From positions 64,001 to 128,000 of the forward strand of contig CAXXLZ010000003.1 of NCBI GenBank assembly GCA_963675595.2: a stretch of DNA of 64,000 nucleotides, read 5' to 3'. This DNA is from Thermodesulfobacteriota bacterium. Lineage in GTDB: Bacteria > Desulfobacterota > Desulfarculia > JACQYL01. A model generated the notes under the pieces. It searched no databases. It saw only the letters and a program-made list of their open reading frames with translations, and was not told where the DNA came from. Positions 1-64,000 of the stretch are shown here, in pieces (the stretch's first letter is position 1; each line of letters starts with the position of its first letter). Made by a program: the position numbers and the translations under genes.

Positions 1-386
1 CCCGCGCAACAGAGGGTCCCCTTTTTCATCACCTGCCCGGCGCGGGAACCGATGTTTCCGCGAACCACGATGTCGCCGCCGCGAAGTCCCTCACCGGCGA
101 TGGCTCCGGCGTTTCCGCCGACCACGATGGTTCCCTGAAACATGTTGTCGCCCACGCCCCAACTGACGTTCTTCTCCACTTCGACGCAGGGTCCGTCGGT
201 GAGGCCGCCGCAATAGTAGCCCGCGGAACCGCGAATCTTGACTTTGATGGGGTTGATGAGACCCACACCGATATAGTGTCGGGCGTCCGGGTTCACGACT
301 TCCACATTGTGGTGAGTGGACCCGTAGCCGCGAATCAATTCATTGGCCTTACGCACGGTCATGGTCGATAGGTCGATGCTTACCAT
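1..386 (-). CDS. GXGXG-motif glutamate synthase subunit (GlxC/MgsB-like), runs off the window start
   Basis: Not in the ORF track. Manual translation from ATG at 386 gives MVSIDLSTMTVRKANELIRGYG...ARHYIGVGL...VKIRGSAGYYCGGL...GDNMFQGTIVVGGNAGAIAGEGLRGGDIVVRGNIGSRAGQVMKKG, a GXGXG beta-helix. AAGGAAGGG RBS upstream; follows the class II GATase. Confidence 0.85.
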   Translation of the reverse strand, partial: MVSIDLSTMTVRKANELIRGYGSTHHNVEVVNPDARHYIGVGLINPIKVKIRGSAGYYCGGLTDGPCVEVEKNVSWGVGDNMFQGTIVVGGNAGAIAGEGLRGGDIVVRGNIGSRAGQVMKKGTLCCA

Positions 387-454
387 TGGATGTTCGTCCC
401 TTCCTTAAGAGCTGCCGTAGAGCCCTGGTTGCGGGTGAAAAATGGATCGAAGAG

Positions 455-1375
455 TTAATTTCCCCGGGTCCACAGTCCGTAAGTCAGGGGGGGCGGCTCG
501 GTGGTGTCGAGAGCTTTGCCCGGGAACAGGCGGTTGATCCCCACTTCCTCGGAAGAAACGGCGATCAGATCGTCGGTTTCGTACAACACCATGGGCTTGG
601 CCGCGAGTTTGTCCTTCGCGTATCCAATGGAGTCGCGGGTGGCCACCAGGTAGGAAAACGTGCCGTCCAATTCTTCCAGCGAGGTCTTGAGGACCTCTTC
701 CAGCGTGGCCCCCTGTTTCATCTGGTAGGCCAGATACACGGCGATGAGCTCCGTGTCGTTTTCCGTCATGAATTCCATGCCCTTGCGCTCCAGGCGTCTT
801 CTCATGATCCAGTAGTTGGTCAACTGTCCGTTGTGCACCGTGGAGACGTCGGCGAATCCCGTGGCCCAGAAGGGGTGGGACGTATTGGGATGAACGCCGG
901 ATTCGGTGGCGAGGCGAATGTGGGAAAGTCCGTGGTCGCCGTCGAACGCTCCGATTCCATACCTGGCGGAAACCTGATGCGGGAGTCCCACGTCCTTGAT
1001 GATGTCGATGTTGGAACCCACGGACACGATTTGCGCCACACGCCCCAGGTTGTAGGAAAACTGCTGAACGTCGCCGGAGTATTTGAGGCGAACGGCGAAG
1101 GTGAGACCCATGATCTCTTCCTTCATGATTTCCGCGCCCTGGTCGGCGAGGGCCTGCTTGATCCGGGCGACGTCCTGATGCTCGGCGTCGTCGGCATCGA
1201 TGAAGAAACGCATCTTCAGTTCGCCCGGTTTCGGCTCGTCGTAAAGGGCCCATCCCGCCGAATCGGGTCCCCGATGCACCGTGGCGTTGAGCATTTCGGT
1301 GAGCGCCTGGCCCGTGGTCATGCCGAGGTTGGGACGTTTGTCGTGCTTAAACAGCAATCCTGCGATAGCGCACAT
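455..1375 (-). CDS. Class II glutamine amidotransferase (GlxB/MgsA-like)
   Basis: N-terminal nucleophile MCAIAG; HRGPDSAG, SHIRLATES, SHPF, VHNGQLTN and ENDTE motifs; GAGGAGG RBS. Confidence 0.88.
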   Translation of the reverse strand: MCAIAGLLFKHDKRPNLGMTTGQALTEMLNATVHRGPDSAGWALYDEPKPGELKMRFFIDADDAEHQDVARIKQALADQGAEIMKEEIMGLTFAVRLKYSGDVQQFSYNLGRVAQIVSVGSNIDIIKDVGLPHQVSARYGIGAFDGDHGLSHIRLATESGVHPNTSHPFWATGFADVSTVHNGQLTNYWIMRRRLERKGMEFMTENDTELIAVYLAYQMKQGATLEEVLKTSLEELDGTFSYLVATRDSIGYAKDKLAAKPMVLYETDDLIAVSSEEVGINRLFPGKALDTTEPPPLTYGLWTRGN

Positions 1376-1502
1376 GAATACCTCCTCAAATGTATCTTGC
1401 TTTGCGCAAACGTTTGCTCACCACGGGGTGGAATCCGGGAACAATAAGGTGGGTGGTTCAGGGCCTCCCTTGGTGAATCGCAATGGGCTAAACAACCCAC
1501 GT

Positions 1503-1531
1503 ACTGTACCCAAAGCCCGATTTCGTGTCAA
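1503..1531 (-). promoter_or_regulatory. sigma70-type promoter of the GATase operon
   Basis: Minus strand reads TTGACA-N17-TACAGT. Confidence 0.65.
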
Positions 1532-1549
1532 GAACACAGGTCAAGAATT

Positions 1550-1564
1550 TTTCCTGTGGTGAAA
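1550..1564. promoter_or_regulatory. Candidate XRE-regulator operator, copy 1
   Basis: TTTCCTGTGGTGAAA, 14/15 identical to the copy at 2509-2523; both lie 18-19 bp upstream of a -35 box. Confidence 0.55.
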
Positions 1565-1660
1565 ATCGAGTTCCGTCCAGGCGAGCGGCCGGGCTGGTGA
1601 AAGGGTTTCGCCGGACAACCCGCCGCTCAATGGTCGGCTTTGGGGAAACGTCCGGCGACG

Positions 1661-2281
1661 TCAGGATTCTTCCGGGAATCGGGGATATACAATCATCGCG
1701 AGGAACTTGATCGGCAGCTTGACCAGTTCTTCCGGTCCGTGAGGCACATCGGCGTCAAAGAAAAGAGAATCACCCGGCGACAGATTGTAGGTTTTGTTCC
1801 CATGTCTGTAAAGCACCACTCCCTCCAGGACATAGGTGAACTCCATGCCGGTATGCTGAAAAATGGGGAAAACTTCCGAGCTCTCCGTAAGGGTGACCAG
1901 GTAGGGCTCGATGGCTATGCTCTTTCCCACGCTGTGACCCAAGAGCTGATAAAGATGTCCGGCACGGCTGCCTCGTCGTTCGATGGCCAGTCCTTCTCCG
2001 GCCTTGACGTAACTTGCGTCTCTTTCTTCCTCGTATTTTCGGAAGAAGGCGGTGACCGGGATATGGAGGGCCGTGGACAGCGCCTGCAAGGTGGCCAGGG
2101 AAGGGGAGGCGATGCCGTTTTCAATTTTTGACAACATGCCCGTGGAGAGTCCCGCGAGCTTGGCCAATTCGGCTACGGTCAGATCGATGCGTTTTCTAAA
2201 GGCGCGTACTTCGTGCCCGATGGCGACTTCCAATTTATTGCTCCGCGCAGCGGGTTCCCCTTGGGGGTTCCTTTGTTCCAT
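1661..2281 (-). CDS. XRE-family HTH regulator with C-terminal cupin domain
   Basis: HTH LTVAELAKLAGLSTGMLSKIENGIASPSLATL; cupin FQHTGMEFTYVLEG...GDSLFFDADVPH. Confidence 0.92.
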   Translation of the reverse strand: MEQRNPQGEPAARSNKLEVAIGHEVRAFRKRIDLTVAELAKLAGLSTGMLSKIENGIASPSLATLQALSTALHIPVTAFFRKYEEERDASYVKAGEGLAIERRGSRAGHLYQLLGHSVGKSIAIEPYLVTLTESSEVFPIFQHTGMEFTYVLEGVVLYRHGNKTYNLSPGDSLFFDADVPHGPEELVKLPIKFLAMIVYPRFPEES

Positions 2282-2459
2282 AGACTGTGCTCGTCGATGA
2301 GGATTAACGTGTTTTTTCCGGCATACGTCTCGGATGAGAATCGAAGTTCAACCGACGGAGGGGATGATGCCGAAACCCGGTCTCCTCGGCATGATCGGCG
2401 TGCACACGGCCTGGAACGCAGGGCCGCATAATTGCCGAGTCTCGCCGGATCAATTCGAC

Positions 2460-2489
2460 AATATAACAGGCCGTGATCGGGGGAGTCAA
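2460..2489 (-). promoter_or_regulatory. sigma70-type promoter of the XRE gene
   Basis: Minus strand reads TTGACT-N18-TATATT with an extended TG. Confidence 0.5.
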
Positions 2490-2508
2490 TGAATTAAAGG
2501 AAACGAAG

Positions 2509-2523
2509 TTTCCTGTGATGAAA
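2509..2523. promoter_or_regulatory. Candidate XRE-regulator operator, copy 2
   Basis: TTTCCTGTGATGAAA; see 1550-1564. Confidence 0.55.
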
Positions 2524-2628
2524 GAAGAGGGGATGGAGCAGGCTTGGTGATGTTTCATGGCCCACATGAGGCGCACGGTTCTCCGCGCCCCTCATGTGGG
2601 TGAGTTTCCAAGGCGACGCTTCCGTGCA

Positions 2629-3894
2629 TCAAGGGCCGGGCCGAAAGGAATCCGGTGGAAATTGCAGGGTGGCGAAATAATCCTGGACGGTTTCTTCTCT
2701 GCGAATCAGTTCCACCACGCCGTCCGTTCGAAGGAGGAGTTCTTTGGGCCTTAATCGGCCGTTGTAGTTGAAACCCATGGCGTGCCCGTGGGCGCCGGTA
2801 TCGTGGATCAGAAGCAGGTCTCCTTCCGCGAGGGGAGGCAGAGGTCGTTGAACGGCGAACTTGTCGTTGTTTTCGCAAAGGGAACCCACCACGTCGGCGG
2901 TCAGGCTCAAAGGTGAGTCATCCTTCCCGTGCACGGTAATGTGGTGGTAGGCTCCGTAGATCCCGGGTCTCATCAGGGAAGACATGCAGGCGTCCACGCC
3001 CACGTATTCCCTGTAAATGTGTTTCCGGTTGATGACGCGCGAAACCAGTGCGCCGTGGGGACCCGTCATGTATCTGCCGCTTTCCATGAACAGGCTCGGC
3101 ACGCCGCCGTGTCGGTCTTCGAAGGCGCGGCACAGGTCCAGGGTTTCCTTGCCGAGGGCGGCCACGTTCAGGGGCCCGTCCTCCGGCCGGTAGGGAATGC
3201 CCAACCCGCCCCCGATGTTGATAAAATCAAAAGTGATGCCCAGTTCGCCCGAAAGGCGTTCCACCTGCTCCAACAGCATCTTCACCGTAGCAACCATGTA
3301 GGTGTGGTCGAGTTCGTTGGAACAGAGCATGGTATGCAACCCGAATCGCGTCGCCCCACGATTCATGGCCTGTCTGTAGGCTTCCGGGAGCTGGTCGTGG
3401 CTCACGCCGTACTTGGCTTCTTCAGGGTTGCCGATGATGGCGTTTCCGGTTCTGCGAGGACCGGGATTGTAGCGGAAGCAGATGGTTTCCGGCATGACCG
3501 GGACTTTGGGGACCAGCGTCAGGTCGTCTAGATTCAGGAGGCAACCGCCGTCCTCCGCCGACACGCGGAGCTCCTCCAACGTGGTGTTGTTGGAGGTGAA
3601 CATGATCTCATGGCCTCGGGCGCCCGCCTCCCGGCTCAGGATCAACTCGGGAATGGAACTGCAGTCGAACCCGAACCCCATTCCGCGCATAATGGATAGG
3701 ATGGCCGGGTTGGGCAGGGCCTTCACGGCGAAGTATTCCCGAAAGCCCCGGATACCGGCAAACGAGCTTTTCAGGTATTCGGCCGTTTCGCGGATGCCCT
3801 GTTCGTCGTAGATATGAAAAGGCGTGCCGAAGTGTTCGGCGGTCTCTTCGAGTATGGGTGCAAGTCGGTTCCGGAAGCCCTCTGACATGGGCAT
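2629..3894 (-). CDS. lysA: Diaminopimelate decarboxylase
   Basis: PLP lysine motif FAVKALPN; INIGGGLG, ESGRY, VVGSLCENND, GAHGHAMGFNYNGR. Confidence 0.88.
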   Translation of the reverse strand: MPMSEGFRNRLAPILEETAEHFGTPFHIYDEQGIRETAEYLKSSFAGIRGFREYFAVKALPNPAILSIMRGMGFGFDCSSIPELILSREAGARGHEIMFTSNNTTLEELRVSAEDGGCLLNLDDLTLVPKVPVMPETICFRYNPGPRRTGNAIIGNPEEAKYGVSHDQLPEAYRQAMNRGATRFGLHTMLCSNELDHTYMVATVKMLLEQVERLSGELGITFDFINIGGGLGIPYRPEDGPLNVAALGKETLDLCRAFEDRHGGVPSLFMESGRYMTGPHGALVSRVINRKHIYREYVGVDACMSSLMRPGIYGAYHHITVHGKDDSPLSLTADVVGSLCENNDKFAVQRPLPPLAEGDLLLIHDTGAHGHAMGFNYNGRLRPKELLLRTDGVVELIRREETVQDYFATLQFPPDSFRPGP

Positions 3895-4128
3895 GGCGCA
3901 TTCCTCCCTTTCGTTGGCGCGGGGCCGGCTTGGAAAAACGAGTGCCTTCGACGTGCGACGCGCGGCGTTCGGGAGCCCCGGGTTCTCGTTTCCGAAAAAA
4001 ACGAAAAACTCTATCTAACAGGTTTTTCCCGAGTTGAAAAGAACGCAAACGGAAAGCACTTCACCGACGCGGCTCGTTGGGGTATGAGCCCGCGCCGGGA
4101 AGCGCGGAGATTGAACCCGTCGGTTATT

Positions 4129-4698
4129 TCAGGAAGGGTGTCGAGGGCCGTGGTTCTCTCCGAACACGTCCGCCGTGAAGACGTACAGTTCCACTCCCCG
4201 TTTCCAGTCGCCGGGGGCGAGGCCCGCTTTGATACAGGTGTGGTCCAGGAATTCCGAACGATCCCAACCCTGCTCCACGGCAACCTGGGGCAGAAGGACG
4301 CCTCGGTTGAATCCTTTAATAATATAGATACCGTGGGTGCCCACTTGGATCTCGTTGGGATCCTCCACCCGCCTGAGGGGAGAGAGCACGGAAATCTCAA
4401 TGTCGATCTCGTCCAGTTCCTTTTCCCGAAGAGGGGGGAAACGAGGGTCGTCGAAAGCGGAGCAGAGGGCCATTTCCCGGACGGTGAGGTACAGGGGCTT
4501 TTCTCCCTCGAAGAGCCCGATGCAGCCCCTGAGTCCGTTCTTGGTGTGGAGCGAAACGAAGACTCCTCGCCGTAGATGGAGTTCCTCATTATCGGGAGGA
4601 GGCGACGAGGGGTTTTTATTGTACAATCTGCACTCGATCGCTTCTCTGGCGAGTTCCAGAAGGGCCCTGTGTGACGAATCGCTGAGTTGTTCCCCCAC
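4129..4698 (-). CDS. amrA: AmmeMemoRadiSam system protein A (AMMECR1 family)
   Basis: GVFVSL, LRGCIG, DPRFPPL, EISVLSP, GVLLPQVA, CIKAGL. Start placed at GTG 4698 after an AAGGAGG RBS. Confidence 0.9.
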   Translation of the reverse strand: MGEQLSDSSHRALLELAREAIECRLYNKNPSSPPPDNEELHLRRGVFVSLHTKNGLRGCIGLFEGEKPLYLTVREMALCSAFDDPRFPPLREKELDEIDIEISVLSPLRRVEDPNEIQVGTHGIYIIKGFNRGVLLPQVAVEQGWDRSEFLDHTCIKAGLAPGDWKRGVELYVFTADVFGENHGPRHPS

Positions 4699-5167
4699 GT
4701 TGGAAGCCTCCTTGACAGATCGACGGCAGGCGCGATCTGCGGTGTCGGACTTCATTCCTCGTGACTGCGGCATACTTCGCGCCCCATTCCTTGGAATTTG
4801 CCCGCCTTGTATCTCGTTGTCGTTCACCGGCCCGTCACAGCCGGACTTTTCCAGTGGCTGCCGAAATCTCCGGGAAATGTTGCGTTGAGTTTAAGGCAGT
4901 ATAGATGGGATTCTCATAGCTGTCAAAATCCGGACGACACGGCGGTTGCGCCCGGAATCGAGATCCGCCGCCGAACCACCGAACAGCAGCCGTTGATGCA
5001 TGCTTTCATATTGACAATCAAGGGGCGGGGTGATACAAGGTCTGCTTTTACATCTGCCGGGGCAAAGCGGTACAGCTCATCCTGCGAACAACGCGCGGGA
5101 ACCCTTCTCGATGAGTCCACCCGAAAGGTCCGCCGGCCGAATTATCCTCGGGAAGGAGGTACACGGG

Positions 5168-5545
5168 TTGAAGGCACTTGGAAGACACCTGATTCTCGAG
5201 TTTTACGGCTGTACACCGGAAGCGCTCGACCATAAAGAAAAGATCGAAGAAATTCTGGTGAGTGCTGCTGAAAACGCCGGTGCACATGTGATTCACCCCT
5301 TCTTTCACAAGTTTTCGCCTCAGGGAGTCAGTGGGATGGTCATTATCGCCGAATCCCACCTTTCGATACATACTTGGCCGGAATACGGATATGCGGCGGT
5401 GGACGTATTCGTATGCGGTGATTACGTAGATTGCGATCTAGCTTACGAAACGATTCGTTCCGCTTTAGAGGCCAAGAGCAGCCAAATTATGGAGTTCAAA
5501 CGAGGCGCCTTGGATATCCCTCGTGAGGAACTCAGGCACAAGTGA
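5168..5545 (+). CDS. speD: S-adenosylmethionine decarboxylase proenzyme
   Basis: GRHLILEFYGC, FSPQGVSG, pyruvoyl cleavage site AESHLSIHTWPE, DVFVCG. TTG start after GGAGG. Confidence 0.93.
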   Translation: MKALGRHLILEFYGCTPEALDHKEKIEEILVSAAENAGAHVIHPFFHKFSPQGVSGMVIIAESHLSIHTWPEYGYAAVDVFVCGDYVDCDLAYETIRSALEAKSSQIMEFKRGALDIPREELRHK

Positions 5546-5609
5546 CACCAAAGGCCCGGACCGGCCGGATACTGCGGTCGGCACGATCACCACGTAAGTC
5601 GCCTTGCAT

Positions 5610-6002
5610 ATGGAGGAGCGGCAATTGGAATTGCGTGAACGATACACGAATGAAGAGGCCTGGGGTATCCTCTCGAGCATTGACATCCGGGGTTGCAGCG
5701 CGGAACGAATCACGGACAAGGATACGGTTCGAGACTTCGCTCAGGCCCTTTGCAAAGTTATAGACATGCGTCCCTATGGAGAGCCGGTGGTGGTTCATTT
5801 CGGCAGCGGCGAAGTGGAAGGATTTTCTTTGGTCCAGTTGATCGAGACTTCTCTGATCAGCGGGCATTTCGCCAACGAATCCAATAGGGCGTTCATCGAT
5901 ATTTTCAGCTGCAAGTATTATGAGCCCGAAGTAGCGGCGAACTTCTGTCTAGAATATTTCAAGGGGACCGAATACACCATCAACGTTCAACTGAGAAAAT
6001 AG
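5610..6002 (+). CDS. Divergent AdoMetDC-fold (pyruvoyl) decarboxylase paralog
   Basis: GFSLVQLIETSLISGHF and FIDIFSCK align with the SpeD cleavage region, but with ETS in place of ESH. Confidence 0.75.
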   Translation: MEERQLELRERYTNEEAWGILSSIDIRGCSAERITDKDTVRDFAQALCKVIDMRPYGEPVVVHFGSGEVEGFSLVQLIETSLISGHFANESNRAFIDIFSCKYYEPEVAANFCLEYFKGTEYTINVQLRK

Positions 6003-6012
6003 GATTCCGGGG

Positions 6013-6921
6013 ATGGGCGATTCGGAAATCCTCCTGAAGCCCTTGCAGCCGGACTTGAACCTCTGGTTTGAAGAGCGGCTGGAGATCGGCTTTGGGAGCG
6101 TGCTGCGGGTCCTGGTCAAGGAAACGCTGTTGCTGAAGAAATCGCCCTTCCAGCAGATTGCCGTGTTGGACACCGCCAAGTTCGGCCGGATGTTGGTGCT
6201 GGACGGAATCATCAATGTTACCGAGTTCGACGAATTCGCGTACCATGAGATGATCGTGCACGTGCCGATGATCTGCCATCCCTGTCCCCGAAAGGTGCTG
6301 GTGATCGGGGGAGGAGACGGGGGCGCGGTTCGGGAGGCGCTCAAGCATCCGGAGGTCCGCGAAGTCCATCTTTGCGAGATCGATCGGGAAGTGGTGGAGG
6401 TGTCCAAGGAATATCTGCCCGAGATCAGCGCAGGACTGGACGACCACAGGGTCACGGTGCACTATGCCGACGGAGCTGAGTTCGTTAAACGGCATCCCGG
6501 ATATTTCGACGTGATCCTGGTGGACTCGACGGATCCGGTGGGCCCCGGAGCGGTCTTGTTCCGAGAAGAGTTCTTCCGGAACCTGCACGCGGCGCTGAGC
6601 GACGAGGGAATCGTTACCACTCAGTGTGAATCGTTTTTCTTTCATCGAGAGGTCATCGGGACGGTACTTGCCTCATTCGGAAAAGTTTTCCCGGTGACCG
6701 AGTATTATTACTGCATGGTACCCACGTATCCGAGCGGCGTCATCGGGTTCGCTTTCGGCTGTAAGTCGTCTTCCGGCGGAAAAGGACCGGCGGACAAGAG
6801 TCGGGTGGCCGCCCTGGGGCCGCTGAAATACTATAGCTCGGGTATCCATGAAGCGGCGTTCGTTTTGCCCCGCTTTGCCGAAGCGTTCCGGACGCCTGAG
6901 TCCGATGAACCTCGTAGTTGA
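6013..6921 (+). CDS. speE: Spermidine synthase / polyamine aminopropyltransferase
   Basis: [55 protein letters not shown]. Confidence 0.93.
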
Positions 6922-6934
6922 CCGAGATAGGCCT

Positions 6935-7612
6935 ATGCACCTCATCGCACCCTCCATTTTATCCGCGGATTTCGCCCACTTGGGCGCCGAGGTTTCCGCG
7001 GTGGAGAAGGGCGGTGCGGACTGGATCCACGTGGATGTGATGGACGGTCATTTCGTCCCCAACATCACCATCGGTCCGCTGGTGGTCCGCGCCGTGCAGC
7101 GGGTCACCGCTCTTCCTCTCGACGTGCACCTCATGATTGAGAACGCGGACGACTTCATTCCCGACTTCGCCAAGTCCGGTGCTCATATCATCACCGTGCA
7201 TTCGGAGGCCTGCACGCACCTCAACCGGACTCTCCAATTGATTCGGAGTCTGGGCGTCCGGCCCGCGGTGTCGCTCAATCCCGCCACTCCCCTGTCCCAT
7301 CTGGATTACGTCCTGGAATACGTGGACATGGTCCTGATCATGAGCGTCAATCCGGGATTCGGAGGGCAGAGTTTCATCCCCAACTCCCTGAAGAAAATCG
7401 AAACCCTGAAGAATCTCATCATCCAACGGGGTCTTGACGTGCTCATTCAGGTGGACGGCGGGGTGAATGCGGATACCATCGGGGGAATTGCGGAAGCGGG
7501 CGCCGACGTATTCGTCGCGGGTTCGGCGATCTTCGGTAGTGAGAACTACGCGGAAACGATTTCCCGGATGAAAGAAATCCTTCGGGATACGAATACGGAT
7601 TCGTCGACCTAA
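6935..7612 (+). CDS. rpe: Ribulose-phosphate 3-epimerase
   Basis: [49 protein letters not shown]. Confidence 0.96.
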
Positions 7613-7652
7613 ACACGGATCCTCCAAACTCCACGGTGAGCAAACCTCTTCC

Positions 7653-8501
7653 ATGCCTGGAGGCCTTTTTTTCAATAGATTTTTATGGGGCCTGATTCTT
7701 GTCATGGCCCTTTCCTTTTGTTCTGAGCTTCATTCCGCTCCGGAAAATCCTCCCCTGCGTCATGCCCGACCGATGGTGGAAAACAGCGTGGGAATGACCT
7801 TCGCTTTCATCCCCCGCGGTGAGTTCATGATGGGAAGCCCGTCAACGGAGCGCGGACGGGACGAGGACGAAACCCCTCATCCGGTCGTTCTTTCGGCCGG
7901 ATTCTACCTGCAGACCACCGAAGTCACACAGAGTCAATGGCTGGCCGTGATGGGTTCCAATCCTTCGTTCATGAAGGGGGCCGAGCTTCCCGTCCATCAA
8001 GTCTCATGGTTCGATGCGCGTCGGTTCATAGAACGGCTGAACCGACTGGAGAACACGGACCGTTATCGTCTTCCGCGGGAAGCGGAATGGGAGTACGCCT
8101 GCCGAGGGGGAAGCGGAGAGGCGTTTCCCACGGGTTCGAGCCTGGATGCCTCGTCGGGCAATTTCGACGGCAATCATGCGTATGACCAACGTTCCACAGG
8201 GATTTTCAGGCGAAAACTTCTGCCGGTCGGCGAATTCGAATCCAACGGTTTCGGTCTGTTTGACATGTCCGGCAATGTCTGGGAATGGTGTGAAGACGGA
8301 TACGGCCCTTTTCCCACGGAACCGGCCATCGACCCTCAAGGAGCCCGAGAGGCCGACTATCGGGTTATTCGGGGAGGGAGCTGGTATTATGACGTGGAAG
8401 CATGTCGCTGCGCTTCACGCCACAGGGCGAAGCCCGAAAAGCGAAGCTATCTGATCGGGTTCCGCGTGCTCATGACGGATACGGAGGATCGTTCTCAATG
8501 A
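7653..8501 (+). CDS. Formylglycine-generating enzyme (SUMF1/FGE-sulfatase) domain protein, probably exported
   Basis: FMMGS, TEVTQ, RLPREAEWEYACRGG, GLFDMSGNVWEW, RGGSW, GFR; hydrophobic N-terminus. Confidence 0.88.
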   Translation: MPGGLFFNRFLWGLILVMALSFCSELHSAPENPPLRHARPMVENSVGMTFAFIPRGEFMMGSPSTERGRDEDETPHPVVLSAGFYLQTTEVTQSQWLAVMGSNPSFMKGAELPVHQVSWFDARRFIERLNRLENTDRYRLPREAEWEYACRGGSGEAFPTGSSLDASSGNFDGNHAYDQRSTGIFRRKLLPVGEFESNGFGLFDMSGNVWEWCEDGYGPFPTEPAIDPQGAREADYRVIRGGSWYYDVEACRCASRHRAKPEKRSYLIGFRVLMTDTEDRSQ

Positions 8502-8608
8502 AGCGGGCGGCGGCCTCTTTGCCGACCCGATGACTCCCGGTGCGGATTTTGCCCGAGTCGTTCGCTTTGTCGATGAATTCATGCTCAACGAGAGCCTGGG
8601 AGACGACC

Positions 8609-9532
8609 GTGATTGAATCCGAAGAAAAGAACTGGTTCCGAGACTGGTTGACCGATGATGCGGTGATATCGCATCGCGTGAAGCACGAAGCGGCGGATTG
8701 CAGGACCCGCTTTCAACGGGTGAGGATTCTGGATACGCGTGATCTCGGGCGGATCCTGGTCCTGGACAACAAGATACAGTCCGCCGAGTTGGACGAGTAC
8801 ATTTATCATGAAGCCTTGGTGCATCCGGCCATGCTCTCTCATCCCCATCCCGGGAAAGTCCTGCTCCTCGGCGGTGGAGAAGGGGCCACGCTTCGGGAGA
8901 TTCTCCGGCATGAAACCGTGGAGCAGGTGACCATGGTGGACATCGACGGAGAACTGGTGGATATCTGCCGGGAACACCTTCCCCAGTGGAGCCGAGGCGC
9001 CTTTGACGATCCCAGAACCCGCCTGCATATCATGGATGCCGTGGAGTTCGTGAACACCACCTCGGATCGGTACGACGTGGTGATCTGTGATCTGAGTGAT
9101 CCCGTGGAGAGCGGGCCCGCTTCAGCCTTGTACGCCCGTGAGTTTTACCAAGAGATTCGGAACGTGATGACCGAAGGAGGGGTTTTCGCCACACAGGCGT
9201 TGGAGGTCTTCTATCATTATCTCAGATTGCACGCGGTGATCCACTCCACGGTCGAGGCCGTATTCAAGACGTGCCGCTCCTATTGCGAGTACGTGCACAG
9301 CTTTGGAGCCATGTGGGGGTTTGTCTTAGGCTTCTCGGAGCCTGCGTCGAAACTTCCGGACGCCGACCGTGTGGATCGGCTGCTCCAAGAGCGTGGGGTA
9401 ACCGGCCTGGAATATCTCGACGGCGAAGCCTTTGTGCGGCTGTTTTCCCTGCCCAAGATGGTGGCTCAAGCCGTCGGGGAAAACACCGATATCTCGACCC
9501 GCGATCATCTCATTCACGTGTTCGCGGGCTGA
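8609..9532 (+). CDS. Second aminopropyltransferase (spermine/thermospermine-synthase-like)
   Basis: GRILVLDNKIQSAELDEYIYHEALVHP, LGGGEGATLRE, VDIDGE, DLSDP, SFGAMWGF. Start uncertain (GTG 8609 chosen). Confidence 0.85.
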   Translation: MIESEEKNWFRDWLTDDAVISHRVKHEAADCRTRFQRVRILDTRDLGRILVLDNKIQSAELDEYIYHEALVHPAMLSHPHPGKVLLLGGGEGATLREILRHETVEQVTMVDIDGELVDICREHLPQWSRGAFDDPRTRLHIMDAVEFVNTTSDRYDVVICDLSDPVESGPASALYAREFYQEIRNVMTEGGVFATQALEVFYHYLRLHAVIHSTVEAVFKTCRSYCEYVHSFGAMWGFVLGFSEPASKLPDADRVDRLLQERGVTGLEYLDGEAFVRLFSLPKMVAQAVGENTDISTRDHLIHVFAG

Positions 9533-9757
9533 AATTTCACCTCCCGATCTTCTCCACGCGGCTTGCGCACGTGTTCCGAAATAAGCCGCGCTTCCACACC
9601 CTACACCCATCCCCTGCATTACCGTTCGGTCATTTAGGATGCATTTTCGTCCGTTATGGTGACCTGAACCGAACCATCATCCTCGTAGTACATAAATAGA
9701 CCTGAAAATATCCGATTTGAATTCGCCGTGAGCAGATCGAGTCGGTTCCTCGGAAAC

Positions 9758-9790
9758 GTAACCGTCAGTTCACCGATTCGCTACAAACCT
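9758..9790 (+). promoter_or_regulatory. Possible Pho box
   Basis: GTAAC, TTCAC and GCTAC at 9758, 9769 and 9780 (11-bp period), upstream of alkaline phosphatase. Confidence 0.4.
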
Positions 9791-9921
9791 CCACTAAATT
9801 CACGCCCGTATTGAATGGACAATGCCTTGACCGGGCCGTGGAAAATGCTCTCCGGAAAGGCAAGCGTTGTACTCCGGCCTTTTCGGCCAAGAACAATGTC
9901 TTAGAGTGGAGGAAGGTATTT

Positions 9922-11433
9922 ATGAAAGTAAGAAAGAGTTATGTCACGTTTGCCGTCGCCGCCGTCTTGACGGTCGCCCTCATGGGCTTCGGCGTTTCCG
10001 CGGCTTCCGCCGCGCAACCCAAATACGTCTTCTTTTTCCTGGGAGACGGAATGGCGTCGGTGCAGTCCAACGTCGTGGAAGTCTACCTGGGATCCCTGAA
10101 CGACACCACGGAGACCCAATCCCGGAAGTTGTCCTTCTCCTCGTTTCCCTATGAAGGGCTTTGCACCACCTACGAGCAGTTTTCCTACATCACGGACTCC
10201 GCCTCCGCCGGCACTGCGTTCGCTTGCGGTCAGAAGACCAAAAGCGGCGTGATCTGTATGGACGCCACGGGAACGACCCCTTACACGAGCGTGGCCAAGA
10301 TCGCCAAGCAGAACGGTATGAAGGTCGGCATCGTGAGCAGCGTGTCCATCGACCACGCCACTCCCGCGGTCTACTACGCGAATCAGGCGTCCCGTAACGA
10401 TTACTACGACATCAGCGTGCAGCTGGCGACCAGCGACTTCGACTACTTCGGCGGCGGCGGACCCCGCTATCCCGATGGAAAGGCCGGCGACCAGGCGAAT
10501 ATTTTCGAGATGGCGGAGAGCAACGGTTTTCACGTGGTGGACACCAAAAGTGAATTCGATTCCCTCACGGCCGGTCAGTATGACAAGGTCTGGGCTTATG
10601 AAGAAAAACTCGCCGGGTCTTCGGCTCTGTACTACGAACTGGATCGCACCGCGGACATGCTGTCTCTGGCGGATTTCACCCGCAAGGGCATCGAACTGCT
10701 CAATAATTCCAACGGCTTCTTCATGATGGTGGAAGGCGGCAAGATCGACTGGGCCTGCCACGCCAACGATGCCAGGGCCACCATCGACGACACCCTGGCT
10801 TTCGACGACGCGGTGGAGGCGGCCATTGAGTTCTATAACGAACATCCCACGGAAACCTTGATCGTAGTCACGGGCGACCACGAAACCGGCGGTATGACCA
10901 TCGGCTTCGCGGGCACCAAGTACACGACTTCCTTTCAGATTCTGGCTCGACAGACCATGTCCTATGAAGAGTTCGACAAGGTCATCGATAGTTACGCGGA
11001 CGGCGGGTCGGTGGACGGTCTCATCAGCGCCATTTCCCAGGCCTACGGCCTCGTCTTCCTTACCGAATCCGAGAAGGCCTCTCTCGAAACCGCTTGCGAC
11101 GGCGGCGATCAGGAATCCTGCACGACCCTCAAGCTGGCCTTGGAGGATTGGGAAGTCAAGGCCCTGGTGGACGCCTACTGGATGAGCATGACGCCATCGA
11201 GCGACCGGCCGAGCGACACGCAGACCTACCTGCTGTACGGTGGGTACGAGCCGCTGAGCATGGCCATTTCCCACATCCTCAACAACAAGGCGGGCATCGC
11301 CTGGACGACCTACTCCCACACCGGCGTGCCCGTGCCCGTGTACGCCCAGGGCGCCTGCGCCGATACCTTCGGCGGCTTCTACGACAATACGGACATCTAC
11401 GGCAAGCTGCTCAGCTGCATGGGAATGATGTAA
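9922..11433 (+). CDS. phoA: Alkaline phosphatase (PhoA family), signal peptide
   Basis: FLGDGM, TDSASAGTA, HATPA, MVEGGKIDWACH, TGDHETGG, SHTG, DNTDI; signal peptide ending ASA-A. Confidence 0.93.
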   Translation: MKVRKSYVTFAVAAVLTVALMGFGVSAASAAQPKYVFFFLGDGMASVQSNVVEVYLGSLNDTTETQSRKLSFSSFPYEGLCTTYEQFSYITDSASAGTAFACGQKTKSGVICMDATGTTPYTSVAKIAKQNGMKVGIVSSVSIDHATPAVYYANQASRNDYYDISVQLATSDFDYFGGGGPRYPDGKAGDQANIFEMAESNGFHVVDTKSEFDSLTAGQYDKVWAYEEKLAGSSALYYELDRTADMLSLADFTRKGIELLNNSNGFFMMVEGGKIDWACHANDARATIDDTLAFDDAVEAAIEFYNEHPTETLIVVTGDHETGGMTIGFAGTKYTTSFQILARQTMSYEEFDKVIDSYADGGSVDGLISAISQAYGLVFLTESEKASLETACDGGDQESCTTLKLALEDWEVKALVDAYWMSMTPSSDRPSDTQTYLLYGGYEPLSMAISHILNNKAGIAWTTYSHTGVPVPVYAQGACADTFGGFYDNTDIYGKLLSCMGMM

Positions 11434-11457
11434 TCGTATCGAGACCACCGGTAGAAC

Positions 11458-11496
11458 GGGGCAAGCCCTTGCATGGGGCTTGCCCCGGCTTTTTTC
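11458..11496 (+). terminator. Rho-independent terminator
   Basis: GGGGCAAGCCC-loop-GGGCTTGCCCC stem followed by a T-run. Confidence 0.8.
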
Positions 11497-11515
11497 CAAT
11501 GGAGAAACCAAAGAT

Positions 11516-12685
11516 ATGCCCGAATCGAGGCTTCTGTTAAAGACGCGGCATTACCGTCATGCCGACGCGGTGCTTGTGATTTTTCTGCTCGCGGTTTGCG
11601 CGGGACTGTGGTTTGCACCCTCCGGCTTTGAAGAACGACTCCCCCGTGGGATCTACCTTGCCCGTGGAAGAATTCTTTCCGTGGACAACTCCGCCGTCCA
11701 GCGGGCGGCGCTGATCAAATACGGACATCAGACCCTGCAAGTGGAGCTGTTGGGAGGAAACGAAAAGGGGCTAACGGCCAATGCGTACAATCAGTTGACG
11801 GGAAAGCTTGAAATAGACCAGTTCTACGTGAAGGGGGACACCATCCTGGTGGAATATTCGCTCAAGGACGGCAAGGTGTGGTCCGCCGTGGCCCGGGGGC
11901 ATTATCGCCTCGGAGTCGAGACGTTGCTGCTGGTGCTGTTCGCCCTTCTGGTCATCGGGTTCGGCGGATGGACCGGACTGAAGGCCTTGGTCTCTTTCCT
12001 GTTTTCCGCGCTGATGATCTGGAAGGTGATGGTCCCGTGCTTTCTGAAGGGCTACGATCCAATCTATATCGGACTGGGGGTGGTGTTGGCCCTGACCGGG
12101 GCCATCTGTTTCCTGGTAGGGGGAATCAACCGCAAAGGCGCGGCAACCTTCCTCGGGTCGGCCATGGGACTGGGTATGACCTGCATCCTGGCCGGCGTAT
12201 TCATAGACCTCTTCCGCATCCATGGGGCCGTGCGTCCCTTCGCCGAACTTCTGCTCTATTCCGGTTTTCCTCATCTGGACCTTACCAAGATATTCCTGGC
12301 GGCCATATTTACCGCTTGTTCGGGGGCCGTCATGGATCTATCCATGGACATTTCGGCGGCCATGCATGAGGTCATCCTAAGCAAGCCCGGGATCTCCTTG
12401 AGGGCGCATATCGCGTCGGGCATGTCCGTGGGGCGAGCGGTCATCGGGACCATGACCACCACTTTGCTCCTCGCCTATTCCGGGAGTTACATAACCATGC
12501 TGATGGTGTTCATGGGACGCGGCGTTCCCATGGGAAACATGTTCAACCTGAACGTGGTCTCTGCGGAGGTGTTGAACACCGTGGTGGGGAGTTTCGGATT
12601 GGTCACCGTAGCGCCGTTTACCGCGTTGGTCGCGGGTTTGCTGTATCGAGGATACAAACCGGAAGGCCCTGCAACCGCCGAGTGA
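11516..12685 (+). CDS. YibE/F family membrane protein
   Basis: N-terminal beta region followed by many TM helices; GAVMDLSMDISAAMHE and GTMTTTLLLAYSG motifs. Confidence 0.88.
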   Translation: MPESRLLLKTRHYRHADAVLVIFLLAVCAGLWFAPSGFEERLPRGIYLARGRILSVDNSAVQRAALIKYGHQTLQVELLGGNEKGLTANAYNQLTGKLEIDQFYVKGDTILVEYSLKDGKVWSAVARGHYRLGVETLLLVLFALLVIGFGGWTGLKALVSFLFSALMIWKVMVPCFLKGYDPIYIGLGVVLALTGAICFLVGGINRKGAATFLGSAMGLGMTCILAGVFIDLFRIHGAVRPFAELLLYSGFPHLDLTKIFLAAIFTACSGAVMDLSMDISAAMHEVILSKPGISLRAHIASGMSVGRAVIGTMTTTLLLAYSGSYITMLMVFMGRGVPMGNMFNLNVVSAEVLNTVVGSFGLVTVAPFTALVAGLLYRGYKPEGPATAE

Positions 12686-12822
12686 GTCGACTTCAGGACC
12701 GAGGCGCGCGCATTGACATTCGTGTCAGGCCTTGAACATAATGGCACGCGGACCCCGGAGGATGGTGTCGGGTCCGCCTCGAAGGTCCGGACAAACCACT
12801 TCTATACAAGCCGGAGGTCCCC

Positions 12823-13323
12823 ATGCGGGTGGCGATTATGTCCGACAGCCACGATCATATCTGGAACCTGAGACAAGCCCTTTGCCTCGCGGCGCGAGAC
12901 GGCGCTCAAGCCGTGGTACATTGCGGAGATCTGGTGGCGCCGTTCATGTTGAAGGAACTCGGGCTTTTCCAGGGAGAAGTCCACTTGGTTTTCGGCAACA
13001 ATGACGGCGACCGTTTCATGTTGGCGAAGACTGCCATGACTCAACTGTCCAATGTGACCATTCACGGAGAGATGGGCAGGGTGAGCCTGGAAGACGCGAG
13101 GATCTGTTTTGCTCATGAGAGGGAGCGCGTTTGGGGAATGCTCGAGGAGGAACCCTGGGATCTGGCCTGCTTCGGACACACCCATGAGGAATTCCTGAAA
13201 CGGAGCGGGTCCACCAGGATTCTCAACCCCGGGGAAGTCATGGGGAAGGGTGGTGACGCGACCTTCTATCTATATAACACCCTGAGCCGGGAACTGGAGC
13301 GCGTGCCGATCGTCTCCCCGTAG
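12823..13323 (+). CDS. YfcE/MJ0936-type metallophosphoesterase
   Basis: SDSH, HCGD, GNND, FGHTH and NPG motifs. TTGACA-N18-CATAAT at 12714-12743. Confidence 0.9.
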   Translation: MRVAIMSDSHDHIWNLRQALCLAARDGAQAVVHCGDLVAPFMLKELGLFQGEVHLVFGNNDGDRFMLAKTAMTQLSNVTIHGEMGRVSLEDARICFAHERERVWGMLEEEPWDLACFGHTHEEFLKRSGSTRILNPGEVMGKGGDATFYLYNTLSRELERVPIVSP

Positions 13324-13379
13324 GCATGCCGGTGCCCCGGCGTTCTTCCATGGAGAAGAGCCTCGGCGAGGAGAAGGGA

Positions 13380-15422
13380 TCAACCCACGGCGCGTTGCTT
13401 GTTCTTCAGGTAGTCCACGATCACCATTTGCGCCAGGTCTTCGGATGCGGCGAACAATGCCTTTCCTTTGTTCTCTTTACCCAAAGCGGACACGAATTGT
13501 TGCATCCCTTCGTCTTCGGAGAGCATAAACGTGGTGATGCGAATTCCTTCTTTGGTGCAGCGAGCCGCTTCCTTCAAGGTCTCCGAGAGGATCATGGGGG
13601 TGGCTTCGGATTCCAGGAATACGGTGCCGTCCATCTCGCACGCCGTGGGCTCGGCGTCCGTGATCAGGAAGATTCGTTTTTCCAGATGCGGCTGTCGACT
13701 CAGTATCCGACGGCAAAGCCGCAATCCTTCCTGGAGGTTGGTGAAGTCGCTCAGGAAATCCGGTCCTCCCTCGCGTTCCTGGGTTCGCAGGGCTTCCATG
13801 GAGATCGTTTTGGGAAAAGGAAGCGGGTTGTAAGGCATGGTTCGGGCGGTGAGCAACTCTTCCGGTTTGAGGATGCGGGCCAGGGAGTAGAATCCCACAA
13901 TGTGGAGGCGATCGCCTCGGAACTTCCTTCGGAGGAGTTCCTGAAGGTTCATGGCCACATTTTTGGCTTGAGGCAGGCGCTCATCCATGGAGCTGCTCAA
14001 GTCGATCAGGAGCACGGAGGCGGTCAAAGAATCGTATTCCGGTTCATAAACGCGGAAATCTTCCGTGCCGATCCTTACGGATCGACCCTTTCCATTTTTC
14101 CGACCGAGGGCGGACAGAATGGTGGCGGATGGGTCGAGATTCCAGGGATCGCCGTATGCATACTTTTTCGAGCTTCCGGAAAGGCTGTGCAGGGCGCGTG
14201 ACCTGTGCCGTGTTTTTTGCATCCCTCGGGGCAGGTTCATGCCGCATATCAGGTCCAGGAAACTCAACTCCCGAATTCTCCGTACGGCCTTGCCCGTGAG
14301 ATTCATGCGCTCCTGCTCGACCTGCAGGTAGCCCGCCTGAACCAGTACGTCCACGAGCCGCTGAAGGTTGTCCAGAGAAGCTTCGGCCAGTTCTCCCAGC
14401 AGCTCGCCCACCAAGTCTCGATTGACCTGATCGAGATCACCCAGGATATGGGCGCGTGTAAGGGAGTCTTCGAGCATCTCCAGTTTCCTCAATTTGAGCG
14501 CAACCTGAAAAGCGGCGTCAAGGGTGAGCGGTTGAGAGCCCGTGAATTCATAGGCTTTTACATGGGTCAAAGGGCTGATCCGGTCGAATCTCTCGAAGAG
14601 GCGTCGGAGGGATTGTCGGAGGGCTTCCGAGGATTCCGGGGGCTCCACCGATTCCAACGCCAGCCGTACTTGGAAGGGGAGGCTCGCCATGAGCGTCTTC
14701 ACTGCGGCCCGCTCCATTTGAACCGTATGGACGAAGGGGATGACCCCTTTGTCTATGGCAAGAACGCCCGGGAACTCGGCCAGGAAGGCCAAGAGGGCTT
14801 CAGTGCGGGCGTCTCCCCGAAGGTCCAGAACCTCGGCGAAGGAGTCGAGCGCAGGTATCGGGACCGGATCATGGTCGATATTGCTCTCGTGGAGAAGGAA
14901 TCGGATGCCTGAAAGTTTGCGCCACACCTCCTTTCCCCAGCGGAGGAGCGCGGCGCGGGCCTCGTTGTCGTCGTCCACGGCGGCGATCCGTCGCAGCTCG
15001 GACCCCGGATCATCGGGAAACCCGCTGAGAATTCCGTTCTTCATGGGGGGCTTTGCGCCATCGCCGTGTTCTTGAGAACCGGAGGGATTGTCGCCGCCCG
15101 AGTCCGTTGTCGGCCCGGAACTCGGATTTTGCGATGCATAGAAGAGTTCAAATCGCCTGCGGACCTGGTCGAGTACCCTGTCTATGCGATATGTGGCCAG
15201 CAAACCCTCGCGGAACCGACGGACCTGCTCGAGCATGCGGGAGAGACCGTCCACCCGTTGCTCCTCGTCGAGAAAACCATCCCACTTGATCTTCTCGAAG
15301 GCGGTTTCCAGCTTGTAGTTCTCCGTCAGCTTCCGTGAGAGCGCTTTAAGCAGACTGTCCGTGTCCGGCCCTGCCTTGTTCTTCTTGCCGTCTTCTGCTC
15401 GAAAGTAACGATAAACGGGCAT
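13380..15422 (-). CDS. VWA (MIDAS) domain protein of the chelatase/MoxR-partner type (Rv0959-like)
   Basis: C-terminal VWA LLIDLSSSM, TNLQEGL, FLITDAEPTA; KYAYGDPWNLD linker. Start placed at ATG 15422 (MPVYRY). Confidence 0.85.
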   Translation of the reverse strand: MPVYRYFRAEDGKKNKAGPDTDSLLKALSRKLTENYKLETAFEKIKWDGFLDEEQRVDGLSRMLEQVRRFREGLLATYRIDRVLDQVRRRFELFYASQNPSSGPTTDSGGDNPSGSQEHGDGAKPPMKNGILSGFPDDPGSELRRIAAVDDDNEARAALLRWGKEVWRKLSGIRFLLHESNIDHDPVPIPALDSFAEVLDLRGDARTEALLAFLAEFPGVLAIDKGVIPFVHTVQMERAAVKTLMASLPFQVRLALESVEPPESSEALRQSLRRLFERFDRISPLTHVKAYEFTGSQPLTLDAAFQVALKLRKLEMLEDSLTRAHILGDLDQVNRDLVGELLGELAEASLDNLQRLVDVLVQAGYLQVEQERMNLTGKAVRRIRELSFLDLICGMNLPRGMQKTRHRSRALHSLSGSSKKYAYGDPWNLDPSATILSALGRKNGKGRSVRIGTEDFRVYEPEYDSLTASVLLIDLSSSMDERLPQAKNVAMNLQELLRRKFRGDRLHIVGFYSLARILKPEELLTARTMPYNPLPFPKTISMEALRTQEREGGPDFLSDFTNLQEGLRLCRRILSRQPHLEKRIFLITDAEPTACEMDGTVFLESEATPMILSETLKEAARCTKEGIRITTFMLSEDEGMQQFVSALGKENKGKALFAASEDLAQMVIVDYLKNKQRAVG

Positions 15423-15520
15423 GGTTTCGTACTCTGATTGGTCAATGTTGAGGGTGATTTTTCCCGGTGACCGAACACCGCCGGAGGGGCTTTTACCCGA
15501 TTCTCCGGCGTGGCACAGGG

Positions 15521-15868
15521 TCAAGGCACGGAAACCGTGATGGAGGCTACGGCGACCATCACGTGATCTCTGGTTCCGTTTCTTCTCAGGCTGCCCTCTT
15601 CCAGAAGGCCCCCCTGGACAACCTGAATCTCCTTTGAACCGAACGGGATGGTTTTGAGCACCTCTTCCTGATTCACCTCTTCCGGAAGCGGGATCCCGAT
15701 CTTCACTTTCACTTTCATGTCGGCAATATCCTGAAGAAGGCCGCATTCGAAAAGACCCAGCATGGAACAGCGCTGAATCGCGTCCTTCACGGCGCGAATC
15801 GCGCATCTTGTAGCTTCCGGTTTGTGCAGGTCGGTGCCCATGCCCAATTCGATCAGGTAATTACGCAT
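15521..15868 (-). CDS. Lin0512 family protein
   Basis: YLIELGMGTDLH...TRCAIRAVKDAI...IPFG...GGL pattern, 115 aa. Confidence 0.85.
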   Translation of the reverse strand: MRNYLIELGMGTDLHKPEATRCAIRAVKDAIQRCSMLGLFECGLLQDIADMKVKVKIGIPLPEEVNQEEVLKTIPFGSKEIQVVQGGLLEEGSLRRNGTRDHVMVAVASITVSVP

Positions 15869-15910
15869 CGAAAATCTCCTTTGGAGGCGTTACATGAGTC
15901 TTGAGGTTCG

Positions 15911-15942
15911 GAGGCAAGGCGGGCCTGCGCGCCTCGCCTCCC
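15911..15942. terminator. GC-rich hairpin downstream of the hydrolase
   Basis: GGAGGCAAGGCG...CGCCTCGCCTCC stem; no clear U-tract. Confidence 0.4.
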
Positions 15943-15956
15943 GTTGATGATCAGGA

Positions 15957-16856
15957 CTATAGGTGTTTCAGGAACCAGTCTCGTTGGGCCGGGCTCGAAA
16001 TCTCAAAGGCGCGCCCGACGTAGGCTTCGAAATGGCCCCCGGGAAGCAGGAGAATCTTTTTGGGTTCGAGTGCCTGTTCGAACGCCTCGCAGGTAATCTC
16101 CGCGGGGACGAGCGTGTCGCCCAAAGCCACCACCAGCATGAAAGGCGTGGGACAGATGTTTCGAATGTACCAGCCGGGTTCGTATTCCGCAAAGAGCTCC
16201 ACGGACTGCAGAGTGATCGAGTTGCGCCAGGAGGGCGCGAGAGTCTTGCAGGTTTCCAGAAAGAACTGCCTGGAATCGTCCGTGGGCAAGGCACAGGGGT
16301 CCCCCGGCTGTTCTCCGACCACGGGAATCATGGCCGGAGGATTTCCCGCGTATCGGGAGGCTCGATCCGCATCGAAGCCTGCTCGAACTGCGGGAAACAA
16401 ATCGGAGCGAATCAGTCTTTTGGCGTTCCTGAGTCCGCTGACCAAAGGCACCTGGGAAACCACGCACTTAACCCGCCGGTCGATGGCTCCGACCACGATC
16501 ACGTGGCCGCCGCTGTAACTGGAACCCCAAATGCCGATTCGATTTTCGTCGACTTCGTCCATGGAGGATGCAAAGGTAATCGCATCTCTGTAGTCGGAAA
16601 TCTGCTTCCATGGATCGATGTGACCTCTGGGCTCACCGTCGCTTTCTCCGAGATTCCGGTTGTCATAAACCAGTGCGTTCAGGCCCGCCTTGGCAAATAC
16701 CTCCGCAAACTTGTCCAGATACATTTCTTTAGTGGCGGAGAATCCGTGGGCCATGACAACGGTCGGTGCCGCGCCCGTCGCTCCTTCGCCTGGATAAAAC
16801 CAACCCCTTAACGTCACGCCGTCCTCGGTTTTAAAGTTGATGTCCCTTCGCATCAT
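15957..16856 (-). CDS. Alpha/beta hydrolase (esterase/thioesterase-like)
   Basis: VVMAHGF, YDNRNLGESDG, nucleophile elbow WGSSYSGG, D-TLVP, GGHF. Confidence 0.9.
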   Translation of the reverse strand: MMRRDINFKTEDGVTLRGWFYPGEGATGAAPTVVMAHGFSATKEMYLDKFAEVFAKAGLNALVYDNRNLGESDGEPRGHIDPWKQISDYRDAITFASSMDEVDENRIGIWGSSYSGGHVIVVGAIDRRVKCVVSQVPLVSGLRNAKRLIRSDLFPAVRAGFDADRASRYAGNPPAMIPVVGEQPGDPCALPTDDSRQFFLETCKTLAPSWRNSITLQSVELFAEYEPGWYIRNICPTPFMLVVALGDTLVPAEITCEAFEQALEPKKILLLPGGHFEAYVGRAFEISSPAQRDWFLKHL

Positions 16857-17109
16857 CCCGGCTCCTTATGATGAAGAGTTGATGCCGCATTCCCCGTATG
16901 GCGATTTCCATCGGGGAATGTCACGCTTTGGGATCGATAGACCCATGAACCGTACAGGGTCGGGCCGGATAGATGAAGCCTTTGACGGTCGGCGGGGGTT
17001 TGAAACACTGCATCAGGTTCACGGACGTACCACGGATTCTGTCCATCGAGGACCGGCTCTCAACGATGGAGCCCGTGGTTTCGATGTGCCGTTCCGGCGT
17101 TGCCGGCTT

Positions 17110-18318
17110 CTACGCGATCACGTCTTCTTCCGCCAAAGAGTTCAGCTCGACGTCGGACATTCCCAGAACGAGCCGGAGGATTTCCGCGGTACTTTCACCC
17201 AGGAGAGGAGAACATGCGACCGGAGGAGCCGCGTTGTCCACTCGGATGGGAGAGCCCAAAACGGTCAGGCGTCCCCAGTCCGGATGGTCGATTTCCTGGA
17301 GAAATCCTCCGGCGCGTACGTGTTCGTTTCGAGCGATTTCCGTCGAATCCAAAACGGCTCCGCAGGGGATATTCTCAGCCGCGAGGGTTTCCATAACCTC
17401 GAACTTGTCCCGGGCGGCGACCCAGGCTCCGATCTTGCGGTCGATTTCCTCGCGGTGGTCAATGCGTTCTTCAATGGAAGGGATTTTTCGGCCCTCGTCG
17501 TTGGAGTCGGCTTCGATGATTTCCATCAATCTGCTGAAGGCGTGGTTGGAAATGGCGCAGATGGCGACATAGCCGTTTCGAGCTTGGTACAAATCCCAGG
17601 GAGTGACGTCCCGGAGTTGGTTACCCAGGCGCGGAGCCGGGCTCCCGTAGGCAATATGGGTTCCCAACAGAGATCGTCCCAGGTTGATGGCGGCTTCTTG
17701 AAGGGTGACCTCTACTTTTCCTCCTCGACCCGTGCAGGTGCGCCGATAGAGGGCCGCCGCTATGCCCAGTGCCAGGTAAGCGCCGCCGGAGGCATCCGCT
17801 ACGGTAGCCCCACAGCGGAGAGGCAACCCGCCTTCTTCTCCCGTAAGGCTCATGATGCCTCCCATGGCCTGGGCGGTCATGTCCAGGGACGGAAAGTGCG
17901 CATACGGACCTGTGGTCCCGTATCCGCTGACGGAGGCCAAGATCAATTTCGGGTACTTCTCCAAGAGAGACGGATCGTCCAGGGACAATTGCGAGCGCCT
18001 CCGGGAACCCACATTCTCGACCAGCACATCCGTTTGATCCAGCAAACGATGAAAGACCGCCCGGCCTCGCTCGCCGTCCAGATCGAGAGCCACGCTCTTC
18101 TTGTTCAAGTTCATCAAAACGAAATAGAGATCTTCCTTATTGCCCTTGTTGTGGAAGAGTCGCCGTCTCGCTCCGCCGTGCTTGGGACTCTCCACTTTGA
18201 TCACCTCCGCTCCGAGCAAAGCCAGAAGCAGGGTGCAGGTGGGTCCCGCCTCATACTGCGATAGGTCGAGAATGCGAACTCCCGAGAGGAGACTCTGTTG
18301 GGGAATGGTTTGGGACAA
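17110..18318 (-). CDS. Family III CoA transferase (CaiB/BaiF; formyl-CoA transferase-like)
   Basis: DLSQYEAGPTCT..LGAEVIKVE, LYFVLMNLNKKS, SVSGYGTTGPY, catalytic Asp in GATVADASGG, PLLGEST. Confidence 0.9.
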   Translation of the reverse strand: MSQTIPQQSLLSGVRILDLSQYEAGPTCTLLLALLGAEVIKVESPKHGGARRRLFHNKGNKEDLYFVLMNLNKKSVALDLDGERGRAVFHRLLDQTDVLVENVGSRRRSQLSLDDPSLLEKYPKLILASVSGYGTTGPYAHFPSLDMTAQAMGGIMSLTGEEGGLPLRCGATVADASGGAYLALGIAAALYRRTCTGRGGKVEVTLQEAAINLGRSLLGTHIAYGSPAPRLGNQLRDVTPWDLYQARNGYVAICAISNHAFSRLMEIIEADSNDEGRKIPSIEERIDHREEIDRKIGAWVAARDKFEVMETLAAENIPCGAVLDSTEIARNEHVRAGGFLQEIDHPDWGRLTVLGSPIRVDNAAPPVACSPLLGESTAEILRLVLGMSDVELNSLAEEDVIA

Positions 18319-18346
18319 GAGCCGCTCCTTTCAAGGGACGAGCATA

Positions 18347-19195
18347 TCACGTCATCACGAGGCCGCCTGAGACACTGATGGTCTGCCCGGTGATGTAAGC
18401 CCCCAAGTCGGAGGCCAGGTAGGCGATCATAAGGGCCAGTTCTTCGGGCTCGCTGTAACGACGCAACGGAACCAATTTCAGAGTCTTATCGAGCTTGGTG
18501 ATGGCGTCCTTGCTGGAGCTTTTTAGGTCATCGATTTCCTGGACTCCGATGGAAACACAATTGCAGGTGATTTTGTATCGAGCCAATTCTTGGGCCAAGG
18601 AACGGGTGAACGAACTCACCGCGGCTTTGAGCGCTCCATACAGGGACATTCTGGGAACCCCGATCCGAGCGGTGTCGGATACCATGTGGATGATCCGACC
18701 GAATTCTCGTTCCTTCATGAAAGGAATCACCGACTGGGACCAGATCAACACGCTTTCGAGTACGTTTCGGTATTGAGCCTCCCATTCGGAACGTTCTTGC
18801 TCTTCGAAGGGCTTGAGATGATACATGAATTCGAGCAAGCCAAGGTCCGTGGCCAGGGCGTCGATTCGGCCCTCCCGTTCCATGACCCCCTGAAGAAAAT
18901 TCCGTATGGACGTGGCGTCCGAGTAATCTAGTACTTGCGTGTGGAGCCGGGGACCGAATAGTTCCTCACATTCCCTCGAGACGATATCGATCACCTTGGG
19001 GTTGGTATCCACTGCATAAACCACGGCCTCCTCGGCCATCAATATCTGGCAAAGCTCACTGGGGATGCATTTGCCGGACTTGTGGGATACAACCACCACC
19101 ACTCGGTCTTTGAGACCGTTGTTTCTCAGCGTCAGGAATTGTTCCTCGGCCTGTCGTCTGCTTTGCGGGGTGTCCAGGTTGCAACGAGATGTCAT
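18347..19195 (-). CDS. Short-chain dehydrogenase/reductase with atypical cofactor motif
   Basis: GRIIHMVSD, YGALK (YxxxK), RSLAQELA, YITGQTISVSGG. The N-terminal TGxxxGIG is replaced by SHKSGKCI. Confidence 0.85.
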   Translation of the reverse strand: MTSRCNLDTPQSRRQAEEQFLTLRNNGLKDRVVVVVSHKSGKCIPSELCQILMAEEAVVYAVDTNPKVIDIVSRECEELFGPRLHTQVLDYSDATSIRNFLQGVMEREGRIDALATDLGLLEFMYHLKPFEEQERSEWEAQYRNVLESVLIWSQSVIPFMKEREFGRIIHMVSDTARIGVPRMSLYGALKAAVSSFTRSLAQELARYKITCNCVSIGVQEIDDLKSSSKDAITKLDKTLKLVPLRRYSEPEELALMIAYLASDLGAYITGQTISVSGGLVMT

Positions 19196-19415
19196 TTTTC
19201 CTCCCTAGGGACCGCGTAGAACATGATTTTGTAAATCCACCCGAATCCATAGGGTACGTGATTTTTGATGCAGGATCGAGTCATCGGTTTCTTACTCCGG
19301 TTCGGCGGTTTCATTCGGGTCACCGCCGGGTGAAACGAATGGTGAAATGTTCGGATATTCTGAACGAACCGTTCAAGTGGAACGTGGCGGTGTCACAAAC
19401 CATCCCCGTAGACAA

Positions 19416-19431
19416 AGCAACATCCATGCCA
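19416..19431 (-). promoter_or_regulatory. sigma54 promoter of the leftward operon
   Basis: Minus strand reads TGGCAT-GGATG-TTGCT, a near-consensus -24/-12 element. Confidence 0.8.
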
Positions 19432-19513
19432 CCTGCCGGTAGGATGTGACGCGTCTCGTCCTATAGTAACCGGGTCCCGTTTCTTTCGTTGGAGTTCGGC
19501 TATTCCTTGAAAC

Positions 19514-19529
19514 TGGTATGCTTCTTGAA
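19514..19529 (+). promoter_or_regulatory. Possible sigma54 promoter of the kinase/regulator pair
   Basis: TGGTAT-GCTTC-TTGAA (GA rather than GC at -12). Confidence 0.5.
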
Positions 19530-19618
19530 CTACCATTCCGACAGGTTTCCTATGAGCCGAGAATGTGGCAAGGGTGATTCAGGCAGGTCCGCTTAGACGG
19601 GGCGCGAGGAGAGAGGAC

Positions 19619-21886
19619 ATGTATATCATCGATTTTAATCCCTTCCAGTATGAGGGGCTGTCTCAGACGGACGAGGGCGACGCCCCCGTTTCGGACGGAT
19701 TCGCGTTTCCCTACGGGCGATCGAACGGCGCGAGAAAAGCCTCGGATCCTGTGGAAACCATGAACAATGAGCTTCTTTCCGAGCTTGTAGAGAGAACGAA
19801 ACTCATTGCCAGCCTGAACAATATCAGTCCCCTTCCGTTGGAAGGAATGACGCTGGACAAGGTGCTCAGCACCATTTTGAACAATATGCTTCACTGTTTC
19901 GGCTACTACCGGGGCATCGTTTATCTTTGGGACAAGAAGAAGGAAAACCTCGCATGCCATGCCACAGCGGGCATGAGCCCGGACAGCGAACGTATTGTAC
20001 GTTCGAGGCCTCTAAGCGCCCGCAGACATGACTGCATTGAAATTCGCGCCGCCCGGACCTCCACGTATACGTTCACAGAGGACCCGACCAACGGCACGGA
20101 ACTGACCGACGTGGACCGAAAGATTTCGGAGCAGCACGGCGGCCGGGGCTCGGTCCTTTACGTTCCCTTGCGCTCCAAAGGCGAAACGTTCGGTATCATG
20201 GGCGTCGAACGGTTTCCGACGCCGAACAGGGAGTGCCCCGAACAGTTCCAGATTACGGAAAAAGATATCAAGTCCCTGATGCTGTTCACCAACCATGCCA
20301 GCATAGCTATCGAGAATGCCAGGCTTCACGAACAGAACCAAAGGAAGATCGACTACTTGTACAAATTGCAGTCGGTGTATCAAGAACTGAACACTCTTAT
20401 GGACCTCCGGCGACTCACTGAACGGGTTCTGGAGGGGGGACTGTGCATCAGCGGTGCTGAAACAGGGATTTTTTGGGACGTGCATGAAGACGGGTGTGAA
20501 GTGCTGGTGGATGCGGCTTGTGGCTACCCGCAATGGGTGAGGAGAGGCATGGGCGTCTCCTGCAAGAATGATGATTTTCAGTACATAATCCGGCAGAAGG
20601 AAGCCGTGGCCTTTCGGCAACCCGCCCCGTTCCTCAGAGAAATTCCGTGCCTTCGGCCCGGCGCAACCTCGATCCTGTTGCCCATCGAGTTCGATGACAG
20701 GGTTGCGGCCATTCTGCAGTTGGACCTTCCGGACGGTAGCGGGATGGACGACACCGCTACGGAGGTCTTGAAGATCTACTCTTCTCAGGCCGGTAAGCTC
20801 CTCGAAAACGTGAAGCTATACAATCAGTTGCTTGTGGAGAAACGTTTTACGGACAACGTCAGGAACAGTCTGGGGATTGGGCTTCTTATCACGGACAAAT
20901 ATGGTAATATTCGCTCTATTAATCCAAAAACACGCGATGTTTTTAATATTAACGGGGCTGATCTCGTCAGAAAGAATATGGTTTCCGTATTCAAGGGAAA
21001 ACGACGTTTCGTATCCGACATCGTCCAAGACGTCATGTCCACTAAAACGGACATGGAGCGAGAGGTGGTCTACGAGACCGGTGTGGGAACCCTGATCCTG
21101 AAACTTTCCGCGTTTGTCGTGCACGATGAAGCGCGAAGTTTGGTCGGTGTGACGACTTTTATCCAGGATATTACCGAAAAGAAGAAACTGGCGGATTCGC
21201 TGAACCGGATGGAGAAGATGGCCGCCATGGGAACGATGGCCGCGGGGGTGGCTCATGAACTCAGGAATCCTCTCAGCGGTATTTATGCGGCGGTGCAGAC
21301 GCTTTCGAAGGAACTGATACTGACCGACGATCAACGTGAAGAAATCAACGACGTCCTGTCCGAAGTGGACCGGATGGAGATACTGATTCGCGAAATACTC
21401 CAAATATCAAGACCGGTTAACCTGAGGATATCACGAACGGATATCAACGGCCTGCTGCGTAGTTCAATCGTGGGGCTCCGAGAGAGCTTCCAGGAGAAGA
21501 AGATCAAAGTGGTGGAGCATCTGGATCCCCTCTTGCCTTTGGTCCAAGCCGACGGCGATTTGTTGAGGCACGTCTTCCAGAATCTCCTTCTGAACGCGGT
21601 CGACGCCGATCCGGAAGAAGGCGTGGTCGAAGTCGATACGCGATGTGTTTCTTCCTATATTCATACCGGAGAGAGACTCGTGGAAATCCAGATCTCGGAT
21701 AACGGTTCCGGCGTGGCTGAGGAAAACCTCTCAAAGATCTTCGATCCGTTCTTTACCACGAAAAATCACGGCACCGGCCTGGGATTGACCATATGTCAAA
21801 AGATCATCCAGGAACACGATGGTGAGATCTATGTGACACAACTCCCGGGACAGGGCAGCAGTTTTACGGTACGTCTGAAATTATGA
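19619..21886 (+). CDS. Cytoplasmic GAF-GAF-PAS sensor histidine kinase (NtrB type)
   Basis: GAF ends (IAIENARLHE; LENVKLY), PAS ending QDITEKK, H-box VAHELRNPL, N-box NLLLNA, DNGSG, PFFTTK, GTGLGL. No TM segment seen. Confidence 0.92.
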   Translation: MYIIDFNPFQYEGLSQTDEGDAPVSDGFAFPYGRSNGARKASDPVETMNNELLSELVERTKLIASLNNISPLPLEGMTLDKVLSTILNNMLHCFGYYRGIVYLWDKKKENLACHATAGMSPDSERIVRSRPLSARRHDCIEIRAARTSTYTFTEDPTNGTELTDVDRKISEQHGGRGSVLYVPLRSKGETFGIMGVERFPTPNRECPEQFQITEKDIKSLMLFTNHASIAIENARLHEQNQRKIDYLYKLQSVYQELNTLMDLRRLTERVLEGGLCISGAETGIFWDVHEDGCEVLVDAACGYPQWVRRGMGVSCKNDDFQYIIRQKEAVAFRQPAPFLREIPCLRPGATSILLPIEFDDRVAAILQLDLPDGSGMDDTATEVLKIYSSQAGKLLENVKLYNQLLVEKRFTDNVRNSLGIGLLITDKYGNIRSINPKTRDVFNINGADLVRKNMVSVFKGKRRFVSDIVQDVMSTKTDMEREVVYETGVGTLILKLSAFVVHDEARSLVGVTTFIQDITEKKKLADSLNRMEKMAAMGTMAAGVAHELRNPLSGIYAAVQTLSKELILTDDQREEINDVLSEVDRMEILIREILQISRPVNLRISRTDINGLLRSSIVGLRESFQEKKIKVVEHLDPLLPLVQADGDLLRHVFQNLLLNAVDADPEEGVVEVDTRCVSSYIHTGERLVEIQISDNGSGVAEENLSKIFDPFFTTKNHGTGLGLTICQKIIQEHDGEIYVTQLPGQGSSFTVRLKL

Positions 21887-23247
21887 GATTACTGATCGTC
21901 GACGATGAAAAGCTGATTCGCAACTCCCTGAAACGGCACTTTCAGAGTGAGGGTTATCAGGTTTTCCTCGCGGAAAACGCACAAAGAGCCCTTGCCTCCT
22001 ACCGGGAATACAGTCCCGAGATGGTGCTTCTGGACATACGTCTTCCCGATGGAAACGGACTCGATGTTCTTCGACAGATTCGGGATATCAACCCTGAAGC
22101 GGCCGTGATTCTCATTACTGCCTATGGTGGTATCAAGTCGGCCGTGGAAGCCATCAAGGAAGGGGCTCAGGACTACATTACCAAACCTTTCGACGTTGAA
22201 GAGCTTTCGTTTACCGTCCGAAAAAGCAGTGAACTTCTCCGCTTGAGAGAAGAGCTGAAGGTCATCAAGGAGAGTAGGGCGGAAAAATACGCTTTCGGGA
22301 AGATCGTTGCGCGATGCGCCAATATGCAGAAAGTTTTCGGGGAAGCTCGGAAAGTGGCCATGACGGACAACGCCACCGTTATTGTGCGGGGAGAGAGCGG
22401 CACGGGCAAAGAGTTGCTTACAAGGGCCATTCATTACAACAGCCCTCGAAAAGACCTGCCTTTCGTTGTGGTCAACTGTGCTTCCCTGCCTGAAAACCTG
22501 CTCGAGAGCGAACTCTTCGGCTATGAGAAAGGAGCCTTCACCGGAGCGGTCAAACGAAAGATCGGACTTCTCGAGACGGCGGACAAGGGCACCATATTTC
22601 TGGATGAGATCGGAGACATCAGTCCGAGCACGCAGGTTAAGCTGCTCAGGTTCCTTCAGGAACAGGAATTTCACCGTCTCGGAGGTCTTCGTGCGGAAAA
22701 GGTCAACGTTCGTGTGGTGGCGGCGACCAATCGGAATTTAGAAAGTGATATCGAAAAGGGATTTTTTCGGGAGGACCTTTACTATCGATTGCACGTCTTT
22801 CCTATTTTTATTCCGCCTCTCCGTGAACGCAGAGAGGATATCCCTCTGCTCGCCAAGCATTTTCTCGGCAACTTCAATCGAGAATTCGGCAAAGCGGTGG
22901 TGGGGTTCGCCTCCGAGGCCATGGCGGCGCTCGAGAGTTACCAATGGAAGGGAAATGTTCGAGAACTGAAGAACGTGATTGAGCGATCCGTGATATTGGC
23001 CGAGGGTCGCTGGATTCTCGCTTCTCTCCTTCCCACTGAGGTGCGGGGCAACACTTCGCCGGTGGCGGAGCCGGACTTCCTGTCCGGCCCGGTTTCGGAA
23101 GGGACGATACTGCCTCTGGAGGAGCTGGAACTCCGCTATGTGAAAAAGGTGCTTGAATTCACGGGTGGAAATAAGAGCCAAGCCTGCAATTATTTGGGGA
23201 TCACCCGGAAACGCCTCCGACGAAAATTGGCTAAGGAGGGCCTGTAA
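21883..23247 (+). CDS. sigma54-dependent response regulator (NtrC/AtoC family)
   Basis: REC domain (VDDE, LDIRLPD), GESGTGKE, GAFTGA, LDEIGD, FREDLYYRL, C-terminal Fis-type HTH. Confidence 0.95.
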   Translation: MRLLIVDDEKLIRNSLKRHFQSEGYQVFLAENAQRALASYREYSPEMVLLDIRLPDGNGLDVLRQIRDINPEAAVILITAYGGIKSAVEAIKEGAQDYITKPFDVEELSFTVRKSSELLRLREELKVIKESRAEKYAFGKIVARCANMQKVFGEARKVAMTDNATVIVRGESGTGKELLTRAIHYNSPRKDLPFVVVNCASLPENLLESELFGYEKGAFTGAVKRKIGLLETADKGTIFLDEIGDISPSTQVKLLRFLQEQEFHRLGGLRAEKVNVRVVAATNRNLESDIEKGFFREDLYYRLHVFPIFIPPLRERREDIPLLAKHFLGNFNREFGKAVVGFASEAMAALESYQWKGNVRELKNVIERSVILAEGRWILASLLPTEVRGNTSPVAEPDFLSGPVSEGTILPLEELELRYVKKVLEFTGGNKSQACNYLGITRKRLRRKLAKEGL

Positions 23248-23285
23248 TCGGACCGTTGGGAATTTGCGCAAGTGTTTTCACAATT

Positions 23286-23402
23286 GGGTCATTTCGAACC
23301 AAAGCACTGGGTCGAATCGACCCAGCTAGGCTGATGACCGAGGCACCGTTGATCCGGCCGATTTTCACCTTCGGTCTTTTACGGGATGGACCGTTTTGAC
23401 CC
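23286..23402. promoter_or_regulatory. Three palindromic enhancer-like sites, GGGTC-N5-GACCC
   Basis: GGGTCatttcGAACC (23286), ctGGGTCgaatcGACCCag (core at 23309), GGACCgttttGACCC (23388); 85-200 bp upstream of a sigma54-like promoter. Confidence 0.65.
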
Positions 23403-23486
23403 ACCACACATGGCAGGGATTCACCTTGCCGCCGTCTTCCCGCCTTTAGGTTTCTATTTCTCTAAAAAATCAATAGGTTAACTTCC

Positions 23487-23502
23487 TGGTACGGTTCTTG
23501 TT
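23487..23502 (+). promoter_or_regulatory. Probable sigma54 promoter of the rightward operon
   Basis: TGGTAC-GGTTC-TTGTT, preceded by an AT-rich IHF-like tract (AAAAATCAATAGGTTA). Confidence 0.6.
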
Positions 23503-23629
23503 TGCAGAGTTTGGTCACGGAGCTTTCGTCCCGAGGCCGTGAGTGAGTGGTTATGAGCAGGCCACGAATCGTTCGGCGAATCCGGAAAAGGCTCGCGTTC
23601 CAACGATATTCTCCCCGAGGAGTGAAATC

Positions 23630-25006
23630 ATGGCAGAGCAGACGGCGAAAACCGCACCGAGCAAGAAATCCTTGCAGACGGCGAGAGAAGTCTGGCCCTA
23701 CGTGAAGGAAGAATACGCCGCCGCGCATCGGGCCAAGGCGGAAGGCAAACCCATAGTCTGGTCTTGTGCCGTCTTGCCCAAAGAACTGTATTGGGCCATG
23801 GACGTGCATCCGGTATTCCCGGAGCACTATGCGGTCATCACGGGGATGATGCGTCGAGGCGGGAGCAAGGACGAGAACGTCGAGAAGGAAGCCGTGCGGT
23901 TTGCACGTGTGGCGGAGTCGGCCGGATTTTCCAGCTATCTTTGCGGATACGCCCGATCAAGCATCGGCTATACAATGTTGGGAGATTTCGAGGACGCTCC
24001 GCTGGGCGGCCTGCCCAAGCCGGACATGATCATTTCCACCAGTTTTGTTTGTGACCTCCGGGGAAAGTGGCTCCGGTACTTGGCTCAAAAACTGGACGTT
24101 CCGTTCTACGTTCTGGATGTGCCGGAGCGTGGGTGCGATATGGCGTTGATTCAGCCGGGTCTCCGCTCTGCGCTTCTGCCCTTTTACAACAAGATACGGC
24201 GTGGTGAAAGGGATCTGTTTGTTTCGCCCGTGGCGGATCACGAGCTTGATTACACGGAAACTCAGTGGCGCGAGCTGATCCGCTTTATCGAAGAGGTCAC
24301 CGGTCACAAGTACGACCAGGACAGGTTCAACGAGGTCATGGAGACCTCCTACAGGACCAACGAAATCCGACTGGAAATTCTGGAGCTGAGGAAGGCGCGT
24401 CCGGCGCCCATGGGTGTGGCCGACGGTCTTTCCACCATGTATCCGGGCCTTTACACGACCGGCACCCAAAAAGCCTACGACTTCTATGTCCGTCTGCGGG
24501 ATGAATTGAAAGCTCGCGTGGCCAAAAACGAGGGCATCATTCCCAACGAGCGGTTCCGGCTTCTGTGGATGGGACTAGCTCCCTGGTTCAACATGTCGTT
24601 ATTCAACTACTTTGAGAAGTACGGCGGTGTGTTCGTATTCGAGCCCATCTATAATATGGTGCCTTTTCCTCCACGGACACCGGAGAATCCCATTCGAGAG
24701 CTGACCATCCGGACCATGCAACAGGCCGGTGGCATCATCGCTCCCAACATGGTGGGACAGGCCGTTTCCACCATGGTCAACGCGGCTCACGAATATCAAT
24801 GTGCGGGCGCGGTGCTCTTCTATCTCATAACTTGTCGACCCGTCGTCTATCCCACCACGGAGATCGCCCGGGTCCTGCAGGAGGACTTCGGCATACCTTC
24901 CGTACCTCTTGAATGCGACCTCATCGACGAGCGGACCTATTCCGAAGCACAGACCTTCGCCCGGTTCGACGCTTTTGCTGAACAGCTCCTCAAGGCGGCC
25001 GCCTGA
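23630..25006 (+). CDS. 2-hydroxyacyl-CoA dehydratase / class I benzoyl-CoA reductase family, alpha-type subunit (HgdA/HadB/BcrB-like)
   Basis: FPEHYA, YLCGYARS, GGLPKPD, FVCDLRGKW, ELKARV..EG..PNERFRLLW, LITCRP, LECDLIDER; three Fe-S Cys. GAGGAG RBS before ATG 23630. Confidence 0.88.
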   Translation: MAEQTAKTAPSKKSLQTAREVWPYVKEEYAAAHRAKAEGKPIVWSCAVLPKELYWAMDVHPVFPEHYAVITGMMRRGGSKDENVEKEAVRFARVAESAGFSSYLCGYARSSIGYTMLGDFEDAPLGGLPKPDMIISTSFVCDLRGKWLRYLAQKLDVPFYVLDVPERGCDMALIQPGLRSALLPFYNKIRRGERDLFVSPVADHELDYTETQWRELIRFIEEVTGHKYDQDRFNEVMETSYRTNEIRLEILELRKARPAPMGVADGLSTMYPGLYTTGTQKAYDFYVRLRDELKARVAKNEGIIPNERFRLLWMGLAPWFNMSLFNYFEKYGGVFVFEPIYNMVPFPPRTPENPIRELTIRTMQQAGGIIAPNMVGQAVSTMVNAAHEYQCAGAVLFYLITCRPVVYPTTEIARVLQEDFGIPSVPLECDLIDERTYSEAQTFARFDAFAEQLLKAAA

Positions 25007-25029
25007 TCTTGCGGCAAGGAGAATGACAC

Positions 25030-26196
25030 ATGGCGAGTTTTTTCCAGGAGTGGGTGGAGTATCGACACGAAAAAGTCAGGCAATGGAAAGAGGACACGGG
25101 CGGGAAGGCTTACGGATACCTGTGTTGCATGACGCCCGAGGAAATCTTGTATGCGGCCGGCGTTCTGCCCGCGAAGGTGATGGGAGCGGGTGAGGCGCCC
25201 CAGGAGATCGTCGACAAGCATCTTGTGCGTTACGCATGTCCCTATGTGAGAAGCATGCTCGACGCGGCGGGACGTGGGGAATATTCGTACCTGGATTCCG
25301 TGGTGGTCTGTAACAGCTGCGACATCATGTCTCGAGTCGAGTACTACTGGCGGACCATGAAACCGCATCCCAAATCCACCATATTGGGGGTGGAGCTGTC
25401 GCCGTACGTTTTGTACATCAAGAGTCCCGAAAAGATCTCCGGACCCGGCGTCCACGAATATCTTCGTTCCGAGTTCCGTATTTTCAAGCAACATTTGGAG
25501 AGGGACACCAAACAGGTAATCACGGACGATATGCTCGAATCGGCAATCTCGGTCTACAACGAGCATTACGACCTGATGAGAAAGCTTCACGACTTGAGGA
25601 AAGAGGAACCCCTCAAGGTGTCGGGCAGCGAGGCTTTCGTGATCGAGCTTTCGTCTCTGTTGATGCGTAAAGACCTTCATAACCAAAAGCTGGCCGCCCA
25701 CTTGAAGAACATCGAGACTCGGGAGCCTCTTTCGGGAAACCCCGTCCGGCTGTTTCTTTCGGGTGGAGGTGTGGACCACTTTACCGGACAAATTTACACG
25801 GTCATCGAGGAGGCGGGCGGACAGGTGGTGGCTGAAGACATCGGTGTGGGATCGAGCTGGTTCGGCCACGGGATCGACACCGACAAGCCTCCCATGGATG
25901 CCATCGTGGCTCACCGACTCGATGTTCATTGTCCCCACACCATGACTTCCGAACGTCACCCCAGGGAACGGTTCGAATACGTGAAATCCAAGATTAAGGA
26001 CGCGAATGTCAAAGGGGCGGTGTTCTTCGTCCCCATGTACTGCGAATGCCGGAATCTGGAGTACCCGTTTATCAAAGAAGGCCTCCGGGACGAGTTGGGG
26101 ATTCCCACGCTCTATCTGGACAGCGACTACAGTCAGGGATCGCTGGACGAAGCCGTTTCGAAGATCGAGGCCTTCATCGAGATGCTTGAGGAATAA
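25030..26196 (+). CDS. Same family, beta-type subunit (HgdB/HadC/BcrC/BzdN-like)
   Basis: GYLCCMTPEEILYAAG, YACPYVRS, NSCD, MYCE, IEAFIEML. Confidence 0.88.
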   Translation: MASFFQEWVEYRHEKVRQWKEDTGGKAYGYLCCMTPEEILYAAGVLPAKVMGAGEAPQEIVDKHLVRYACPYVRSMLDAAGRGEYSYLDSVVVCNSCDIMSRVEYYWRTMKPHPKSTILGVELSPYVLYIKSPEKISGPGVHEYLRSEFRIFKQHLERDTKQVITDDMLESAISVYNEHYDLMRKLHDLRKEEPLKVSGSEAFVIELSSLLMRKDLHNQKLAAHLKNIETREPLSGNPVRLFLSGGGVDHFTGQIYTVIEEAGGQVVAEDIGVGSSWFGHGIDTDKPPMDAIVAHRLDVHCPHTMTSERHPRERFEYVKSKIKDANVKGAVFFVPMYCECRNLEYPFIKEGLRDELGIPTLYLDSDYSQGSLDEAVSKIEAFIEMLEE

Positions 26197-26201
26197 CCGG
26201 A

Positions 26202-26963
26202 ATGCTCATTGTTGGAATCGACGTGGGCCAACACGGCATCAAAGCCGTGGGAGTGAAGGATTCGGCGATTGCCTCTCAAGAAGTTCTCCAGTCGGGGAGT
26301 GAAGCGAACGTGGGCGCGGGGGAGATTCTCGAGAGGATACTGGCGCAGTCCCCACATTCCGACAACGAGGCGGTAAAGGTTGTCGCCACCGGTCTCGGTC
26401 GCAAAGAAGTATCCTTCGCCGACCTGCGCCGAACACAGGAACATTGTGTGGCCAAGGGAGCTCATTTCCTTATGGGCGGGGCCTGCACGATCCTGGACGC
26501 GGGAGCCGGCGGGTGCAGGGCGGTGCGCATCGGCCCAACGGGCAAAGTACTTGAATTTTCAGGCAACAGCAAATGCGCCTGCGGCACCGGCTCCTTCTTC
26601 ACCACGGCTTGCGAAGTCCTGCAGATCGGCATGGACAGGCTGGATGAATTGGCCTTGCAGGCCGAAGGACTTGCCGGCGTCAGCACCACCTGTGCCGTGT
26701 TCGCGGAATCGGCCATCATCTCCAATGTTCATCGAGGATTCGGCTTAGGAGATATCTGTGCGGGAATCTGCGACTCCGTGACCACGCGACTCACGGACGT
26801 CGTTCATCGAGTCGGCGTTGAAGAGGAACTGTTCTTCTGCGGCGGCGTGGCTCTCATGCGAACGGTTGGGAAGATGCTGGAGGCGCAACTCGGAGTCAAG
26901 GTGCACGTGCCCGAGGCGCCTCTACTGGTCGCCGCGCTGGGGGCGGCACTATCCCTCGCCTAA
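26202..26963 (+). CDS. ASKHA ATP-dependent activase subunit (BcrD/BzdP-like)
   Basis: GIDVG, ATGLGR, LDAGAG, NSKCACGTG, STTCAVFAES, CGGVA, ALGAAL. Confidence 0.88.
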   Translation: MLIVGIDVGQHGIKAVGVKDSAIASQEVLQSGSEANVGAGEILERILAQSPHSDNEAVKVVATGLGRKEVSFADLRRTQEHCVAKGAHFLMGGACTILDAGAGGCRAVRIGPTGKVLEFSGNSKCACGTGSFFTTACEVLQIGMDRLDELALQAEGLAGVSTTCAVFAESAIISNVHRGFGLGDICAGICDSVTTRLTDVVHRVGVEEELFFCGGVALMRTVGKMLEAQLGVKVHVPEAPLLVAALGAALSLA

Positions 26964-26988
26964 TTGAAGCCTGGAGAAACAACGGACC

Positions 26989-27789
26989 ATGTTCTACGCG
27001 GGCGTTGATGTCGGGTCTCGCACGGCCAAGGCGATCATTCTGCATGACGGCCGGCAAATGGGTTCTCACTTGATTTCCACTGGGGCGGACAGCGCGGAGA
27101 CCTCCAAGACCGTCCTCGAAGGGGCACTGCGCGATGCCGGGCTGGAAATGGGACTGCTGAAGGGCATCGTCACCACCGGGTACGGCCGCTACATCGCGCC
27201 TTTCCCCCATGAGAGCATCACGGAAATCGCCTGCCACACCAGAGGGGTGCATCAGGTATTCCCTTCCGCCCGAACGATTTTGGATATGGGTGGGCAGGAC
27301 TGCAAGGCAATTCGGTTGAACGAGTCGGGGGATCATATCAATTTTGTGATGAACGACAAATGTGCCGCGGGAACAGGCAGGTTTCTTGAAGTCCTGGCGC
27401 GAAGTCTGGATGTGCGTCTGGAGGAAATGACGACCCTCGCCTTGGGAGCGGATAACCCCATTCGCATCAGCTCGGTCTGCGCGGTGTTTGCCAAGGAGGA
27501 AGCGCTCTCCCATCGGCGAAGAGGAGTTCCTCTCAATGCGATCCTTGCCGGAGTCCTGGATTCCGTCGCCGAACGCGTGTTCAAACTGATCAACGTCGTT
27601 GGGCTGGAGGAGGATTTTGTGATTACCGGAGGAATCGCCTTGAATGCCGGAGTGGTCCGGCGAATTGAGCAACGAGCCAAGATGCGGGCGCTCATTCCTC
27701 CGGAACCCCAATTGACCGGCGCCATGGGGGCGGCTTGGCTGGCGAAGCATTTGGACGAATCGAAACTAGGAAAGGGTGGGTATGCCTGA
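26989..27789 (+). CDS. ASKHA ATP-dependent activase subunit (BcrA/BzdQ/HgdC-like)
   Basis: GVDVGSRTAK, TTGYGR, TEIACH, DMGGQDCK, MNDKCAAGTGRFLE, CAVFAK, TGGIA. Confidence 0.9.
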   Translation: MFYAGVDVGSRTAKAIILHDGRQMGSHLISTGADSAETSKTVLEGALRDAGLEMGLLKGIVTTGYGRYIAPFPHESITEIACHTRGVHQVFPSARTILDMGGQDCKAIRLNESGDHINFVMNDKCAAGTGRFLEVLARSLDVRLEEMTTLALGADNPIRISSVCAVFAKEEALSHRRRGVPLNAILAGVLDSVAERVFKLINVVGLEEDFVITGGIALNAGVVRRIEQRAKMRALIPPEPQLTGAMGAAWLAKHLDESKLGKGGYA

Positions 27790-28564
27790 TTTTGTTACAT
27801 GGGAAATGGAGAATGCCGTAGCTCAAGTAGTGCTGAACAGTCCTCCCGCCAACGCCATGAGTGCCGGGCTTCTGCAGGAGCTCGACGGCGTCGTAAAGGA
27901 GTTGAAGACCGACTCCCGGGTGCGGGCGGTGGTTTTCAGGAGCGCCGTTCCGAAAATCTTCATGGCCGGCGCGGACTTGAAAGCCTTGACGGATATGGAT
28001 GGAACACGCTTCCGTGAGTATATCCGCTATGCCCAGGAAGTGTTCAGCGGGATCGAAAGACTGGGTATGCCGACCATCGGGGTGCTGAGCGGGCATGCCT
28101 TGGGCGGAGGGTGTGAATTTTCCCTCTGCTTCGATTTCCGTTTCATGGCGGAGGAGAAGGCGAGAATCGGCCTTCCCGAAGTCACGTTGGGGCTTATTCC
28201 GGGGGCGGGGGGCACTCAGCGTCTTCCTCGCCTCATCGGCCTGGCCAAGGCAAGGGAGTTTCTGATCCGGGGAAATGCCGTCGATGGAGCCGAAGCGCTG
28301 TCCATCGGCTTGGTGGATCGTGTTTTTCCCGCAAGCAGTCTTCTGGACGAGGCCCTGCAGTTCGCCCAAGCCATGGCCGTGGGAGCGACCAAGGCCATGG
28401 CGGAAATCAAACGTTGTCTGGCGGTTCCGACCGAAGAAGCCCTGTGGACCGGGCTGAACCAGGAACTTGACGGCATCGTACGCTTGTTCACTGAAACCGA
28501 GGACACAAAGGAAGGGATTCGGGCGTTCAACGAGAAACGTTCACCGGTGTTTCACGGGAAATAG
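27782..28564 (+). CDS. Enoyl-CoA hydratase (crotonase family)
   Basis: FMAGADL, GHALGGGCE, GLPEVTLGLIPGAGGTQRL with both catalytic Glu; F.EKR.P.F.G tail. Confidence 0.92.
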   Translation: MPDFVTWEMENAVAQVVLNSPPANAMSAGLLQELDGVVKELKTDSRVRAVVFRSAVPKIFMAGADLKALTDMDGTRFREYIRYAQEVFSGIERLGMPTIGVLSGHALGGGCEFSLCFDFRFMAEEKARIGLPEVTLGLIPGAGGTQRLPRLIGLAKAREFLIRGNAVDGAEALSIGLVDRVFPASSLLDEALQFAQAMAVGATKAMAEIKRCLAVPTEEALWTGLNQELDGIVRLFTETEDTKEGIRAFNEKRSPVFHGK

Positions 28565-28581
28565 CTTTAGGAGAGAAAGCC

Positions 28582-29346
28582 ATGGAAATTCGGAATGCTG
28601 TAGCTTTGGTGACCGGGGGAGCATCCGGTCTTGGAGAGAGATGTGCTCGCGATCTCGTTGCTGAAGGAGCTCGTGTGGCGATTCTGGATGTGGGCGAAAG
28701 AGGGGCCGAGGTTGCCGCCGAGCTGGGTGATGCCTGCATTTTCTGCAAGACCGACGTGACGAGCGCCGATTCCGTTAAAGCCGCGGTAGACGAGGCCGTT
28801 GCGAAATTCGGTGCGATTAACATCGCCGTGAACTGCGCCGGCGTGGCCACTGCGGCCAAAGTGATCGGCAAAACGGGTCCCATTGATCTGGCGGGATTCG
28901 AAAAGGTGATCAGCATCAACCTGACGGGAACCTTGAACGTTCTGCGTCTGGCCGTGGAACAGATGCTGAAGAACGCCCCCAACGAGGAAGGGGAGCAGGG
29001 TGTGGTGATCAATACGTCTTCTTGTGCGGCTTTTGAAGGTCAGATCGGCCAAGCGGCCTACAGCGCATCCAAGGCCGGCGTGGCCGGTATGACGTTGCCC
29101 ATTGCTCGGGAACTAGCTCGTTACGGAATCCGTAATGTGACCATCGCCCCCGGCCTGTTTGAAACCCCCATGCTCGCGGGGATGCCGGATAAGGTTCGCC
29201 AGTCCCTCATCGCCACGTGCCTTTTTCCAAAGAGACTTGGAAAACCCAGTGAATTCTCCCTGCTGGTGAAGCAGATCATTCAGAATCCAATGTTGAACGG
29301 CGCCACCATCCGATTGGACGGTGCGCTGCGTATGGCTCCCCAGTGA
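28582..29346 (+). CDS. 3-hydroxyacyl-CoA dehydrogenase type 2 (HSD17B10-like SDR)
   Basis: VTGGASGLG, NCAG, AAFEGQIGQAAYSASK, TLPIARELA, IRLDGALRM. Confidence 0.93.
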   Translation: MEIRNAVALVTGGASGLGERCARDLVAEGARVAILDVGERGAEVAAELGDACIFCKTDVTSADSVKAAVDEAVAKFGAINIAVNCAGVATAAKVIGKTGPIDLAGFEKVISINLTGTLNVLRLAVEQMLKNAPNEEGEQGVVINTSSCAAFEGQIGQAAYSASKAGVAGMTLPIARELARYGIRNVTIAPGLFETPMLAGMPDKVRQSLIATCLFPKRLGKPSEFSLLVKQIIQNPMLNGATIRLDGALRMAPQ

Positions 29347-29441
29347 GTGTAGGAGGATAGGGCCTCCGCCCATAAGGAGAGGCTCAACCTCAGTGCGATT
29401 TCCGTAATCCAACCACAAGCAAGCAAAAGAGGAGGAGCACA

Positions 29442-31424
29442 ATGGAGCCGGTTAAACCTTCAGGTCCCGAGCACGATTGCATGATCGTCGACCAGCTCAA
29501 ACCAGGAGCCGAATTCACGTGCGAGGAACTACCGGAGGAGTATCTCCAACAGGTGCACGTCATTTCGCTCATGGCGGAAATGGCGAAGCAGGAGGGAACG
29601 GAATACATTTTCGGAATCACTGCCGGAGCCGAATTCCCCATGGAAGGCCTCTTTATGAAGGCCGGTATCAAGCGGGTCCATGTTCGCCACGAGCAGAGCG
29701 CGACCTTCGCCGCGGATGCCATGGGGCGCTTGACGAGAAGGACTGCGCCGACGGTGATCGGGCCTTCCACGGGTCTGACCAACTGTACGTCCGGTCTGGC
29801 TCAGGCCATGGCCTCCCAGTCTCCCGTCCTCGTCATCGGCGGTGAACACCCGGCTTGGACGGACAATGTCTATTTCGCACAGGGTTTGGTTCAGTGCGAA
29901 AAGGTGTTTCAGGGAATCACCAAGAAAACCACGCGATGCACCAGCCCAAGGAACATCCTGGCCGAGTTCAAACGACTGTATCGCCTTGCCATGACTCCGC
30001 CCATGGGCCCCACGGCGATGGCCATTCCCTGGGACACGAGCTATGAGTACAGCCGCATACCTCTGATCGAGGCGCATTACCTGTACGGTCCCGGAAACCT
30101 CCCCAAGACCGAACCCAAGATGACCCGCGAAGATCCGAAGCTCATCGAGGAAGCGGTGAAATGGCTCCTCGAAGGAGACAAGCCGGGCATCATCGCCGGT
30201 GAGGGTGTTTGGTACGACGACGCACAGGAAGAGCTGCGCGAGTTGACCAAACTCACGGGAATTCCCTGCCACTCCCGACGTATGGCCCGTGGCGCCATCG
30301 ACGAGTACGATCCGTTGAACTGCGGTGGTCGAGCTCGCGGCCGCTTCCTGCGTGGATGTGACCGAGCCATGGTCTTGGGTTTGCGCATAGGTTACCTCGA
30401 AATGCACGGTTATCCGCCCTTCTGGGGAGAGGAAACCAGATACATCCAGGCCCAGACCTGCCGTGACAACGTCGACCTGATGCTGGCCACCGATTTCGAA
30501 CTCATCGGTAACATCAAAGCATTGCTCCAGCAGATGATCGAATGCATCAAGTCCATGGGGATCAACAAGCCCATCGAGCGATTGGACGAATGGCGGAAGT
30601 ATATCGTCGACAGCAAGGAATACTACGAAAAGAAGGTCGCGGAACGCTTGGTGAAGATGCGCGGCGTGACTCCGGTGCATCCGGACCTCATCGGCCGGCT
30701 CATTTATGAGGTGGTCAACGAGGAATTGAACGACGAGGTCATCTCGATCATCGACGGTTTTACCGCGTCTTCATTCTACACCGATCACAACCGCTGCCGC
30801 ACCGCTGGGCGGGTGCTCGACGCCAGCGACACCATCGGTATCGGACACGGCCCCGGCATGGCTCTGGGCGCCGGTCTCGCCACGAACCGCTCCATCCCGT
30901 TGATCTGCGTCATTGGAGACGGCGGATTGGGCGCCGCCGGAATGGATATCGAAACGTGTTCCCGTTGGGACATTCCGGTGGTCTTCATTCACGAAAACAA
31001 CAACACCATGGTGGCGGGCGGTTGGAAGCTGTTCTGGTCCAAAGCGTGTTCGCCGACGGGCAACGAAATGCTGGATTCCTGGCAAACGCTGCCCAACATC
31101 CGCTACGATAAGATGATGGCGGAATTTGGGCTGCACACCGAGTTCGTGGAAAAAGACGGTGAATTCAAAGCCGCGTTGAAGCGTTCTCTCGACTTTGTAC
31201 GGGATAAATCCAAACCGGCGTTTATCGAGGTTTTCGTCGAAGGCCGGACAATGAACGAAATCTGGGCCACCTTCCTGACCAGTTGTTGCGGTTTCCTGGA
31301 ATGGGAAGACCTGCCGGAAGAAGGGCGTAAAGCGATTCTGGACCTTGGGCTCTGCGATCCCACCTACAGAGCCTTCGCCCCGACCTGGCCCGACGAGGCA
31401 TTCCAGAAGAAGAAGAAAAGATAG
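29442..31424 (+). CDS. ThDP-dependent enzyme (2-hydroxyacyl-CoA lyase / oxalyl-CoA decarboxylase / ALS superfamily), 660 aa
   Basis: VRHEQSATFAADA (catalytic Glu), IIDG, IGHGPGMALG, ThDP motif GDGGLG...ENNN, IRYDKM. Confidence 0.88.
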   Translation: MEPVKPSGPEHDCMIVDQLKPGAEFTCEELPEEYLQQVHVISLMAEMAKQEGTEYIFGITAGAEFPMEGLFMKAGIKRVHVRHEQSATFAADAMGRLTRRTAPTVIGPSTGLTNCTSGLAQAMASQSPVLVIGGEHPAWTDNVYFAQGLVQCEKVFQGITKKTTRCTSPRNILAEFKRLYRLAMTPPMGPTAMAIPWDTSYEYSRIPLIEAHYLYGPGNLPKTEPKMTREDPKLIEEAVKWLLEGDKPGIIAGEGVWYDDAQEELRELTKLTGIPCHSRRMARGAIDEYDPLNCGGRARGRFLRGCDRAMVLGLRIGYLEMHGYPPFWGEETRYIQAQTCRDNVDLMLATDFELIGNIKALLQQMIECIKSMGINKPIERLDEWRKYIVDSKEYYEKKVAERLVKMRGVTPVHPDLIGRLIYEVVNEELNDEVISIIDGFTASSFYTDHNRCRTAGRVLDASDTIGIGHGPGMALGAGLATNRSIPLICVIGDGGLGAAGMDIETCSRWDIPVVFIHENNNTMVAGGWKLFWSKACSPTGNEMLDSWQTLPNIRYDKMMAEFGLHTEFVEKDGEFKAALKRSLDFVRDKSKPAFIEVFVEGRTMNEIWATFLTSCCGFLEWEDLPEEGRKAILDLGLCDPTYRAFAPTWPDEAFQKKKKR

Positions 31425-31446
31425 AGTAGATAAGAGCCAAACTCCG

Positions 31447-31470
31447 GGGACCCACAGCTTGTGGGTCCCT
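31447..31470 (+). terminator. Hairpin after the ThDP enzyme gene
   Basis: GGGACCCAC-loop-GTGGGTCCC followed by a short TT. Confidence 0.5.
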
Positions 31471-31901
31471 TCCAGACTGCAGACTCCGAGATTCCGGAGA
31501 CGTTCCTCCGGTTCCGGAAACTCTCGGACGCTGAAGGAGGTAGAGCCGAATTCCTTGATATGTCGTTTTCAGGGCAGCGGAATGAACCTTGAGCCGGCTG
31601 TTGAAAAACGCGTTTCGTCCTCCGGGGGGCTTGCTCCTTCATAGCGATGTATGGAATGTACGTCTTCTTGGTTGGAGTTTACGGGCGCTGCAAGTCATCG
31701 TTTTTCATCCAGCTGAACCAGCGGGACTGTTTCAACGGATTCCCGGGGAGCTTAGGAACTGAGAGCACGGCCTCAGCCGCGCATAAGCCGGACCGAAGTC
31801 CGGATCGGTGAGGAATTGGGGGCCGATTTCCGAGAACATCCTTTTTCAAAGTCGCGTGGACTCGACATAGGAACGGCGGATTCCGTGACCGGTTCAAAGA
31901 T

Positions 31902-34900
31902 ATGCATTCGAATGCTCTGCAGGAAGCCATAGGTTACAGCATCGAGGGCCCTCTCCACAAGGCCGTCGATCTGCTCAGGACCCTGTTGGACTCGGGGAAC
32001 TCCGCCGCCGGACCGTACCTTGCGGACGTGTTGGCCCGTCTGGGAAGATACGATGAGGCGTTGGGGGTTCTCGATGGAATGCGCGGGGAGCACTCCTGGG
32101 ATTCCCGTTACCAGGAGCAATGGGAACGCACGCATCGGGCGCTGAACGATCTGGAGTTCGTAGAGAGATCACGTTATTGCCGGGCGGGATTTCTTGAAAA
32201 GGCCGTGGTTCCGGACGGACGTGGAAGTTATCTGGTCGATACACTGGGATTTCCCGGAACGTGGCTTTTCAGCTCGAAAGCGGGAAAATACATCTCCCCC
32301 CCGGCTTGTCTCAGGCTCCTCAAGTCCGTGGCTTGGATCTCGGAAGAAACACGGGCCGGCAGGGTAACCCCGAGAGCGATGTCGGAAGGACTAATTGAAT
32401 GCAAAGGGTCCGTGAGCATCGTCCCGAGTTCCGACCTATCTAGCCTCAAAGTCGCCTTTGAGAAACAATCGGACGGTTCCCTACACTGGTTCTTCGAAGC
32501 GGACCCGAAGGTGTTGAATTGGGAGAGGGAACAACAGCGAGCCGCGCTGCGCGAGGCCCTTGAGAAGGAAGAAATAGCCGTGCTCAAGGCACCGGTGCGG
32601 GCTGAGGAGACAGAGGGAACCTCATCCCGAGAATTGCCACGAGTGATGCTGATTTCTCCCGGCCTTGCGTCGGATTATGCGGTGGCGGTCCTGAGAGACC
32701 GGCTTATCTCCGAGGGATTTCGTGCGGATGCCGCCTATATTCGCTCCATGAAGCTCCTGGATCGCTATCTGGAGTGGTTTGCGTCGCCCTCGGATTCAGG
32801 CGATAAGCCGCCGGATGTTTTCGCCGTTTCCGTGCTGGACGCCGAGATTGAAAGCGTCTGCTACATGATCGCCAATCTTCGGCGAGCCTTTCCCGACAGC
32901 AGAATCATCATCGGTGGAGCGTCTTCTCAGACCCCGGAACAACTGGCATCGGTGGTTCCGGACTTCGACGTCATGATCAGAGGCGATGCGGACGAGGCTT
33001 TGGCACGGGTCGCCGCGATTCTGGGATGCACACCTCGTCGCAATGGAGTTTCTCAAGCGCAGTTGGATGAGATCAAAGCCCTTCCGGGGGGCATCGTTCT
33101 CCAGATCGGCAGCCATCGGCTGGTACACGGTCTGGATTACATGAACGTTCCCGCCGAGTACCATCTGCCCGTCCCCCGTGTGAGAAAACATATCTACTAT
33201 TGGCAGACGTCGCGCGGATGTCCGTACGATTGTCGTTTCTGCAACAAGTGGACGGGTCGGAGGTACCACACGGTCGTCCCCTGGGATGACCACGGAGCGC
33301 CGAATAGTCCGCTAGGCCGCAGCGCCTATGCGATGATTGAATTCCTGCTGGGCAGGCTTGCGATGGAGATGCCCTCGGGCATCACTCAGGAGGAGATCAA
33401 GAGGAGACTCGAAGACGGTGTGCGGGATGGGAACATTCAAGGACTTCCCGAGCTCCCGGAGAAAATTTTCATCGTCATCGAGGACGACGATTTCCTCATC
33501 CAACGGGATCGTGTGATCGAATTCTGTAGGCAGGTGGAGGAACTGGGATTACAGCAGTTTTTCGTGTTTTCAGCCATAACGAGCATCAGAACCGTCTTTC
33601 GAGGCGGGGATCAGCCGGATATCGCACTCCTGCACGCGCTACACAAGGCCGGCTTTCAGTCTCTGGACGTGGGTTCCGACGGCTTGAGTCAGAGTACCAT
33701 TGAAGAGAACCAGAAAGGCTACTCGTTGGACAGGCACGTGATTCCCCTCAATCGCCTGGCCAAAGGATTGGGCTTCTTCTGCTTCAACAATACGATCATT
33801 TCGACGCCGTACACCACGCTTCCTCAGCTGATCGAGTCGCTCATCTTCTATGTGGTGTGTCCCTATCCCATCAACACGGCGATTGAGATCGGGATCATGG
33901 GTCACATCGGCAACAAATACACCAACGAGGATTTCGTCAACCAGCAGTACGACTGGACGGACGAACCGGGAAAAGATTTCGGGCATTACCGCCTGATCGA
34001 CAACTACAGGGTTCCCAAGGACTTTCCCGAGTATGCCCTGAACGGGTCTCTCATCATCGGTTACGCGGATCCCAAGGTGCGCGATTTGGTTCTCGAGTTC
34101 CCAAAACAACGTACGGAAGATTTCATTCAGGAGAAACTCTCCCCGGAAGATGTTCGCTCCGTGCTCGAGAGTTGGATCAATCTTCCGGACAGCCGTTCGG
34201 AAACCAAGGCATTGGGATTAACCATTTCGCTGCTCACCCAAGGCCTTCCCTGGAGCAAATTCGGCGCCACCCTGTCCAGGATTAAAGATGAAATGAGCGC
34301 GCTGAACATATCGTCTTTCGTGGACTACTATGATGCCTTGTCCCAAGGGGCCGTTGAAAACGACTCCTTCTATATGAAGACCCGCGAGGCGATGGGTGAA
34401 GCGCTGGAGTCCAAAGAAAAGGGGGATTGGGGAAGAGCGGAGGAGGCGTTTCGAAACCTGACCGAGCGAGTCCCGTGGTACTTCCGTCCACACCGGGAGC
34501 GGATGATCTGCCTGCTGCAACTCGGGCGGTACTCGGAGGCCGTGGAGCACTTCGCCAAGTACCAGCTGATAGATCCCAATCTGCATTTTTACCACTCGTA
34601 TTTTGGACAGGTGCTGAAATCCCTTGGACTCGACGATGCCGTGCGAACCCAACGTGCCATGTTTCACATCCCTCGATATTTCACCATCAGTCCGATCTTT
34701 TATTATCTTGCGTTGATTATGGAGGTCGCTGGGGGTGACGAGGTGCGCGGCTTCGCTTTCCCACCGGTGCATCCGGAACGAATCGAACGGATGTATGATC
34801 TGTTCGACTATCTGACCATCGACCTTATCCGGGGCTGGGTGGAGCCTCGTCGCGAGAGTCTTCGGAAAGACCTTTTGGAAGGTCGAGAGGTGTTGATATG

Positions 34901-35000
34901 CGGCGTCCCCGTCAGGTTGGACCTGAACCAACGCTTGTTGATCGTGGACTACGACCGGGTGTCGCCTAATTCCATGAATGAAACGAGGAGTGATCCATGA
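31902..35000 (+). CDS. Large radical SAM protein with a B12-binding-like domain and TPR-like termini
   Basis: TSRGCPYDCRFC (CxxxCxxC); upstream PDVFAVS...IIIGG...DVMIRGDAD cobalamin-binding-like Rossmann segment; EDDDF; TPR-like LARLGRYDEA and LQLGRYSEA. Confidence 0.82.
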   Translation: MHSNALQEAIGYSIEGPLHKAVDLLRTLLDSGNSAAGPYLADVLARLGRYDEALGVLDGMRGEHSWDSRYQEQWERTHRALNDLEFVERSRYCRAGFLEKAVVPDGRGSYLVDTLGFPGTWLFSSKAGKYISPPACLRLLKSVAWISEETRAGRVTPRAMSEGLIECKGSVSIVPSSDLSSLKVAFEKQSDGSLHWFFEADPKVLNWEREQQRAALREALEKEEIAVLKAPVRAEETEGTSSRELPRVMLISPGLASDYAVAVLRDRLISEGFRADAAYIRSMKLLDRYLEWFASPSDSGDKPPDVFAVSVLDAEIESVCYMIANLRRAFPDSRIIIGGASSQTPEQLASVVPDFDVMIRGDADEALARVAAILGCTPRRNGVSQAQLDEIKALPGGIVLQIGSHRLVHGLDYMNVPAEYHLPVPRVRKHIYYWQTSRGCPYDCRFCNKWTGRRYHTVVPWDDHGAPNSPLGRSAYAMIEFLLGRLAMEMPSGITQEEIKRRLEDGVRDGNIQGLPELPEKIFIVIEDDDFLIQRDRVIEFCRQVEELGLQQFFVFSAITSIRTVFRGGDQPDIALLHALHKAGFQSLDVGSDGLSQSTIEENQKGYSLDRHVIPLNRLAKGLGFFCFNNTIISTPYTTLPQLIESLIFYVVCPYPINTAIEIGIMGHIGNKYTNEDFVNQQYDWTDEPGKDFGHYRLIDNYRVPKDFPEYALNGSLIIGYADPKVRDLVLEFPKQRTEDFIQEKLSPEDVRSVLESWINLPDSRSETKALGLTISLLTQGLPWSKFGATLSRIKDEMSALNISSFVDYYDALSQGAVENDSFYMKTREAMGEALESKEKGDWGRAEEAFRNLTERVPWYFRPHRERMICLLQLGRYSEAVEHFAKYQLIDPNLHFYHSYFGQVLKSLGLDDAVRTQRAMFHIPRYFTISPIFYYLALIMEVAGGDEVRGFAFPPVHPERIERMYDLFDYLTIDLIRGWVEPRRESLRKDLLEGREVLICGVPVRLDLNQRLLIVDYDRVSPNSMNETRSDP

Positions 35001-36394
35001 ACCGACCCGGAACGCTTGCGGAACTGCGCGAGGCGGGTGTGACCACCAGATCGATTCGAACCGAACTGCGCTCCAACCTCATCGATCGTATCCGTTCGGG
35101 GGAAGGCATCTTTCCGGGCATTATCGGGTTCGACCAGTCCGTGCTGCCGCAGATCGAGAACGCCGTTCTTTCCGGCCAGGACATGGTGTTGCTTGGGGAA
35201 AGAGGACAGGCAAAGACCCGGCTCATGAGGTCCTTGACCCGGCTTCTCGACGACGAAATTCCCGCCGTGGCCGGCTGTGAACTGCGTGACGATCCGTTCG
35301 ATCCCATTTGTGAACACTGTAAACGAACCATCGAAAAGATGGGGCCTGATACGCCCATCCAATGGGTGAGCCGCGACCTCCGATACACCGAAAAACTGGC
35401 CACGCCCGATGTGACCGTGGCGGACCTCATCGGTGAAGTGGACCCCATCAAGGTGGCCGAGGGACGATACTTGTCCGACGTTTCGACCATACACTATGGT
35501 TTGGTGCCGCGTTCCAACCGGGGTATTTTCGCTTTTAACGAGCTCCCCGATTTGGCGGAGAAGATCCAAGTCGGGCTCTTCAACGTCCTGGAAGAACGCG
35601 ACGTGCAGATCAGAGGGTTCACGGTCCGACTTCCTTTGGACATCTTTTTCGTGGCCAGCGCCAATCCCGAAGACTACACGAATCGCGGGCGGATCATCAC
35701 CCCGCTCAAGGATCGCTTCGGTTCCTGCATTCGTACGCACTATCCGGAATCGAGGGAAGAGGAAATCATCATCATCGATCAAGAGAGGCGGCCGTTTCCC
35801 GAAGAAGACGAGGTTCATGTCCCGAGCTACATGAAGGAAATCATCGCGGAAATATCGAGAAAGGCCAGAAATCATCCCGAGATCGACCAGCGATCTGGTG
35901 TGAGCGTACGAGCATCCATCCACAACATGGAAAATCTGCTTTCCAACGCATTCAGGCGCAGCCTGAAATTCAGCTCGGAGCGTGCCGTTCCACGCATCAG
36001 CGACCTAGCCTACCTCAAGGCATCCTTGTTGGGCAAGATCGAATTCGAAGGTTTTGGAGAACAGCCGGAAGACAAGGTGATTTCGGAAGTGCTCGACCAG
36101 GCGGTGAGGGAAGTGTTCGAGTCATATCGGCGCAATGAGGACTTCAAAACCTTCCTGGCCAATTTCGAGGACTCACGAGAGGTACTGGTGTCGGCGGATT
36201 GGTCGGGCTCACAATATGAGAAGCAAGCGGGATCTCTGGAAGGCGCCGAGGAGGTCTTTGCCCTCGCGGAGGGGAGCGGGCCCGAGGAAAGGGCTTCCGC
36301 TTTGGAGTTCGTACTCGAGGGCCTTCGGCTCAGAGGACAACTGGGCAAAGACGAAATCGCAGGGACGGTCCACTATCATCGCAGCCGGGATTGA
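34997..36394 (+). CDS. Chelatase/MoxR-like AAA+ ATPase (Rv0958-like)
   Basis: Walker A GERGQAKT, EKLATPD, DPIKVAEGR, NELPDL, ASANPEDYTNRGRIITPLKDRFG, SGVSVR. ATGA overlap with the radical SAM gene. Confidence 0.9.
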   Translation: MNRPGTLAELREAGVTTRSIRTELRSNLIDRIRSGEGIFPGIIGFDQSVLPQIENAVLSGQDMVLLGERGQAKTRLMRSLTRLLDDEIPAVAGCELRDDPFDPICEHCKRTIEKMGPDTPIQWVSRDLRYTEKLATPDVTVADLIGEVDPIKVAEGRYLSDVSTIHYGLVPRSNRGIFAFNELPDLAEKIQVGLFNVLEERDVQIRGFTVRLPLDIFFVASANPEDYTNRGRIITPLKDRFGSCIRTHYPESREEEIIIIDQERRPFPEEDEVHVPSYMKEIIAEISRKARNHPEIDQRSGVSVRASIHNMENLLSNAFRRSLKFSSERAVPRISDLAYLKASLLGKIEFEGFGEQPEDKVISEVLDQAVREVFESYRRNEDFKTFLANFEDSREVLVSADWSGSQYEKQAGSLEGAEEVFALAEGSGPEERASALEFVLEGLRLRGQLGKDEIAGTVHYHRSRD

Positions 36395-36687
36395 AACGAC
36401 CTTTTCTTCTATCCGAGAATACAAGACCTCCGGAATCCCGCGGCCGAGCGAACAAGGGCGAAACGGCCGTTCGGAGCCCCCTGGACAAGTCGTCGTCTTA
36501 GGGTCCAATGTTTGTTCGTATTCACAGGGTCACAGGGTCACAGGGGGAACGCTCTTACCGCCGGATCCATTGTATGGGCTCCTTCCCGCCTGTACGTGAC
36601 GAAGCCGAACCAGGGAGATTCTTTGCCGATTCAGGAGATGTGAGGAACGTTGGAAATCAGTGAGCAGACCTATCTCTCCGAGCCTCT

Positions 36688-36775
36688 CCGCCGAAGGCGG
36701 TGAGGCCTACTTGAAACGTTTCAAGGGGGGCGCACGGGGGGAACTTTTCTAAAAGTTCCCCCCGTGAATGATTAC
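36688..36775 (+). repeat. Palindromic intergenic element A, copy 1
   Basis: CCGCCGAAGGCGG...CTTGAAACGTTTCAAG...GGGGGGAACTTTTCTAAAAGTTCCCCCC-GTGAAT; inverted copy at 38072-38152. Confidence 0.75.
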
Positions 36776-36860
36776 CAATGTTTTTCTCTTGCTCTTTTCA
36801 AAGTCGTTCAAGCGTGCCTCACCGTCTCCGAGGGAGAGGCTCGCGGACGCACCACCGCAT

Positions 36861-37967
36861 TCAGGGTCGTTCCCAAGCCGTGATGCGGTTTCCCTCCTTG
36901 GCCATGGGAATGGAAGAGAACAGCTCGATTTTCGGGAACAGCTCCTCGGTGCGCACGTTTTTCCACCCGGCCGCGGACAGCACGGGAACGATGAACTCCT
37001 CATGGAAATCCCGAGAGTGGCTGGTTACCAGGTATTTCCGGGCCACGTCGAGAAGCTGTGACGGGAACCGCTTGAAATAATAGAGCACACTGGAAGCGAA
37101 AACCAGGTCGAAGGCCCGGTCCATCTGCCGGACGCTTCCCTGGACCACGGTCACTCGATCTCCAAGCCGGGATCGCAACAGCCCCTCGAAACGTTCGTTG
37201 GGCTCGTATGCGGTGATGGAACGTTCCGGGAATTCCTTAACCAAGCGCTCCGTGAACGTGCCGAGGCAGGCTCCCAGTTCCGCCAGGCTTTCCCATTGGA
37301 GAGACCTGATTACCTCCAGTTCCAACACATAGCGTTCCTGATCGTAGCGGGAGGTTTCCACGTCCCAGGGGTTCTCGTCCATGAGGTCCGCGGTGGTCAG
37401 GGCCAGCCACTGGTGTGCGAAGCGGAGCACGTCGGCTCCGTTGAGCCTGCGATACTGCCGAACCCCTCGGATGTCCCTCGCCTGAAGCTTCCGAGCCGAC
37501 AGTCTCGGGCCGTGGAACTCACCGGCAACCTCGACGAGGCGGAAGTAATCGGCATCGTTCAAAAGGTGCGACTCCGTGGCCGGCCCGCCGTCCGCGGCCA
37601 TCCAGACGGTATCGAGATGACGGGCGGCGCTGAAGGAAATGATGCGTCGGAACAGGATAGGGTCGTCCACATCGGGGATGTACACGCGATCATACCCGTG
37701 AATTAGGGGTTTCAGCGCTTGGGATATCTCGAACCAGTCATAGCGCTCCACCGGCATGGCCGCGAGGTTCAATTCTCCGACGATTTTCAGGTTCAAGCGC
37801 CGGCAGGCGTCACGCCAGGCCTTCGCGGATTCCGCATAGGACTGCTCTCGAACCGGATCCGAACAGGCGAGAACCGCGTGCCACTCGGCGTTGTTGTGGG
37901 CCGTGACGGCATTTCCGAACAAAGAGATTTCATCTCCGGGGACCGCGCATAGGATGAGATTTTTCAT
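36861..37967 (-). CDS. Degenerate PIG-L-like domain fused to a NodS-like SAM methyltransferase
   Basis: C-terminal NPWDVETSRYDQERY, ELGACLGTFT, FDLVFASSVLYY. N-terminal LILCAVPGDE resembles the AHPDDE motif without the His. Confidence 0.7.
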   Translation of the reverse strand: MKNLILCAVPGDEISLFGNAVTAHNNAEWHAVLACSDPVREQSYAESAKAWRDACRRLNLKIVGELNLAAMPVERYDWFEISQALKPLIHGYDRVYIPDVDDPILFRRIISFSAARHLDTVWMAADGGPATESHLLNDADYFRLVEVAGEFHGPRLSARKLQARDIRGVRQYRRLNGADVLRFAHQWLALTTADLMDENPWDVETSRYDQERYVLELEVIRSLQWESLAELGACLGTFTERLVKEFPERSITAYEPNERFEGLLRSRLGDRVTVVQGSVRQMDRAFDLVFASSVLYYFKRFPSQLLDVARKYLVTSHSRDFHEEFIVPVLSAAGWKNVRTEELFPKIELFSSIPMAKEGNRITAWERP

Positions 37968-38071
37968 GAGTCCGATCGCTTATACGACGTGGGTTTGAAG
38001 TCTTCGCCGGCCTGGAGTATCCCATCGGCGGGTGGAATGCGATGAGCGACTGATGTAAGATGCTTATTTTA

Positions 38072-38152
38072 ATTCATGGGGGGGAAACTTTCGAGAAAGT
38101 TTCCCCCCGCCCCCTTCAAAGCTTTTCAAGAATGCGCCACCGCCTTAGGCGG
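38072..38152 (-). repeat. Palindromic intergenic element A, copy 2 (inverted)
   Basis: Reverse complement reads CCGCCTAAGGCGG...CTTGAAAAGCTTTGAAG...GGGGGGAAACTTTCTCGAAAGTTTCCCCCC-CATGAAT. Confidence 0.75.
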
Positions 38153-38169
38153 AGCCGGGGGTTTGGCAG

Positions 38170-38229
38170 GGAGCCCGAGGGAACCTTTTTTCAAAAAGGG
38201 TTCCCTCGGATGCCCCTCTGAATACTCAC
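38170..38229 (+). repeat. Palindromic element B, copy 1
   Basis: GGAGCCCGAGGGAACCTTTTTTCAAAAAGGGTTCCCTCGGATGCCCCTCTGAATACTCAC; near-identical copy at 39765-39825. Confidence 0.9.
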
Positions 38230-38304
38230 AAAAGCTTACCTCTGAACCAGTATAGGCAATGATCCGACGCAGGCAAACTCACCGTCGGACAAACGGGAGA
38301 ATGT

Positions 38305-39453
38305 ATGAATCTGGAAACCGGAGTAGAGGTGCTCAGGGGAGGAGACGCGAAAGGCAACGGGATGATCATCCGACTGAGACTGCCCTCGGGCAGGGAGATC
38401 ATCGGAATCGCCACGGAAAACGACTACGGCGGGGAATGGGACCTGGGGCCCACATGGAACTACCTGGTCCGGGGGGACCGGTCATTCCTGGTGGATACGG
38501 GTAATAAGGGGATGGGGCGAAGAATCCTCGACGCCATGGATTATGTGGGGTTTCGTCCGCAAGATCTGGACTTCGTGGTGGTGAGTCACGGGCATGAAGA
38601 TCACGACGGCGGATTGTGCGAGATCGGGCGCTCCACCGGGGCCGACATCGTGGCTCATGAAAACTACGAGCCTTTGATCCGATACTACCCCGGAGAGACG
38701 CCTCCAAGCGCCTTCCCGGACTTTCCCGCTTCCTGCTGGCATTGTCCCATGCCCAGGACCTTTTCGGACACTCACTGTCTGCACTACCACAAAGAGCGAA
38801 GCACGCTGAAGGTCCAACCGATTTCCGGCACGGGAAACGAGCTGTGCCAAGGCGTTCGCGCCTGGCATACCCCGGGACACTGTCCGGATTCCCTGGCGAT
38901 CTTCATCGATAACGAAGCGATTCTTCCGGGAGACACCGTGCTTCCGGACATTACGCCGCTTCCCACTCAGGAGCGGATGTTTCACCTGACCAAAGCGGTA
39001 CTTCCCGACGAATACGCCGAGCCCGACCATATCTACGGCCTTCGAGCCTACCTGCGGACCCTGAAGGGATTGAAGGACGCGACCGCGGACCGTCCGGGAA
39101 TGCTCGTATTGCAGGCTCACCGGCTGTTCTACAATTCCGGATGGAACGAAATTGATCTGAGCCTGCGCGTGGACGAACTGTTCGAACATCACATTCAGCG
39201 CTGTGGAGCCATTCTGGATATTTTGCGGGACGGCCCCAAAACCGCCGAACAAATCTCCCTCGAGTATTTCGAGCCCTCGTTGCTCAAAGGATACGGAATC
39301 CTCCTGGCCGTTGGAGAAATCCTGAGTCACGCCGAACTGCTGTCGTCCTGCGGGGACGTGGTCTTTCTCACCGAAGACAAGGTGGAGGCCACCGGCACTC
39401 GCAATTTCGAATCCCTGATCCGCGATCTTTCTCCGAGAAACGTATCTATTTAA
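38305..39453 (+). CDS. MBL-fold metallo-hydrolase
   Basis: LVDTG, SHGHEDHDGG (HxHxDH), HTPGH, PGD, QAH. Confidence 0.9.
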   Translation: MNLETGVEVLRGGDAKGNGMIIRLRLPSGREIIGIATENDYGGEWDLGPTWNYLVRGDRSFLVDTGNKGMGRRILDAMDYVGFRPQDLDFVVVSHGHEDHDGGLCEIGRSTGADIVAHENYEPLIRYYPGETPPSAFPDFPASCWHCPMPRTFSDTHCLHYHKERSTLKVQPISGTGNELCQGVRAWHTPGHCPDSLAIFIDNEAILPGDTVLPDITPLPTQERMFHLTKAVLPDEYAEPDHIYGLRAYLRTLKGLKDATADRPGMLVLQAHRLFYNSGWNEIDLSLRVDELFEHHIQRCGAILDILRDGPKTAEQISLEYFEPSLLKGYGILLAVGEILSHAELLSSCGDVVFLTEDKVEATGTRNFESLIRDLSPRNVSI

Positions 39454-39455
39454 GG

Positions 39456-39825
39456 GTAAGCATTCATTGGGGGAACCCGCCTATTGCAGGGGCAGGCCAC
39501 AGTGCCTGCCCATAAGACGGCCGAAGGCCCTCTTTGTCATCCGTGCTCGCCGCGCCGCCGCTCCCCCGGGGAACCCATAGAAAAGTCCCTTCCCTGAAGG
39601 ATTACCCCCCAAACGTGCACGTTCATAGGCTGGTTGGGTTCGGCCCGGGAGCGCCGAGCCCCAGCTCGGCACCGGCGTTTCGCTTCTGCTGAATCGCCTA
39701 TGCCGTTGGCAAAACGAGCAGCATGTACCGTCCAACAGATTAAGATGCCTGAAGTTTTTAGGAAGGAGCCCGAGGGAACCCTTTTTTCAAAAAGGGTTCC
39801 CTCGGATACCCCTCTGAATACTCAC
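39456..39825. mobile_element. Putative ~370-bp MITE containing element B copy 2
   Basis: Imperfect terminal inverted repeats GTAAGCATTCA and TGAATACTCAC; no convincing ORF; no clear target-site duplication. Confidence 0.5.
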
Positions 39826-40027
39826 TTGGGAAGGTCTTTCCGAATCGCCTCTGAACACGTACCTGCAATGAACATCCATCCCGAGTCTTTTTGACTCTTC
39901 TTCCAGGCGCTGATACATGGTATAAGTATGTCTGATCAGCTGAAACGCGGCCATGGACCGCTGAGCCTTGCATCGAACCGCTAATCGGCCTTCGCGAGTG
40001 AAATCCGGCGGCTAAAAAGGGGGACGC

Positions 40028-40675
40028 ATGGAATCGAAGATCGGCAAGATTGTACTCGACAAGCACCAGGACGAACTGATGGGCCATCTGGAAACGTACC
40101 GGGAGCGAGCGTTGGAATTGGGTGCGGACCGTGCCAAGGTCATCCCTGTGAAAGACATCCCCGTGGACGATCGGGTACCGCTCAAGTGTCAGATTCCGAG
40201 ATGCTTCGGTTACGGGACCGGGGCCCATTGTCCTCCGAACACGATCAAGCCGGCGGAACTCAGGGAATATTTCAAACTCTACGACTGGGCGGTGTTTTTC
40301 ACCAAGGACGTGGAGCCGCCGGTCATCGTGCGGGACAAGGAAACCATCCAGGAACGGGTGGCCGTGTATCAGAACGTGTTTGAAATCGTCAACAAGGTGG
40401 AGTCCATGGCGTTCTACGACGGTCACTACCACGCGTTCGGATTCGGAGCGGGTTCGTGCAGACACACGTACTGCGGGCGGGAAAAGACCTGTCAGGCTCT
40501 GGAAGGCGGGAAATGCCGGTTCTCGTTACTTTCGAGACCGTCCATGGAAGCCGTAGGCATCGACGTGTACCGGCTGACCACTTCCCTGGGCTGGGACATC
40601 TATCCCATCGGAAGCAGCGCCCGACCGGAACGCATCGTCAAAGGTACTTTGGCCGGAATTGTGATTGTGCAGTAG
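40028..40675 (+). CDS. DUF2284 Cys-rich metal-binding protein
   Basis: LKCQIPRC.GYG...HCPP, GAGSC...C, C...C, RPSMEAVGIDV. Confidence 0.88.
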   Translation: MESKIGKIVLDKHQDELMGHLETYRERALELGADRAKVIPVKDIPVDDRVPLKCQIPRCFGYGTGAHCPPNTIKPAELREYFKLYDWAVFFTKDVEPPVIVRDKETIQERVAVYQNVFEIVNKVESMAFYDGHYHAFGFGAGSCRHTYCGREKTCQALEGGKCRFSLLSRPSMEAVGIDVYRLTTSLGWDIYPIGSSARPERIVKGTLAGIVIVQ

Positions 40676-40727
40676 GGGGGATGCAAAGGAGGGGTTTGGG
40701 GAGGAGACTACCCGACGGGGAAATACT

Positions 40728-41687
40728 TCAGCGGACCAATCGGACAAAATCCATGCACAGCTCGCGTTCCTGCGCGAGCTTTGTCATGAATACTTGAAAT
40801 TCGGCGATATGGGCCATGTCCATGGTGCGATTCATCGGCGCCTGAGCGACTTGTTCGAGAGGGAAGACGAACTCGTTCCACCCGTGTTGCGCAACCACCG
40901 TTCTGTTGAATCGATCGTCATATTGGAGGCCCGTGGATTCATGCCGGCGGTCGTGAATCCGGCAAGTGAGGGTCGCGGGCGTGTCGGACGGATTCAATAT
41001 GCCGAATCGTAGTTCCTTATAGCCGCGCCAATCGCGTGGCAGATATCGTAGTCCGACTCCCGAGTAAAGCTCGGTGGTAAATCTGATCCTGCCCGAGCAT
41101 TTTCCGTGTTGCGCGTGGTCGCAATCGAGGGTGATCCTCTCGCTCCCCTCCCAGCGTGTCAGTTCGGCGGAAGTTTCAAAGTCCGCCAGAACAGGGAACC
41201 GACGGCTTGCGTGAAATTCGTCCGCCAACGCGCCGGCCAAGGGAGCCGCTTCGATCAGAACCAGCAGAGCCAGGCCCAAGTGAAGAACGGTCGGACGTGG
41301 AGCCGTGCCGCGCTCCATGAACCAATCGCGGATTGAAATCCCCACCAAGCAGCCGATGAGATTCTTTTCGATGTCCCCATAGTCGAAGGTGCGTCCCAGG
41401 TGGGACTGGATGAGTTCGATCAGCAGGCTTGCCGACGTGATACCCAGTACGAGGAGGGCGCTTCTGAGAAGCGATCCGCCCCGGGACGAGCTTTTCCAGC
41501 GCAGGGAGATCAACAATGAAATGACGGCGAAGCACGGAATGTGACCGAAGTTCCAAAATTCTCTTACGGACCGTTCCTGGAGTCCGTTCGATGGTACCAG
41601 GAACAACAGAACCAAGGTGACCCCAATAACGACGGCGAGTACGATATTCCCGGTGCCGAGCACACGGAGAAAGTGTCTTCTGTTCAT
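40728..41687 (-). CDS. VanZ-family membrane protein with a C-terminal carbohydrate-binding-like domain
   Basis: WNFGH, IELIQ..LGR..DYGD...NLIG; soluble beta-rich C-terminus (DWRGYKELRF, GWNEF). Confidence 0.75.
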   Translation of the reverse strand: MNRRHFLRVLGTGNIVLAVVIGVTLVLLFLVPSNGLQERSVREFWNFGHIPCFAVISLLISLRWKSSSRGGSLLRSALLVLGITSASLLIELIQSHLGRTFDYGDIEKNLIGCLVGISIRDWFMERGTAPRPTVLHLGLALLVLIEAAPLAGALADEFHASRRFPVLADFETSAELTRWEGSERITLDCDHAQHGKCSGRIRFTTELYSGVGLRYLPRDWRGYKELRFGILNPSDTPATLTCRIHDRRHESTGLQYDDRFNRTVVAQHGWNEFVFPLEQVAQAPMNRTMDMAHIAEFQVFMTKLAQERELCMDFVRLVR

Positions 41688-41715
41688 GACCACCGCTGCA
41701 TGGATATGGAACCGA

Positions 41716-42873
41716 TCACCTATCCGACGGAGACCACAGGGTAATCCTGCGTCCCATGAGAAACAGGCACCATGCGTGCGCAATGGAGAGGTTGACCGTG
41801 AAGAAGTACGCGGCAAATCGGAACAATCCGATGGACCGCAGGGATTTCAAGCGCAACGCCAAGCCTGCGAAAGAATAGAAGACGATCTGGCAATAAAGCA
41901 GCAGACGATAGCCCATTGAGTCGGATGCGGACAAGACGGATAGGACCAGAATGAGAATCATACACAAGGGAACCAGCCATCTGAGCAGCTTATGGCACAG
42001 GTATTGGTAGGAAAACAGTCCATATTTATAGGGATTGAGAAACCCGAGGTTGTAGGAGAAAGCGGTCATGCCTCGTAGTACCGTTCGCACCTTGCGTTGA
42101 AACTCCTTCTTAGGATTTGCCAAGTCCGAATAGGAACCAATGGCCTCCGGATCGGTAACCGACCGGAGCCCAAGCTTCACACTGTTCAGCACCGTCCGGA
42201 AGTCGCTTGGAAGTTCCGTTGAAAAATCGGAACAGACTTCACTTCTTGCCGCGAAAAAAGACCCGCTCATGCCTACGAGGGAACCCACCCCGGATTCAAG
42301 TCTTCGGAGCCACATCTCATAGCGAACGTACAGGCCTTCTCCTCCAGTCGGCACACCGGAAGCATCCAGGATGCGGTCTTCGCTGCTCACGCATCCCACC
42401 GTCGAATCCGCAAAGTTCGAAACGATCCGCGCGAGTCCCCCCGGCTCGAGCATGGTGGCCGTGTCGGTGAATGCCAGGACCTTTCCCGAAGCGGACTCCA
42501 CGGCCGCCTTCTGGGCGGCTTCCTTCCCTCGTCTGAAGGGAAGGGCCAGGAGCCGTACATTATTTCGCGCGAATTCGGCGACAATGGCGTTGGTCTCGTC
42601 CGTGGATCCGTCGGAAGCGACGATCACTTCGAGTTTTTCAGTGGGATACTCCAACAGGAGCGTATTCTCCAGTTTGGTTCGAATCCGTTTCACTTCATTA
42701 TGCGCGGTAATGATCAAGGAGACGGGTGGAAAGAATGGAGCCCGTGCAACGTTTCGTTCTTGGAAACGCGAGAGCACGAGCAGGCTGAGCGGATACCCCA
42801 GGTAGGCGTGGAAGATCAGTGCGAAGGCCGCAACTGTCGGGATGTCGGAGACGGTGAATTGGAGCTGTGTCAT
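41716..42873 (-). CDS. Glycosyltransferase family 2
   Basis: SLIITAHNE, ASDGSTD, GKEAA, FTD, EFQRKVR, HKLLRW. Confidence 0.9.
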   Translation of the reverse strand: MTQLQFTVSDIPTVAAFALIFHAYLGYPLSLLVLSRFQERNVARAPFFPPVSLIITAHNEVKRIRTKLENTLLLEYPTEKLEVIVASDGSTDETNAIVAEFARNNVRLLALPFRRGKEAAQKAAVESASGKVLAFTDTATMLEPGGLARIVSNFADSTVGCVSSEDRILDASGVPTGGEGLYVRYEMWLRRLESGVGSLVGMSGSFFAARSEVCSDFSTELPSDFRTVLNSVKLGLRSVTDPEAIGSYSDLANPKKEFQRKVRTVLRGMTAFSYNLGFLNPYKYGLFSYQYLCHKLLRWLVPLCMILILVLSVLSASDSMGYRLLLYCQIVFYSFAGLALRLKSLRSIGLFRFAAYFFTVNLSIAHAWCLFLMGRRITLWSPSDR

Positions 42874-43502
42874 GATAGGCGGAGTACGGGTAACTGGAGA
42901 AGCGAACGTTGAATGGCCGAGTAGGACAGCCGAAATTCATTCGTGCCCCGACCAAAGGGATCGAGGATATTATATTTCAAAACGTGTCGATTCCCGGTTT
43001 CGGTGCGGGGCAGGAAGAGGGGCAGTAGAAATACCTTGTTTTTGTATGCGGGGTACCTTAAACGAAGCGTTCGGAAATGACTCGCGTCCATGGCGAACAC
43101 GATGTCCGCATCTTCCATCATGCCCGCGGTGGTTCTGGTGGACCTGTGCTCTTTGAGGTCAACGCCGAATTCTCCTGCGGCAATGACGGCGTTTTCCGGA
43201 CAAAGACCCCCTTCTTGGGCCTCTGTTCCCGCGGAAAGAATTGACAGGTTTTCACGATGGCTTCCAATCATTTCGATCGCGAGTTTCTCGGCAAAAGGGC
43301 TTCTACAGATGTTTCCCTTACAGACAAAGAGAAGAGAAGACGGGTCGGCAGGCAGGGTGGGGTTTTGTAGGCTCGCTCCGTACAAGCACCAGAAAAGGTC
43401 TTTTAGTTGAGCCTTGACACGAGTCTTTGCCGAGCGAAGGAAGGAATCGTCCGTCGGTTTGACGGATCTCCAAAGAACGGCGTCCTTGTCATGTGGAAGC
43501 AT
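42870..43502 (-). CDS. Low-molecular-weight protein tyrosine phosphatase (Wzb-like)
   Basis: P-loop FVCKGNICRSP, SAGT, AMD, ILDPF. Start uncertain. Confidence 0.88.
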   Translation of the reverse strand: MLPHDKDAVLWRSVKPTDDSFLRSAKTRVKAQLKDLFWCLYGASLQNPTLPADPSSLLFVCKGNICRSPFAEKLAIEMIGSHRENLSILSAGTEAQEGGLCPENAVIAAGEFGVDLKEHRSTRTTAGMMEDADIVFAMDASHFRTLRLRYPAYKNKVFLLPLFLPRTETGNRHVLKYNILDPFGRGTNEFRLSYSAIQRSLLQLPVLRLS

Positions 43503-44583
43503 AAAGCTCACCGTAGGCTTCCGCCATCCGTCTTGTGGAGAAGCTGTCTCGGATTCGCTCACGGGCCGAAAGAGACATGCTTTGCCGCAGGTCAGGGTTA
43601 CGAATCAGTCGCAAGCACGCGACGGCAAAGGCTTCCGGGTTTCTGTCTTGAACCAGAAACCCGTCGACACCGTCCCGGACCACCTCGGGAATGCCGCCGA
43701 CGGCGGGAGCCACCACGGGAACTCCGGCGTTCATAGCTTCCAGGATGCTCATGGGAATGCCTTCGTGTACCGAGGTATTCAAGAACACGGACAGCCCATT
43801 GTAGAAGGAAGTCATCTCGTCCAACTGACCGGGCAACTCAAAGACATCATCAAGTTCGTACCGGTGAATCGAATGAAGAATGCGTGGTCGTTCTGGTCCG
43901 TCCCCGGGAAGGACGAAGCGGATCGGTGTGCACTCCTTGGCAAGCAAATGAGCAACCTCCACCATTAGCAGGTAATCCTTGACCGGGAATAACCGTCCGC
44001 AGGAACCGATCGTGGGAGTCCCATCGGATCCAATATCCAAGAACTCCTCCGCAAGCGCAATGCCGTTGTGAATGACTCGCACCCTTCCATTCGGGAATCC
44101 ATGATCGGTGGTAAGGCGATCCTTGATATCGCGGGAAACAGCCACGGTGGACTGAAAGCGATGGCGAAGCAGTCTGAAATTGGCAAACCTGATCAAACGG
44201 GATCGAAGCGAGCGCCCGTCGTGGGATTCCGGCATTCCGTGTTGCGTGGCAACCAAACGGCAAGTCACTTTCCGAGGAATAGCGAGATAAGCAAGGAAAT
44301 TTTCCTTGTACCGATGGGAATGTACAATGTCCGGCCTCCATTGGCAGAGAACCTTCCGAGTTCGGCGAACCAAGGATGGAAAAAGAACCCCGCACTCGGG
44401 AATAAGCTCAACGGGAACTCCTTCGGGCTTCAATTCCTGCGCGAGACGGCCGGGATTCAACAGCAGTACACGGAGATCAATATCGCCCCGACGCGCCGAT
44501 TCCCTGATAAGCTGGAAGGCCATGACTTCGGCGCCGGCCCAAAGATCGCCGGAGAGGATGTGACAGACACGGATGGGCTTCAA
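43489..44583 (-). CDS. Glycosyltransferase family 4
   Basis: SGDLWAGAE, IHNGI, GRLFPVK, EGIPMSILEAM, GGIPE. Start uncertain (TTG 44583 chosen). Confidence 0.9.
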   Translation of the reverse strand: MKPIRVCHILSGDLWAGAEVMAFQLIRESARRGDIDLRVLLLNPGRLAQELKPEGVPVELIPECGVLFPSLVRRTRKVLCQWRPDIVHSHRYKENFLAYLAIPRKVTCRLVATQHGMPESHDGRSLRSRLIRFANFRLLRHRFQSTVAVSRDIKDRLTTDHGFPNGRVRVIHNGIALAEEFLDIGSDGTPTIGSCGRLFPVKDYLLMVEVAHLLAKECTPIRFVLPGDGPERPRILHSIHRYELDDVFELPGQLDEMTSFYNGLSVFLNTSVHEGIPMSILEAMNAGVPVVAPAVGGIPEVVRDGVDGFLVQDRNPEAFAVACLRLIRNPDLRQSMSLSARERIRDSFSTRRMAEAYGELYAST

Positions 44584-44788
44584 TAAGGACGGCTCAGAGA
44601 GCGTCGGCGATTCTGCATATATTCTGCGCCGCGGCGGGTGAGAGGTTTTGATGCATGCCCACACATTCTATCGTGAACATATCCGGTTTCAAAAAATAAA
44701 CACCAGTGCATAAATATTCAAATAACAACTGGTTTACACAGCGAATTTGGCCATCTACATTGCCTTAGCAATCGTTGGTCTCGATCAT

Positions 44789-45904
44789 TCACTGCCCTCT
44801 CAGGACACGAAGGTTCTGGGGCTTTTCAAGCTTGTCATAGGCGCTCGTACCAATCATGGGATTTCCGAACGAATCTTTTCCGGTAGGTGTCTCATTGGTG
44901 ATTAAAACATCATCAATGAAAAGAGATTGCTCTTGAATGGTGCCTCCATTCCAGTAGCTCATGAGATACGTCCCCGACGCAGTGTCGTCGTGCGATGTTA
45001 GGGTGGGCGTCTCTGAGTCCTCGATTACCAATGCCTCATTCTTCCATATACGAATTATGCCTTTATTCGAGGAAAAGCGCACGTATATCTCCAGCGATAT
45101 CCATTGATCGGGTTCAAGTTGGAATTCAGTTGCGCGTTCTGCTTTGCCAACTTCATTCGAAAGCATAATAAATCCGTTTTTTTCGGACAAGATTGAAATC
45201 CAACCGAGATGATTACCTGTTGCGGATAGCACACGCGCAATGCGAAAAAGCTTAACCCTCGGCGCGCATTCCCAGGTCCAAGGAGACTGAAAGAAGAAGA
45301 AAGCTCGACCCCAGACTTCATCACCTTCGTGTAGCTTGCGGTTTATGCCGTCAAAACTCCAGTTTGAATACGCTCTGCATACTCCAAAGCCGTTTGTCCC
45401 ATGACTTAAACTGACGGCTGGACCTTCATCCTCCGCTACAGGAAGGCCATAACCGGCGTGTATCCAAATCGTGTTTGCGCTAGAATCAGCTTTGTGTGAA
45501 GTGACAAAGACACCATCGTTGTGGCGAGAACCATGGACGAGCAATTGAGTGCTTCGAGGCAAGCCCTCCAGTCCCCCTGAACTGTCTATTATCGCATTGT
45601 TCTCACGGCTGAAACTGATCATTTTGCTAGTGTGCGACCAGATAGGATACGGATAAGTCATTTTGATGGATTTCGTTCCGTTATGAGCCATTGAACTTGT
45701 CACTAGGGTTAAACCTCCCGCATCTGAGAAACCCGCTGACGCGACCGGCTTTTGGCCTACTTCCAGTTCTTCAGAATTAACTTCAAAAGTCCATGCAAAA
45801 CATGGTGGATAAAACAACCCTCCTAAATGGAAAACCAAAAACGTAAACCAAAGGATGCCGCAAATTTTTAAAGAACTGTTAAACTTAATTAATCGTTCAA
45901 GCAT
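44789..45904 (-). CDS. Secreted protein, polysaccharide-lyase/lectin-like beta fold
   Basis: Signal peptide; VWGRAFFFF, KLFR, WISLEIYVRF..GIIRIWKN, YWNGG, FIDDV pattern. Low GC. Confidence 0.5.
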   Translation of the reverse strand: MLERLIKFNSSLKICGILWFTFLVFHLGGLFYPPCFAWTFEVNSEELEVGQKPVASAGFSDAGGLTLVTSSMAHNGTKSIKMTYPYPIWSHTSKMISFSRENNAIIDSSGGLEGLPRSTQLLVHGSRHNDGVFVTSHKADSSANTIWIHAGYGLPVAEDEGPAVSLSHGTNGFGVCRAYSNWSFDGINRKLHEGDEVWGRAFFFFQSPWTWECAPRVKLFRIARVLSATGNHLGWISILSEKNGFIMLSNEVGKAERATEFQLEPDQWISLEIYVRFSSNKGIIRIWKNEALVIEDSETPTLTSHDDTASGTYLMSYWNGGTIQEQSLFIDDVLITNETPTGKDSFGNPMIGTSAYDKLEKPQNLRVLRGQ

Positions 45905-45914
45905 TGTATTGTCC

Positions 45915-46883
45915 TCATTTTCTTTGAGGAATTACCTCGAAGATGCTAAGAAAGCGGGCGAAAAAGTAAAGAAAATACAACCCGATTCCAATCAAAATGC
46001 TTCTTGAGTTTAGTTTGAACCGATTTAATGCAGCTGCTAAGCATATGCAAATGGATAGAATCAACCATAATGTTATAGGAATGTACTCCCCAATAAATGT
46101 GGGCAACAAACTTAGCGGGAGACCAAAATATATGATGAAACTGGCGAGAGATACCTTGGATTTGATGAAATACTTCAAGCATTGCAAATCGCCGGTTCCA
46201 TGCCACTTTTCCCTATGGATAAATGCGGCAATCGTTTTAGGAAAACCCAAATGGTAGGCAATCAATTCAGGATTTGAAGCAATGACTCCACTGTTTTCAA
46301 CTGCTCTTAAACAGAATTCTACGTCTTCTCCCGTTCGTAGGGTTTCGTCAAAACCGCCGATCTGGGAGAAGAATCTTTCACCCACGATGAGATGACCGGA
46401 ATTGATATATTGTTTGTTTTGTCGCAGTTTGGAAGGATCAAACCAGAGTCTCTCCAACGCGGAAGGATGGGTTGGTATGTTGCACATGGATCCGGAAACC
46501 AATTCGCCGATTTCTAATATCTGACGATATACACATAAAAATTCTGATCCCCACCTTCCATTCAAGCATATGTCACCGTCCAGGAAGACTAAGACCTTTC
46601 CATTTGCACGCCTAGCGCCAAGGTTTCGTAGGGCACCGATCGTTATTTTCGGACACATAATTACCATATCAACACCTGAGGACTCTGCAATTTCTACCGT
46701 ATTGTCTCGGGAACCATTATCTACCAGGATGATTTCATATGACAAGCTTCCATCCATGGTTACATGGATGGAAGAGATAAGTCGTGCTATGTTGTCTGCT
46801 TCGTCCAAGGTAGGTATAATGAAGCTCACGTCGCACACGATGGACAACGGTAAATCTCCTTTGCCAAGGTAAAATCGGACCAT
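45915..46883 (-). CDS. Glycosyltransferase family 2
   Basis: SFIIPTLDE, VDNGSRD, RNLGA, FLDGD, GGFDE..GED. Confidence 0.9.
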   Translation of the reverse strand: MVRFYLGKGDLPLSIVCDVSFIIPTLDEADNIARLISSIHVTMDGSLSYEIILVDNGSRDNTVEIAESSGVDMVIMCPKITIGALRNLGARRANGKVLVFLDGDICLNGRWGSEFLCVYRQILEIGELVSGSMCNIPTHPSALERLWFDPSKLRQNKQYINSGHLIVGERFFSQIGGFDETLRTGEDVEFCLRAVENSGVIASNPELIAYHLGFPKTIAAFIHREKWHGTGDLQCLKYFIKSKVSLASFIIYFGLPLSLLPTFIGEYIPITLWLILSICICLAAALNRFKLNSRSILIGIGLYFLYFFARFLSIFEVIPQRK

Positions 46884-46897
46884 AAATGCAAGGTTTT

Positions 46898-48001
46898 TTA
46901 CCTAAAAGCTTCAATATAGGATGCTTCATAACAGTTAAGCATACGCTTTAGACTATACTCCTTGGTTACTTCATCGTACGCGTTCCTTACAAGGCTATGC
47001 ATGAGTGTTGAATCATTGAGATAAGTCTTTATTGCACTGTACAAGCCTGACTCGGAACACTCAGTCACTATGCCGCTATAGCCGTGCGATAATATCTCTT
47101 CAGGTCCCCCACTGCGTGTTACTATGACCGGTATGCGGCAGGCCATGGCCTCAATGGTGGACATTGAGAATCCTTCAGATAGCGAAGTGATTACAAAGAT
47201 GTCCAGATTGTTCAGAAACTCTGCTGCGTTCTGCATGAAACCGAGGAAATGGAACGCATGTTCAAGGTTGAGTTGTTTTCGAAGTCGCAGCAAGGACTCA
47301 TAAAGTGTATCTGAACCCTGCCCCGCAATAACGAACCTAGTGTCTGGAAACTTATCATGCACGAGACGGGCGACCTTTAGGAACAAGTCGTACGACTTGG
47401 CCGGTCGGATGTTTCCCAATGCGCCGATGAGCATATGATCCGGGCCGATGCCCAGTCTTCGCCTGATGCTTTCGTCTTTTTTAGGTCGAAAAACTGAGAT
47501 ATCAATCCCGTTGTGGATAGTGACTGCCTTCTGGGGGGAAATCCCGTGAGTATGTAAGTAATGGGTGCTAAGCTTGTTCGACACAAACACGATCTTTTGG
47601 GAGCCCATGTTGAGAAGGCGACACTTGATTCGCATGAGCCGTTCGGTTTCGCTGGTGTCCACGAATCCGTGGAATGTGGAGACCACCGGGACTCGGCAGA
47701 TCAAACCGGCCAGCGAGCAATAAAGGTTCGAACCCAGAAGATGGGACTGGACGAGGTTGATGCCATGCTCCCGGATGATGTTCACCAAACCTAACAAATA
47801 ACGGAGATTGAAGCTCCCTTTGCAGGGAATCAAGATGGGGTCGATTCCGTGCTTTCGAAGGGTATCGTAAACCCACCCGAAACCGGTGATTGCGGCGAAG
47901 GAACGAAAACGTCGGACATCGAGGCCCTTCGCCAAATTAATGAAAACCGTCTCGGCGCCACCCGGTCCCGTGGTATCGATAGTGTGGAGAATTCGAATCA
48001 T
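46898..48001 (-). CDS. Glycosyltransferase family 4
   Basis: GPGGAE, IHNGID, GNIRPAK, EGFSMSTIEAMA. Confidence 0.92.
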   Translation of the reverse strand: MIRILHTIDTTGPGGAETVFINLAKGLDVRRFRSFAAITGFGWVYDTLRKHGIDPILIPCKGSFNLRYLLGLVNIIREHGINLVQSHLLGSNLYCSLAGLICRVPVVSTFHGFVDTSETERLMRIKCRLLNMGSQKIVFVSNKLSTHYLHTHGISPQKAVTIHNGIDISVFRPKKDESIRRRLGIGPDHMLIGALGNIRPAKSYDLFLKVARLVHDKFPDTRFVIAGQGSDTLYESLLRLRKQLNLEHAFHFLGFMQNAAEFLNNLDIFVITSLSEGFSMSTIEAMACRIPVIVTRSGGPEEILSHGYSGIVTECSESGLYSAIKTYLNDSTLMHSLVRNAYDEVTKEYSLKRMLNCYEASYIEAFR

Positions 48002-49215
48002 CGTTCGTTCGTGATGAGCTGCGTCAGGTAGGTTCCCGCCTCGCACAAGAAGGGTCGAAGATCGTTCGGCTTGAAAACATCAAATGAGGTATCCTTTTCT
48101 CGAATCCTGAGAAAGTCCCGAAGAGCACGGGACCGTGCCCCAGGGAGGGTTTCGGAAAGAGTGCGGGAATTCGGGCTCCCGTTCTTCAACAGGATCAGCA
48201 GATGATCCAGGGTACCGAAAAACCACTTCAGTTTGCGCCCGATCGGGTAGTCACGGATGACTCGTGGGAAGGATCTTCCCTGCAGATAATCCAGCAGAAG
48301 GGCCGGAAAGTCGATACCGCAGGCAATGGCCAGCTCCAGCGTTCCCCAGAACCGCCCGTTGATTTCCATCAACTTGGCTTTGCCGTCCCGTAGATCTCGT
48401 TTGAACTCCACCATGGCCACACCTTCCCACCCGACTGCGGAAAGGAGCCTGTCCGCCGACTCGATCATTTCATCGTCGAGTGGGGCGCTTTCGGACACCA
48501 CGCTGACGCCCCCTGAGGGAGGTTTCTCGCGCAAGCGACGATGGGAAAAGAGCGCCAAATGATGATCTTTGTCGTAGAGCGTGAAAAGTCCGGTCCCCGG
48601 ACCGACGATTTTCTCCTGAATCATGGATGGGTATCGGAGAACAGGGCTGGTCTCATAGAGGTGACTCAATTCATTTCGTGAATGGGCGTAGTTCACGCCG
48701 CCATGGAGAAACCGGCCCTTTTCGAAGATTCTTGACAAGAAAGGTTTGACCACAACGGGGTACCGCAAGATGCCGTCAATCACGAAGGGGAGATCTTCCG
48801 GTCCATCCAAGAAAAACGTGTCCGGAATAGGAACTCCGAGCTTTTCCGCCAAGCGAAAAAGAGCAACCTTGTTGGAAACCAAGGCCATCTTGTCCGCGGG
48901 GACGCAGGCCGGAATCGCCCACGGAGGTAAATCCTCGCGCATCCGGTTCAGGATGTGAATGGAAACTTCGGAAGTGGGAATGATCACATCGACCCGTTCC
49001 TTGACGAGAATCTCCCTAATGGCGGCGGCATATTGGGCTCCGGAGGAAGAAGGGTCCGGAACCGAAAAGCATTTTCGGCAGAATCTCGAACAAGAGGAGA
49101 GGCAATGCCTCTGCTTTCCGGTGACCAGCACCACGAAACCTTTTTGGGCCAAAGAGCGGGTCACGGCCAATGATGACCGGTTTTCACCGTCGGTAACCAA
49201 CACATGGATGGGCAC
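47998..49215 (-). CDS. ATP-grasp carboxylate-amine ligase
   Basis: VLVTDG, NK..LAEKLGVPIP, YPVVVKP, IQEKI, HRRLRE.P..GG, MVEFK, MEINGRFWG. Confidence 0.88.
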   Translation of the reverse strand: MPIHVLVTDGENRSSLAVTRSLAQKGFVVLVTGKQRHCLSSCSRFCRKCFSVPDPSSSGAQYAAAIREILVKERVDVIIPTSEVSIHILNRMREDLPPWAIPACVPADKMALVSNKVALFRLAEKLGVPIPDTFFLDGPEDLPFVIDGILRYPVVVKPFLSRIFEKGRFLHGGVNYAHSRNELSHLYETSPVLRYPSMIQEKIVGPGTGLFTLYDKDHHLALFSHRRLREKPPSGGVSVVSESAPLDDEMIESADRLLSAVGWEGVAMVEFKRDLRDGKAKLMEINGRFWGTLELAIACGIDFPALLLDYLQGRSFPRVIRDYPIGRKLKWFFGTLDHLLILLKNGSPNSRTLSETLPGARSRALRDFLRIREKDTSFDVFKPNDLRPFLCEAGTYLTQLITNER

Positions 49216-49216
49216 G

Positions 49217-50230
49217 CTAAAGCCTGTCCAAGAGAATTCTTGCGAAGAACATGGGAACCGTGCGGCTGACATCCTCATGCATGCCGATGCGCGGGATTTT
49301 GTATTTGTTGACGCGTCCGTTGAACCAGGCTTTTCGGGTGGTGACCGCGGCTTTGAATCCGTTACGCTTAAGCACGGGACCTATGCCGCCCGCGAGATTT
49401 CCGTTGGGATAGGCAAACATGGTGGGTGATACGCCCAAGCGCTGCTCGATTTCGCGACGAGAAAGCGCCACTTCCTTATTGGCCTCTTCGAGGGAAACCT
49501 GGTCGAGGAATACGTGTTCATGCGAATGCGAGCCGACGCGGACCAAACCGGAGGAAACCATCTCTTTGATCTCATTCCAGTTCATCATCATCCGACGGTT
49601 GAAACTGATTCCACATCGGCTCCGAAGCCGTATGAGAAACTCTCTCCGTTCTTCAGGCGAATAAGCCTTCAGGGTTGTAATGACCTGATCCAACTGCTTG
49701 TCCGAGAGCGACGATCTCAATATATGAGAAGGAAGAATCTTCAAAATGGCACTGAAATTTGCCAACTGAGAAAATTCCATATGTTTCAGATGGTAGGCGA
49801 CTTCGTCAGGCCAGAATAGCCGATCAGTGCCGATAAAACCGGTGGCAAGAAAGATGGTGGCGGGCATCTCGAATTGTTGAAGCATTGGATATGCAAGGAA
49901 ATAGTTGTCAACCCAGCCATCATCAAATGTGATGGCGCAACAGCCGCTGATGGATGATTTTGTTTCAATCCTTGCGACCAAATCCTGTAGAGGTAATACT
50001 TGGAAGTGCCTCTTGAGAAAAGAAAGATGGAGCCTGAATGTGAAAGGTGAAACGTACATGCCGGGCTGAACAAAAAAACCTTCAGAATCAGGTGATTGCA
50101 CGATACGGTGATAGTTCAATAAAAAGGCACGTTGTTGTCGTTTGTAGGCACAGATACCCCGAAATATACTTAAGTTATACAATAAGCAACTGATAAAGCT
50201 CCTAGCTATAAGCGGAACCAAATACCGCAC
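49217..50230 (-). CDS. Polysaccharide deacetylase (CE4/NodB)
   Basis: YHR, ITFDDG, GSHSHEH, FAYPNG. Confidence 0.92.
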   Translation of the reverse strand: MRYLVPLIARSFISCLLYNLSIFRGICAYKRQQRAFLLNYHRIVQSPDSEGFFVQPGMYVSPFTFRLHLSFLKRHFQVLPLQDLVARIETKSSISGCCAITFDDGWVDNYFLAYPMLQQFEMPATIFLATGFIGTDRLFWPDEVAYHLKHMEFSQLANFSAILKILPSHILRSSLSDKQLDQVITTLKAYSPEERREFLIRLRSRCGISFNRRMMMNWNEIKEMVSSGLVRVGSHSHEHVFLDQVSLEEANKEVALSRREIEQRLGVSPTMFAYPNGNLAGGIGPVLKRNGFKAAVTTRKAWFNGRVNKYKIPRIGMHEDVSRTVPMFFARILLDRL

Positions 50231-50269
50231 CCCTCGGCATACTAAGATTAAAATAAATGAAAAACAATG

Positions 50270-51121
50270 TTAACAACGAATAATTTTATACCCAAGTTCT
50301 GTCAGTTTTGACATAGCAATACTATTTATAATTTCAATATCCGATGATGATAAGCAATGAATGCTATATTCATTAAGATTCCTAATTGGTTCATTGCGCT
50401 CATGAACGGCAAAAGTTATATTTGACCAATTATTTGGAAATCGTTCTATTCCTATAAAGTCTGTAATTTGATTAAGTATAAAACTGGTGTTTTCAGTAAC
50501 GTCCTCGTATTTTATGGAAATAAACCGATCTAAGTATTTGCTGTCATCAGCAACAATTTCAATGTGCCTAACCCACTGCTTGGCGCAAAATTCAATGGGC
50601 CAGCCTTCTATAAGGTGCAAGGGGTTTCCCTTTCTACGAATTCCTTCGGCTACGGCGTATCCGTTCCTGACAATTTCAATGAAGTAGGAGTTCTTGAAGT
50701 GCTCCTGGAGCCACCTCATTCGAACACTATTTGGAGGTGATTTTTCAACAAAGATTTTCTTTTTTAAATCAAGCCTAATTCCCCATTCCTTCTTGATTCT
50801 ATCGGCGTTCGGCCCCTTGTCTTTTTCGGTCAGTCGGAATCGTTCCTCTGCTAGCATCCACATTCTTGGAACGCCTATTTCGAAGTCCTTGACGAATTGA
50901 TTCGTCAGAAAATGACCTTCGGTCGGTAACGCTGAGATTTCATGGTGGAGGGACAACAAATTCGATAGTAAAGTGGTCCCTGAGTTGTAGCAACCTACAA
51001 TAAATATCCATTTATCCGGCTTGGGAACACTGGCTAGGAATATCTTGATTTCCCGATGAAAATTGCCTAGACATTCTCTGACAAAGGTCATAAAATGACG
51101 TGATTTATTTTCAGTTAGCAT
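50270..51121 (-). CDS. Sulfotransferase
   Basis: FIVGCYNSGTTLL (5'-PSB), EKSP, IVRNG, IKYED. Confidence 0.88.
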   Translation of the reverse strand: MLTENKSRHFMTFVRECLGNFHREIKIFLASVPKPDKWIFIVGCYNSGTTLLSNLLSLHHEISALPTEGHFLTNQFVKDFEIGVPRMWMLAEERFRLTEKDKGPNADRIKKEWGIRLDLKKKIFVEKSPPNSVRMRWLQEHFKNSYFIEIVRNGYAVAEGIRRKGNPLHLIEGWPIEFCAKQWVRHIEIVADDSKYLDRFISIKYEDVTENTSFILNQITDFIGIERFPNNWSNITFAVHERNEPIRNLNEYSIHCLSSSDIEIINSIAMSKLTELGYKIIRC

Positions 51122-51183
51122 GTCCTTAAATATAGAAGCCCCAAGAAAAGATGATGATTATCGGGCTATTCGATATGGGTTTG

Positions 51184-52437
51184 TTATAGTAGTTTCCTGA
51201 GGTTGGACGCCATGCGGTTTCCGATGACATCTGCATGAAACCTGGATTCAACATTTCGGCGACCATTGAGCTGATACGACTCCCATTGGTCGGGATGACA
51301 CATAAGGAACAAAACGGCGTCGGAAATTGACCGTGAAGATTTTTCCTTGACCAGAAGTGCGTCAATTTGATGATTAACACACTCTGGAATGCCGCCTACT
51401 CTAGTGGCGATTGGAATACATCCGCTGGCCTGAGCCTCCTGAAGCACCACGCCTTGAGTCTCTGTGTGGTATCTGGTTGATATGCTTGGGAGAACAAATA
51501 GGTGGCAGGTATGATAAAGCTCTAGGAGCTTTGATGAGTCCAAATTGACGTGGAAAGTCACATTCTCAGTCAATTTAAGCTTGGAAGCCAATTCCAAAAG
51601 CTTTGTTCGTTCCGGTCCACTGCCAACAAACTTCCATTGCATCGTGAGTCCTGAATCCAATAGCCTGCGCAGAGCTAATAGCGCATAACGATGCCCCTTA
51701 TCTCTGTGATATCTTCCGACTGTGAGAAGCAATAGGGGTTCATCTGACGTTGGGGGTTTTCTCGGTACAAAGGGAAAGTCCTGAATCGGGAGGCCCTGCG
51801 GTATTATCTCAATCTTTTCCGTTGGGCATCCTATGGATAGAACCTGCTGTTTCGCGTATTCTGTGTTGACGAATACTGATGACAGTTCGGCATATAGGGC
51901 CTTGCGCTTGTTAGGAATGAGAGGCTGAACTCCCTTTGGAAGAAGGCCGTGAAAGGTATAGGCAATCGGTATATTTCGCATGAGCGCTAAAAGCAGAAAC
52001 TCGTAAGCCAAAGATTCACTGTGAGCGTGAATGAGATGAATCTTCTGAAACGTTCGTTCTGATATTCCAAATCGCAGGAGCTTAAGAAAAGTTGATAGTC
52101 GAGGCAGCTTGTATTGTTCTACAGTTCGTGATGTAGTCTTGTATGCTTTAACTGATGCGTGAATAAGACAAATCGGATTTAGTAATGCCGTTTTAATCAT
52201 TGACAGAAAAACTGATGACATTTTCATGTCAAATGGCACCACAAAACGTCTTAGGTTTAGCTGGTCAACTTTACTTTGATAGTCTTTTGGTCGACGGTTG
52301 TTTGAATAAATTTGGATTTCAAAGGAATTAAGCAACAGTTGTTCCAAGTAGGTGTCAATCCATGGCTGATTGAGCTTCGGAAAGCCTGCTGTTACCACAA
52401 GTAGTGTTGTTTTGCTTCCGGGTTTAAGTAAGTACAT
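51184..52437 (-). CDS. Glycosyltransferase family 4 (WcaL-like)
   Basis: TFHG, VGRYHRDKG, ETQGVVLQEAQASG, GGIPE. Confidence 0.88.
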   Translation of the reverse strand: MYLLKPGSKTTLLVVTAGFPKLNQPWIDTYLEQLLLNSFEIQIYSNNRRPKDYQSKVDQLNLRRFVVPFDMKMSSVFLSMIKTALLNPICLIHASVKAYKTTSRTVEQYKLPRLSTFLKLLRFGISERTFQKIHLIHAHSESLAYEFLLLALMRNIPIAYTFHGLLPKGVQPLIPNKRKALYAELSSVFVNTEYAKQQVLSIGCPTEKIEIIPQGLPIQDFPFVPRKPPTSDEPLLLLTVGRYHRDKGHRYALLALRRLLDSGLTMQWKFVGSGPERTKLLELASKLKLTENVTFHVNLDSSKLLELYHTCHLFVLPSISTRYHTETQGVVLQEAQASGCIPIATRVGGIPECVNHQIDALLVKEKSSRSISDAVLFLMCHPDQWESYQLNGRRNVESRFHADVIGNRMASNLRKLL

Positions 52438-52529
52438 AAATTATTAAAAGCAACTCGCTTCTGTTGTTATTGATCTAGATAAGCGTGAGAAGCATAAGCT
52501 CAATGCTTGTCTGCCTATCGACTAGCCTA

Positions 52530-54029
52530 TCATCTAGATTGATAACCAGGGAAGAATCGCAGCAGGAAAAGGCGTGCTGATCTGATTCTGAGAAGCGGAA
52601 CTGATATGAGAATAGAAGCGCCCAGGAAAAATAATAGTCTGATCATAATGTCAAGAATAATAGTGTCGATAGAAATGAAAAAATAGCCTACTGAACAAAC
52701 TACTACGCTGATTGCAAGCTGATAAGCTAATGGTGGTAGTTTGATACCCATGTCATAGTGTTTTTTGCCTGATATGTGAACTATAATGAAGTGTAGGGCA
52801 TTGGCGAGCAGATAGGCCATCGCAGCGCCTACATGCCCTGCGACGGGTATGAGGCCGAGATAAAGGAAGGTGACAAAAATAGCGGTTAGATAATTGTTTC
52901 GTGTTATATAGACGGTTCGTTCCTTAACCAAGAAACTGAAATTTGAAAAGGCTACGAGACAGGTGAACAGGGTGCCGAAGGCAAGGAAAGGGACCGCTTC
53001 GGCTGCTCGATGATAGGCTTCATCAGCCATGATTTTGATTATTGGAGGAGCAAAAATGGCAACAGCTAGTGAGGCTAAGACTAATAAAGTACTTATGAAA
53101 ATGAAGACATTCCGGAAAAGTGATTCCGTGTTACCTTTGCGATAATATTTAAAACGCTCGATTTGCCAATATTGGGCGAAAGGCTGCCAGACCAGGGGTG
53201 AAATTACTGTGCCGAATTTTGTGGCCAGTTCATACAGCCCTACCGAATCGAGGGAAGAAAAAATGCGCAGGAAATAGCGATTTGCGGAACCGACATAAAG
53301 TGCGGCAAAACTGGCTATCCAGAGAGGCCAGCAGAAGCGCATCATTCTTCTGGCCAATTGGGGGTCGAAAGTGCAGTTAACCCGTCGTAGTGTGTAACCT
53401 ACCAGCAGTAAGGCAAAAAATCCGGACGCCGCCATAGATCCGATGGCAACACCCATTACGCCCATACTGAGGAATACGACCAACCAGAGATTTAAGCTGA
53501 GCTGTACGATCAACTTAAAAAGATTGGCGCTGATATACAACCATGGTCGTTGTTGAAGCCGCAAATAGATCAATGCGTAGTTTTCGAGGCCCTGGGTGAG
53601 AATCATGACCGAGAAGAATCCAACGATTGCGGCATATTCCGAGGTTCCGTAAAGACTCATGGATAATGGAACTCTGAATGCAATCATGATGATTACGCTG
53701 ATTGCACTTACGGCCGAAGTGATGATCAAAGCCGTGGAAACCACTGAAGAACGAGCTTGGTCGTCTTGTGCGTCGAAGTAGTATTTGGGCACGGCCAAGC
53801 CGAGTCGAGCTCCGAACAGCAGCTCGATCAGACTGACGGCGAAGGTCATCAGGCCGATTACACCATAATCTGCAGGCGTGAGAAATCGGGTATAGATCGG
53901 CAGCATGATGAATCCGACAAGTTGCCTCAAAATATTGCCTAAGGCGTAAATGCCCGCATGGCCGATGAGACGGCGTGCGCCAGAGAACCCGGGTTTGGTC
54001 GTCGTAAACAATCCTATTTCCCTCTCCAA
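52530..54029 (-). CDS. wzx: Oligosaccharide flippase
   Basis: LPIYTRFLTPADYG, many TM helices, ANRYFL, VGLYELA. Confidence 0.85.
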   Translation of the reverse strand: MEREIGLFTTTKPGFSGARRLIGHAGIYALGNILRQLVGFIMLPIYTRFLTPADYGVIGLMTFAVSLIELLFGARLGLAVPKYYFDAQDDQARSSVVSTALIITSAVSAISVIIMIAFRVPLSMSLYGTSEYAAIVGFFSVMILTQGLENYALIYLRLQQRPWLYISANLFKLIVQLSLNLWLVVFLSMGVMGVAIGSMAASGFFALLLVGYTLRRVNCTFDPQLARRMMRFCWPLWIASFAALYVGSANRYFLRIFSSLDSVGLYELATKFGTVISPLVWQPFAQYWQIERFKYYRKGNTESLFRNVFIFISTLLVLASLAVAIFAPPIIKIMADEAYHRAAEAVPFLAFGTLFTCLVAFSNFSFLVKERTVYITRNNYLTAIFVTFLYLGLIPVAGHVGAAMAYLLANALHFIIVHISGKKHYDMGIKLPPLAYQLAISVVVCSVGYFFISIDTIILDIMIRLLFFLGASILISVPLLRIRSARLFLLRFFPGYQSR

Positions 54030-55168
54030 TCACGAGAATTCCAAGATTGGTAGGTTTCTTTGAAGGCACTCAGCAGCGCCTGATGGGTCTTTGCCAGTGA
54101 ATAGTGTCGGACGGCAATACGAGCTTTAGAACCCAGTCGTATTCTAAGCGCCTCATCCCTCAACAGAGTGAGAAGGATTTGAGTGGCTGCGGAAACATCC
54201 CCCTCGGGATAGATCAGACCTGTGACATTGTGCTCGGTTGCCCCGCACACCGAAGGGTTGTTAGGCACCACCAGAGGGAGGCCTGCCCGCATATATTCGA
54301 GTATGGAAAGAGAATAGCCGACTTCCCCGCGAGAGGGATGAATAGCGATGTGGGCTGCTTCGATGAGGGAGGATACGTCACTACGGCGGCCTGTAAAGGT
54401 GCAACGATCGGAAACGCCCTTCGTCCTCGCGGTGTCCTTGAATGCATCAAGATCCGGGCCATCACCGATAAATACGAAATGGAGACTCTCGTCACCGGAT
54501 GATCGCAAACGCACCAGGCATTCGAGAACGAACTCCACGCCTTTGTATCGACTGGCCCTGGAGGTCATTACCAGAAGTACTTTTTCTTCGGGAATGTGAA
54601 AGAGACCGTGGAGATCGGCGGGAACGACCGTCGCGCTCAGGGGTGGAAGGCCGTTGGGCGCCGAGCGGCATCGGCTCGGAGGGAGTCCGTTGACCTGTAT
54701 CAAGCGTCGACGAACGAATTCGGTAGCTCCGATGGCGCTATCGACACTCAACCATGGGAGACGATGCAGCGATCGCTTCAGCAGGCCCTTAATTCCCAGG
54801 GCGGGAGTGCGTACCCCGGGGGTATGGTCGTGGATGATGATGGAGCGCACCCCAAAGAGCCGATACAGCAGGTATCGCCAATGCAATGTGGGGCGATCGG
54901 AAAAATAGACGCTCCGGACCCTGTGACGTTTGAGGAATTTGCACTGGGAAATAACTTGAGCAATATCCGAGCTGGAGAAGTCTTGCCTGACGATCCGAAT
55001 GGGTGCGTCAACGATGGCCTTGGGGATGGTGCTGATGGAAGGGTAAGCCAGCAAAACGTTTAGGCGGCCGTGAAAGCGTTCGGCAAGTCGCACCCAAAGG
55101 CTTTCCATGAGCCACCAGGCATACCCCACCGATGAATCGTAGTTGGCGACCAATAAGAGAGCGTTCAT
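54014..55168 (-). CDS. Glycosyltransferase family 4
   Basis: PNG, SRASRYKG, GDGPD, HPS..EVGYSLSILEYM. Confidence 0.88.
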   Translation of the reverse strand: MNALLLVANYDSSVGYAWWLMESLWVRLAERFHGRLNVLLAYPSISTIPKAIVDAPIRIVRQDFSSSDIAQVISQCKFLKRHRVRSVYFSDRPTLHWRYLLYRLFGVRSIIIHDHTPGVRTPALGIKGLLKRSLHRLPWLSVDSAIGATEFVRRRLIQVNGLPPSRCRSAPNGLPPLSATVVPADLHGLFHIPEEKVLLVMTSRASRYKGVEFVLECLVRLRSSGDESLHFVFIGDGPDLDAFKDTARTKGVSDRCTFTGRRSDVSSLIEAAHIAIHPSRGEVGYSLSILEYMRAGLPLVVPNNPSVCGATEHNVTGLIYPEGDVSAATQILLTLLRDEALRIRLGSKARIAVRHYSLAKTHQALLSAFKETYQSWNSRDWRGK

Positions 55169-55944
55169 CCGCCGCAAGTTCGAAATCTTCGGTTGGAAAT
55201 CCCCATGCGCGTCCGTATCCCGTCGAATTCGTAGCCGAAGTTATCAATATCCCGCTCGTACAGCTTGCGAACCTTTTCCAAGGCATCGGCGGTGTAGATA
55301 CCACGGTAGTCGGTGCGTTGAGATGCATTAGTGTGAGCCAATCGGCCTTTGATACCCAACCTGTCGGCGACCAGGTCGAAATCGCCGGGAAGGGTTTCGA
55401 AATAGCCGAGATGGTCGAGGAGTGGGCGCCCGCGTCCGTCACAGATGAAATCGCTCTGGGGCCTCAGGTGAATATGACTGCCGAGCTTTTCCGGTTCCAG
55501 CCATTCGAGCACGAATGTGTTGAAGTCGGGAATATTGCTCAGATTTTGTCGGTACCATTCACGATCTTTGGAGTTCCAACCACCACCCTGAAGATAGGAA
55601 TAAGCGGAATAAAGCCGATCCCACGGGTTGCGAACAAATGCGAACTTGAAATAGTCATTGAAGGTCTTCCGTCCGAAAATGACCCGGTACTGAATTGCGG
55701 TATAATGATAGGGCAATTCGCCGAAAAGGCTCTTTGCCACGGATGTCCCTGCCGATTTCGAAACGTGGATGAAAATGCATTGGTGCCGATCAAAGGCTCT
55801 TAGAGAGAAGTCTCCCTTGGGTGAAGGGTACACGATGCTGCGGATGATGTGGAAAGCTCTTGGATTACGCAGCTTGTGCAGCCAATATCTGAGTTCCTCG
55901 GAAAAAAGTGAACGATAGAGCCTTCGAAGGTGCCGCCTGTCCAT
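55165..55944 (-). CDS. Sulfotransferase family 2 (carbohydrate sulfotransferase-like)
   Basis: FIHVSKSAGTS, FVRNPWDRLYSAY, H..PQ, FETL, Y..D...FGY. Confidence 0.9.
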   Translation of the reverse strand: MDRRHLRRLYRSLFSEELRYWLHKLRNPRAFHIIRSIVYPSPKGDFSLRAFDRHQCIFIHVSKSAGTSVAKSLFGELPYHYTAIQYRVIFGRKTFNDYFKFAFVRNPWDRLYSAYSYLQGGGWNSKDREWYRQNLSNIPDFNTFVLEWLEPEKLGSHIHLRPQSDFICDGRGRPLLDHLGYFETLPGDFDLVADRLGIKGRLAHTNASQRTDYRGIYTADALEKVRKLYERDIDNFGYEFDGIRTRMGISNRRFRTCGG

Positions 55945-55967
55945 GAGAGAATGCTTTTTATTCAGGT

Positions 55968-56807
55968 CTATTGGCCTGGAGGGGTATAACCGTGCGTATC
56001 AATGATGACGGATTCTCTAGAAGCTACCAATTCAATGGTCACAGGATCATAATAGTGCTCGGCGGTGAGGTGTCTTGACGAATTTGTCTTATTCTTGCTC
56101 TCGGTAATGAATTGGGCCTTCAGCTCCGTCGATAGGTCATAGCCTGCCAGAGATAACGCATGGAGGAGGTCCGTTTCCAGATGCTCATTGCGTATGACGA
56201 ATCCGACCAGCCGTTTTGATTCCAAAGCCTCGCGGACTCCACTCTGTTGTGCGAGCGACGTATCTTTGTAGAGCAACGGCCCCAAGTTGGTAAACAGTTT
56301 TAGATACCTGTAGGTCATCAAACCATGACGTTGGGCTACGGGGCTAAAGCCGAATCCTTCCCCTACATCGAATCGGCGTTTGTCGTCGAATATCAACTTC
56401 AGCCAATTTCGAAAGGCGATTACGTCCCCAAAATCCCTGTAACATGCCTGCCAGGTCCGCACAGGTTTGATGAAGTCCTGAAGCAATTGGCGTCCAAACA
56501 CGGCAGGGGGAAGTCTTCGAAAACCCATTTCACCGTGAAGCTGTCTGTTGAGGTAACGCAAATCGAATCGGTGTGTCGTTTGCTGAAAAACACTACCTTT
56601 CCCAGCACAACCAAAGGCCCACAGGGAAACATACCATTCCCAAGGATTACGAACAGATCCTATCAGAAATCGATCCCAGAGTTCAGGGGGCACGCGATTG
56701 TGTTTGCCGATCTGCTTGCCGCCCGCCAGCCGACTCAGCCACTTACAGACGTGAGTGCCTCCGGTCTTGTGCAATTCGGTGAACACCAGCCGATCAGCTA
56801 CGAACAT
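55968..56807 (-). CDS. Putative divergent sulfotransferase
   Basis: FTELHKTGGT and SVRNPWEWYVS resemble the PAPS-binding motifs; IRNEHL, NSSRH..HYY. Confidence 0.6.
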   Translation of the reverse strand: MFVADRLVFTELHKTGGTHVCKWLSRLAGGKQIGKHNRVPPELWDRFLIGSVRNPWEWYVSLWAFGCAGKGSVFQQTTHRFDLRYLNRQLHGEMGFRRLPPAVFGRQLLQDFIKPVRTWQACYRDFGDVIAFRNWLKLIFDDKRRFDVGEGFGFSPVAQRHGLMTYRYLKLFTNLGPLLYKDTSLAQQSGVREALESKRLVGFVIRNEHLETDLLHALSLAGYDLSTELKAQFITESKNKTNSSRHLTAEHYYDPVTIELVASRESVIIDTHGYTPPGQ

Positions 56808-58170
56808 ACCTTTTTTCCGGGCTGTGGCCAAAAGAGTCGGAAGGAGTACTAAGAGGCACGCCGCGGACCATGGGAGCGGTCGTCTCATTTTGATTGAAGG
56901 TCATTATTGATGTGACCAAGGATAGGTGTATCCAGAAAAAGGGATAATAAGTCACAGTAACAAACTGGCCAGCGACGACGAACCCAATAAGCGCCAGATT
57001 CATTCCCTTGGTCATATACATCAGGAAGTCATCGTCGGCTTTCCGAGCCTCTTTTCCGATGTGATGCATCATAAAAAAACTGGCTGCAATCAAAAATACA
57101 AATACGGAAAGCCCCGAAAAACCGGCATCGGTACCTACTTGAATAAAGATATTATGTGGAAGTTCCGAATGATCTCCGAGTTTGTTCAATACTATATCAT
57201 CTAAACAATAAGATGAATAATAGGGCCTGAAATTGTTATACCCAACTCCTAACCACGGATGATCTTTAATCATCTGCCATCCGTGTTTCCAGTACAGGAG
57301 TCGTTGGATTGACGTGTCGTCGCTGCCTATATCCTCAAAGCGTGCTTTTTGCTGATCCGGAAGGAGTGCGAATCCTATGACCCCGATGAGACCGATAAGG
57401 ATGAATGTCCTGATCCGGTGTTTGGTCATGGCAATGAGCGCCAAGACTTGGACCGCCAAGGCAAGTTGGCCTCCTCGGGTATTGGTTCCAAGCACGGTTA
57501 GAATCGCCGTGATCGGCATCGAGTGCAACAGCCATACTTGCCAACGCTTGAGGTACGTTTTAATTCCTATTGTAAAGAATAGGGCCATGGGCGCGAACAC
57601 GAGCATTTGAATGGCCAGTTCCCCGGGGTTCTGGAAAAATCCCTGTGGGCCGGCCAATCCCCAATCTGCAAAAGCGAAACCGCGGAGGGCGAGGGTCCTT
57701 GCGCCATATTGGGAGAGTTTGAGACTGGCCAGTAGGAAGATGATTAGAATGGTAATGAATTGCTTTCGACTGGTAATGGTCTGAGTCAAGACAAAATAGA
57801 CCACGACCCAGTTGAAAAAACCCATGAACCCTTCCCAAGAGAACTGCGGCCAATAGGCAAAAAATGAGGACAATATGATCAAGAACAAGAACAGAAAAAT
57901 CCCGCTCGTGAGTTTGTTCCAGACGAGTTGCTTTTTCTCTTGAGATAACCATCCTATAAAAGCCAATAGGACAAACGTTCGAGCCCAATACGGGTAGGAA
58001 TCGAAAACGGACCAGATTGCCTGGGGACGAATATATTCGAAGAATAGGTACAGACAAGACATTTTGAAGGCAAATGTTTCAGCAGATAAGGCCCTCCACA
58101 GCGTCCCCGGGTTCAGTCTGTAAATATCGGCAATGTCTACGCTTGCCGGCTGTATGGATGCTGGTCTCAA
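56794..58170 (-). CDS. O-antigen ligase/polymerase (Wzy-like), exosortase-associated
   Basis: Multi-TM; FFEYIRPQ, TNTRGG, RLLYW, PWLGVG, PHNIFIQ. Confidence 0.85.
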   Translation of the reverse strand: MRPASIQPASVDIADIYRLNPGTLWRALSAETFAFKMSCLYLFFEYIRPQAIWSVFDSYPYWARTFVLLAFIGWLSQEKKQLVWNKLTSGIFLFLFLIILSSFFAYWPQFSWEGFMGFFNWVVVYFVLTQTITSRKQFITILIIFLLASLKLSQYGARTLALRGFAFADWGLAGPQGFFQNPGELAIQMLVFAPMALFFTIGIKTYLKRWQVWLLHSMPITAILTVLGTNTRGGQLALAVQVLALIAMTKHRIRTFILIGLIGVIGFALLPDQQKARFEDIGSDDTSIQRLLYWKHGWQMIKDHPWLGVGYNNFRPYYSSYCLDDIVLNKLGDHSELPHNIFIQVGTDAGFSGLSVFVFLIAASFFMMHHIGKEARKADDDFLMYMTKGMNLALIGFVVAGQFVTVTYYPFFWIHLSLVTSIMTFNQNETTAPMVRGVPLSTPSDSFGHSPEKRYVRS

Positions 58171-58179
58171 ACTACTGAC

Positions 58180-58560
58180 TCATGCGGCCAGAACATTTCT
58201 AAAAAATGAGATATTTCTTCGCTGAGGGTCTATAATATTTTCCTGCATTCCATTGTGTTGTCGGTATGGCGATTCCGTCGCAAGCTGAACAAAGACGCCG
58301 TCGTTTCTATTCATAAGCACTTTTCCAAAAACTTGATCCATGTTCTGTTCGATACCGGAAGTGAACACCCGACCATCATCCGACTGATACCAATGGAGCA
58401 TGACTTCATACACGTTTTGTTTGACGGCCAAGACATAATTCACTGGGATTGAACGGTTTTTCCCCGGCAGACTCAGGCGGATTTCATTCGTTTCGAGAAT
58501 GCCCCATCCGGCGCCCGGAAGGCAGGCATAGGGATTGTGACCGGTTCTTCCGTCTTGGAA
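58180..58560 (-). pseudogene. 5'-truncated EpsI paralog
   Basis: GRTGHNPYACLPGAGWGIL is identical to the intact EpsI at 61277-61951; LHWYQS and RNDGVFV also match. The N-terminal part is missing at the IS boundary. Confidence 0.85.
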
Positions 58561-58563
58561 ATG

Positions 58564-59750
58564 TGTCCCCATTTAATTGATACTACAAGGAGTCTCGCTT
58601 AAGATTGCCCCGGAGTGGCTACAGTTTCCAAGGGGGGTAATCGATGGTCGAACTTGAGGGATGTTTCTGTCCGAACCAAGAATGCAAGGATTATGGGTTG
58701 CGCAATCGAGGCAACATTGCCGTTCGTGGCAAATACAGCAAGGATAAAAGCCGCGAACTGCTTTCCTGCCGGCCCTTTGGCAAACGCTTTGCGGCCACCG
58801 GATCCAGCGCGCTGTTTGGTCTGCATCTGCTGGCCGAAACGATTCGTCAGATCATCCATCATGCAGCCGAGGGCGGGAGGTCCGGGCCACGGGGCGTCTG
58901 CTGGAATTGGACAAGGACACGGTAAATCGGGTAATCCTGCGGCCGGCGAGCATTGCGCGTCCGTGCTCTCCAGCCTGTTGGCCTCGCCGGAGATGACCGA
59001 GGCGCAACTGGATGATCTGTGGACCTCTGTAAAAAAAAGCAACATTCTGGCACCGCCCAAGACACCGAGGAGCGGTACGGGCGGACATGGATCTGGACGG
59101 CCATCGACGTCCCCACACGATTGCTGATCACGTTCTGGATCGGCGGGCGAGAATTGGACGATGCCCGGCGGATGCTTCAGGACTTGATCGCTCGCGTTCG
59201 AGGTAAGCCCCTGTTCGTATCGGACGAACTGCCGCATTACGCCCCACGGTTTTAGAGGAATTGTTCCACCGGCTGGTGCCGCCTGCACAAACAGGGAAGC
59301 CGGGGCGGCCCAAGAATCCCGAGCGGGCGATCGACGCGGACCTGGACTACGCCACGGTTCACAAGACCCGCGAATGCGATCGGGTGGTTAAGGTGGAGCG
59401 CCGGGTGGTCTTCGGAAGTGAGCACAGCATGTACGGACTGTTGGAGGATTCACCCAGCCATACCATCAATACCGCCTTCCTCGAACGATCCAATCCTCAT
59501 TGGCGGCTGTGGGATGCTCATTTGGTGTGCAAAGCCCCTACCTTCGCGCGCTCGTTGCGCTGGTTTCGGGCCAAGTTCGCCATCTGCGTGGCTTGCTACA
59601 ATTTGATCCGTCCTCACGAAACGCTTAGCCGAGGCAAGGACCGGGTATTCCGACCCAAGACCCCCGCCATGGCGACAAACGTAACGGACCATCCGTGGTC
59701 GTTTTTGGAGTTGTTGATGCATTCAATCCTTTGTTAATGATATGGGGACA
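58564..59750 (+). mobile_element. Degenerate IS1-family-like insertion sequence
   Basis: Inverted ends TGTCCCCAT and ATGGGGACA. InsA-like ORF (CFCPNQEC, 58644), A8 slippery run at 59031-59038 after LDDLWTSV, InsB-like pieces (WIWTAID, FVSD, TAFLERSN, YNLIRPH, TPAM) in different frames. Confidence 0.85.
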
Positions 59751-59870
59751 TGAGCAAATAACTCGTGTCCGAACATATTCAAAGAAGAGATAGGCGCAGG
59801 ATAACTTAAAGGAAATGCTCTCAAAAGAGAATGACGTCCATAGTTGTAAAGGCATAATATTTAGATTGTT
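59751..59870 (-). pseudogene. 3'-truncated O-antigen ligase paralog (N-terminal fragment)
   Basis: PLQLWTSFSFESISFKLSCAYLFFEYVRT aligns with PGTLWRALSAETFAFKMSCLYLFFEYIRP of 56794-58170; cut at the IS end. Confidence 0.75.
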
Positions 59871-60000
59871 AAAACTGGTTATTTATACTTGCAAGATAAA
59901 GGTGTTGAAGAGGTGCTTTTGGCGGTGTTGATATAGGTCCTATGCGAGAATAAATAAGTATATATAATAATATATTTAATATATCTATCTTAGTGCGTAA

Positions 60001-61215
60001 CTAAAGTATTCCTGAAAGCAACTGTGAGGATTTATCCCAAGAATACATCTCATTGACAAGAATACGAGCTTGTTTAGATACCAGATTCCAAATTAATGGA
60101 TGTTCTATAAGTAGTGATACGGATGATATAAGTTGTTGTTCCGTATTTGCTATTATTGCATGATAGCCAGAAACCAGTGAAATTCCAGCGGCTCCTTCTA
60201 TCGTTGTAATCAACGGAATTCCCATCGCCATGGCCTCAAGGTGCTTGTTTTTCATACCTGCTCCAAGTCTCATCGGAGAGAAGAAAATAGCGCTTTTCAT
60301 GACAGCTTTTCTGATATCCTTAACTCGTCCAGTGATTTCAACGTCGGGGCTGAGATCGGCCAGCTTTATTAGTTCGGATTTTGGATTTGGCCCAACGATC
60401 TTCAGTTTGAGATCCGGATACATCGTCTTGAGTCTTGGCCAAAGTGAGTCTAGGCAGTACATCATAGCATCATGATTAGGATCATAATTCATTACACCTG
60501 TAAAGCATAGAACGTAGGAGTCTTGTGTTGGTTTCACAATATCTGGATTAAAATAGTCTGTGTCTACTCCGTTTGGGATGATGTCTATGTTTGATTTTGG
60601 AATTGACAGAGAAAGCCACTTTTTATCTGACTTTGATATAACTGTAAGCTTCTTACACTTTGACAAATACTTGTACTCCCAGATAATTGTCAATATCATA
60701 TTATAGATCATCGATAGTTTGGTGCGAACACATGATGAAGATAGGAAGATATTTTTCTGGAAGCGCAGTGTAGAATCGCAGACATCGCAAATGACATTTA
60801 AGTTAGATAGATCGTATAAATAGTAACCATATGTAGAAGCATGAGAGCAATAAATAGCGTCATAACGATATCGATCAAGAAGGCCTAATAAGGCCTTATG
60901 GAACTCGATGTTATAGCTTGGCCATGAATATAAATAACGGCTTGGAAAATAGTTGTATAGCTTAGTGTGTTGGTTAATTTTATGTCGATGGTGTGTTGAA
61001 GTGTTAACAAAGTACTCAGCAGCGAAGAAATTTGTGTTTATTTCGGTTTCTTTAAAAGATGAATTTGAACACGTAATTAACTCAATATTGTAATTGTATG
61101 ATATTGTGTTTAACAGATTGTAAATTCTAAGTGCGATTCCATTTTGGATTGCACATGGGTGAATAATAGGAGAAACTACTAAAAGTGACGATTTATTTAG
61201 TTTTGAACTGTACAT
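60001..61215 (-). CDS. Glycosyltransferase family 4 (PEP-CTERM-system type)
   Basis: IPNGVDTDYF, FTGVMNYDPNHDA, PMRLGAGMKNKHLEAMAMG. Very AT-rich. Confidence 0.88.
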   Translation of the reverse strand: MYSSKLNKSSLLVVSPIIHPCAIQNGIALRIYNLLNTISYNYNIELITCSNSSFKETEINTNFFAAEYFVNTSTHHRHKINQHTKLYNYFPSRYLYSWPSYNIEFHKALLGLLDRYRYDAIYCSHASTYGYYLYDLSNLNVICDVCDSTLRFQKNIFLSSSCVRTKLSMIYNMILTIIWEYKYLSKCKKLTVISKSDKKWLSLSIPKSNIDIIPNGVDTDYFNPDIVKPTQDSYVLCFTGVMNYDPNHDAMMYCLDSLWPRLKTMYPDLKLKIVGPNPKSELIKLADLSPDVEITGRVKDIRKAVMKSAIFFSPMRLGAGMKNKHLEAMAMGIPLITTIEGAAGISLVSGYHAIIANTEQQLISSVSLLIEHPLIWNLVSKQARILVNEMYSWDKSSQLLSGIL

Positions 61216-61276
61216 TTTTAAATAGCGATATTTATCAATTTAATTTGTTTTGTTACAGTATTTTATTATGAAAATA

Positions 61277-61951
61277 CTACTTTTCAGTTGGCCAGTATTG
61301 TTCTAAATAAGTGACGATTTTGGCTGAGAAACTATTAAAATCTGTTAGATCACTATCTATCGAGGTATCTTTCAAATGCATTGTTACTTGTACAAACGCC
61401 CCATCATTTTTGTTTCTGAAGATGCCATTTAGAAATCTTGCAATGTTGTGCTGGAAGCCCGATTTGAACACTTTGCCGTTTGATGACTGATACCAGTGAA
61501 GTATTGCTTCGCACGTCTGGCCTTTGCGAGCCAAGAGGTAGTTAACATTGAGCGAAATATTCTTGTCTGTACGATGCAACTTGAGTATGTCCTTCTTAAG
61601 AATGCCCCATCCTGCGCCCGGAAGACAGGCATAGGGATTGTGACCTGTTCTTCCCCCTTTTGCGGTACCGTAATAGCCGATGTACAGGCTGATCTCTCGA
61701 CCCTCGGGGGTGAAATAAGTCCGAGCGAGATAAGCATCCGTATTCAGCTCCTTGACAATCGAGGGAGGTAGTTCGCCGGGGATTGCCTTGTATTCGCCGA
61801 TCTGCATGGGAATCTGGTTGAGGTTGGCTTCGACGAGCACTGGTTCCCCGCGGGCGGAAATGGCCGCTGTCAGGGCGATGGTACCGATGAGCACCGTCAG
61901 GATTGAAAGGAAGTGGTTCTTTGCCGTCTTTTCCTGGTGAGCTTTGCTCAT
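61277..61951 (-). CDS. epsI: Exosortase-associated EpsI family protein
   Basis: N-terminal TM anchor, LYIGYY, HNPYACLPGAGW, HWYQS, DGAFV; ATGA overlap with the exosortase gene. Confidence 0.9.
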   Translation of the reverse strand: MSKAHQEKTAKNHFLSILTVLIGTIALTAAISARGEPVLVEANLNQIPMQIGEYKAIPGELPPSIVKELNTDAYLARTYFTPEGREISLYIGYYGTAKGGRTGHNPYACLPGAGWGILKKDILKLHRTDKNISLNVNYLLARKGQTCEAILHWYQSSNGKVFKSGFQHNIARFLNGIFRNKNDGAFVQVTMHLKDTSIDSDLTDFNSFSAKIVTYLEQYWPTEK

Positions 61952-62841
61952 GTCTCGTCCTTGTTACCGTCCCGGGGCGCCCCGAATTGATTGATGAGAA
62001 TGAAGGCTAGGAACAGGACACCGAAACCAAAGGCAAACACCGTCAGGCCAGAAAACTCATGAAGAAAACCGCGCGCTACTTTTGCCCCATAGTAATGGGC
62101 CAAAACCCCCGTACCGGTGATCCGGAGCAGGTTGGCGACAAAGGCCAAGGGTATGGCAGACAGGAGAAGCACCGCTTTCCACGGGATCTTGACTTTGGCG
62201 AAGTACGCCAAGAGCGTACTTAACATGAGCATGGAAACCAAGGACCGAATGCCGCTGCACGCTTCGGCCACTTCCAATTGCGTGTTGGCGAAATAGAGCA
62301 TGTTTCCTTCGCGAAAAACCGGGAAGAACAGGAGTTGGAGCAGCCATGCCGAGATTTTGGTGGCGGCCAGTTGAAGGGGAAAAGACACGATCTTGATGAT
62401 GGAAACGGGTACGGGCACCATGAAGAAGAGGAAGAGAAGAGGAAAAAGCAAAATCCGCAGGGATTGCACACCCAGAAACGCCCACAAGATACCTATCAGG
62501 GAGGCGACAATCATGGTCCTGGAAATTACGGCGGTGTGCCCGGCGTAGCCCATGAGATAGAGAAGCATGCTTCCCGCGAGAAACCATAGGCCCACCCTGG
62601 ATCCATTGGAATCCATGTCGGCCAAGGCATGACGTTTCTGGAAGATGAGATAGGCGGAAATCAAGGGGACGAGGATGCCGTGTGAATTGTCCGAATTGTT
62701 AAGCCAAGTATGGACCAATTCGGGATACACGGGCAGGAACGCCAGGAACCAGAGAGCCAGCAAAAGGCCGAGCTGCCAAAACACCCGCTTGTTGTGCGGG
62801 TGGGTCATGGCGTCCGATCCGGTCATGCTCATGGGTTCCAT
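61948..62841 (-). CDS. Exosortase (EpsH/Xrt family)
   Basis: SHGILVP, PLQ, VAEACSGIRS (Cys), ANLLRI (Arg), FLHEFSG (His). Confidence 0.95.
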   Translation of the reverse strand: MEPMSMTGSDAMTHPHNKRVFWQLGLLLALWFLAFLPVYPELVHTWLNNSDNSHGILVPLISAYLIFQKRHALADMDSNGSRVGLWFLAGSMLLYLMGYAGHTAVISRTMIVASLIGILWAFLGVQSLRILLFPLLFLFFMVPVPVSIIKIVSFPLQLAATKISAWLLQLLFFPVFREGNMLYFANTQLEVAEACSGIRSLVSMLMLSTLLAYFAKVKIPWKAVLLLSAIPLAFVANLLRITGTGVLAHYYGAKVARGFLHEFSGLTVFAFGFGVLFLAFILINQFGAPRDGNKDET

Positions 62842-62854
62842 AGGGTAACCGCCT

Positions 62855-63997
62855 TCAAGCGGCTGGGCTTCCCTGCATCAGCGCTTCATGCATGCTGCGA
62901 ATGTTCTCAGAATGCACAAATGGATGCGTCGGCAAGGTGAGCAGGCGTTGGGAAACGTATGCGGCTCCGGGGTAACCCCCATTGGCGGACGGGACAGGGC
63001 CGAATCCCGGGATCGCATCCAGGGGCGACGGATAGCCGATGCTCGCGCCCAGTCCTTTGCTTTGGAAAACATGGAGGAAACGACCTCGGTTTTCCGGGAC
63101 GTTGAAGATCAATGGAAAACGCAAATCTACGGAGTCGTGTTCTTTAGGGGACGTGGGAACGCGCCAACTACCGGATTGACCGATGAGGGATCGGAGATGC
63201 TCAGCATTGCGCCGGCGAAGAGCGTTCATTTGATCGAGTGTTCGAAAGGTTCGGGTTCCAATGGCGGCATTGATTCGGGGCATGCGTCGAACCGGAAACC
63301 CGGGGTCAAATACATTGCGGCCCAAGCCCAGGAAAGGCAGAGAAGCGGGAATTCGGTATCGATCGGGATTTAGAAAGGCAAGCATGCCCAAGCCCTTGGT
63401 CAGGGAAGAAAGCACGTCTCCGGGCGATGCTTCGGGCAGTTCTTCCGTTTCCGCAGCAATTCGTTCGGCCAACATCCCGTTGTTGGTGACGATGACGCCC
63501 CCTTCCAAAGCGCATACGTTCTTGCCTCTTCCCAGGCTGAAAATGCCCACGTCTCCCGCACAACCCGCTTTGATGCCTCCCGAGGAAGCGCCGGCCGCTT
63601 GCGCGGCGTCTTCGATCACCCATGCGCCGTGTCTTTCCGCGATCTTTCGTGTTTCATCCACACGGCTAATCCGTCCATACAGGTGCACGGGAACCACGGC
63701 CAGAGTGTGGGGACCAACAAGTCCTCTGAGCATGTCGAAATCGAAATCCAAGGTCCCCGGGTCCACGTCGCATAGCTTGATCTTGAGTCCGGAGCGCGAT
63801 AGCGCCGATGCCAGGCAGAAACTGGAATAGGCCGGCGCGATCACTTCCCGACGTCCCGAAATACGGTTCATGGCCTTCAGTACCGTAACGAGCGCCGCTT
63901 TGCCCGAACACAAAAGGAACACATGCCGAACCCCGAAATACCCGCGCACGACTTCCGCAAAGCGGCTTTCCACATTTATACCTAAGTGGGCGTCCAT
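62855..63997 (-). CDS. DegT/DnrJ/EryC1/StrS PLP aminotransferase (5' end probably outside the window)
   Basis: SGKAAL, PVHLYG, IEDAAQA, FSLGRGKN, EGG, LTLPTHP. Confidence 0.88.
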   Translation of the reverse strand: MDAHLGINVESRFAEVVRGYFGVRHVFLLCSGKAALVTVLKAMNRISGRREVIAPAYSSFCLASALSRSGLKIKLCDVDPGTLDFDFDMLRGLVGPHTLAVVPVHLYGRISRVDETRKIAERHGAWVIEDAAQAAGASSGGIKAGCAGDVGIFSLGRGKNVCALEGGVIVTNNGMLAERIAAETEELPEASPGDVLSSLTKGLGMLAFLNPDRYRIPASLPFLGLGRNVFDPGFPVRRMPRINAAIGTRTFRTLDQMNALRRRNAEHLRSLIGQSGSWRVPTSPKEHDSVDLRFPLIFNVPENRGRFLHVFQSKGLGASIGYPSPLDAIPGFGPVPSANGGYPGAAYVSQRLLTLPTHPFVHSENIRSMHEALMQGSPAA

Positions 63998-64000
63998 TAC

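Follow-up and report, generated by a model that had tools for sequence, protein, structure and literature searches.

A divergent gene island combining a long ThDP enzyme with a four-subunit BCR/HAD-family enzyme: a candidate unit for carbonyl catabolism in a Thermodesulfobacteriota bacterium

Gene content and regulation of the island

The DNA analysed, hereafter the window, is a 64,000-nt stretch of a Thermodesulfobacteriota bacterium (CAXXLZ010000003.1, positions 64,001-128,000, assembly GCA_963675595.2). The island at 13380-36394, which an earlier note on this DNA had described as two divergent gene runs, was upheld in its bounds and inventory by gene calls and family assignment (Table 1), and its flanks hold unrelated genes (spermidine synthase, rpe, alkaline phosphatase, YibE/F, a phosphoesterase, a methyltransferase and an MBL-fold protein). 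None of the island proteins reached a curated equivalog cut-off of the NCBIfam models, and the margins were wide (score against cut-off, in bits: OXC 154.7/739.4, HACL 149.7/600, Frc 281/504, BzdN 174/453.8, HadB 146/750).

Table 1. Genes and promoter elements of the island (positions in the window)
Feature	Position	Strand	Basis
VWA protein, intact MIDAS motif	13380..15422	-	PF13519 VWA_2
Lin0512-family small protein of unknown function	15521..15868	-	PF09585, 107.8 bits
Alpha/beta-hydrolase (esterase/lactonase-like)	15957..16856	-	Pfam Peptidase_S15, AXE1, Abhydrolase families
Family III CoA-transferase, Frc-like	17110..18318	-	PF02515, 340.6 bits
SDR oxidoreductase, first minus-run gene	18347..19195	-	adh_short, adh_short_C2
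Sigma54-type -24/-12 element, TGGCATGGATGTTGCT	19416..19431	-	one mismatch to TGGCACN5TTGCW
Sensor histidine kinase	19565..21886	+	GAF, PAS, HisKA, HATPase_c (Pfam)
Sigma54-dependent response regulator	21883..23247	+	REC, AAA+ sigma54 interaction domain, HTH_8
Candidate -24/-12 element, TGGTACGGTTCTTGTT	23487..23502	+	two mismatches to TGGCACN5TTGCW
Catalytic alpha subunit, BzdO/HadB-like, HGD-D	23543..25006	+	PF06050
Beta subunit, BzdN-like, HGD-D, six-cysteine pattern	25030..26196	+	BzdN best solved relative
ATPase subunit 1, BcrAD_BadFG	26202..26963	+	family profile matches; Cys125 and Cys164 present
ATPase subunit 2, BcrAD_BadFG	26989..27789	+	family profile matches; Cys125 and Cys164 present
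Short-chain enoyl-CoA hydratase (crotonase)	27776..28564	+	ECH_1, 191.5 bits; solved relatives are crotonases
Type II (SDR) 3-hydroxyacyl-CoA dehydrogenase	28582..29346	+	4o5o E 8e-83, HSD17B10-type entries
Long HACL/OXC-like ThDP enzyme (ThDP660), 660 aa	29442..31424	+	sequence, tree, fold
TPR and B12-binding-domain radical SAM protein, 1032 aa	31902..35000	+	CPYDCRFC motif
ChlI/BchI-like AAA+ ATPase	34997..36394	+	family profile matches

The kinase had been read as GAF-GAF-PAS; Pfam found the PAS and one GAF domain and did not detect a second GAF. A -24/-12 promoter had been claimed for each run, and the claim holds best for the minus run, whose element precedes the start of the SDR gene by about 220 nt and has a counterpart, GGGCACATGTTTTGCA, about 200 nt upstream of the orthologous SDR in the sister genome G402. 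The plus-run element is a candidate with a non-consensus -12 (GT in place of GC), and its look-alikes in G402 and a second sister genome, G401, keep GG-N8-CTTG and lack the -12 GC. The motif is not enriched over the whole 64-kb window (22 matches with at most two mismatches vs. 25.0 expected), and it is therefore position that counts for these elements.

In the minus run, the SDR has no NCBIfam model above its cut-off and is 70-71% identical to its orthologues in G401 and G402. The transferase is Frc-like, as the earlier note had it: its top NCBIfam matches are formyl-CoA transferase models (290 bits vs. a cut-off of 442, and the Frc model above), and its nearest solved structures are Frc, YfdW and SUGCT, and also YfdE. 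The hydrolase, whose G401 orthologue is 86% identical, matches the NCBIfam model lactonase_UilS in its N-terminal part only and far under the cut-off. The VWA gene was called as 13380-15806, and its probable start is M129 at 15422 because three full-length orthologues have 684-685 aa; the MIDAS residues D602, S604, S606, T689 and D717 are invariant in all five aligned sequences.

The radical SAM, AAA+, VWA and Lin0512 genes were not discussed in the earlier note, and the first three accompany the ThDP gene across several loci. The radical SAM protein, which has weak B12-binding and BchE-like matches and whose closest Atlas clusters are B12-binding radical SAM and TPR proteins, is encoded after the ThDP gene in loci L001 and L002 and in G401 and G402, with the AAA+ gene kept downstream of it in the same four and the VWA gene following directly in L002, G401 and G402. 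A 418-aa VWA relative also follows a ThDP paralogue on contig C132 of G401. The three may be accessory factors of the ThDP enzyme. The Lin0512 gene adjoins the CoA-transferase gene in G402 (65% identity) and the SDR gene in L002 (57%).

The ThDP enzyme and its gene neighbours

The placement of the ThDP enzyme near CoA-ester lyases, proposed in the earlier note, was borne out by sequence, tree and fold. By sequence, the solved structures closest to it are those of HACL/HACS/OXC (E 1.9e-41, vs. 9e-24 for catabolic ALS), and a tree rooted on PoxB as outgroup split the Oxc-containing group from IlvI and Gcl with 99% SH-aLRT. An AF2 model (pLDDT 77.2) was searched with Foldseek, and the 31 matches listed within ranks 1-50 comprised 28 HACL/HACS/OXC entries, two HKA synthases and one reconstructed ALS. 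On the same three lines the enzyme is less near to acetolactate synthase, glyoxylate carboligase and pyruvate oxidase. A plain oxalate pair with the transferase is unlikely since both the OXC and the Frc cut-offs were missed. Residues G492-D493-G494, N519-N520 and E84 are shared without exception by the 16 family members compared. The clade consists of long enzymes (650-685 aa) and includes, with 100% support, a paralogue from the same genome, ThDP683.

The gene set is co-conserved, as the earlier note had anticipated. ThDP-clade genes adjoin BCR/HAD-family gene pairs in assemblies of Desulfobacterales, Zixibacteria and Chloroflexota, the pair lying within 10 kb of the ThDP gene in five of the 12 best loci (L001, L003, L009, L010, L012), with two ATPase genes at the edge of another, L002. 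In the Zixibacteria assembly the ThDP and HGD-D genes share a contig and, by their locus tags, are separated by five genes' distance; in the island's own genome three of five ThDP matches are clustered with HGD-D genes, and G402 keeps the whole island order except for the crotonase. The gene immediately preceding the ThDP660-family gene encodes an AOR (aldehyde:ferredoxin oxidoreductase) in L005 and L006 and a family III CoA-transferase in L004, and in L007 an AOR gene lies downstream; such AOR and transferase neighbours were seen in Chloroflexota. Because BCR/HAD-pair, AOR and CoA-transferase genes neighbour ThDP-clade genes, aldehyde or ketone chemistry with formyl-CoA is supported.

The four-subunit enzyme

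The alpha, beta and two ATPase subunits (the quartet) had been taken for a radical dehydratase. However, a canonical 2-hydroxyacyl-CoA dehydratase was rejected on account of two features: the two ATPase genes are different, as in BCR, and the beta subunit carries the six-cysteine pattern of BzdN/DCCP. By one published account, the double cubane has been lost from HADs. Cys32, 70, 97, 301 and 338 are present and Cys340 stands in for the BzdN Cys263 position, the sixth ligand apparently having moved from position 272 to 340; among 29 near relatives, 23 combine G/S272 with C340, and five have C272 without C340. Among solved relatives the beta subunit is nearer BzdN (6e-49, 170 bits) than HadC (2e-33, 119 bits), and ATPase subunit 2 matches HadI (1.6e-62) and MbdQ (5e-60). 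The alpha subunit aligns Cys134, Cys170 and Cys431 with BzdO Cys95, Cys128/129 and Cys380. It has Met102 and Arg173 in place of BzdO Glu65 and His131, which have been proposed to donate a proton and hydrogen in benzoyl-CoA reductase, and its N-terminal domain scores 64.0 bits with HadB vs. 27.4 with BzdO.

The quartet could instead be a Bzd/DCCP-type ATP-dependent two-electron reductase that dearomatises or reductively dehydroxylates its substrate, an aryl-, dienoyl- or 2-hydroxyacyl-CoA, with the crotonase and dehydrogenase serving a modified beta-oxidation and the ThDP lyase cutting a C-C bond elsewhere in the route. Two distinct ATPases that each keep both cluster cysteines, the BzdN-like beta subunit and a six-cysteine pattern that persists through the ligand swap all point this way, the [8Fe-9S] cluster having been proposed in the same account as a two-electron store; so do an OYE/FadH-like reductase gene that separates the ThDP gene from the HGD-D pair in a Dehalococcoidia cluster (L010) and an AOR-like gene adjoining another quartet in the own genome (C1 1628697-1635793). 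However, the proposed donor residues are replaced, the BzdN and BzdO cut-offs were missed, and the island has a single crotonase and lacks both an Oah-type ring hydrolase and any gene for a ferredoxin or for regeneration of the donor (the island gaps showed no ferredoxin-like ORF). Such a reductase would also leave the recurrent ThDP linkage and the AOR and CoA-transferase neighbours of ThDP relatives unexplained, and it is regarded as rather unlikely, though the likeliest of the alternatives.

Candidate routes and comparison with ketone degraders

The reading preferred here, with slightly less than even confidence, is that the island is a sigma54- and two-component-controlled catabolic unit for a carbonyl compound, using a ThDP/formyl-CoA route with the quartet, crotonase and 3-hydroxyacyl-CoA dehydrogenase. 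An aldehyde or ketone, which the minus-run SDR and hydrolase might supply from an alcohol, ester or lactone, would be joined to formyl-CoA by the long ThDP enzyme, or a 2-hydroxyacyl-CoA would be split into formyl-CoA and the carbonyl, while the Frc-like transferase would move CoA between formate and an acid. The quartet would use an ATP-energised electron and ketyl radical chemistry to interconvert 2-hydroxyacyl-CoA and enoyl-CoA, and the crotonase and type II dehydrogenase, whose naming in the earlier note agrees with their solved relatives, would link enoyl-CoA to 3-oxoacyl-CoA. Of all this, the protein families, membership of the clade, gene linkage and motifs for cofactor binding are shown, and the substrates, the direction and the dehydratase activity are inferred. 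In favour of this reading are the linkage of ThDP genes to BCR/HAD pairs, their AOR and CoA-transferase neighbours, a gene order (quartet, crotonase, dehydrogenase, ThDP) that includes no acyl-CoA dehydrogenase or, in its gaps, ferredoxin-like ORF, and an alpha subunit that is HadB-like at its N-terminus and has neither BzdO Glu65 nor His131. Counting against it are the BzdN/DCCP-type cysteine pattern of the beta subunit, the two different ATPase genes, the missed equivalog cut-offs, the crotonase not found in the G402 island, the OYE/FadH-like gene of L010 and an identity of only 27% between ThDP660 and the acetone-type ThDP683. The earlier interpretation of the island as a whole is partly supported, and its "mutase-free" character does not generalise: in G401, a single run combines the quartet orthologues (81, 73, 61 and 71% identity) with a ThDP660-family gene, two MM_CoA_mutase genes and genes for a B12-binding subunit, a thiolase and a VWA protein. 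Sharing a run with B12 mutases, the quartet is not simply a mutase replacement, and its role may not be to convert the product of the lyase.

A different role would be reductive formylation, in which the quartet acts upstream of or with the ThDP enzyme, ATP-energised low-potential electrons bring CO2 or CO to the formyl level on CoA or ThDP for addition to the carbonyl, and free formyl-CoA is not a substrate. In the parts of the published accounts drawn on here, extracts of acetone-grown D. cetonica and Desulfococcus biacutus gave no product from acetone with formyl-CoA, oxalyl-CoA, formate, CO or CO2, and BCR-like subunits were co-induced; the failed assays count against the preferred reading and favour this one. 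The coexistence of B12 mutases on contig C132 of G401, where the quartet is thus not needed for 2-hydroxyacyl-CoA processing, and the double-cubane pattern are also in its favour, as are long-ThDP-clade relatives fused to or adjoining DUF362 (P0091, P0093, P0097; L087), a domain with no function given in Pfam that occurs in some iron-sulfur proteins. However, the publications drawn on here offer no precedent for it, the fold of the alpha subunit is still of the CoA-ester HGD-D type, its three cluster cysteines included, and the Frc-like transferase suggests handling of free formyl-CoA, which makes it improbable.

Known 2-hydroxyacyl-CoA dehydratase systems (HadABC/HadI, FldABC/FldI) comprise a transferase, an HGD-D pair and activator-type ATPases. 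Another reading is therefore a Stickland-like route for 2-hydroxy acids: the transferase would activate the acid (as HadA/FldA), the quartet would dehydrate it ahead of beta-oxidation, and the ThDP enzyme would catalyse a side reaction, for instance a decarboxylation of the 2-oxo acid or oxalyl-CoA type. This would account for these three components in the island, the HadB-like N-terminal domain and the SDR preceding the transferase, but it is doubtful to much the same degree as reductive formylation. The transferase is nearest Frc, SUGCT and YfdE, the HGD-D pair is accompanied most constantly by the ThDP gene rather than the transferase, the relatives with which the ThDP enzyme clusters, HACL and OXC, act on CoA esters, and a plain oxalate pair is unlikely.

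Returning to the preferred carbonyl route, the island is probably a paralogous form of the ketone-activation system that sulfate reducers base on a ThDP enzyme. The earlier note had compared it with the acetone system of D. biacutus, and the same genome bears a mutase-type acetone cluster on the paralogue: an SDR, MeaB, a B12 small subunit, MM_CoA_mutase, a radical SAM protein and a small ORF, then ThDP683. This run matches the D. biacutus and D. cetonica clusters and the 685-aa enzyme, as far as the published descriptions drawn on here go (PMC7888143, PMC4103992, PMC7176365). According to published work, growth on acetone also induces two BCR/HGD subunits alongside the ThDP enzyme in each of D. 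biacutus, D. cetonica, D. arcticum and D. geothermicum. The pairing of a ThDP enzyme with a radical enzyme seen in the island recurs across distant anaerobes.

Layout and control of the island

The island consists of two divergent gene runs flanking a two-component pair (see the table below), and its limits as drawn in the earlier note fit the sequence, the genes flanking both ends being unrelated. The kinase of this pair, which had been read as GAF-GAF-PAS, does carry GAF and PAS domains, but Pfam finds one GAF rather than two. A -24/-12 promoter had been proposed for each run. The minus-run candidate is counted as good, and a site at a similar position occurs in the sister genome G402, whereas the plus-run candidate is uncertain because of its -12 element, at which its look-alikes in G402 and in the other sister genome, G401, carry GA. 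Across the whole window, the sigma54 consensus was matched 22 times vs. 25.0 expected, i.e., without enrichment.

Features of the island and of related loci (coordinates refer to the window unless a contig or locus is named)
Feature	Location	Run or strand	Size or remark
Island	13380-36394	both
GAF/PAS histidine kinase		plus run
sigma54-dependent response regulator		plus run	follows kinase
Two HGD-D subunits		plus run	487 + 388 aa
Two BcrAD_BadFG ATPases		plus run	253 + 266 aa
Crotonase		plus run
SDR (type II 3-hydroxyacyl-CoA dehydrogenase)		plus run	follows crotonase
ThDP enzyme (ThDP660)	29442-31424	plus run	660 aa
ThDP-radical SAM gap	31425-31901	plus run	477 nt
TPR + B12-binding-like radical SAM protein		plus run	1032 aa
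AAA+ protein		plus run	465 aa, ChlI/BchI-like
SDR		minus run
Family III CoA-transferase		minus run
Alpha/beta hydrolase		minus run
Lin0512-family protein		minus run	115 aa
VWA protein	start probably 15422	minus run
sigma54-type candidate site	19416-19431	minus run	TGGCATGGATGTTGCT; 1 mismatch to consensus
sigma54-type candidate site	23487-23502	plus run	GT in place of GC at -12
MBL-fold protein, 2 kb downstream of island	38305-39453	+
MBL-fold protein, G401:C132 run	L122:8502-9494
MBL-fold protein, acetone-type cluster	L088:3286-4320
Low-G+C blocks	44000-62000
Acetone-type cluster, own genome (L088)	G000:C1:918001-938000
650-aa ThDP run, own genome (L087)	G000:C1:1552001-1572000
AOR-like gene, own genome	G000:C1 1628697-1630619
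Second full quartet, own genome	G000:C1 1631519-1635793
AOR + ThDP660-family pair, Chloroflexota MAG	L005:209-4135
AOR + ThDP660-family pair, same MAG	L006:7843-11977
OYE/FadH-type flavoenzyme, Dehalococcoidia MAG	L010:12064-14037

The VWA ORF as called encodes 808 aa, while its three full-length orthologues have 684-685 aa, and its extra N-terminal part is overlapped by the Lin0512 ORF, which together suggest the later start listed in the table. No convincing small ORF occurs in the gap that separates the ThDP gene from the radical SAM ORF; the corresponding gaps in L001 and L002, two of the best related loci, measure about 110 and 330 nt, respectively, and because of this variation the start of the radical SAM ORF, or the presence of an internal promoter, is uncertain. 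Downstream of the island, the G+C content drops from about 0.57 to 0.40-0.48 in several 2-kb blocks, which may be foreign DNA.

NCBIfam models were applied to the island proteins except the kinase, the regulator and the Lin0512 ORF, and none of the proteins tested reached a curated equivalog cut-off. The CoA-transferase has the family III fold (PF02515, 340.6 bits), and the description of it as Frc-like holds, since Frc is nearest both by NCBIfam model and as its best solved relative, with scores below the Frc equivalogs (TIGR03253, 281.1 vs. 504.2; NF003809, 290 vs. 442). The names 3-hydroxyacyl-CoA dehydrogenase and crotonase can likewise be kept: the plus-run SDR matches type II dehydrogenases strongly over its full length (8e-83), and the crotonase is of the ordinary short-chain type.

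The ThDP enzyme and its gene neighbourhoods

The three domains of ThDP660 (PF02776, PF00205 and PF02775; N, M and C) all score above cut-offs, and the residues of the GDG...NN ThDP/Mg-binding motif (G492, D493, G494, N519 and N520), like the cofactor-activating glutamate (E84), do not vary in any of the 16 family members aligned (16 of 16). Among solved proteins, HACL/HACS (2-hydroxyacyl-CoA lyase/synthase) and OXC (oxalyl-CoA decarboxylase) come closest by sequence, at 1.9e-41, with catabolic acetolactate synthases next at 9e-24. E. coli Oxc, IlvI, Gcl and PoxB, as annotated in the K-12 record, served as references for a tree in which Oxc falls on the ThDP660 side of the branch, with IlvI and Gcl apart (99% and 97% SH-aLRT). 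A Foldseek search with an AlphaFold2 model (pLDDT 77.2, pTM 0.80) returned HACL, HACS or OXC for 28 of the 31 matches listed within ranks 1-50. The PDB ranking, the tree and the fold search thus agree in grouping the enzyme with HACL/OXC rather than with ALS, Gcl or PoxB. The scores are below those of the curated equivalogs (TIGR03254, 154.7 vs. 739.4; NF006721, 163.9 vs. 557; NF058623, 149.7 vs. 600). A glycyl-radical-type site in the C-terminal extension was also considered and dropped, as no invariant glycine occurs there.

The ThDP660 family comprises about 88 clusters at >=42% identity, all metagenome- or MAG-labelled, from Deltaproteobacteria/Desulfobacterales, Zixibacteria and Chloroflexota. 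Three further long ThDP paralogues in the same genome (ThDP683, ThDP651 and ThDP650) are 27-38% identical to each other and 27-30% identical to ThDP660, and the ThDP660 family, ThDP683/651 and ThDP650 form one clade of about 650-685 aa with 100% SH-aLRT. ThDP683 lies in a run of SDR, MeaB, B12-binding small subunit, MM_CoA_mutase large subunit, 400-aa radical SAM protein, small ORF and ThDP683, which matches the acetone-inducible clusters of D. biacutus and D. cetonica as described in excerpts of PMC7888143, PMC4103992 and PMC7176365; the D. biacutus ThDP enzyme is given as 685 aa in the last of these. The presumed orthology of ThDP683 to the published D. biacutus enzyme rests on length, gene order and the spread of its family, whose members include relatives in Desulfotomaculum-type organisms. 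Because of the common, fully supported clade, ThDP660 is a distant paralogue, and no orthologue, of the presumed ketone-activating enzyme. The acetone-type cluster of the own genome lies outside the window and is complete, with a 126-aa small ORF and a radical SAM protein composed of Fer2_4 and radical SAM domains; an MBL-fold protein, an enoyl-CoA hydratase and an alpha/beta hydrolase are encoded nearby.

The most solid result of this analysis is the linkage of ThDP and HGD-D genes. The ThDP and HGD-D part of the co-occurrence that the earlier note proposed to look for recurs in five of the 12 best related loci (L001, L003, L009, L010 and L012, each with an HGD-D pair <=10 kb from the ThDP gene), in the own genome, where three of five ThDP hits are clustered with HGD-D genes, and in G402; in L002, two ATPase genes stand at the locus edge. 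Each of the two remaining genomes of the same family yielded a ThDP660 orthologue (86% identity), whereas 38 more distant relatives yielded none, and a search of 400 genomes drawn from across the phylum gave no match exceeding 35% identity. G402 retains the whole island minus the crotonase. G401 keeps the kinase, regulator, crotonase, dehydrogenase, ThDP, radical SAM, AAA+ and VWA genes together, with its quartet orthologue elsewhere (81, 73, 61 and 71% identity). The latter lies in a run on contig C132 that comprises TetR, the quartet, an MBL-fold protein, a ThDP660-family gene (49% identical) and a 418-aa VWA relative, followed by two MM_CoA_mutase genes, a B12-binding subunit and a thiolase, so that B12 mutase genes here lie close to the ThDP660-family gene.

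In a Zixibacteria-labelled assembly, the locus tags of the ThDP and HGD-D homologues are five genes apart on one contig. The ThDP enzyme and the beta subunit of this assembly (P0004, P0126) are 84% and 68% identical to those of the window's genome, which could reflect gene transfer or a binning or labelling problem. In Chloroflexota, an AOR (aldehyde:ferredoxin oxidoreductase) gene lies directly upstream of the ThDP660-family gene in L005 and L006 and directly downstream in L007, and a family III CoA-transferase gene lies directly upstream in L004; such a context would suit an enzyme with an aldehyde and formyl-CoA as its products or substrates. The occurrence of the ThDP-HGD-D linkage in Desulfobacterales, Zixibacteria and Chloroflexota/Dehalococcoidia assemblies suggests a role in subsurface carbon turnover.

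Several further arrangements were observed around long ThDP genes. The L005 and L006 pairs are paralogous (AORs 76%, ThDP enzymes 75% identical between pairs), suggesting that the AOR + ThDP pair was duplicated and retained as a unit. In L010, a flavoenzyme gene (Oxidored_FMN + Pyr_redox_2) lies between the long ThDP gene and the HGD-D pair, in a cluster that also holds a second ThDP enzyme (561 aa), three family III CoA-transferases, a Zn-ADH and an AOR fragment. The 650-aa enzyme of the own genome lies in a run of TetR, ThDP, thiolase, HGD-D alpha, HGD-D beta, DUF362 and thiolase, and DUF362 is fused to relatives of the long ThDP clade in proteins of about 1090 aa (P0091, P0093, P0097). The region of G000:C1 at about 1.55-1.64 Mb is dense in ThDP, HGD-D, ATPase and AOR-like genes and includes the second full quartet, whose immediate neighbour is an AOR-like gene. 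At three sites, a long ThDP gene has an MBL-fold (Lactamase_B) protein encoded in its vicinity; these proteins share only 25-27% identity.

The plus-run radical SAM protein has a CX3CX2C motif after a B12-binding-like stretch, as well as TPR repeats, and its nearest Atlas clusters are B12-binding radical SAM/TPR proteins; the MIDAS motif of the VWA protein is intact. In L001, L002, G401 and G402, the ThDP gene is followed by the trio of radical SAM, AAA+ and VWA genes; in G401:C132, the gene after the ThDP paralogue encodes a VWA relative. The trio was found only in Desulfobacterales-type loci and not in the Chloroflexota loci L003-L012. We infer that it could provide accessory factors of the ThDP enzyme. 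A complex prediction for ThDP660 with the VWA domain (residues 545-808) gave no answer (score 0.00), which speaks neither for nor against binding. In excerpts of the literature on D. arcticum, a PFL-activase-type radical SAM gene adjoins the ThDP gene. No similarity between the 400-aa protein of the acetone-type cluster and the 1032-aa protein was detectable at 1e-4, so the recurrent ThDP-radical SAM pairing may be convergent or coincidental.

Sequence marks of the quartet

The quartet, i.e., the HGD-D alpha and beta subunits with the two ATPases, had been labelled HAD/BCR-family, and this label is right. According to excerpts of PMC11971306, six cysteines of BzdN (Cys36, 73, 100, 263, 293 and 327) ligate an [8Fe-9S] double cubane, three cysteines together with Glu65, His131 and Trp46 mark BzdO, and the HADs lost the double cubane. 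The island's beta subunit aligns to BzdN at 170 bits vs. 119 bits to HadC. Its Cys32, 70, 97 and 338 align exactly with BzdN cysteines, Cys301 aligns to Cys288, beside Cys293, and the position of Cys263 is occupied by Gly272, with Cys340 present instead. Among 29 near beta relatives, 23 have G/S272 with C340, five have C272 without C340, and one has another combination; because of this anti-correlation, the sixth ligand looks to have moved to position 340, and the six-cysteine set is probably retained. The ThDP-linked beta subunits of L003, L009, L010 and L012 carry the canonical six cysteines, and HadC aligns without equivalents of BzdN Cys36 and Cys263; the beta subunits of HADs have a three-cysteine [4Fe-5S] site. 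Both island ATPases retain two cluster cysteines; they are 31% identical to each other, and a tandem pair also occurs in L002, L009, L010, G402 and G401:C132. In HAD systems, one activator gene gives a homodimer.

The alpha subunit gives a different picture. Cys134, Cys170 and Cys431, which would form the three-cysteine [4Fe-4S] site known from HAD catalytic subunits, align with BzdO Cys95, Cys128/129 and Cys380 and are conserved in 10 of 10 alpha subunits, but Met102 and Arg173 stand at the positions of BzdO Glu65 and His131, in an N-terminal domain that aligns only weakly to BzdO (27.4 bits vs. 64.0 to HadB). Arginine occupies the His131 position in seven of the 10 alpha subunits compared, including all six ThDP-linked ones that accompany a six-cysteine beta subunit (window, L087, L003, L009, L010 and L012). 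The Bzd equivalog cut-offs were missed (BzdN, 174 vs. 453.8; BzdO, 117.6 vs. 448.6; BzdQ, 211.8 vs. 380.2). Judged from these residues, the quartet appears to combine a Bzd-type electron module with an active-site half that is unlike that of BCRs and not clearly of the HAD type either. The radical dehydratase activity assigned to it in the earlier note would be one possible function, which the sequence marks neither confirm nor exclude.

Proposed chemistry and comparison with known systems

The scheme of the earlier note, run in either direction, is the best single reading, although it is held at somewhat short of even confidence. The ThDP enzyme would interconvert a carbonyl compound plus formyl-CoA with a 2-hydroxyacyl-CoA, and the quartet would interconvert the latter with an enoyl-CoA, which the crotonase and the type II dehydrogenase would link to a 3-oxoacyl-CoA. 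The Frc-like transferase would handle formate/formyl-CoA, and the minus-run SDR and hydrolase may supply an alcohol, ester or lactone. This scheme is favoured by the operon order, by the absence of acyl-CoA dehydrogenase and ferredoxin genes from the island, and by the AOR and transferase neighbours of the relatives. However, an electron module of the BCR type speaks against it, and so do the occurrence of the quartet together with B12 mutases in G401, the presence of an OYE/FadH-like reductase in L010 and the lack of a crotonase in G402, as does the report, in the excerpts available, that extracts of the acetone system were unable to use formyl-CoA. An ATP-dependent two-electron reductase route, with which the electron module would be consistent and the lack of a ferredoxin gene less so, is unlikely. 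Use of the quartet in the reductive generation of a C1 unit is highly improbable, and so is a route from 2-hydroxy acids in which the ThDP enzyme would serve only a side reaction.

Building on the formyl-CoA scheme, a more inclusive reading can be offered only tentatively and is on the whole doubtful: the island may encode a natural oxygen-free formyl-CoA C1 shuttle made of an HACL-like ThDP enzyme and a double-cubane BCR-architecture enzyme. The two would move between enoyl-CoA, 2-hydroxyacyl-CoA, and carbonyl plus formyl-CoA, one way amounting to anaerobic alpha-oxidation and the other to carbonyl formylation feeding beta-oxidation, and the ThDP enzyme would need the AAA+ and VWA proteins as its own activase and the B12-binding radical SAM protein as a partner. 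If this holds, it would account for the failure so far to reconstitute the ThDP-dependent ketone activation of sulfate reducers, a step described in excerpts of the literature as experimentally inaccessible, and would give a role to the co-induced BCR-like proteins, which carry no assigned role in excerpts of the acetone-pathway papers.

Ketone activation in strict anaerobes without carboxylation is an open problem on which the island bears, and with its candidate accessory factors it is a compact gene set for expression and assay. Engineered formyl-CoA elongation routes exist; should the two enzymes act in the proposed way, they would form a natural counterpart of these routes and possibly an oxygen-free alpha-oxidation, and the quartet would be the first enzyme of BCR architecture and double-cubane signature to be linked to the chemistry of 2-hydroxyacyl-CoA. 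Literature searches found no publication combining 2-hydroxyacyl-CoA lyase with 2-hydroxyacyl-CoA dehydratase and formyl-CoA, none joining 2-hydroxyacyl-CoA lyase, anaerobic and benzoyl-CoA reductase, and, judged by the entries listed, nothing relevant on acetone, thiamine, radical SAM and sulfate.

Compared with known systems, ThDP660 shares with HACL/HACS/OXC the three-domain fold, the conserved ThDP-binding residues and the closest kinship by sequence and fold among solved proteins. However, it exceeds them by about 100 residues, being extended at both the N and the C terminus (its residues 43-602 pair with 9-537 of a 550-aa HACS), is only 20-24% identical in structural alignments, and forms its own separate clade. 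The Frc/Oxc oxalate pair (E. coli frc-oxc, Oxalobacter formigenes) likewise joins a transferase of the Frc type to a ThDP enzyme of the Oxc group, whereas the island genes are non-adjacent, in divergent runs, and among radical-enzyme and beta-oxidation genes; a plain oxalate reading is rejected on the equivalog scores and this gene context.

The quartet resembles Bzd-type class I benzoyl-CoA reductase (BzdNOPQ) in its four subunits, two different ATPases and a beta subunit that probably keeps the six-cysteine double-cubane pattern, and differs in the Met/Arg replacement of BzdO Glu65/His131, the apparently relocated sixth cysteine, the lack of a ferredoxin gene, and its neighbours, a putative ThDP lyase and short-chain beta-oxidation enzymes. 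With HadBC/HadI/HadA it shares the HGD-D alpha/beta pair, the three-cysteine catalytic cluster site, an activator-type ATPase and a nearby family III CoA-transferase, and HadI is the best solved match of the 266-aa ATPase (1.6e-62). In contrast to that system, it has two ATPase genes rather than one, its beta subunit keeps the BzdN Cys36 equivalent and six cysteines in all, and the transferase is Frc-like. The quartet is best filed as a new subtype of BCR/HAD-family enzyme.

The acetone clusters of Desulfococcus biacutus, Desulfosarcina cetonica, Desulfotomaculum arcticum and D. geothermicum share with the island a long ThDP enzyme, probably of the same clade, and, as far as excerpts of their descriptions go, two BCR/HGD-type subunits, an SDR 3-hydroxyacyl-CoA dehydrogenase and an enoyl-CoA hydratase; in excerpts of published proteomes of four acetone-degrading sulfate reducers, the two BCR/HGD subunits were induced along with the ThDP enzyme. 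A radical SAM gene beside the ThDP gene is a further common trait (D. arcticum and the own-genome cluster). In contrast, a domain search of the island found neither B12 mutase nor MeaB, both of which are encoded close to ThDP683, the quartet with its two ATPases shares an operon with the ThDP gene, the accessory genes encode B12-binding radical SAM/TPR, ChlI-like AAA+ and VWA proteins, and regulation is predicted to be by sigma54. We would class the island as an undescribed variant among the ThDP-based systems with which anaerobes activate carbonyl compounds.
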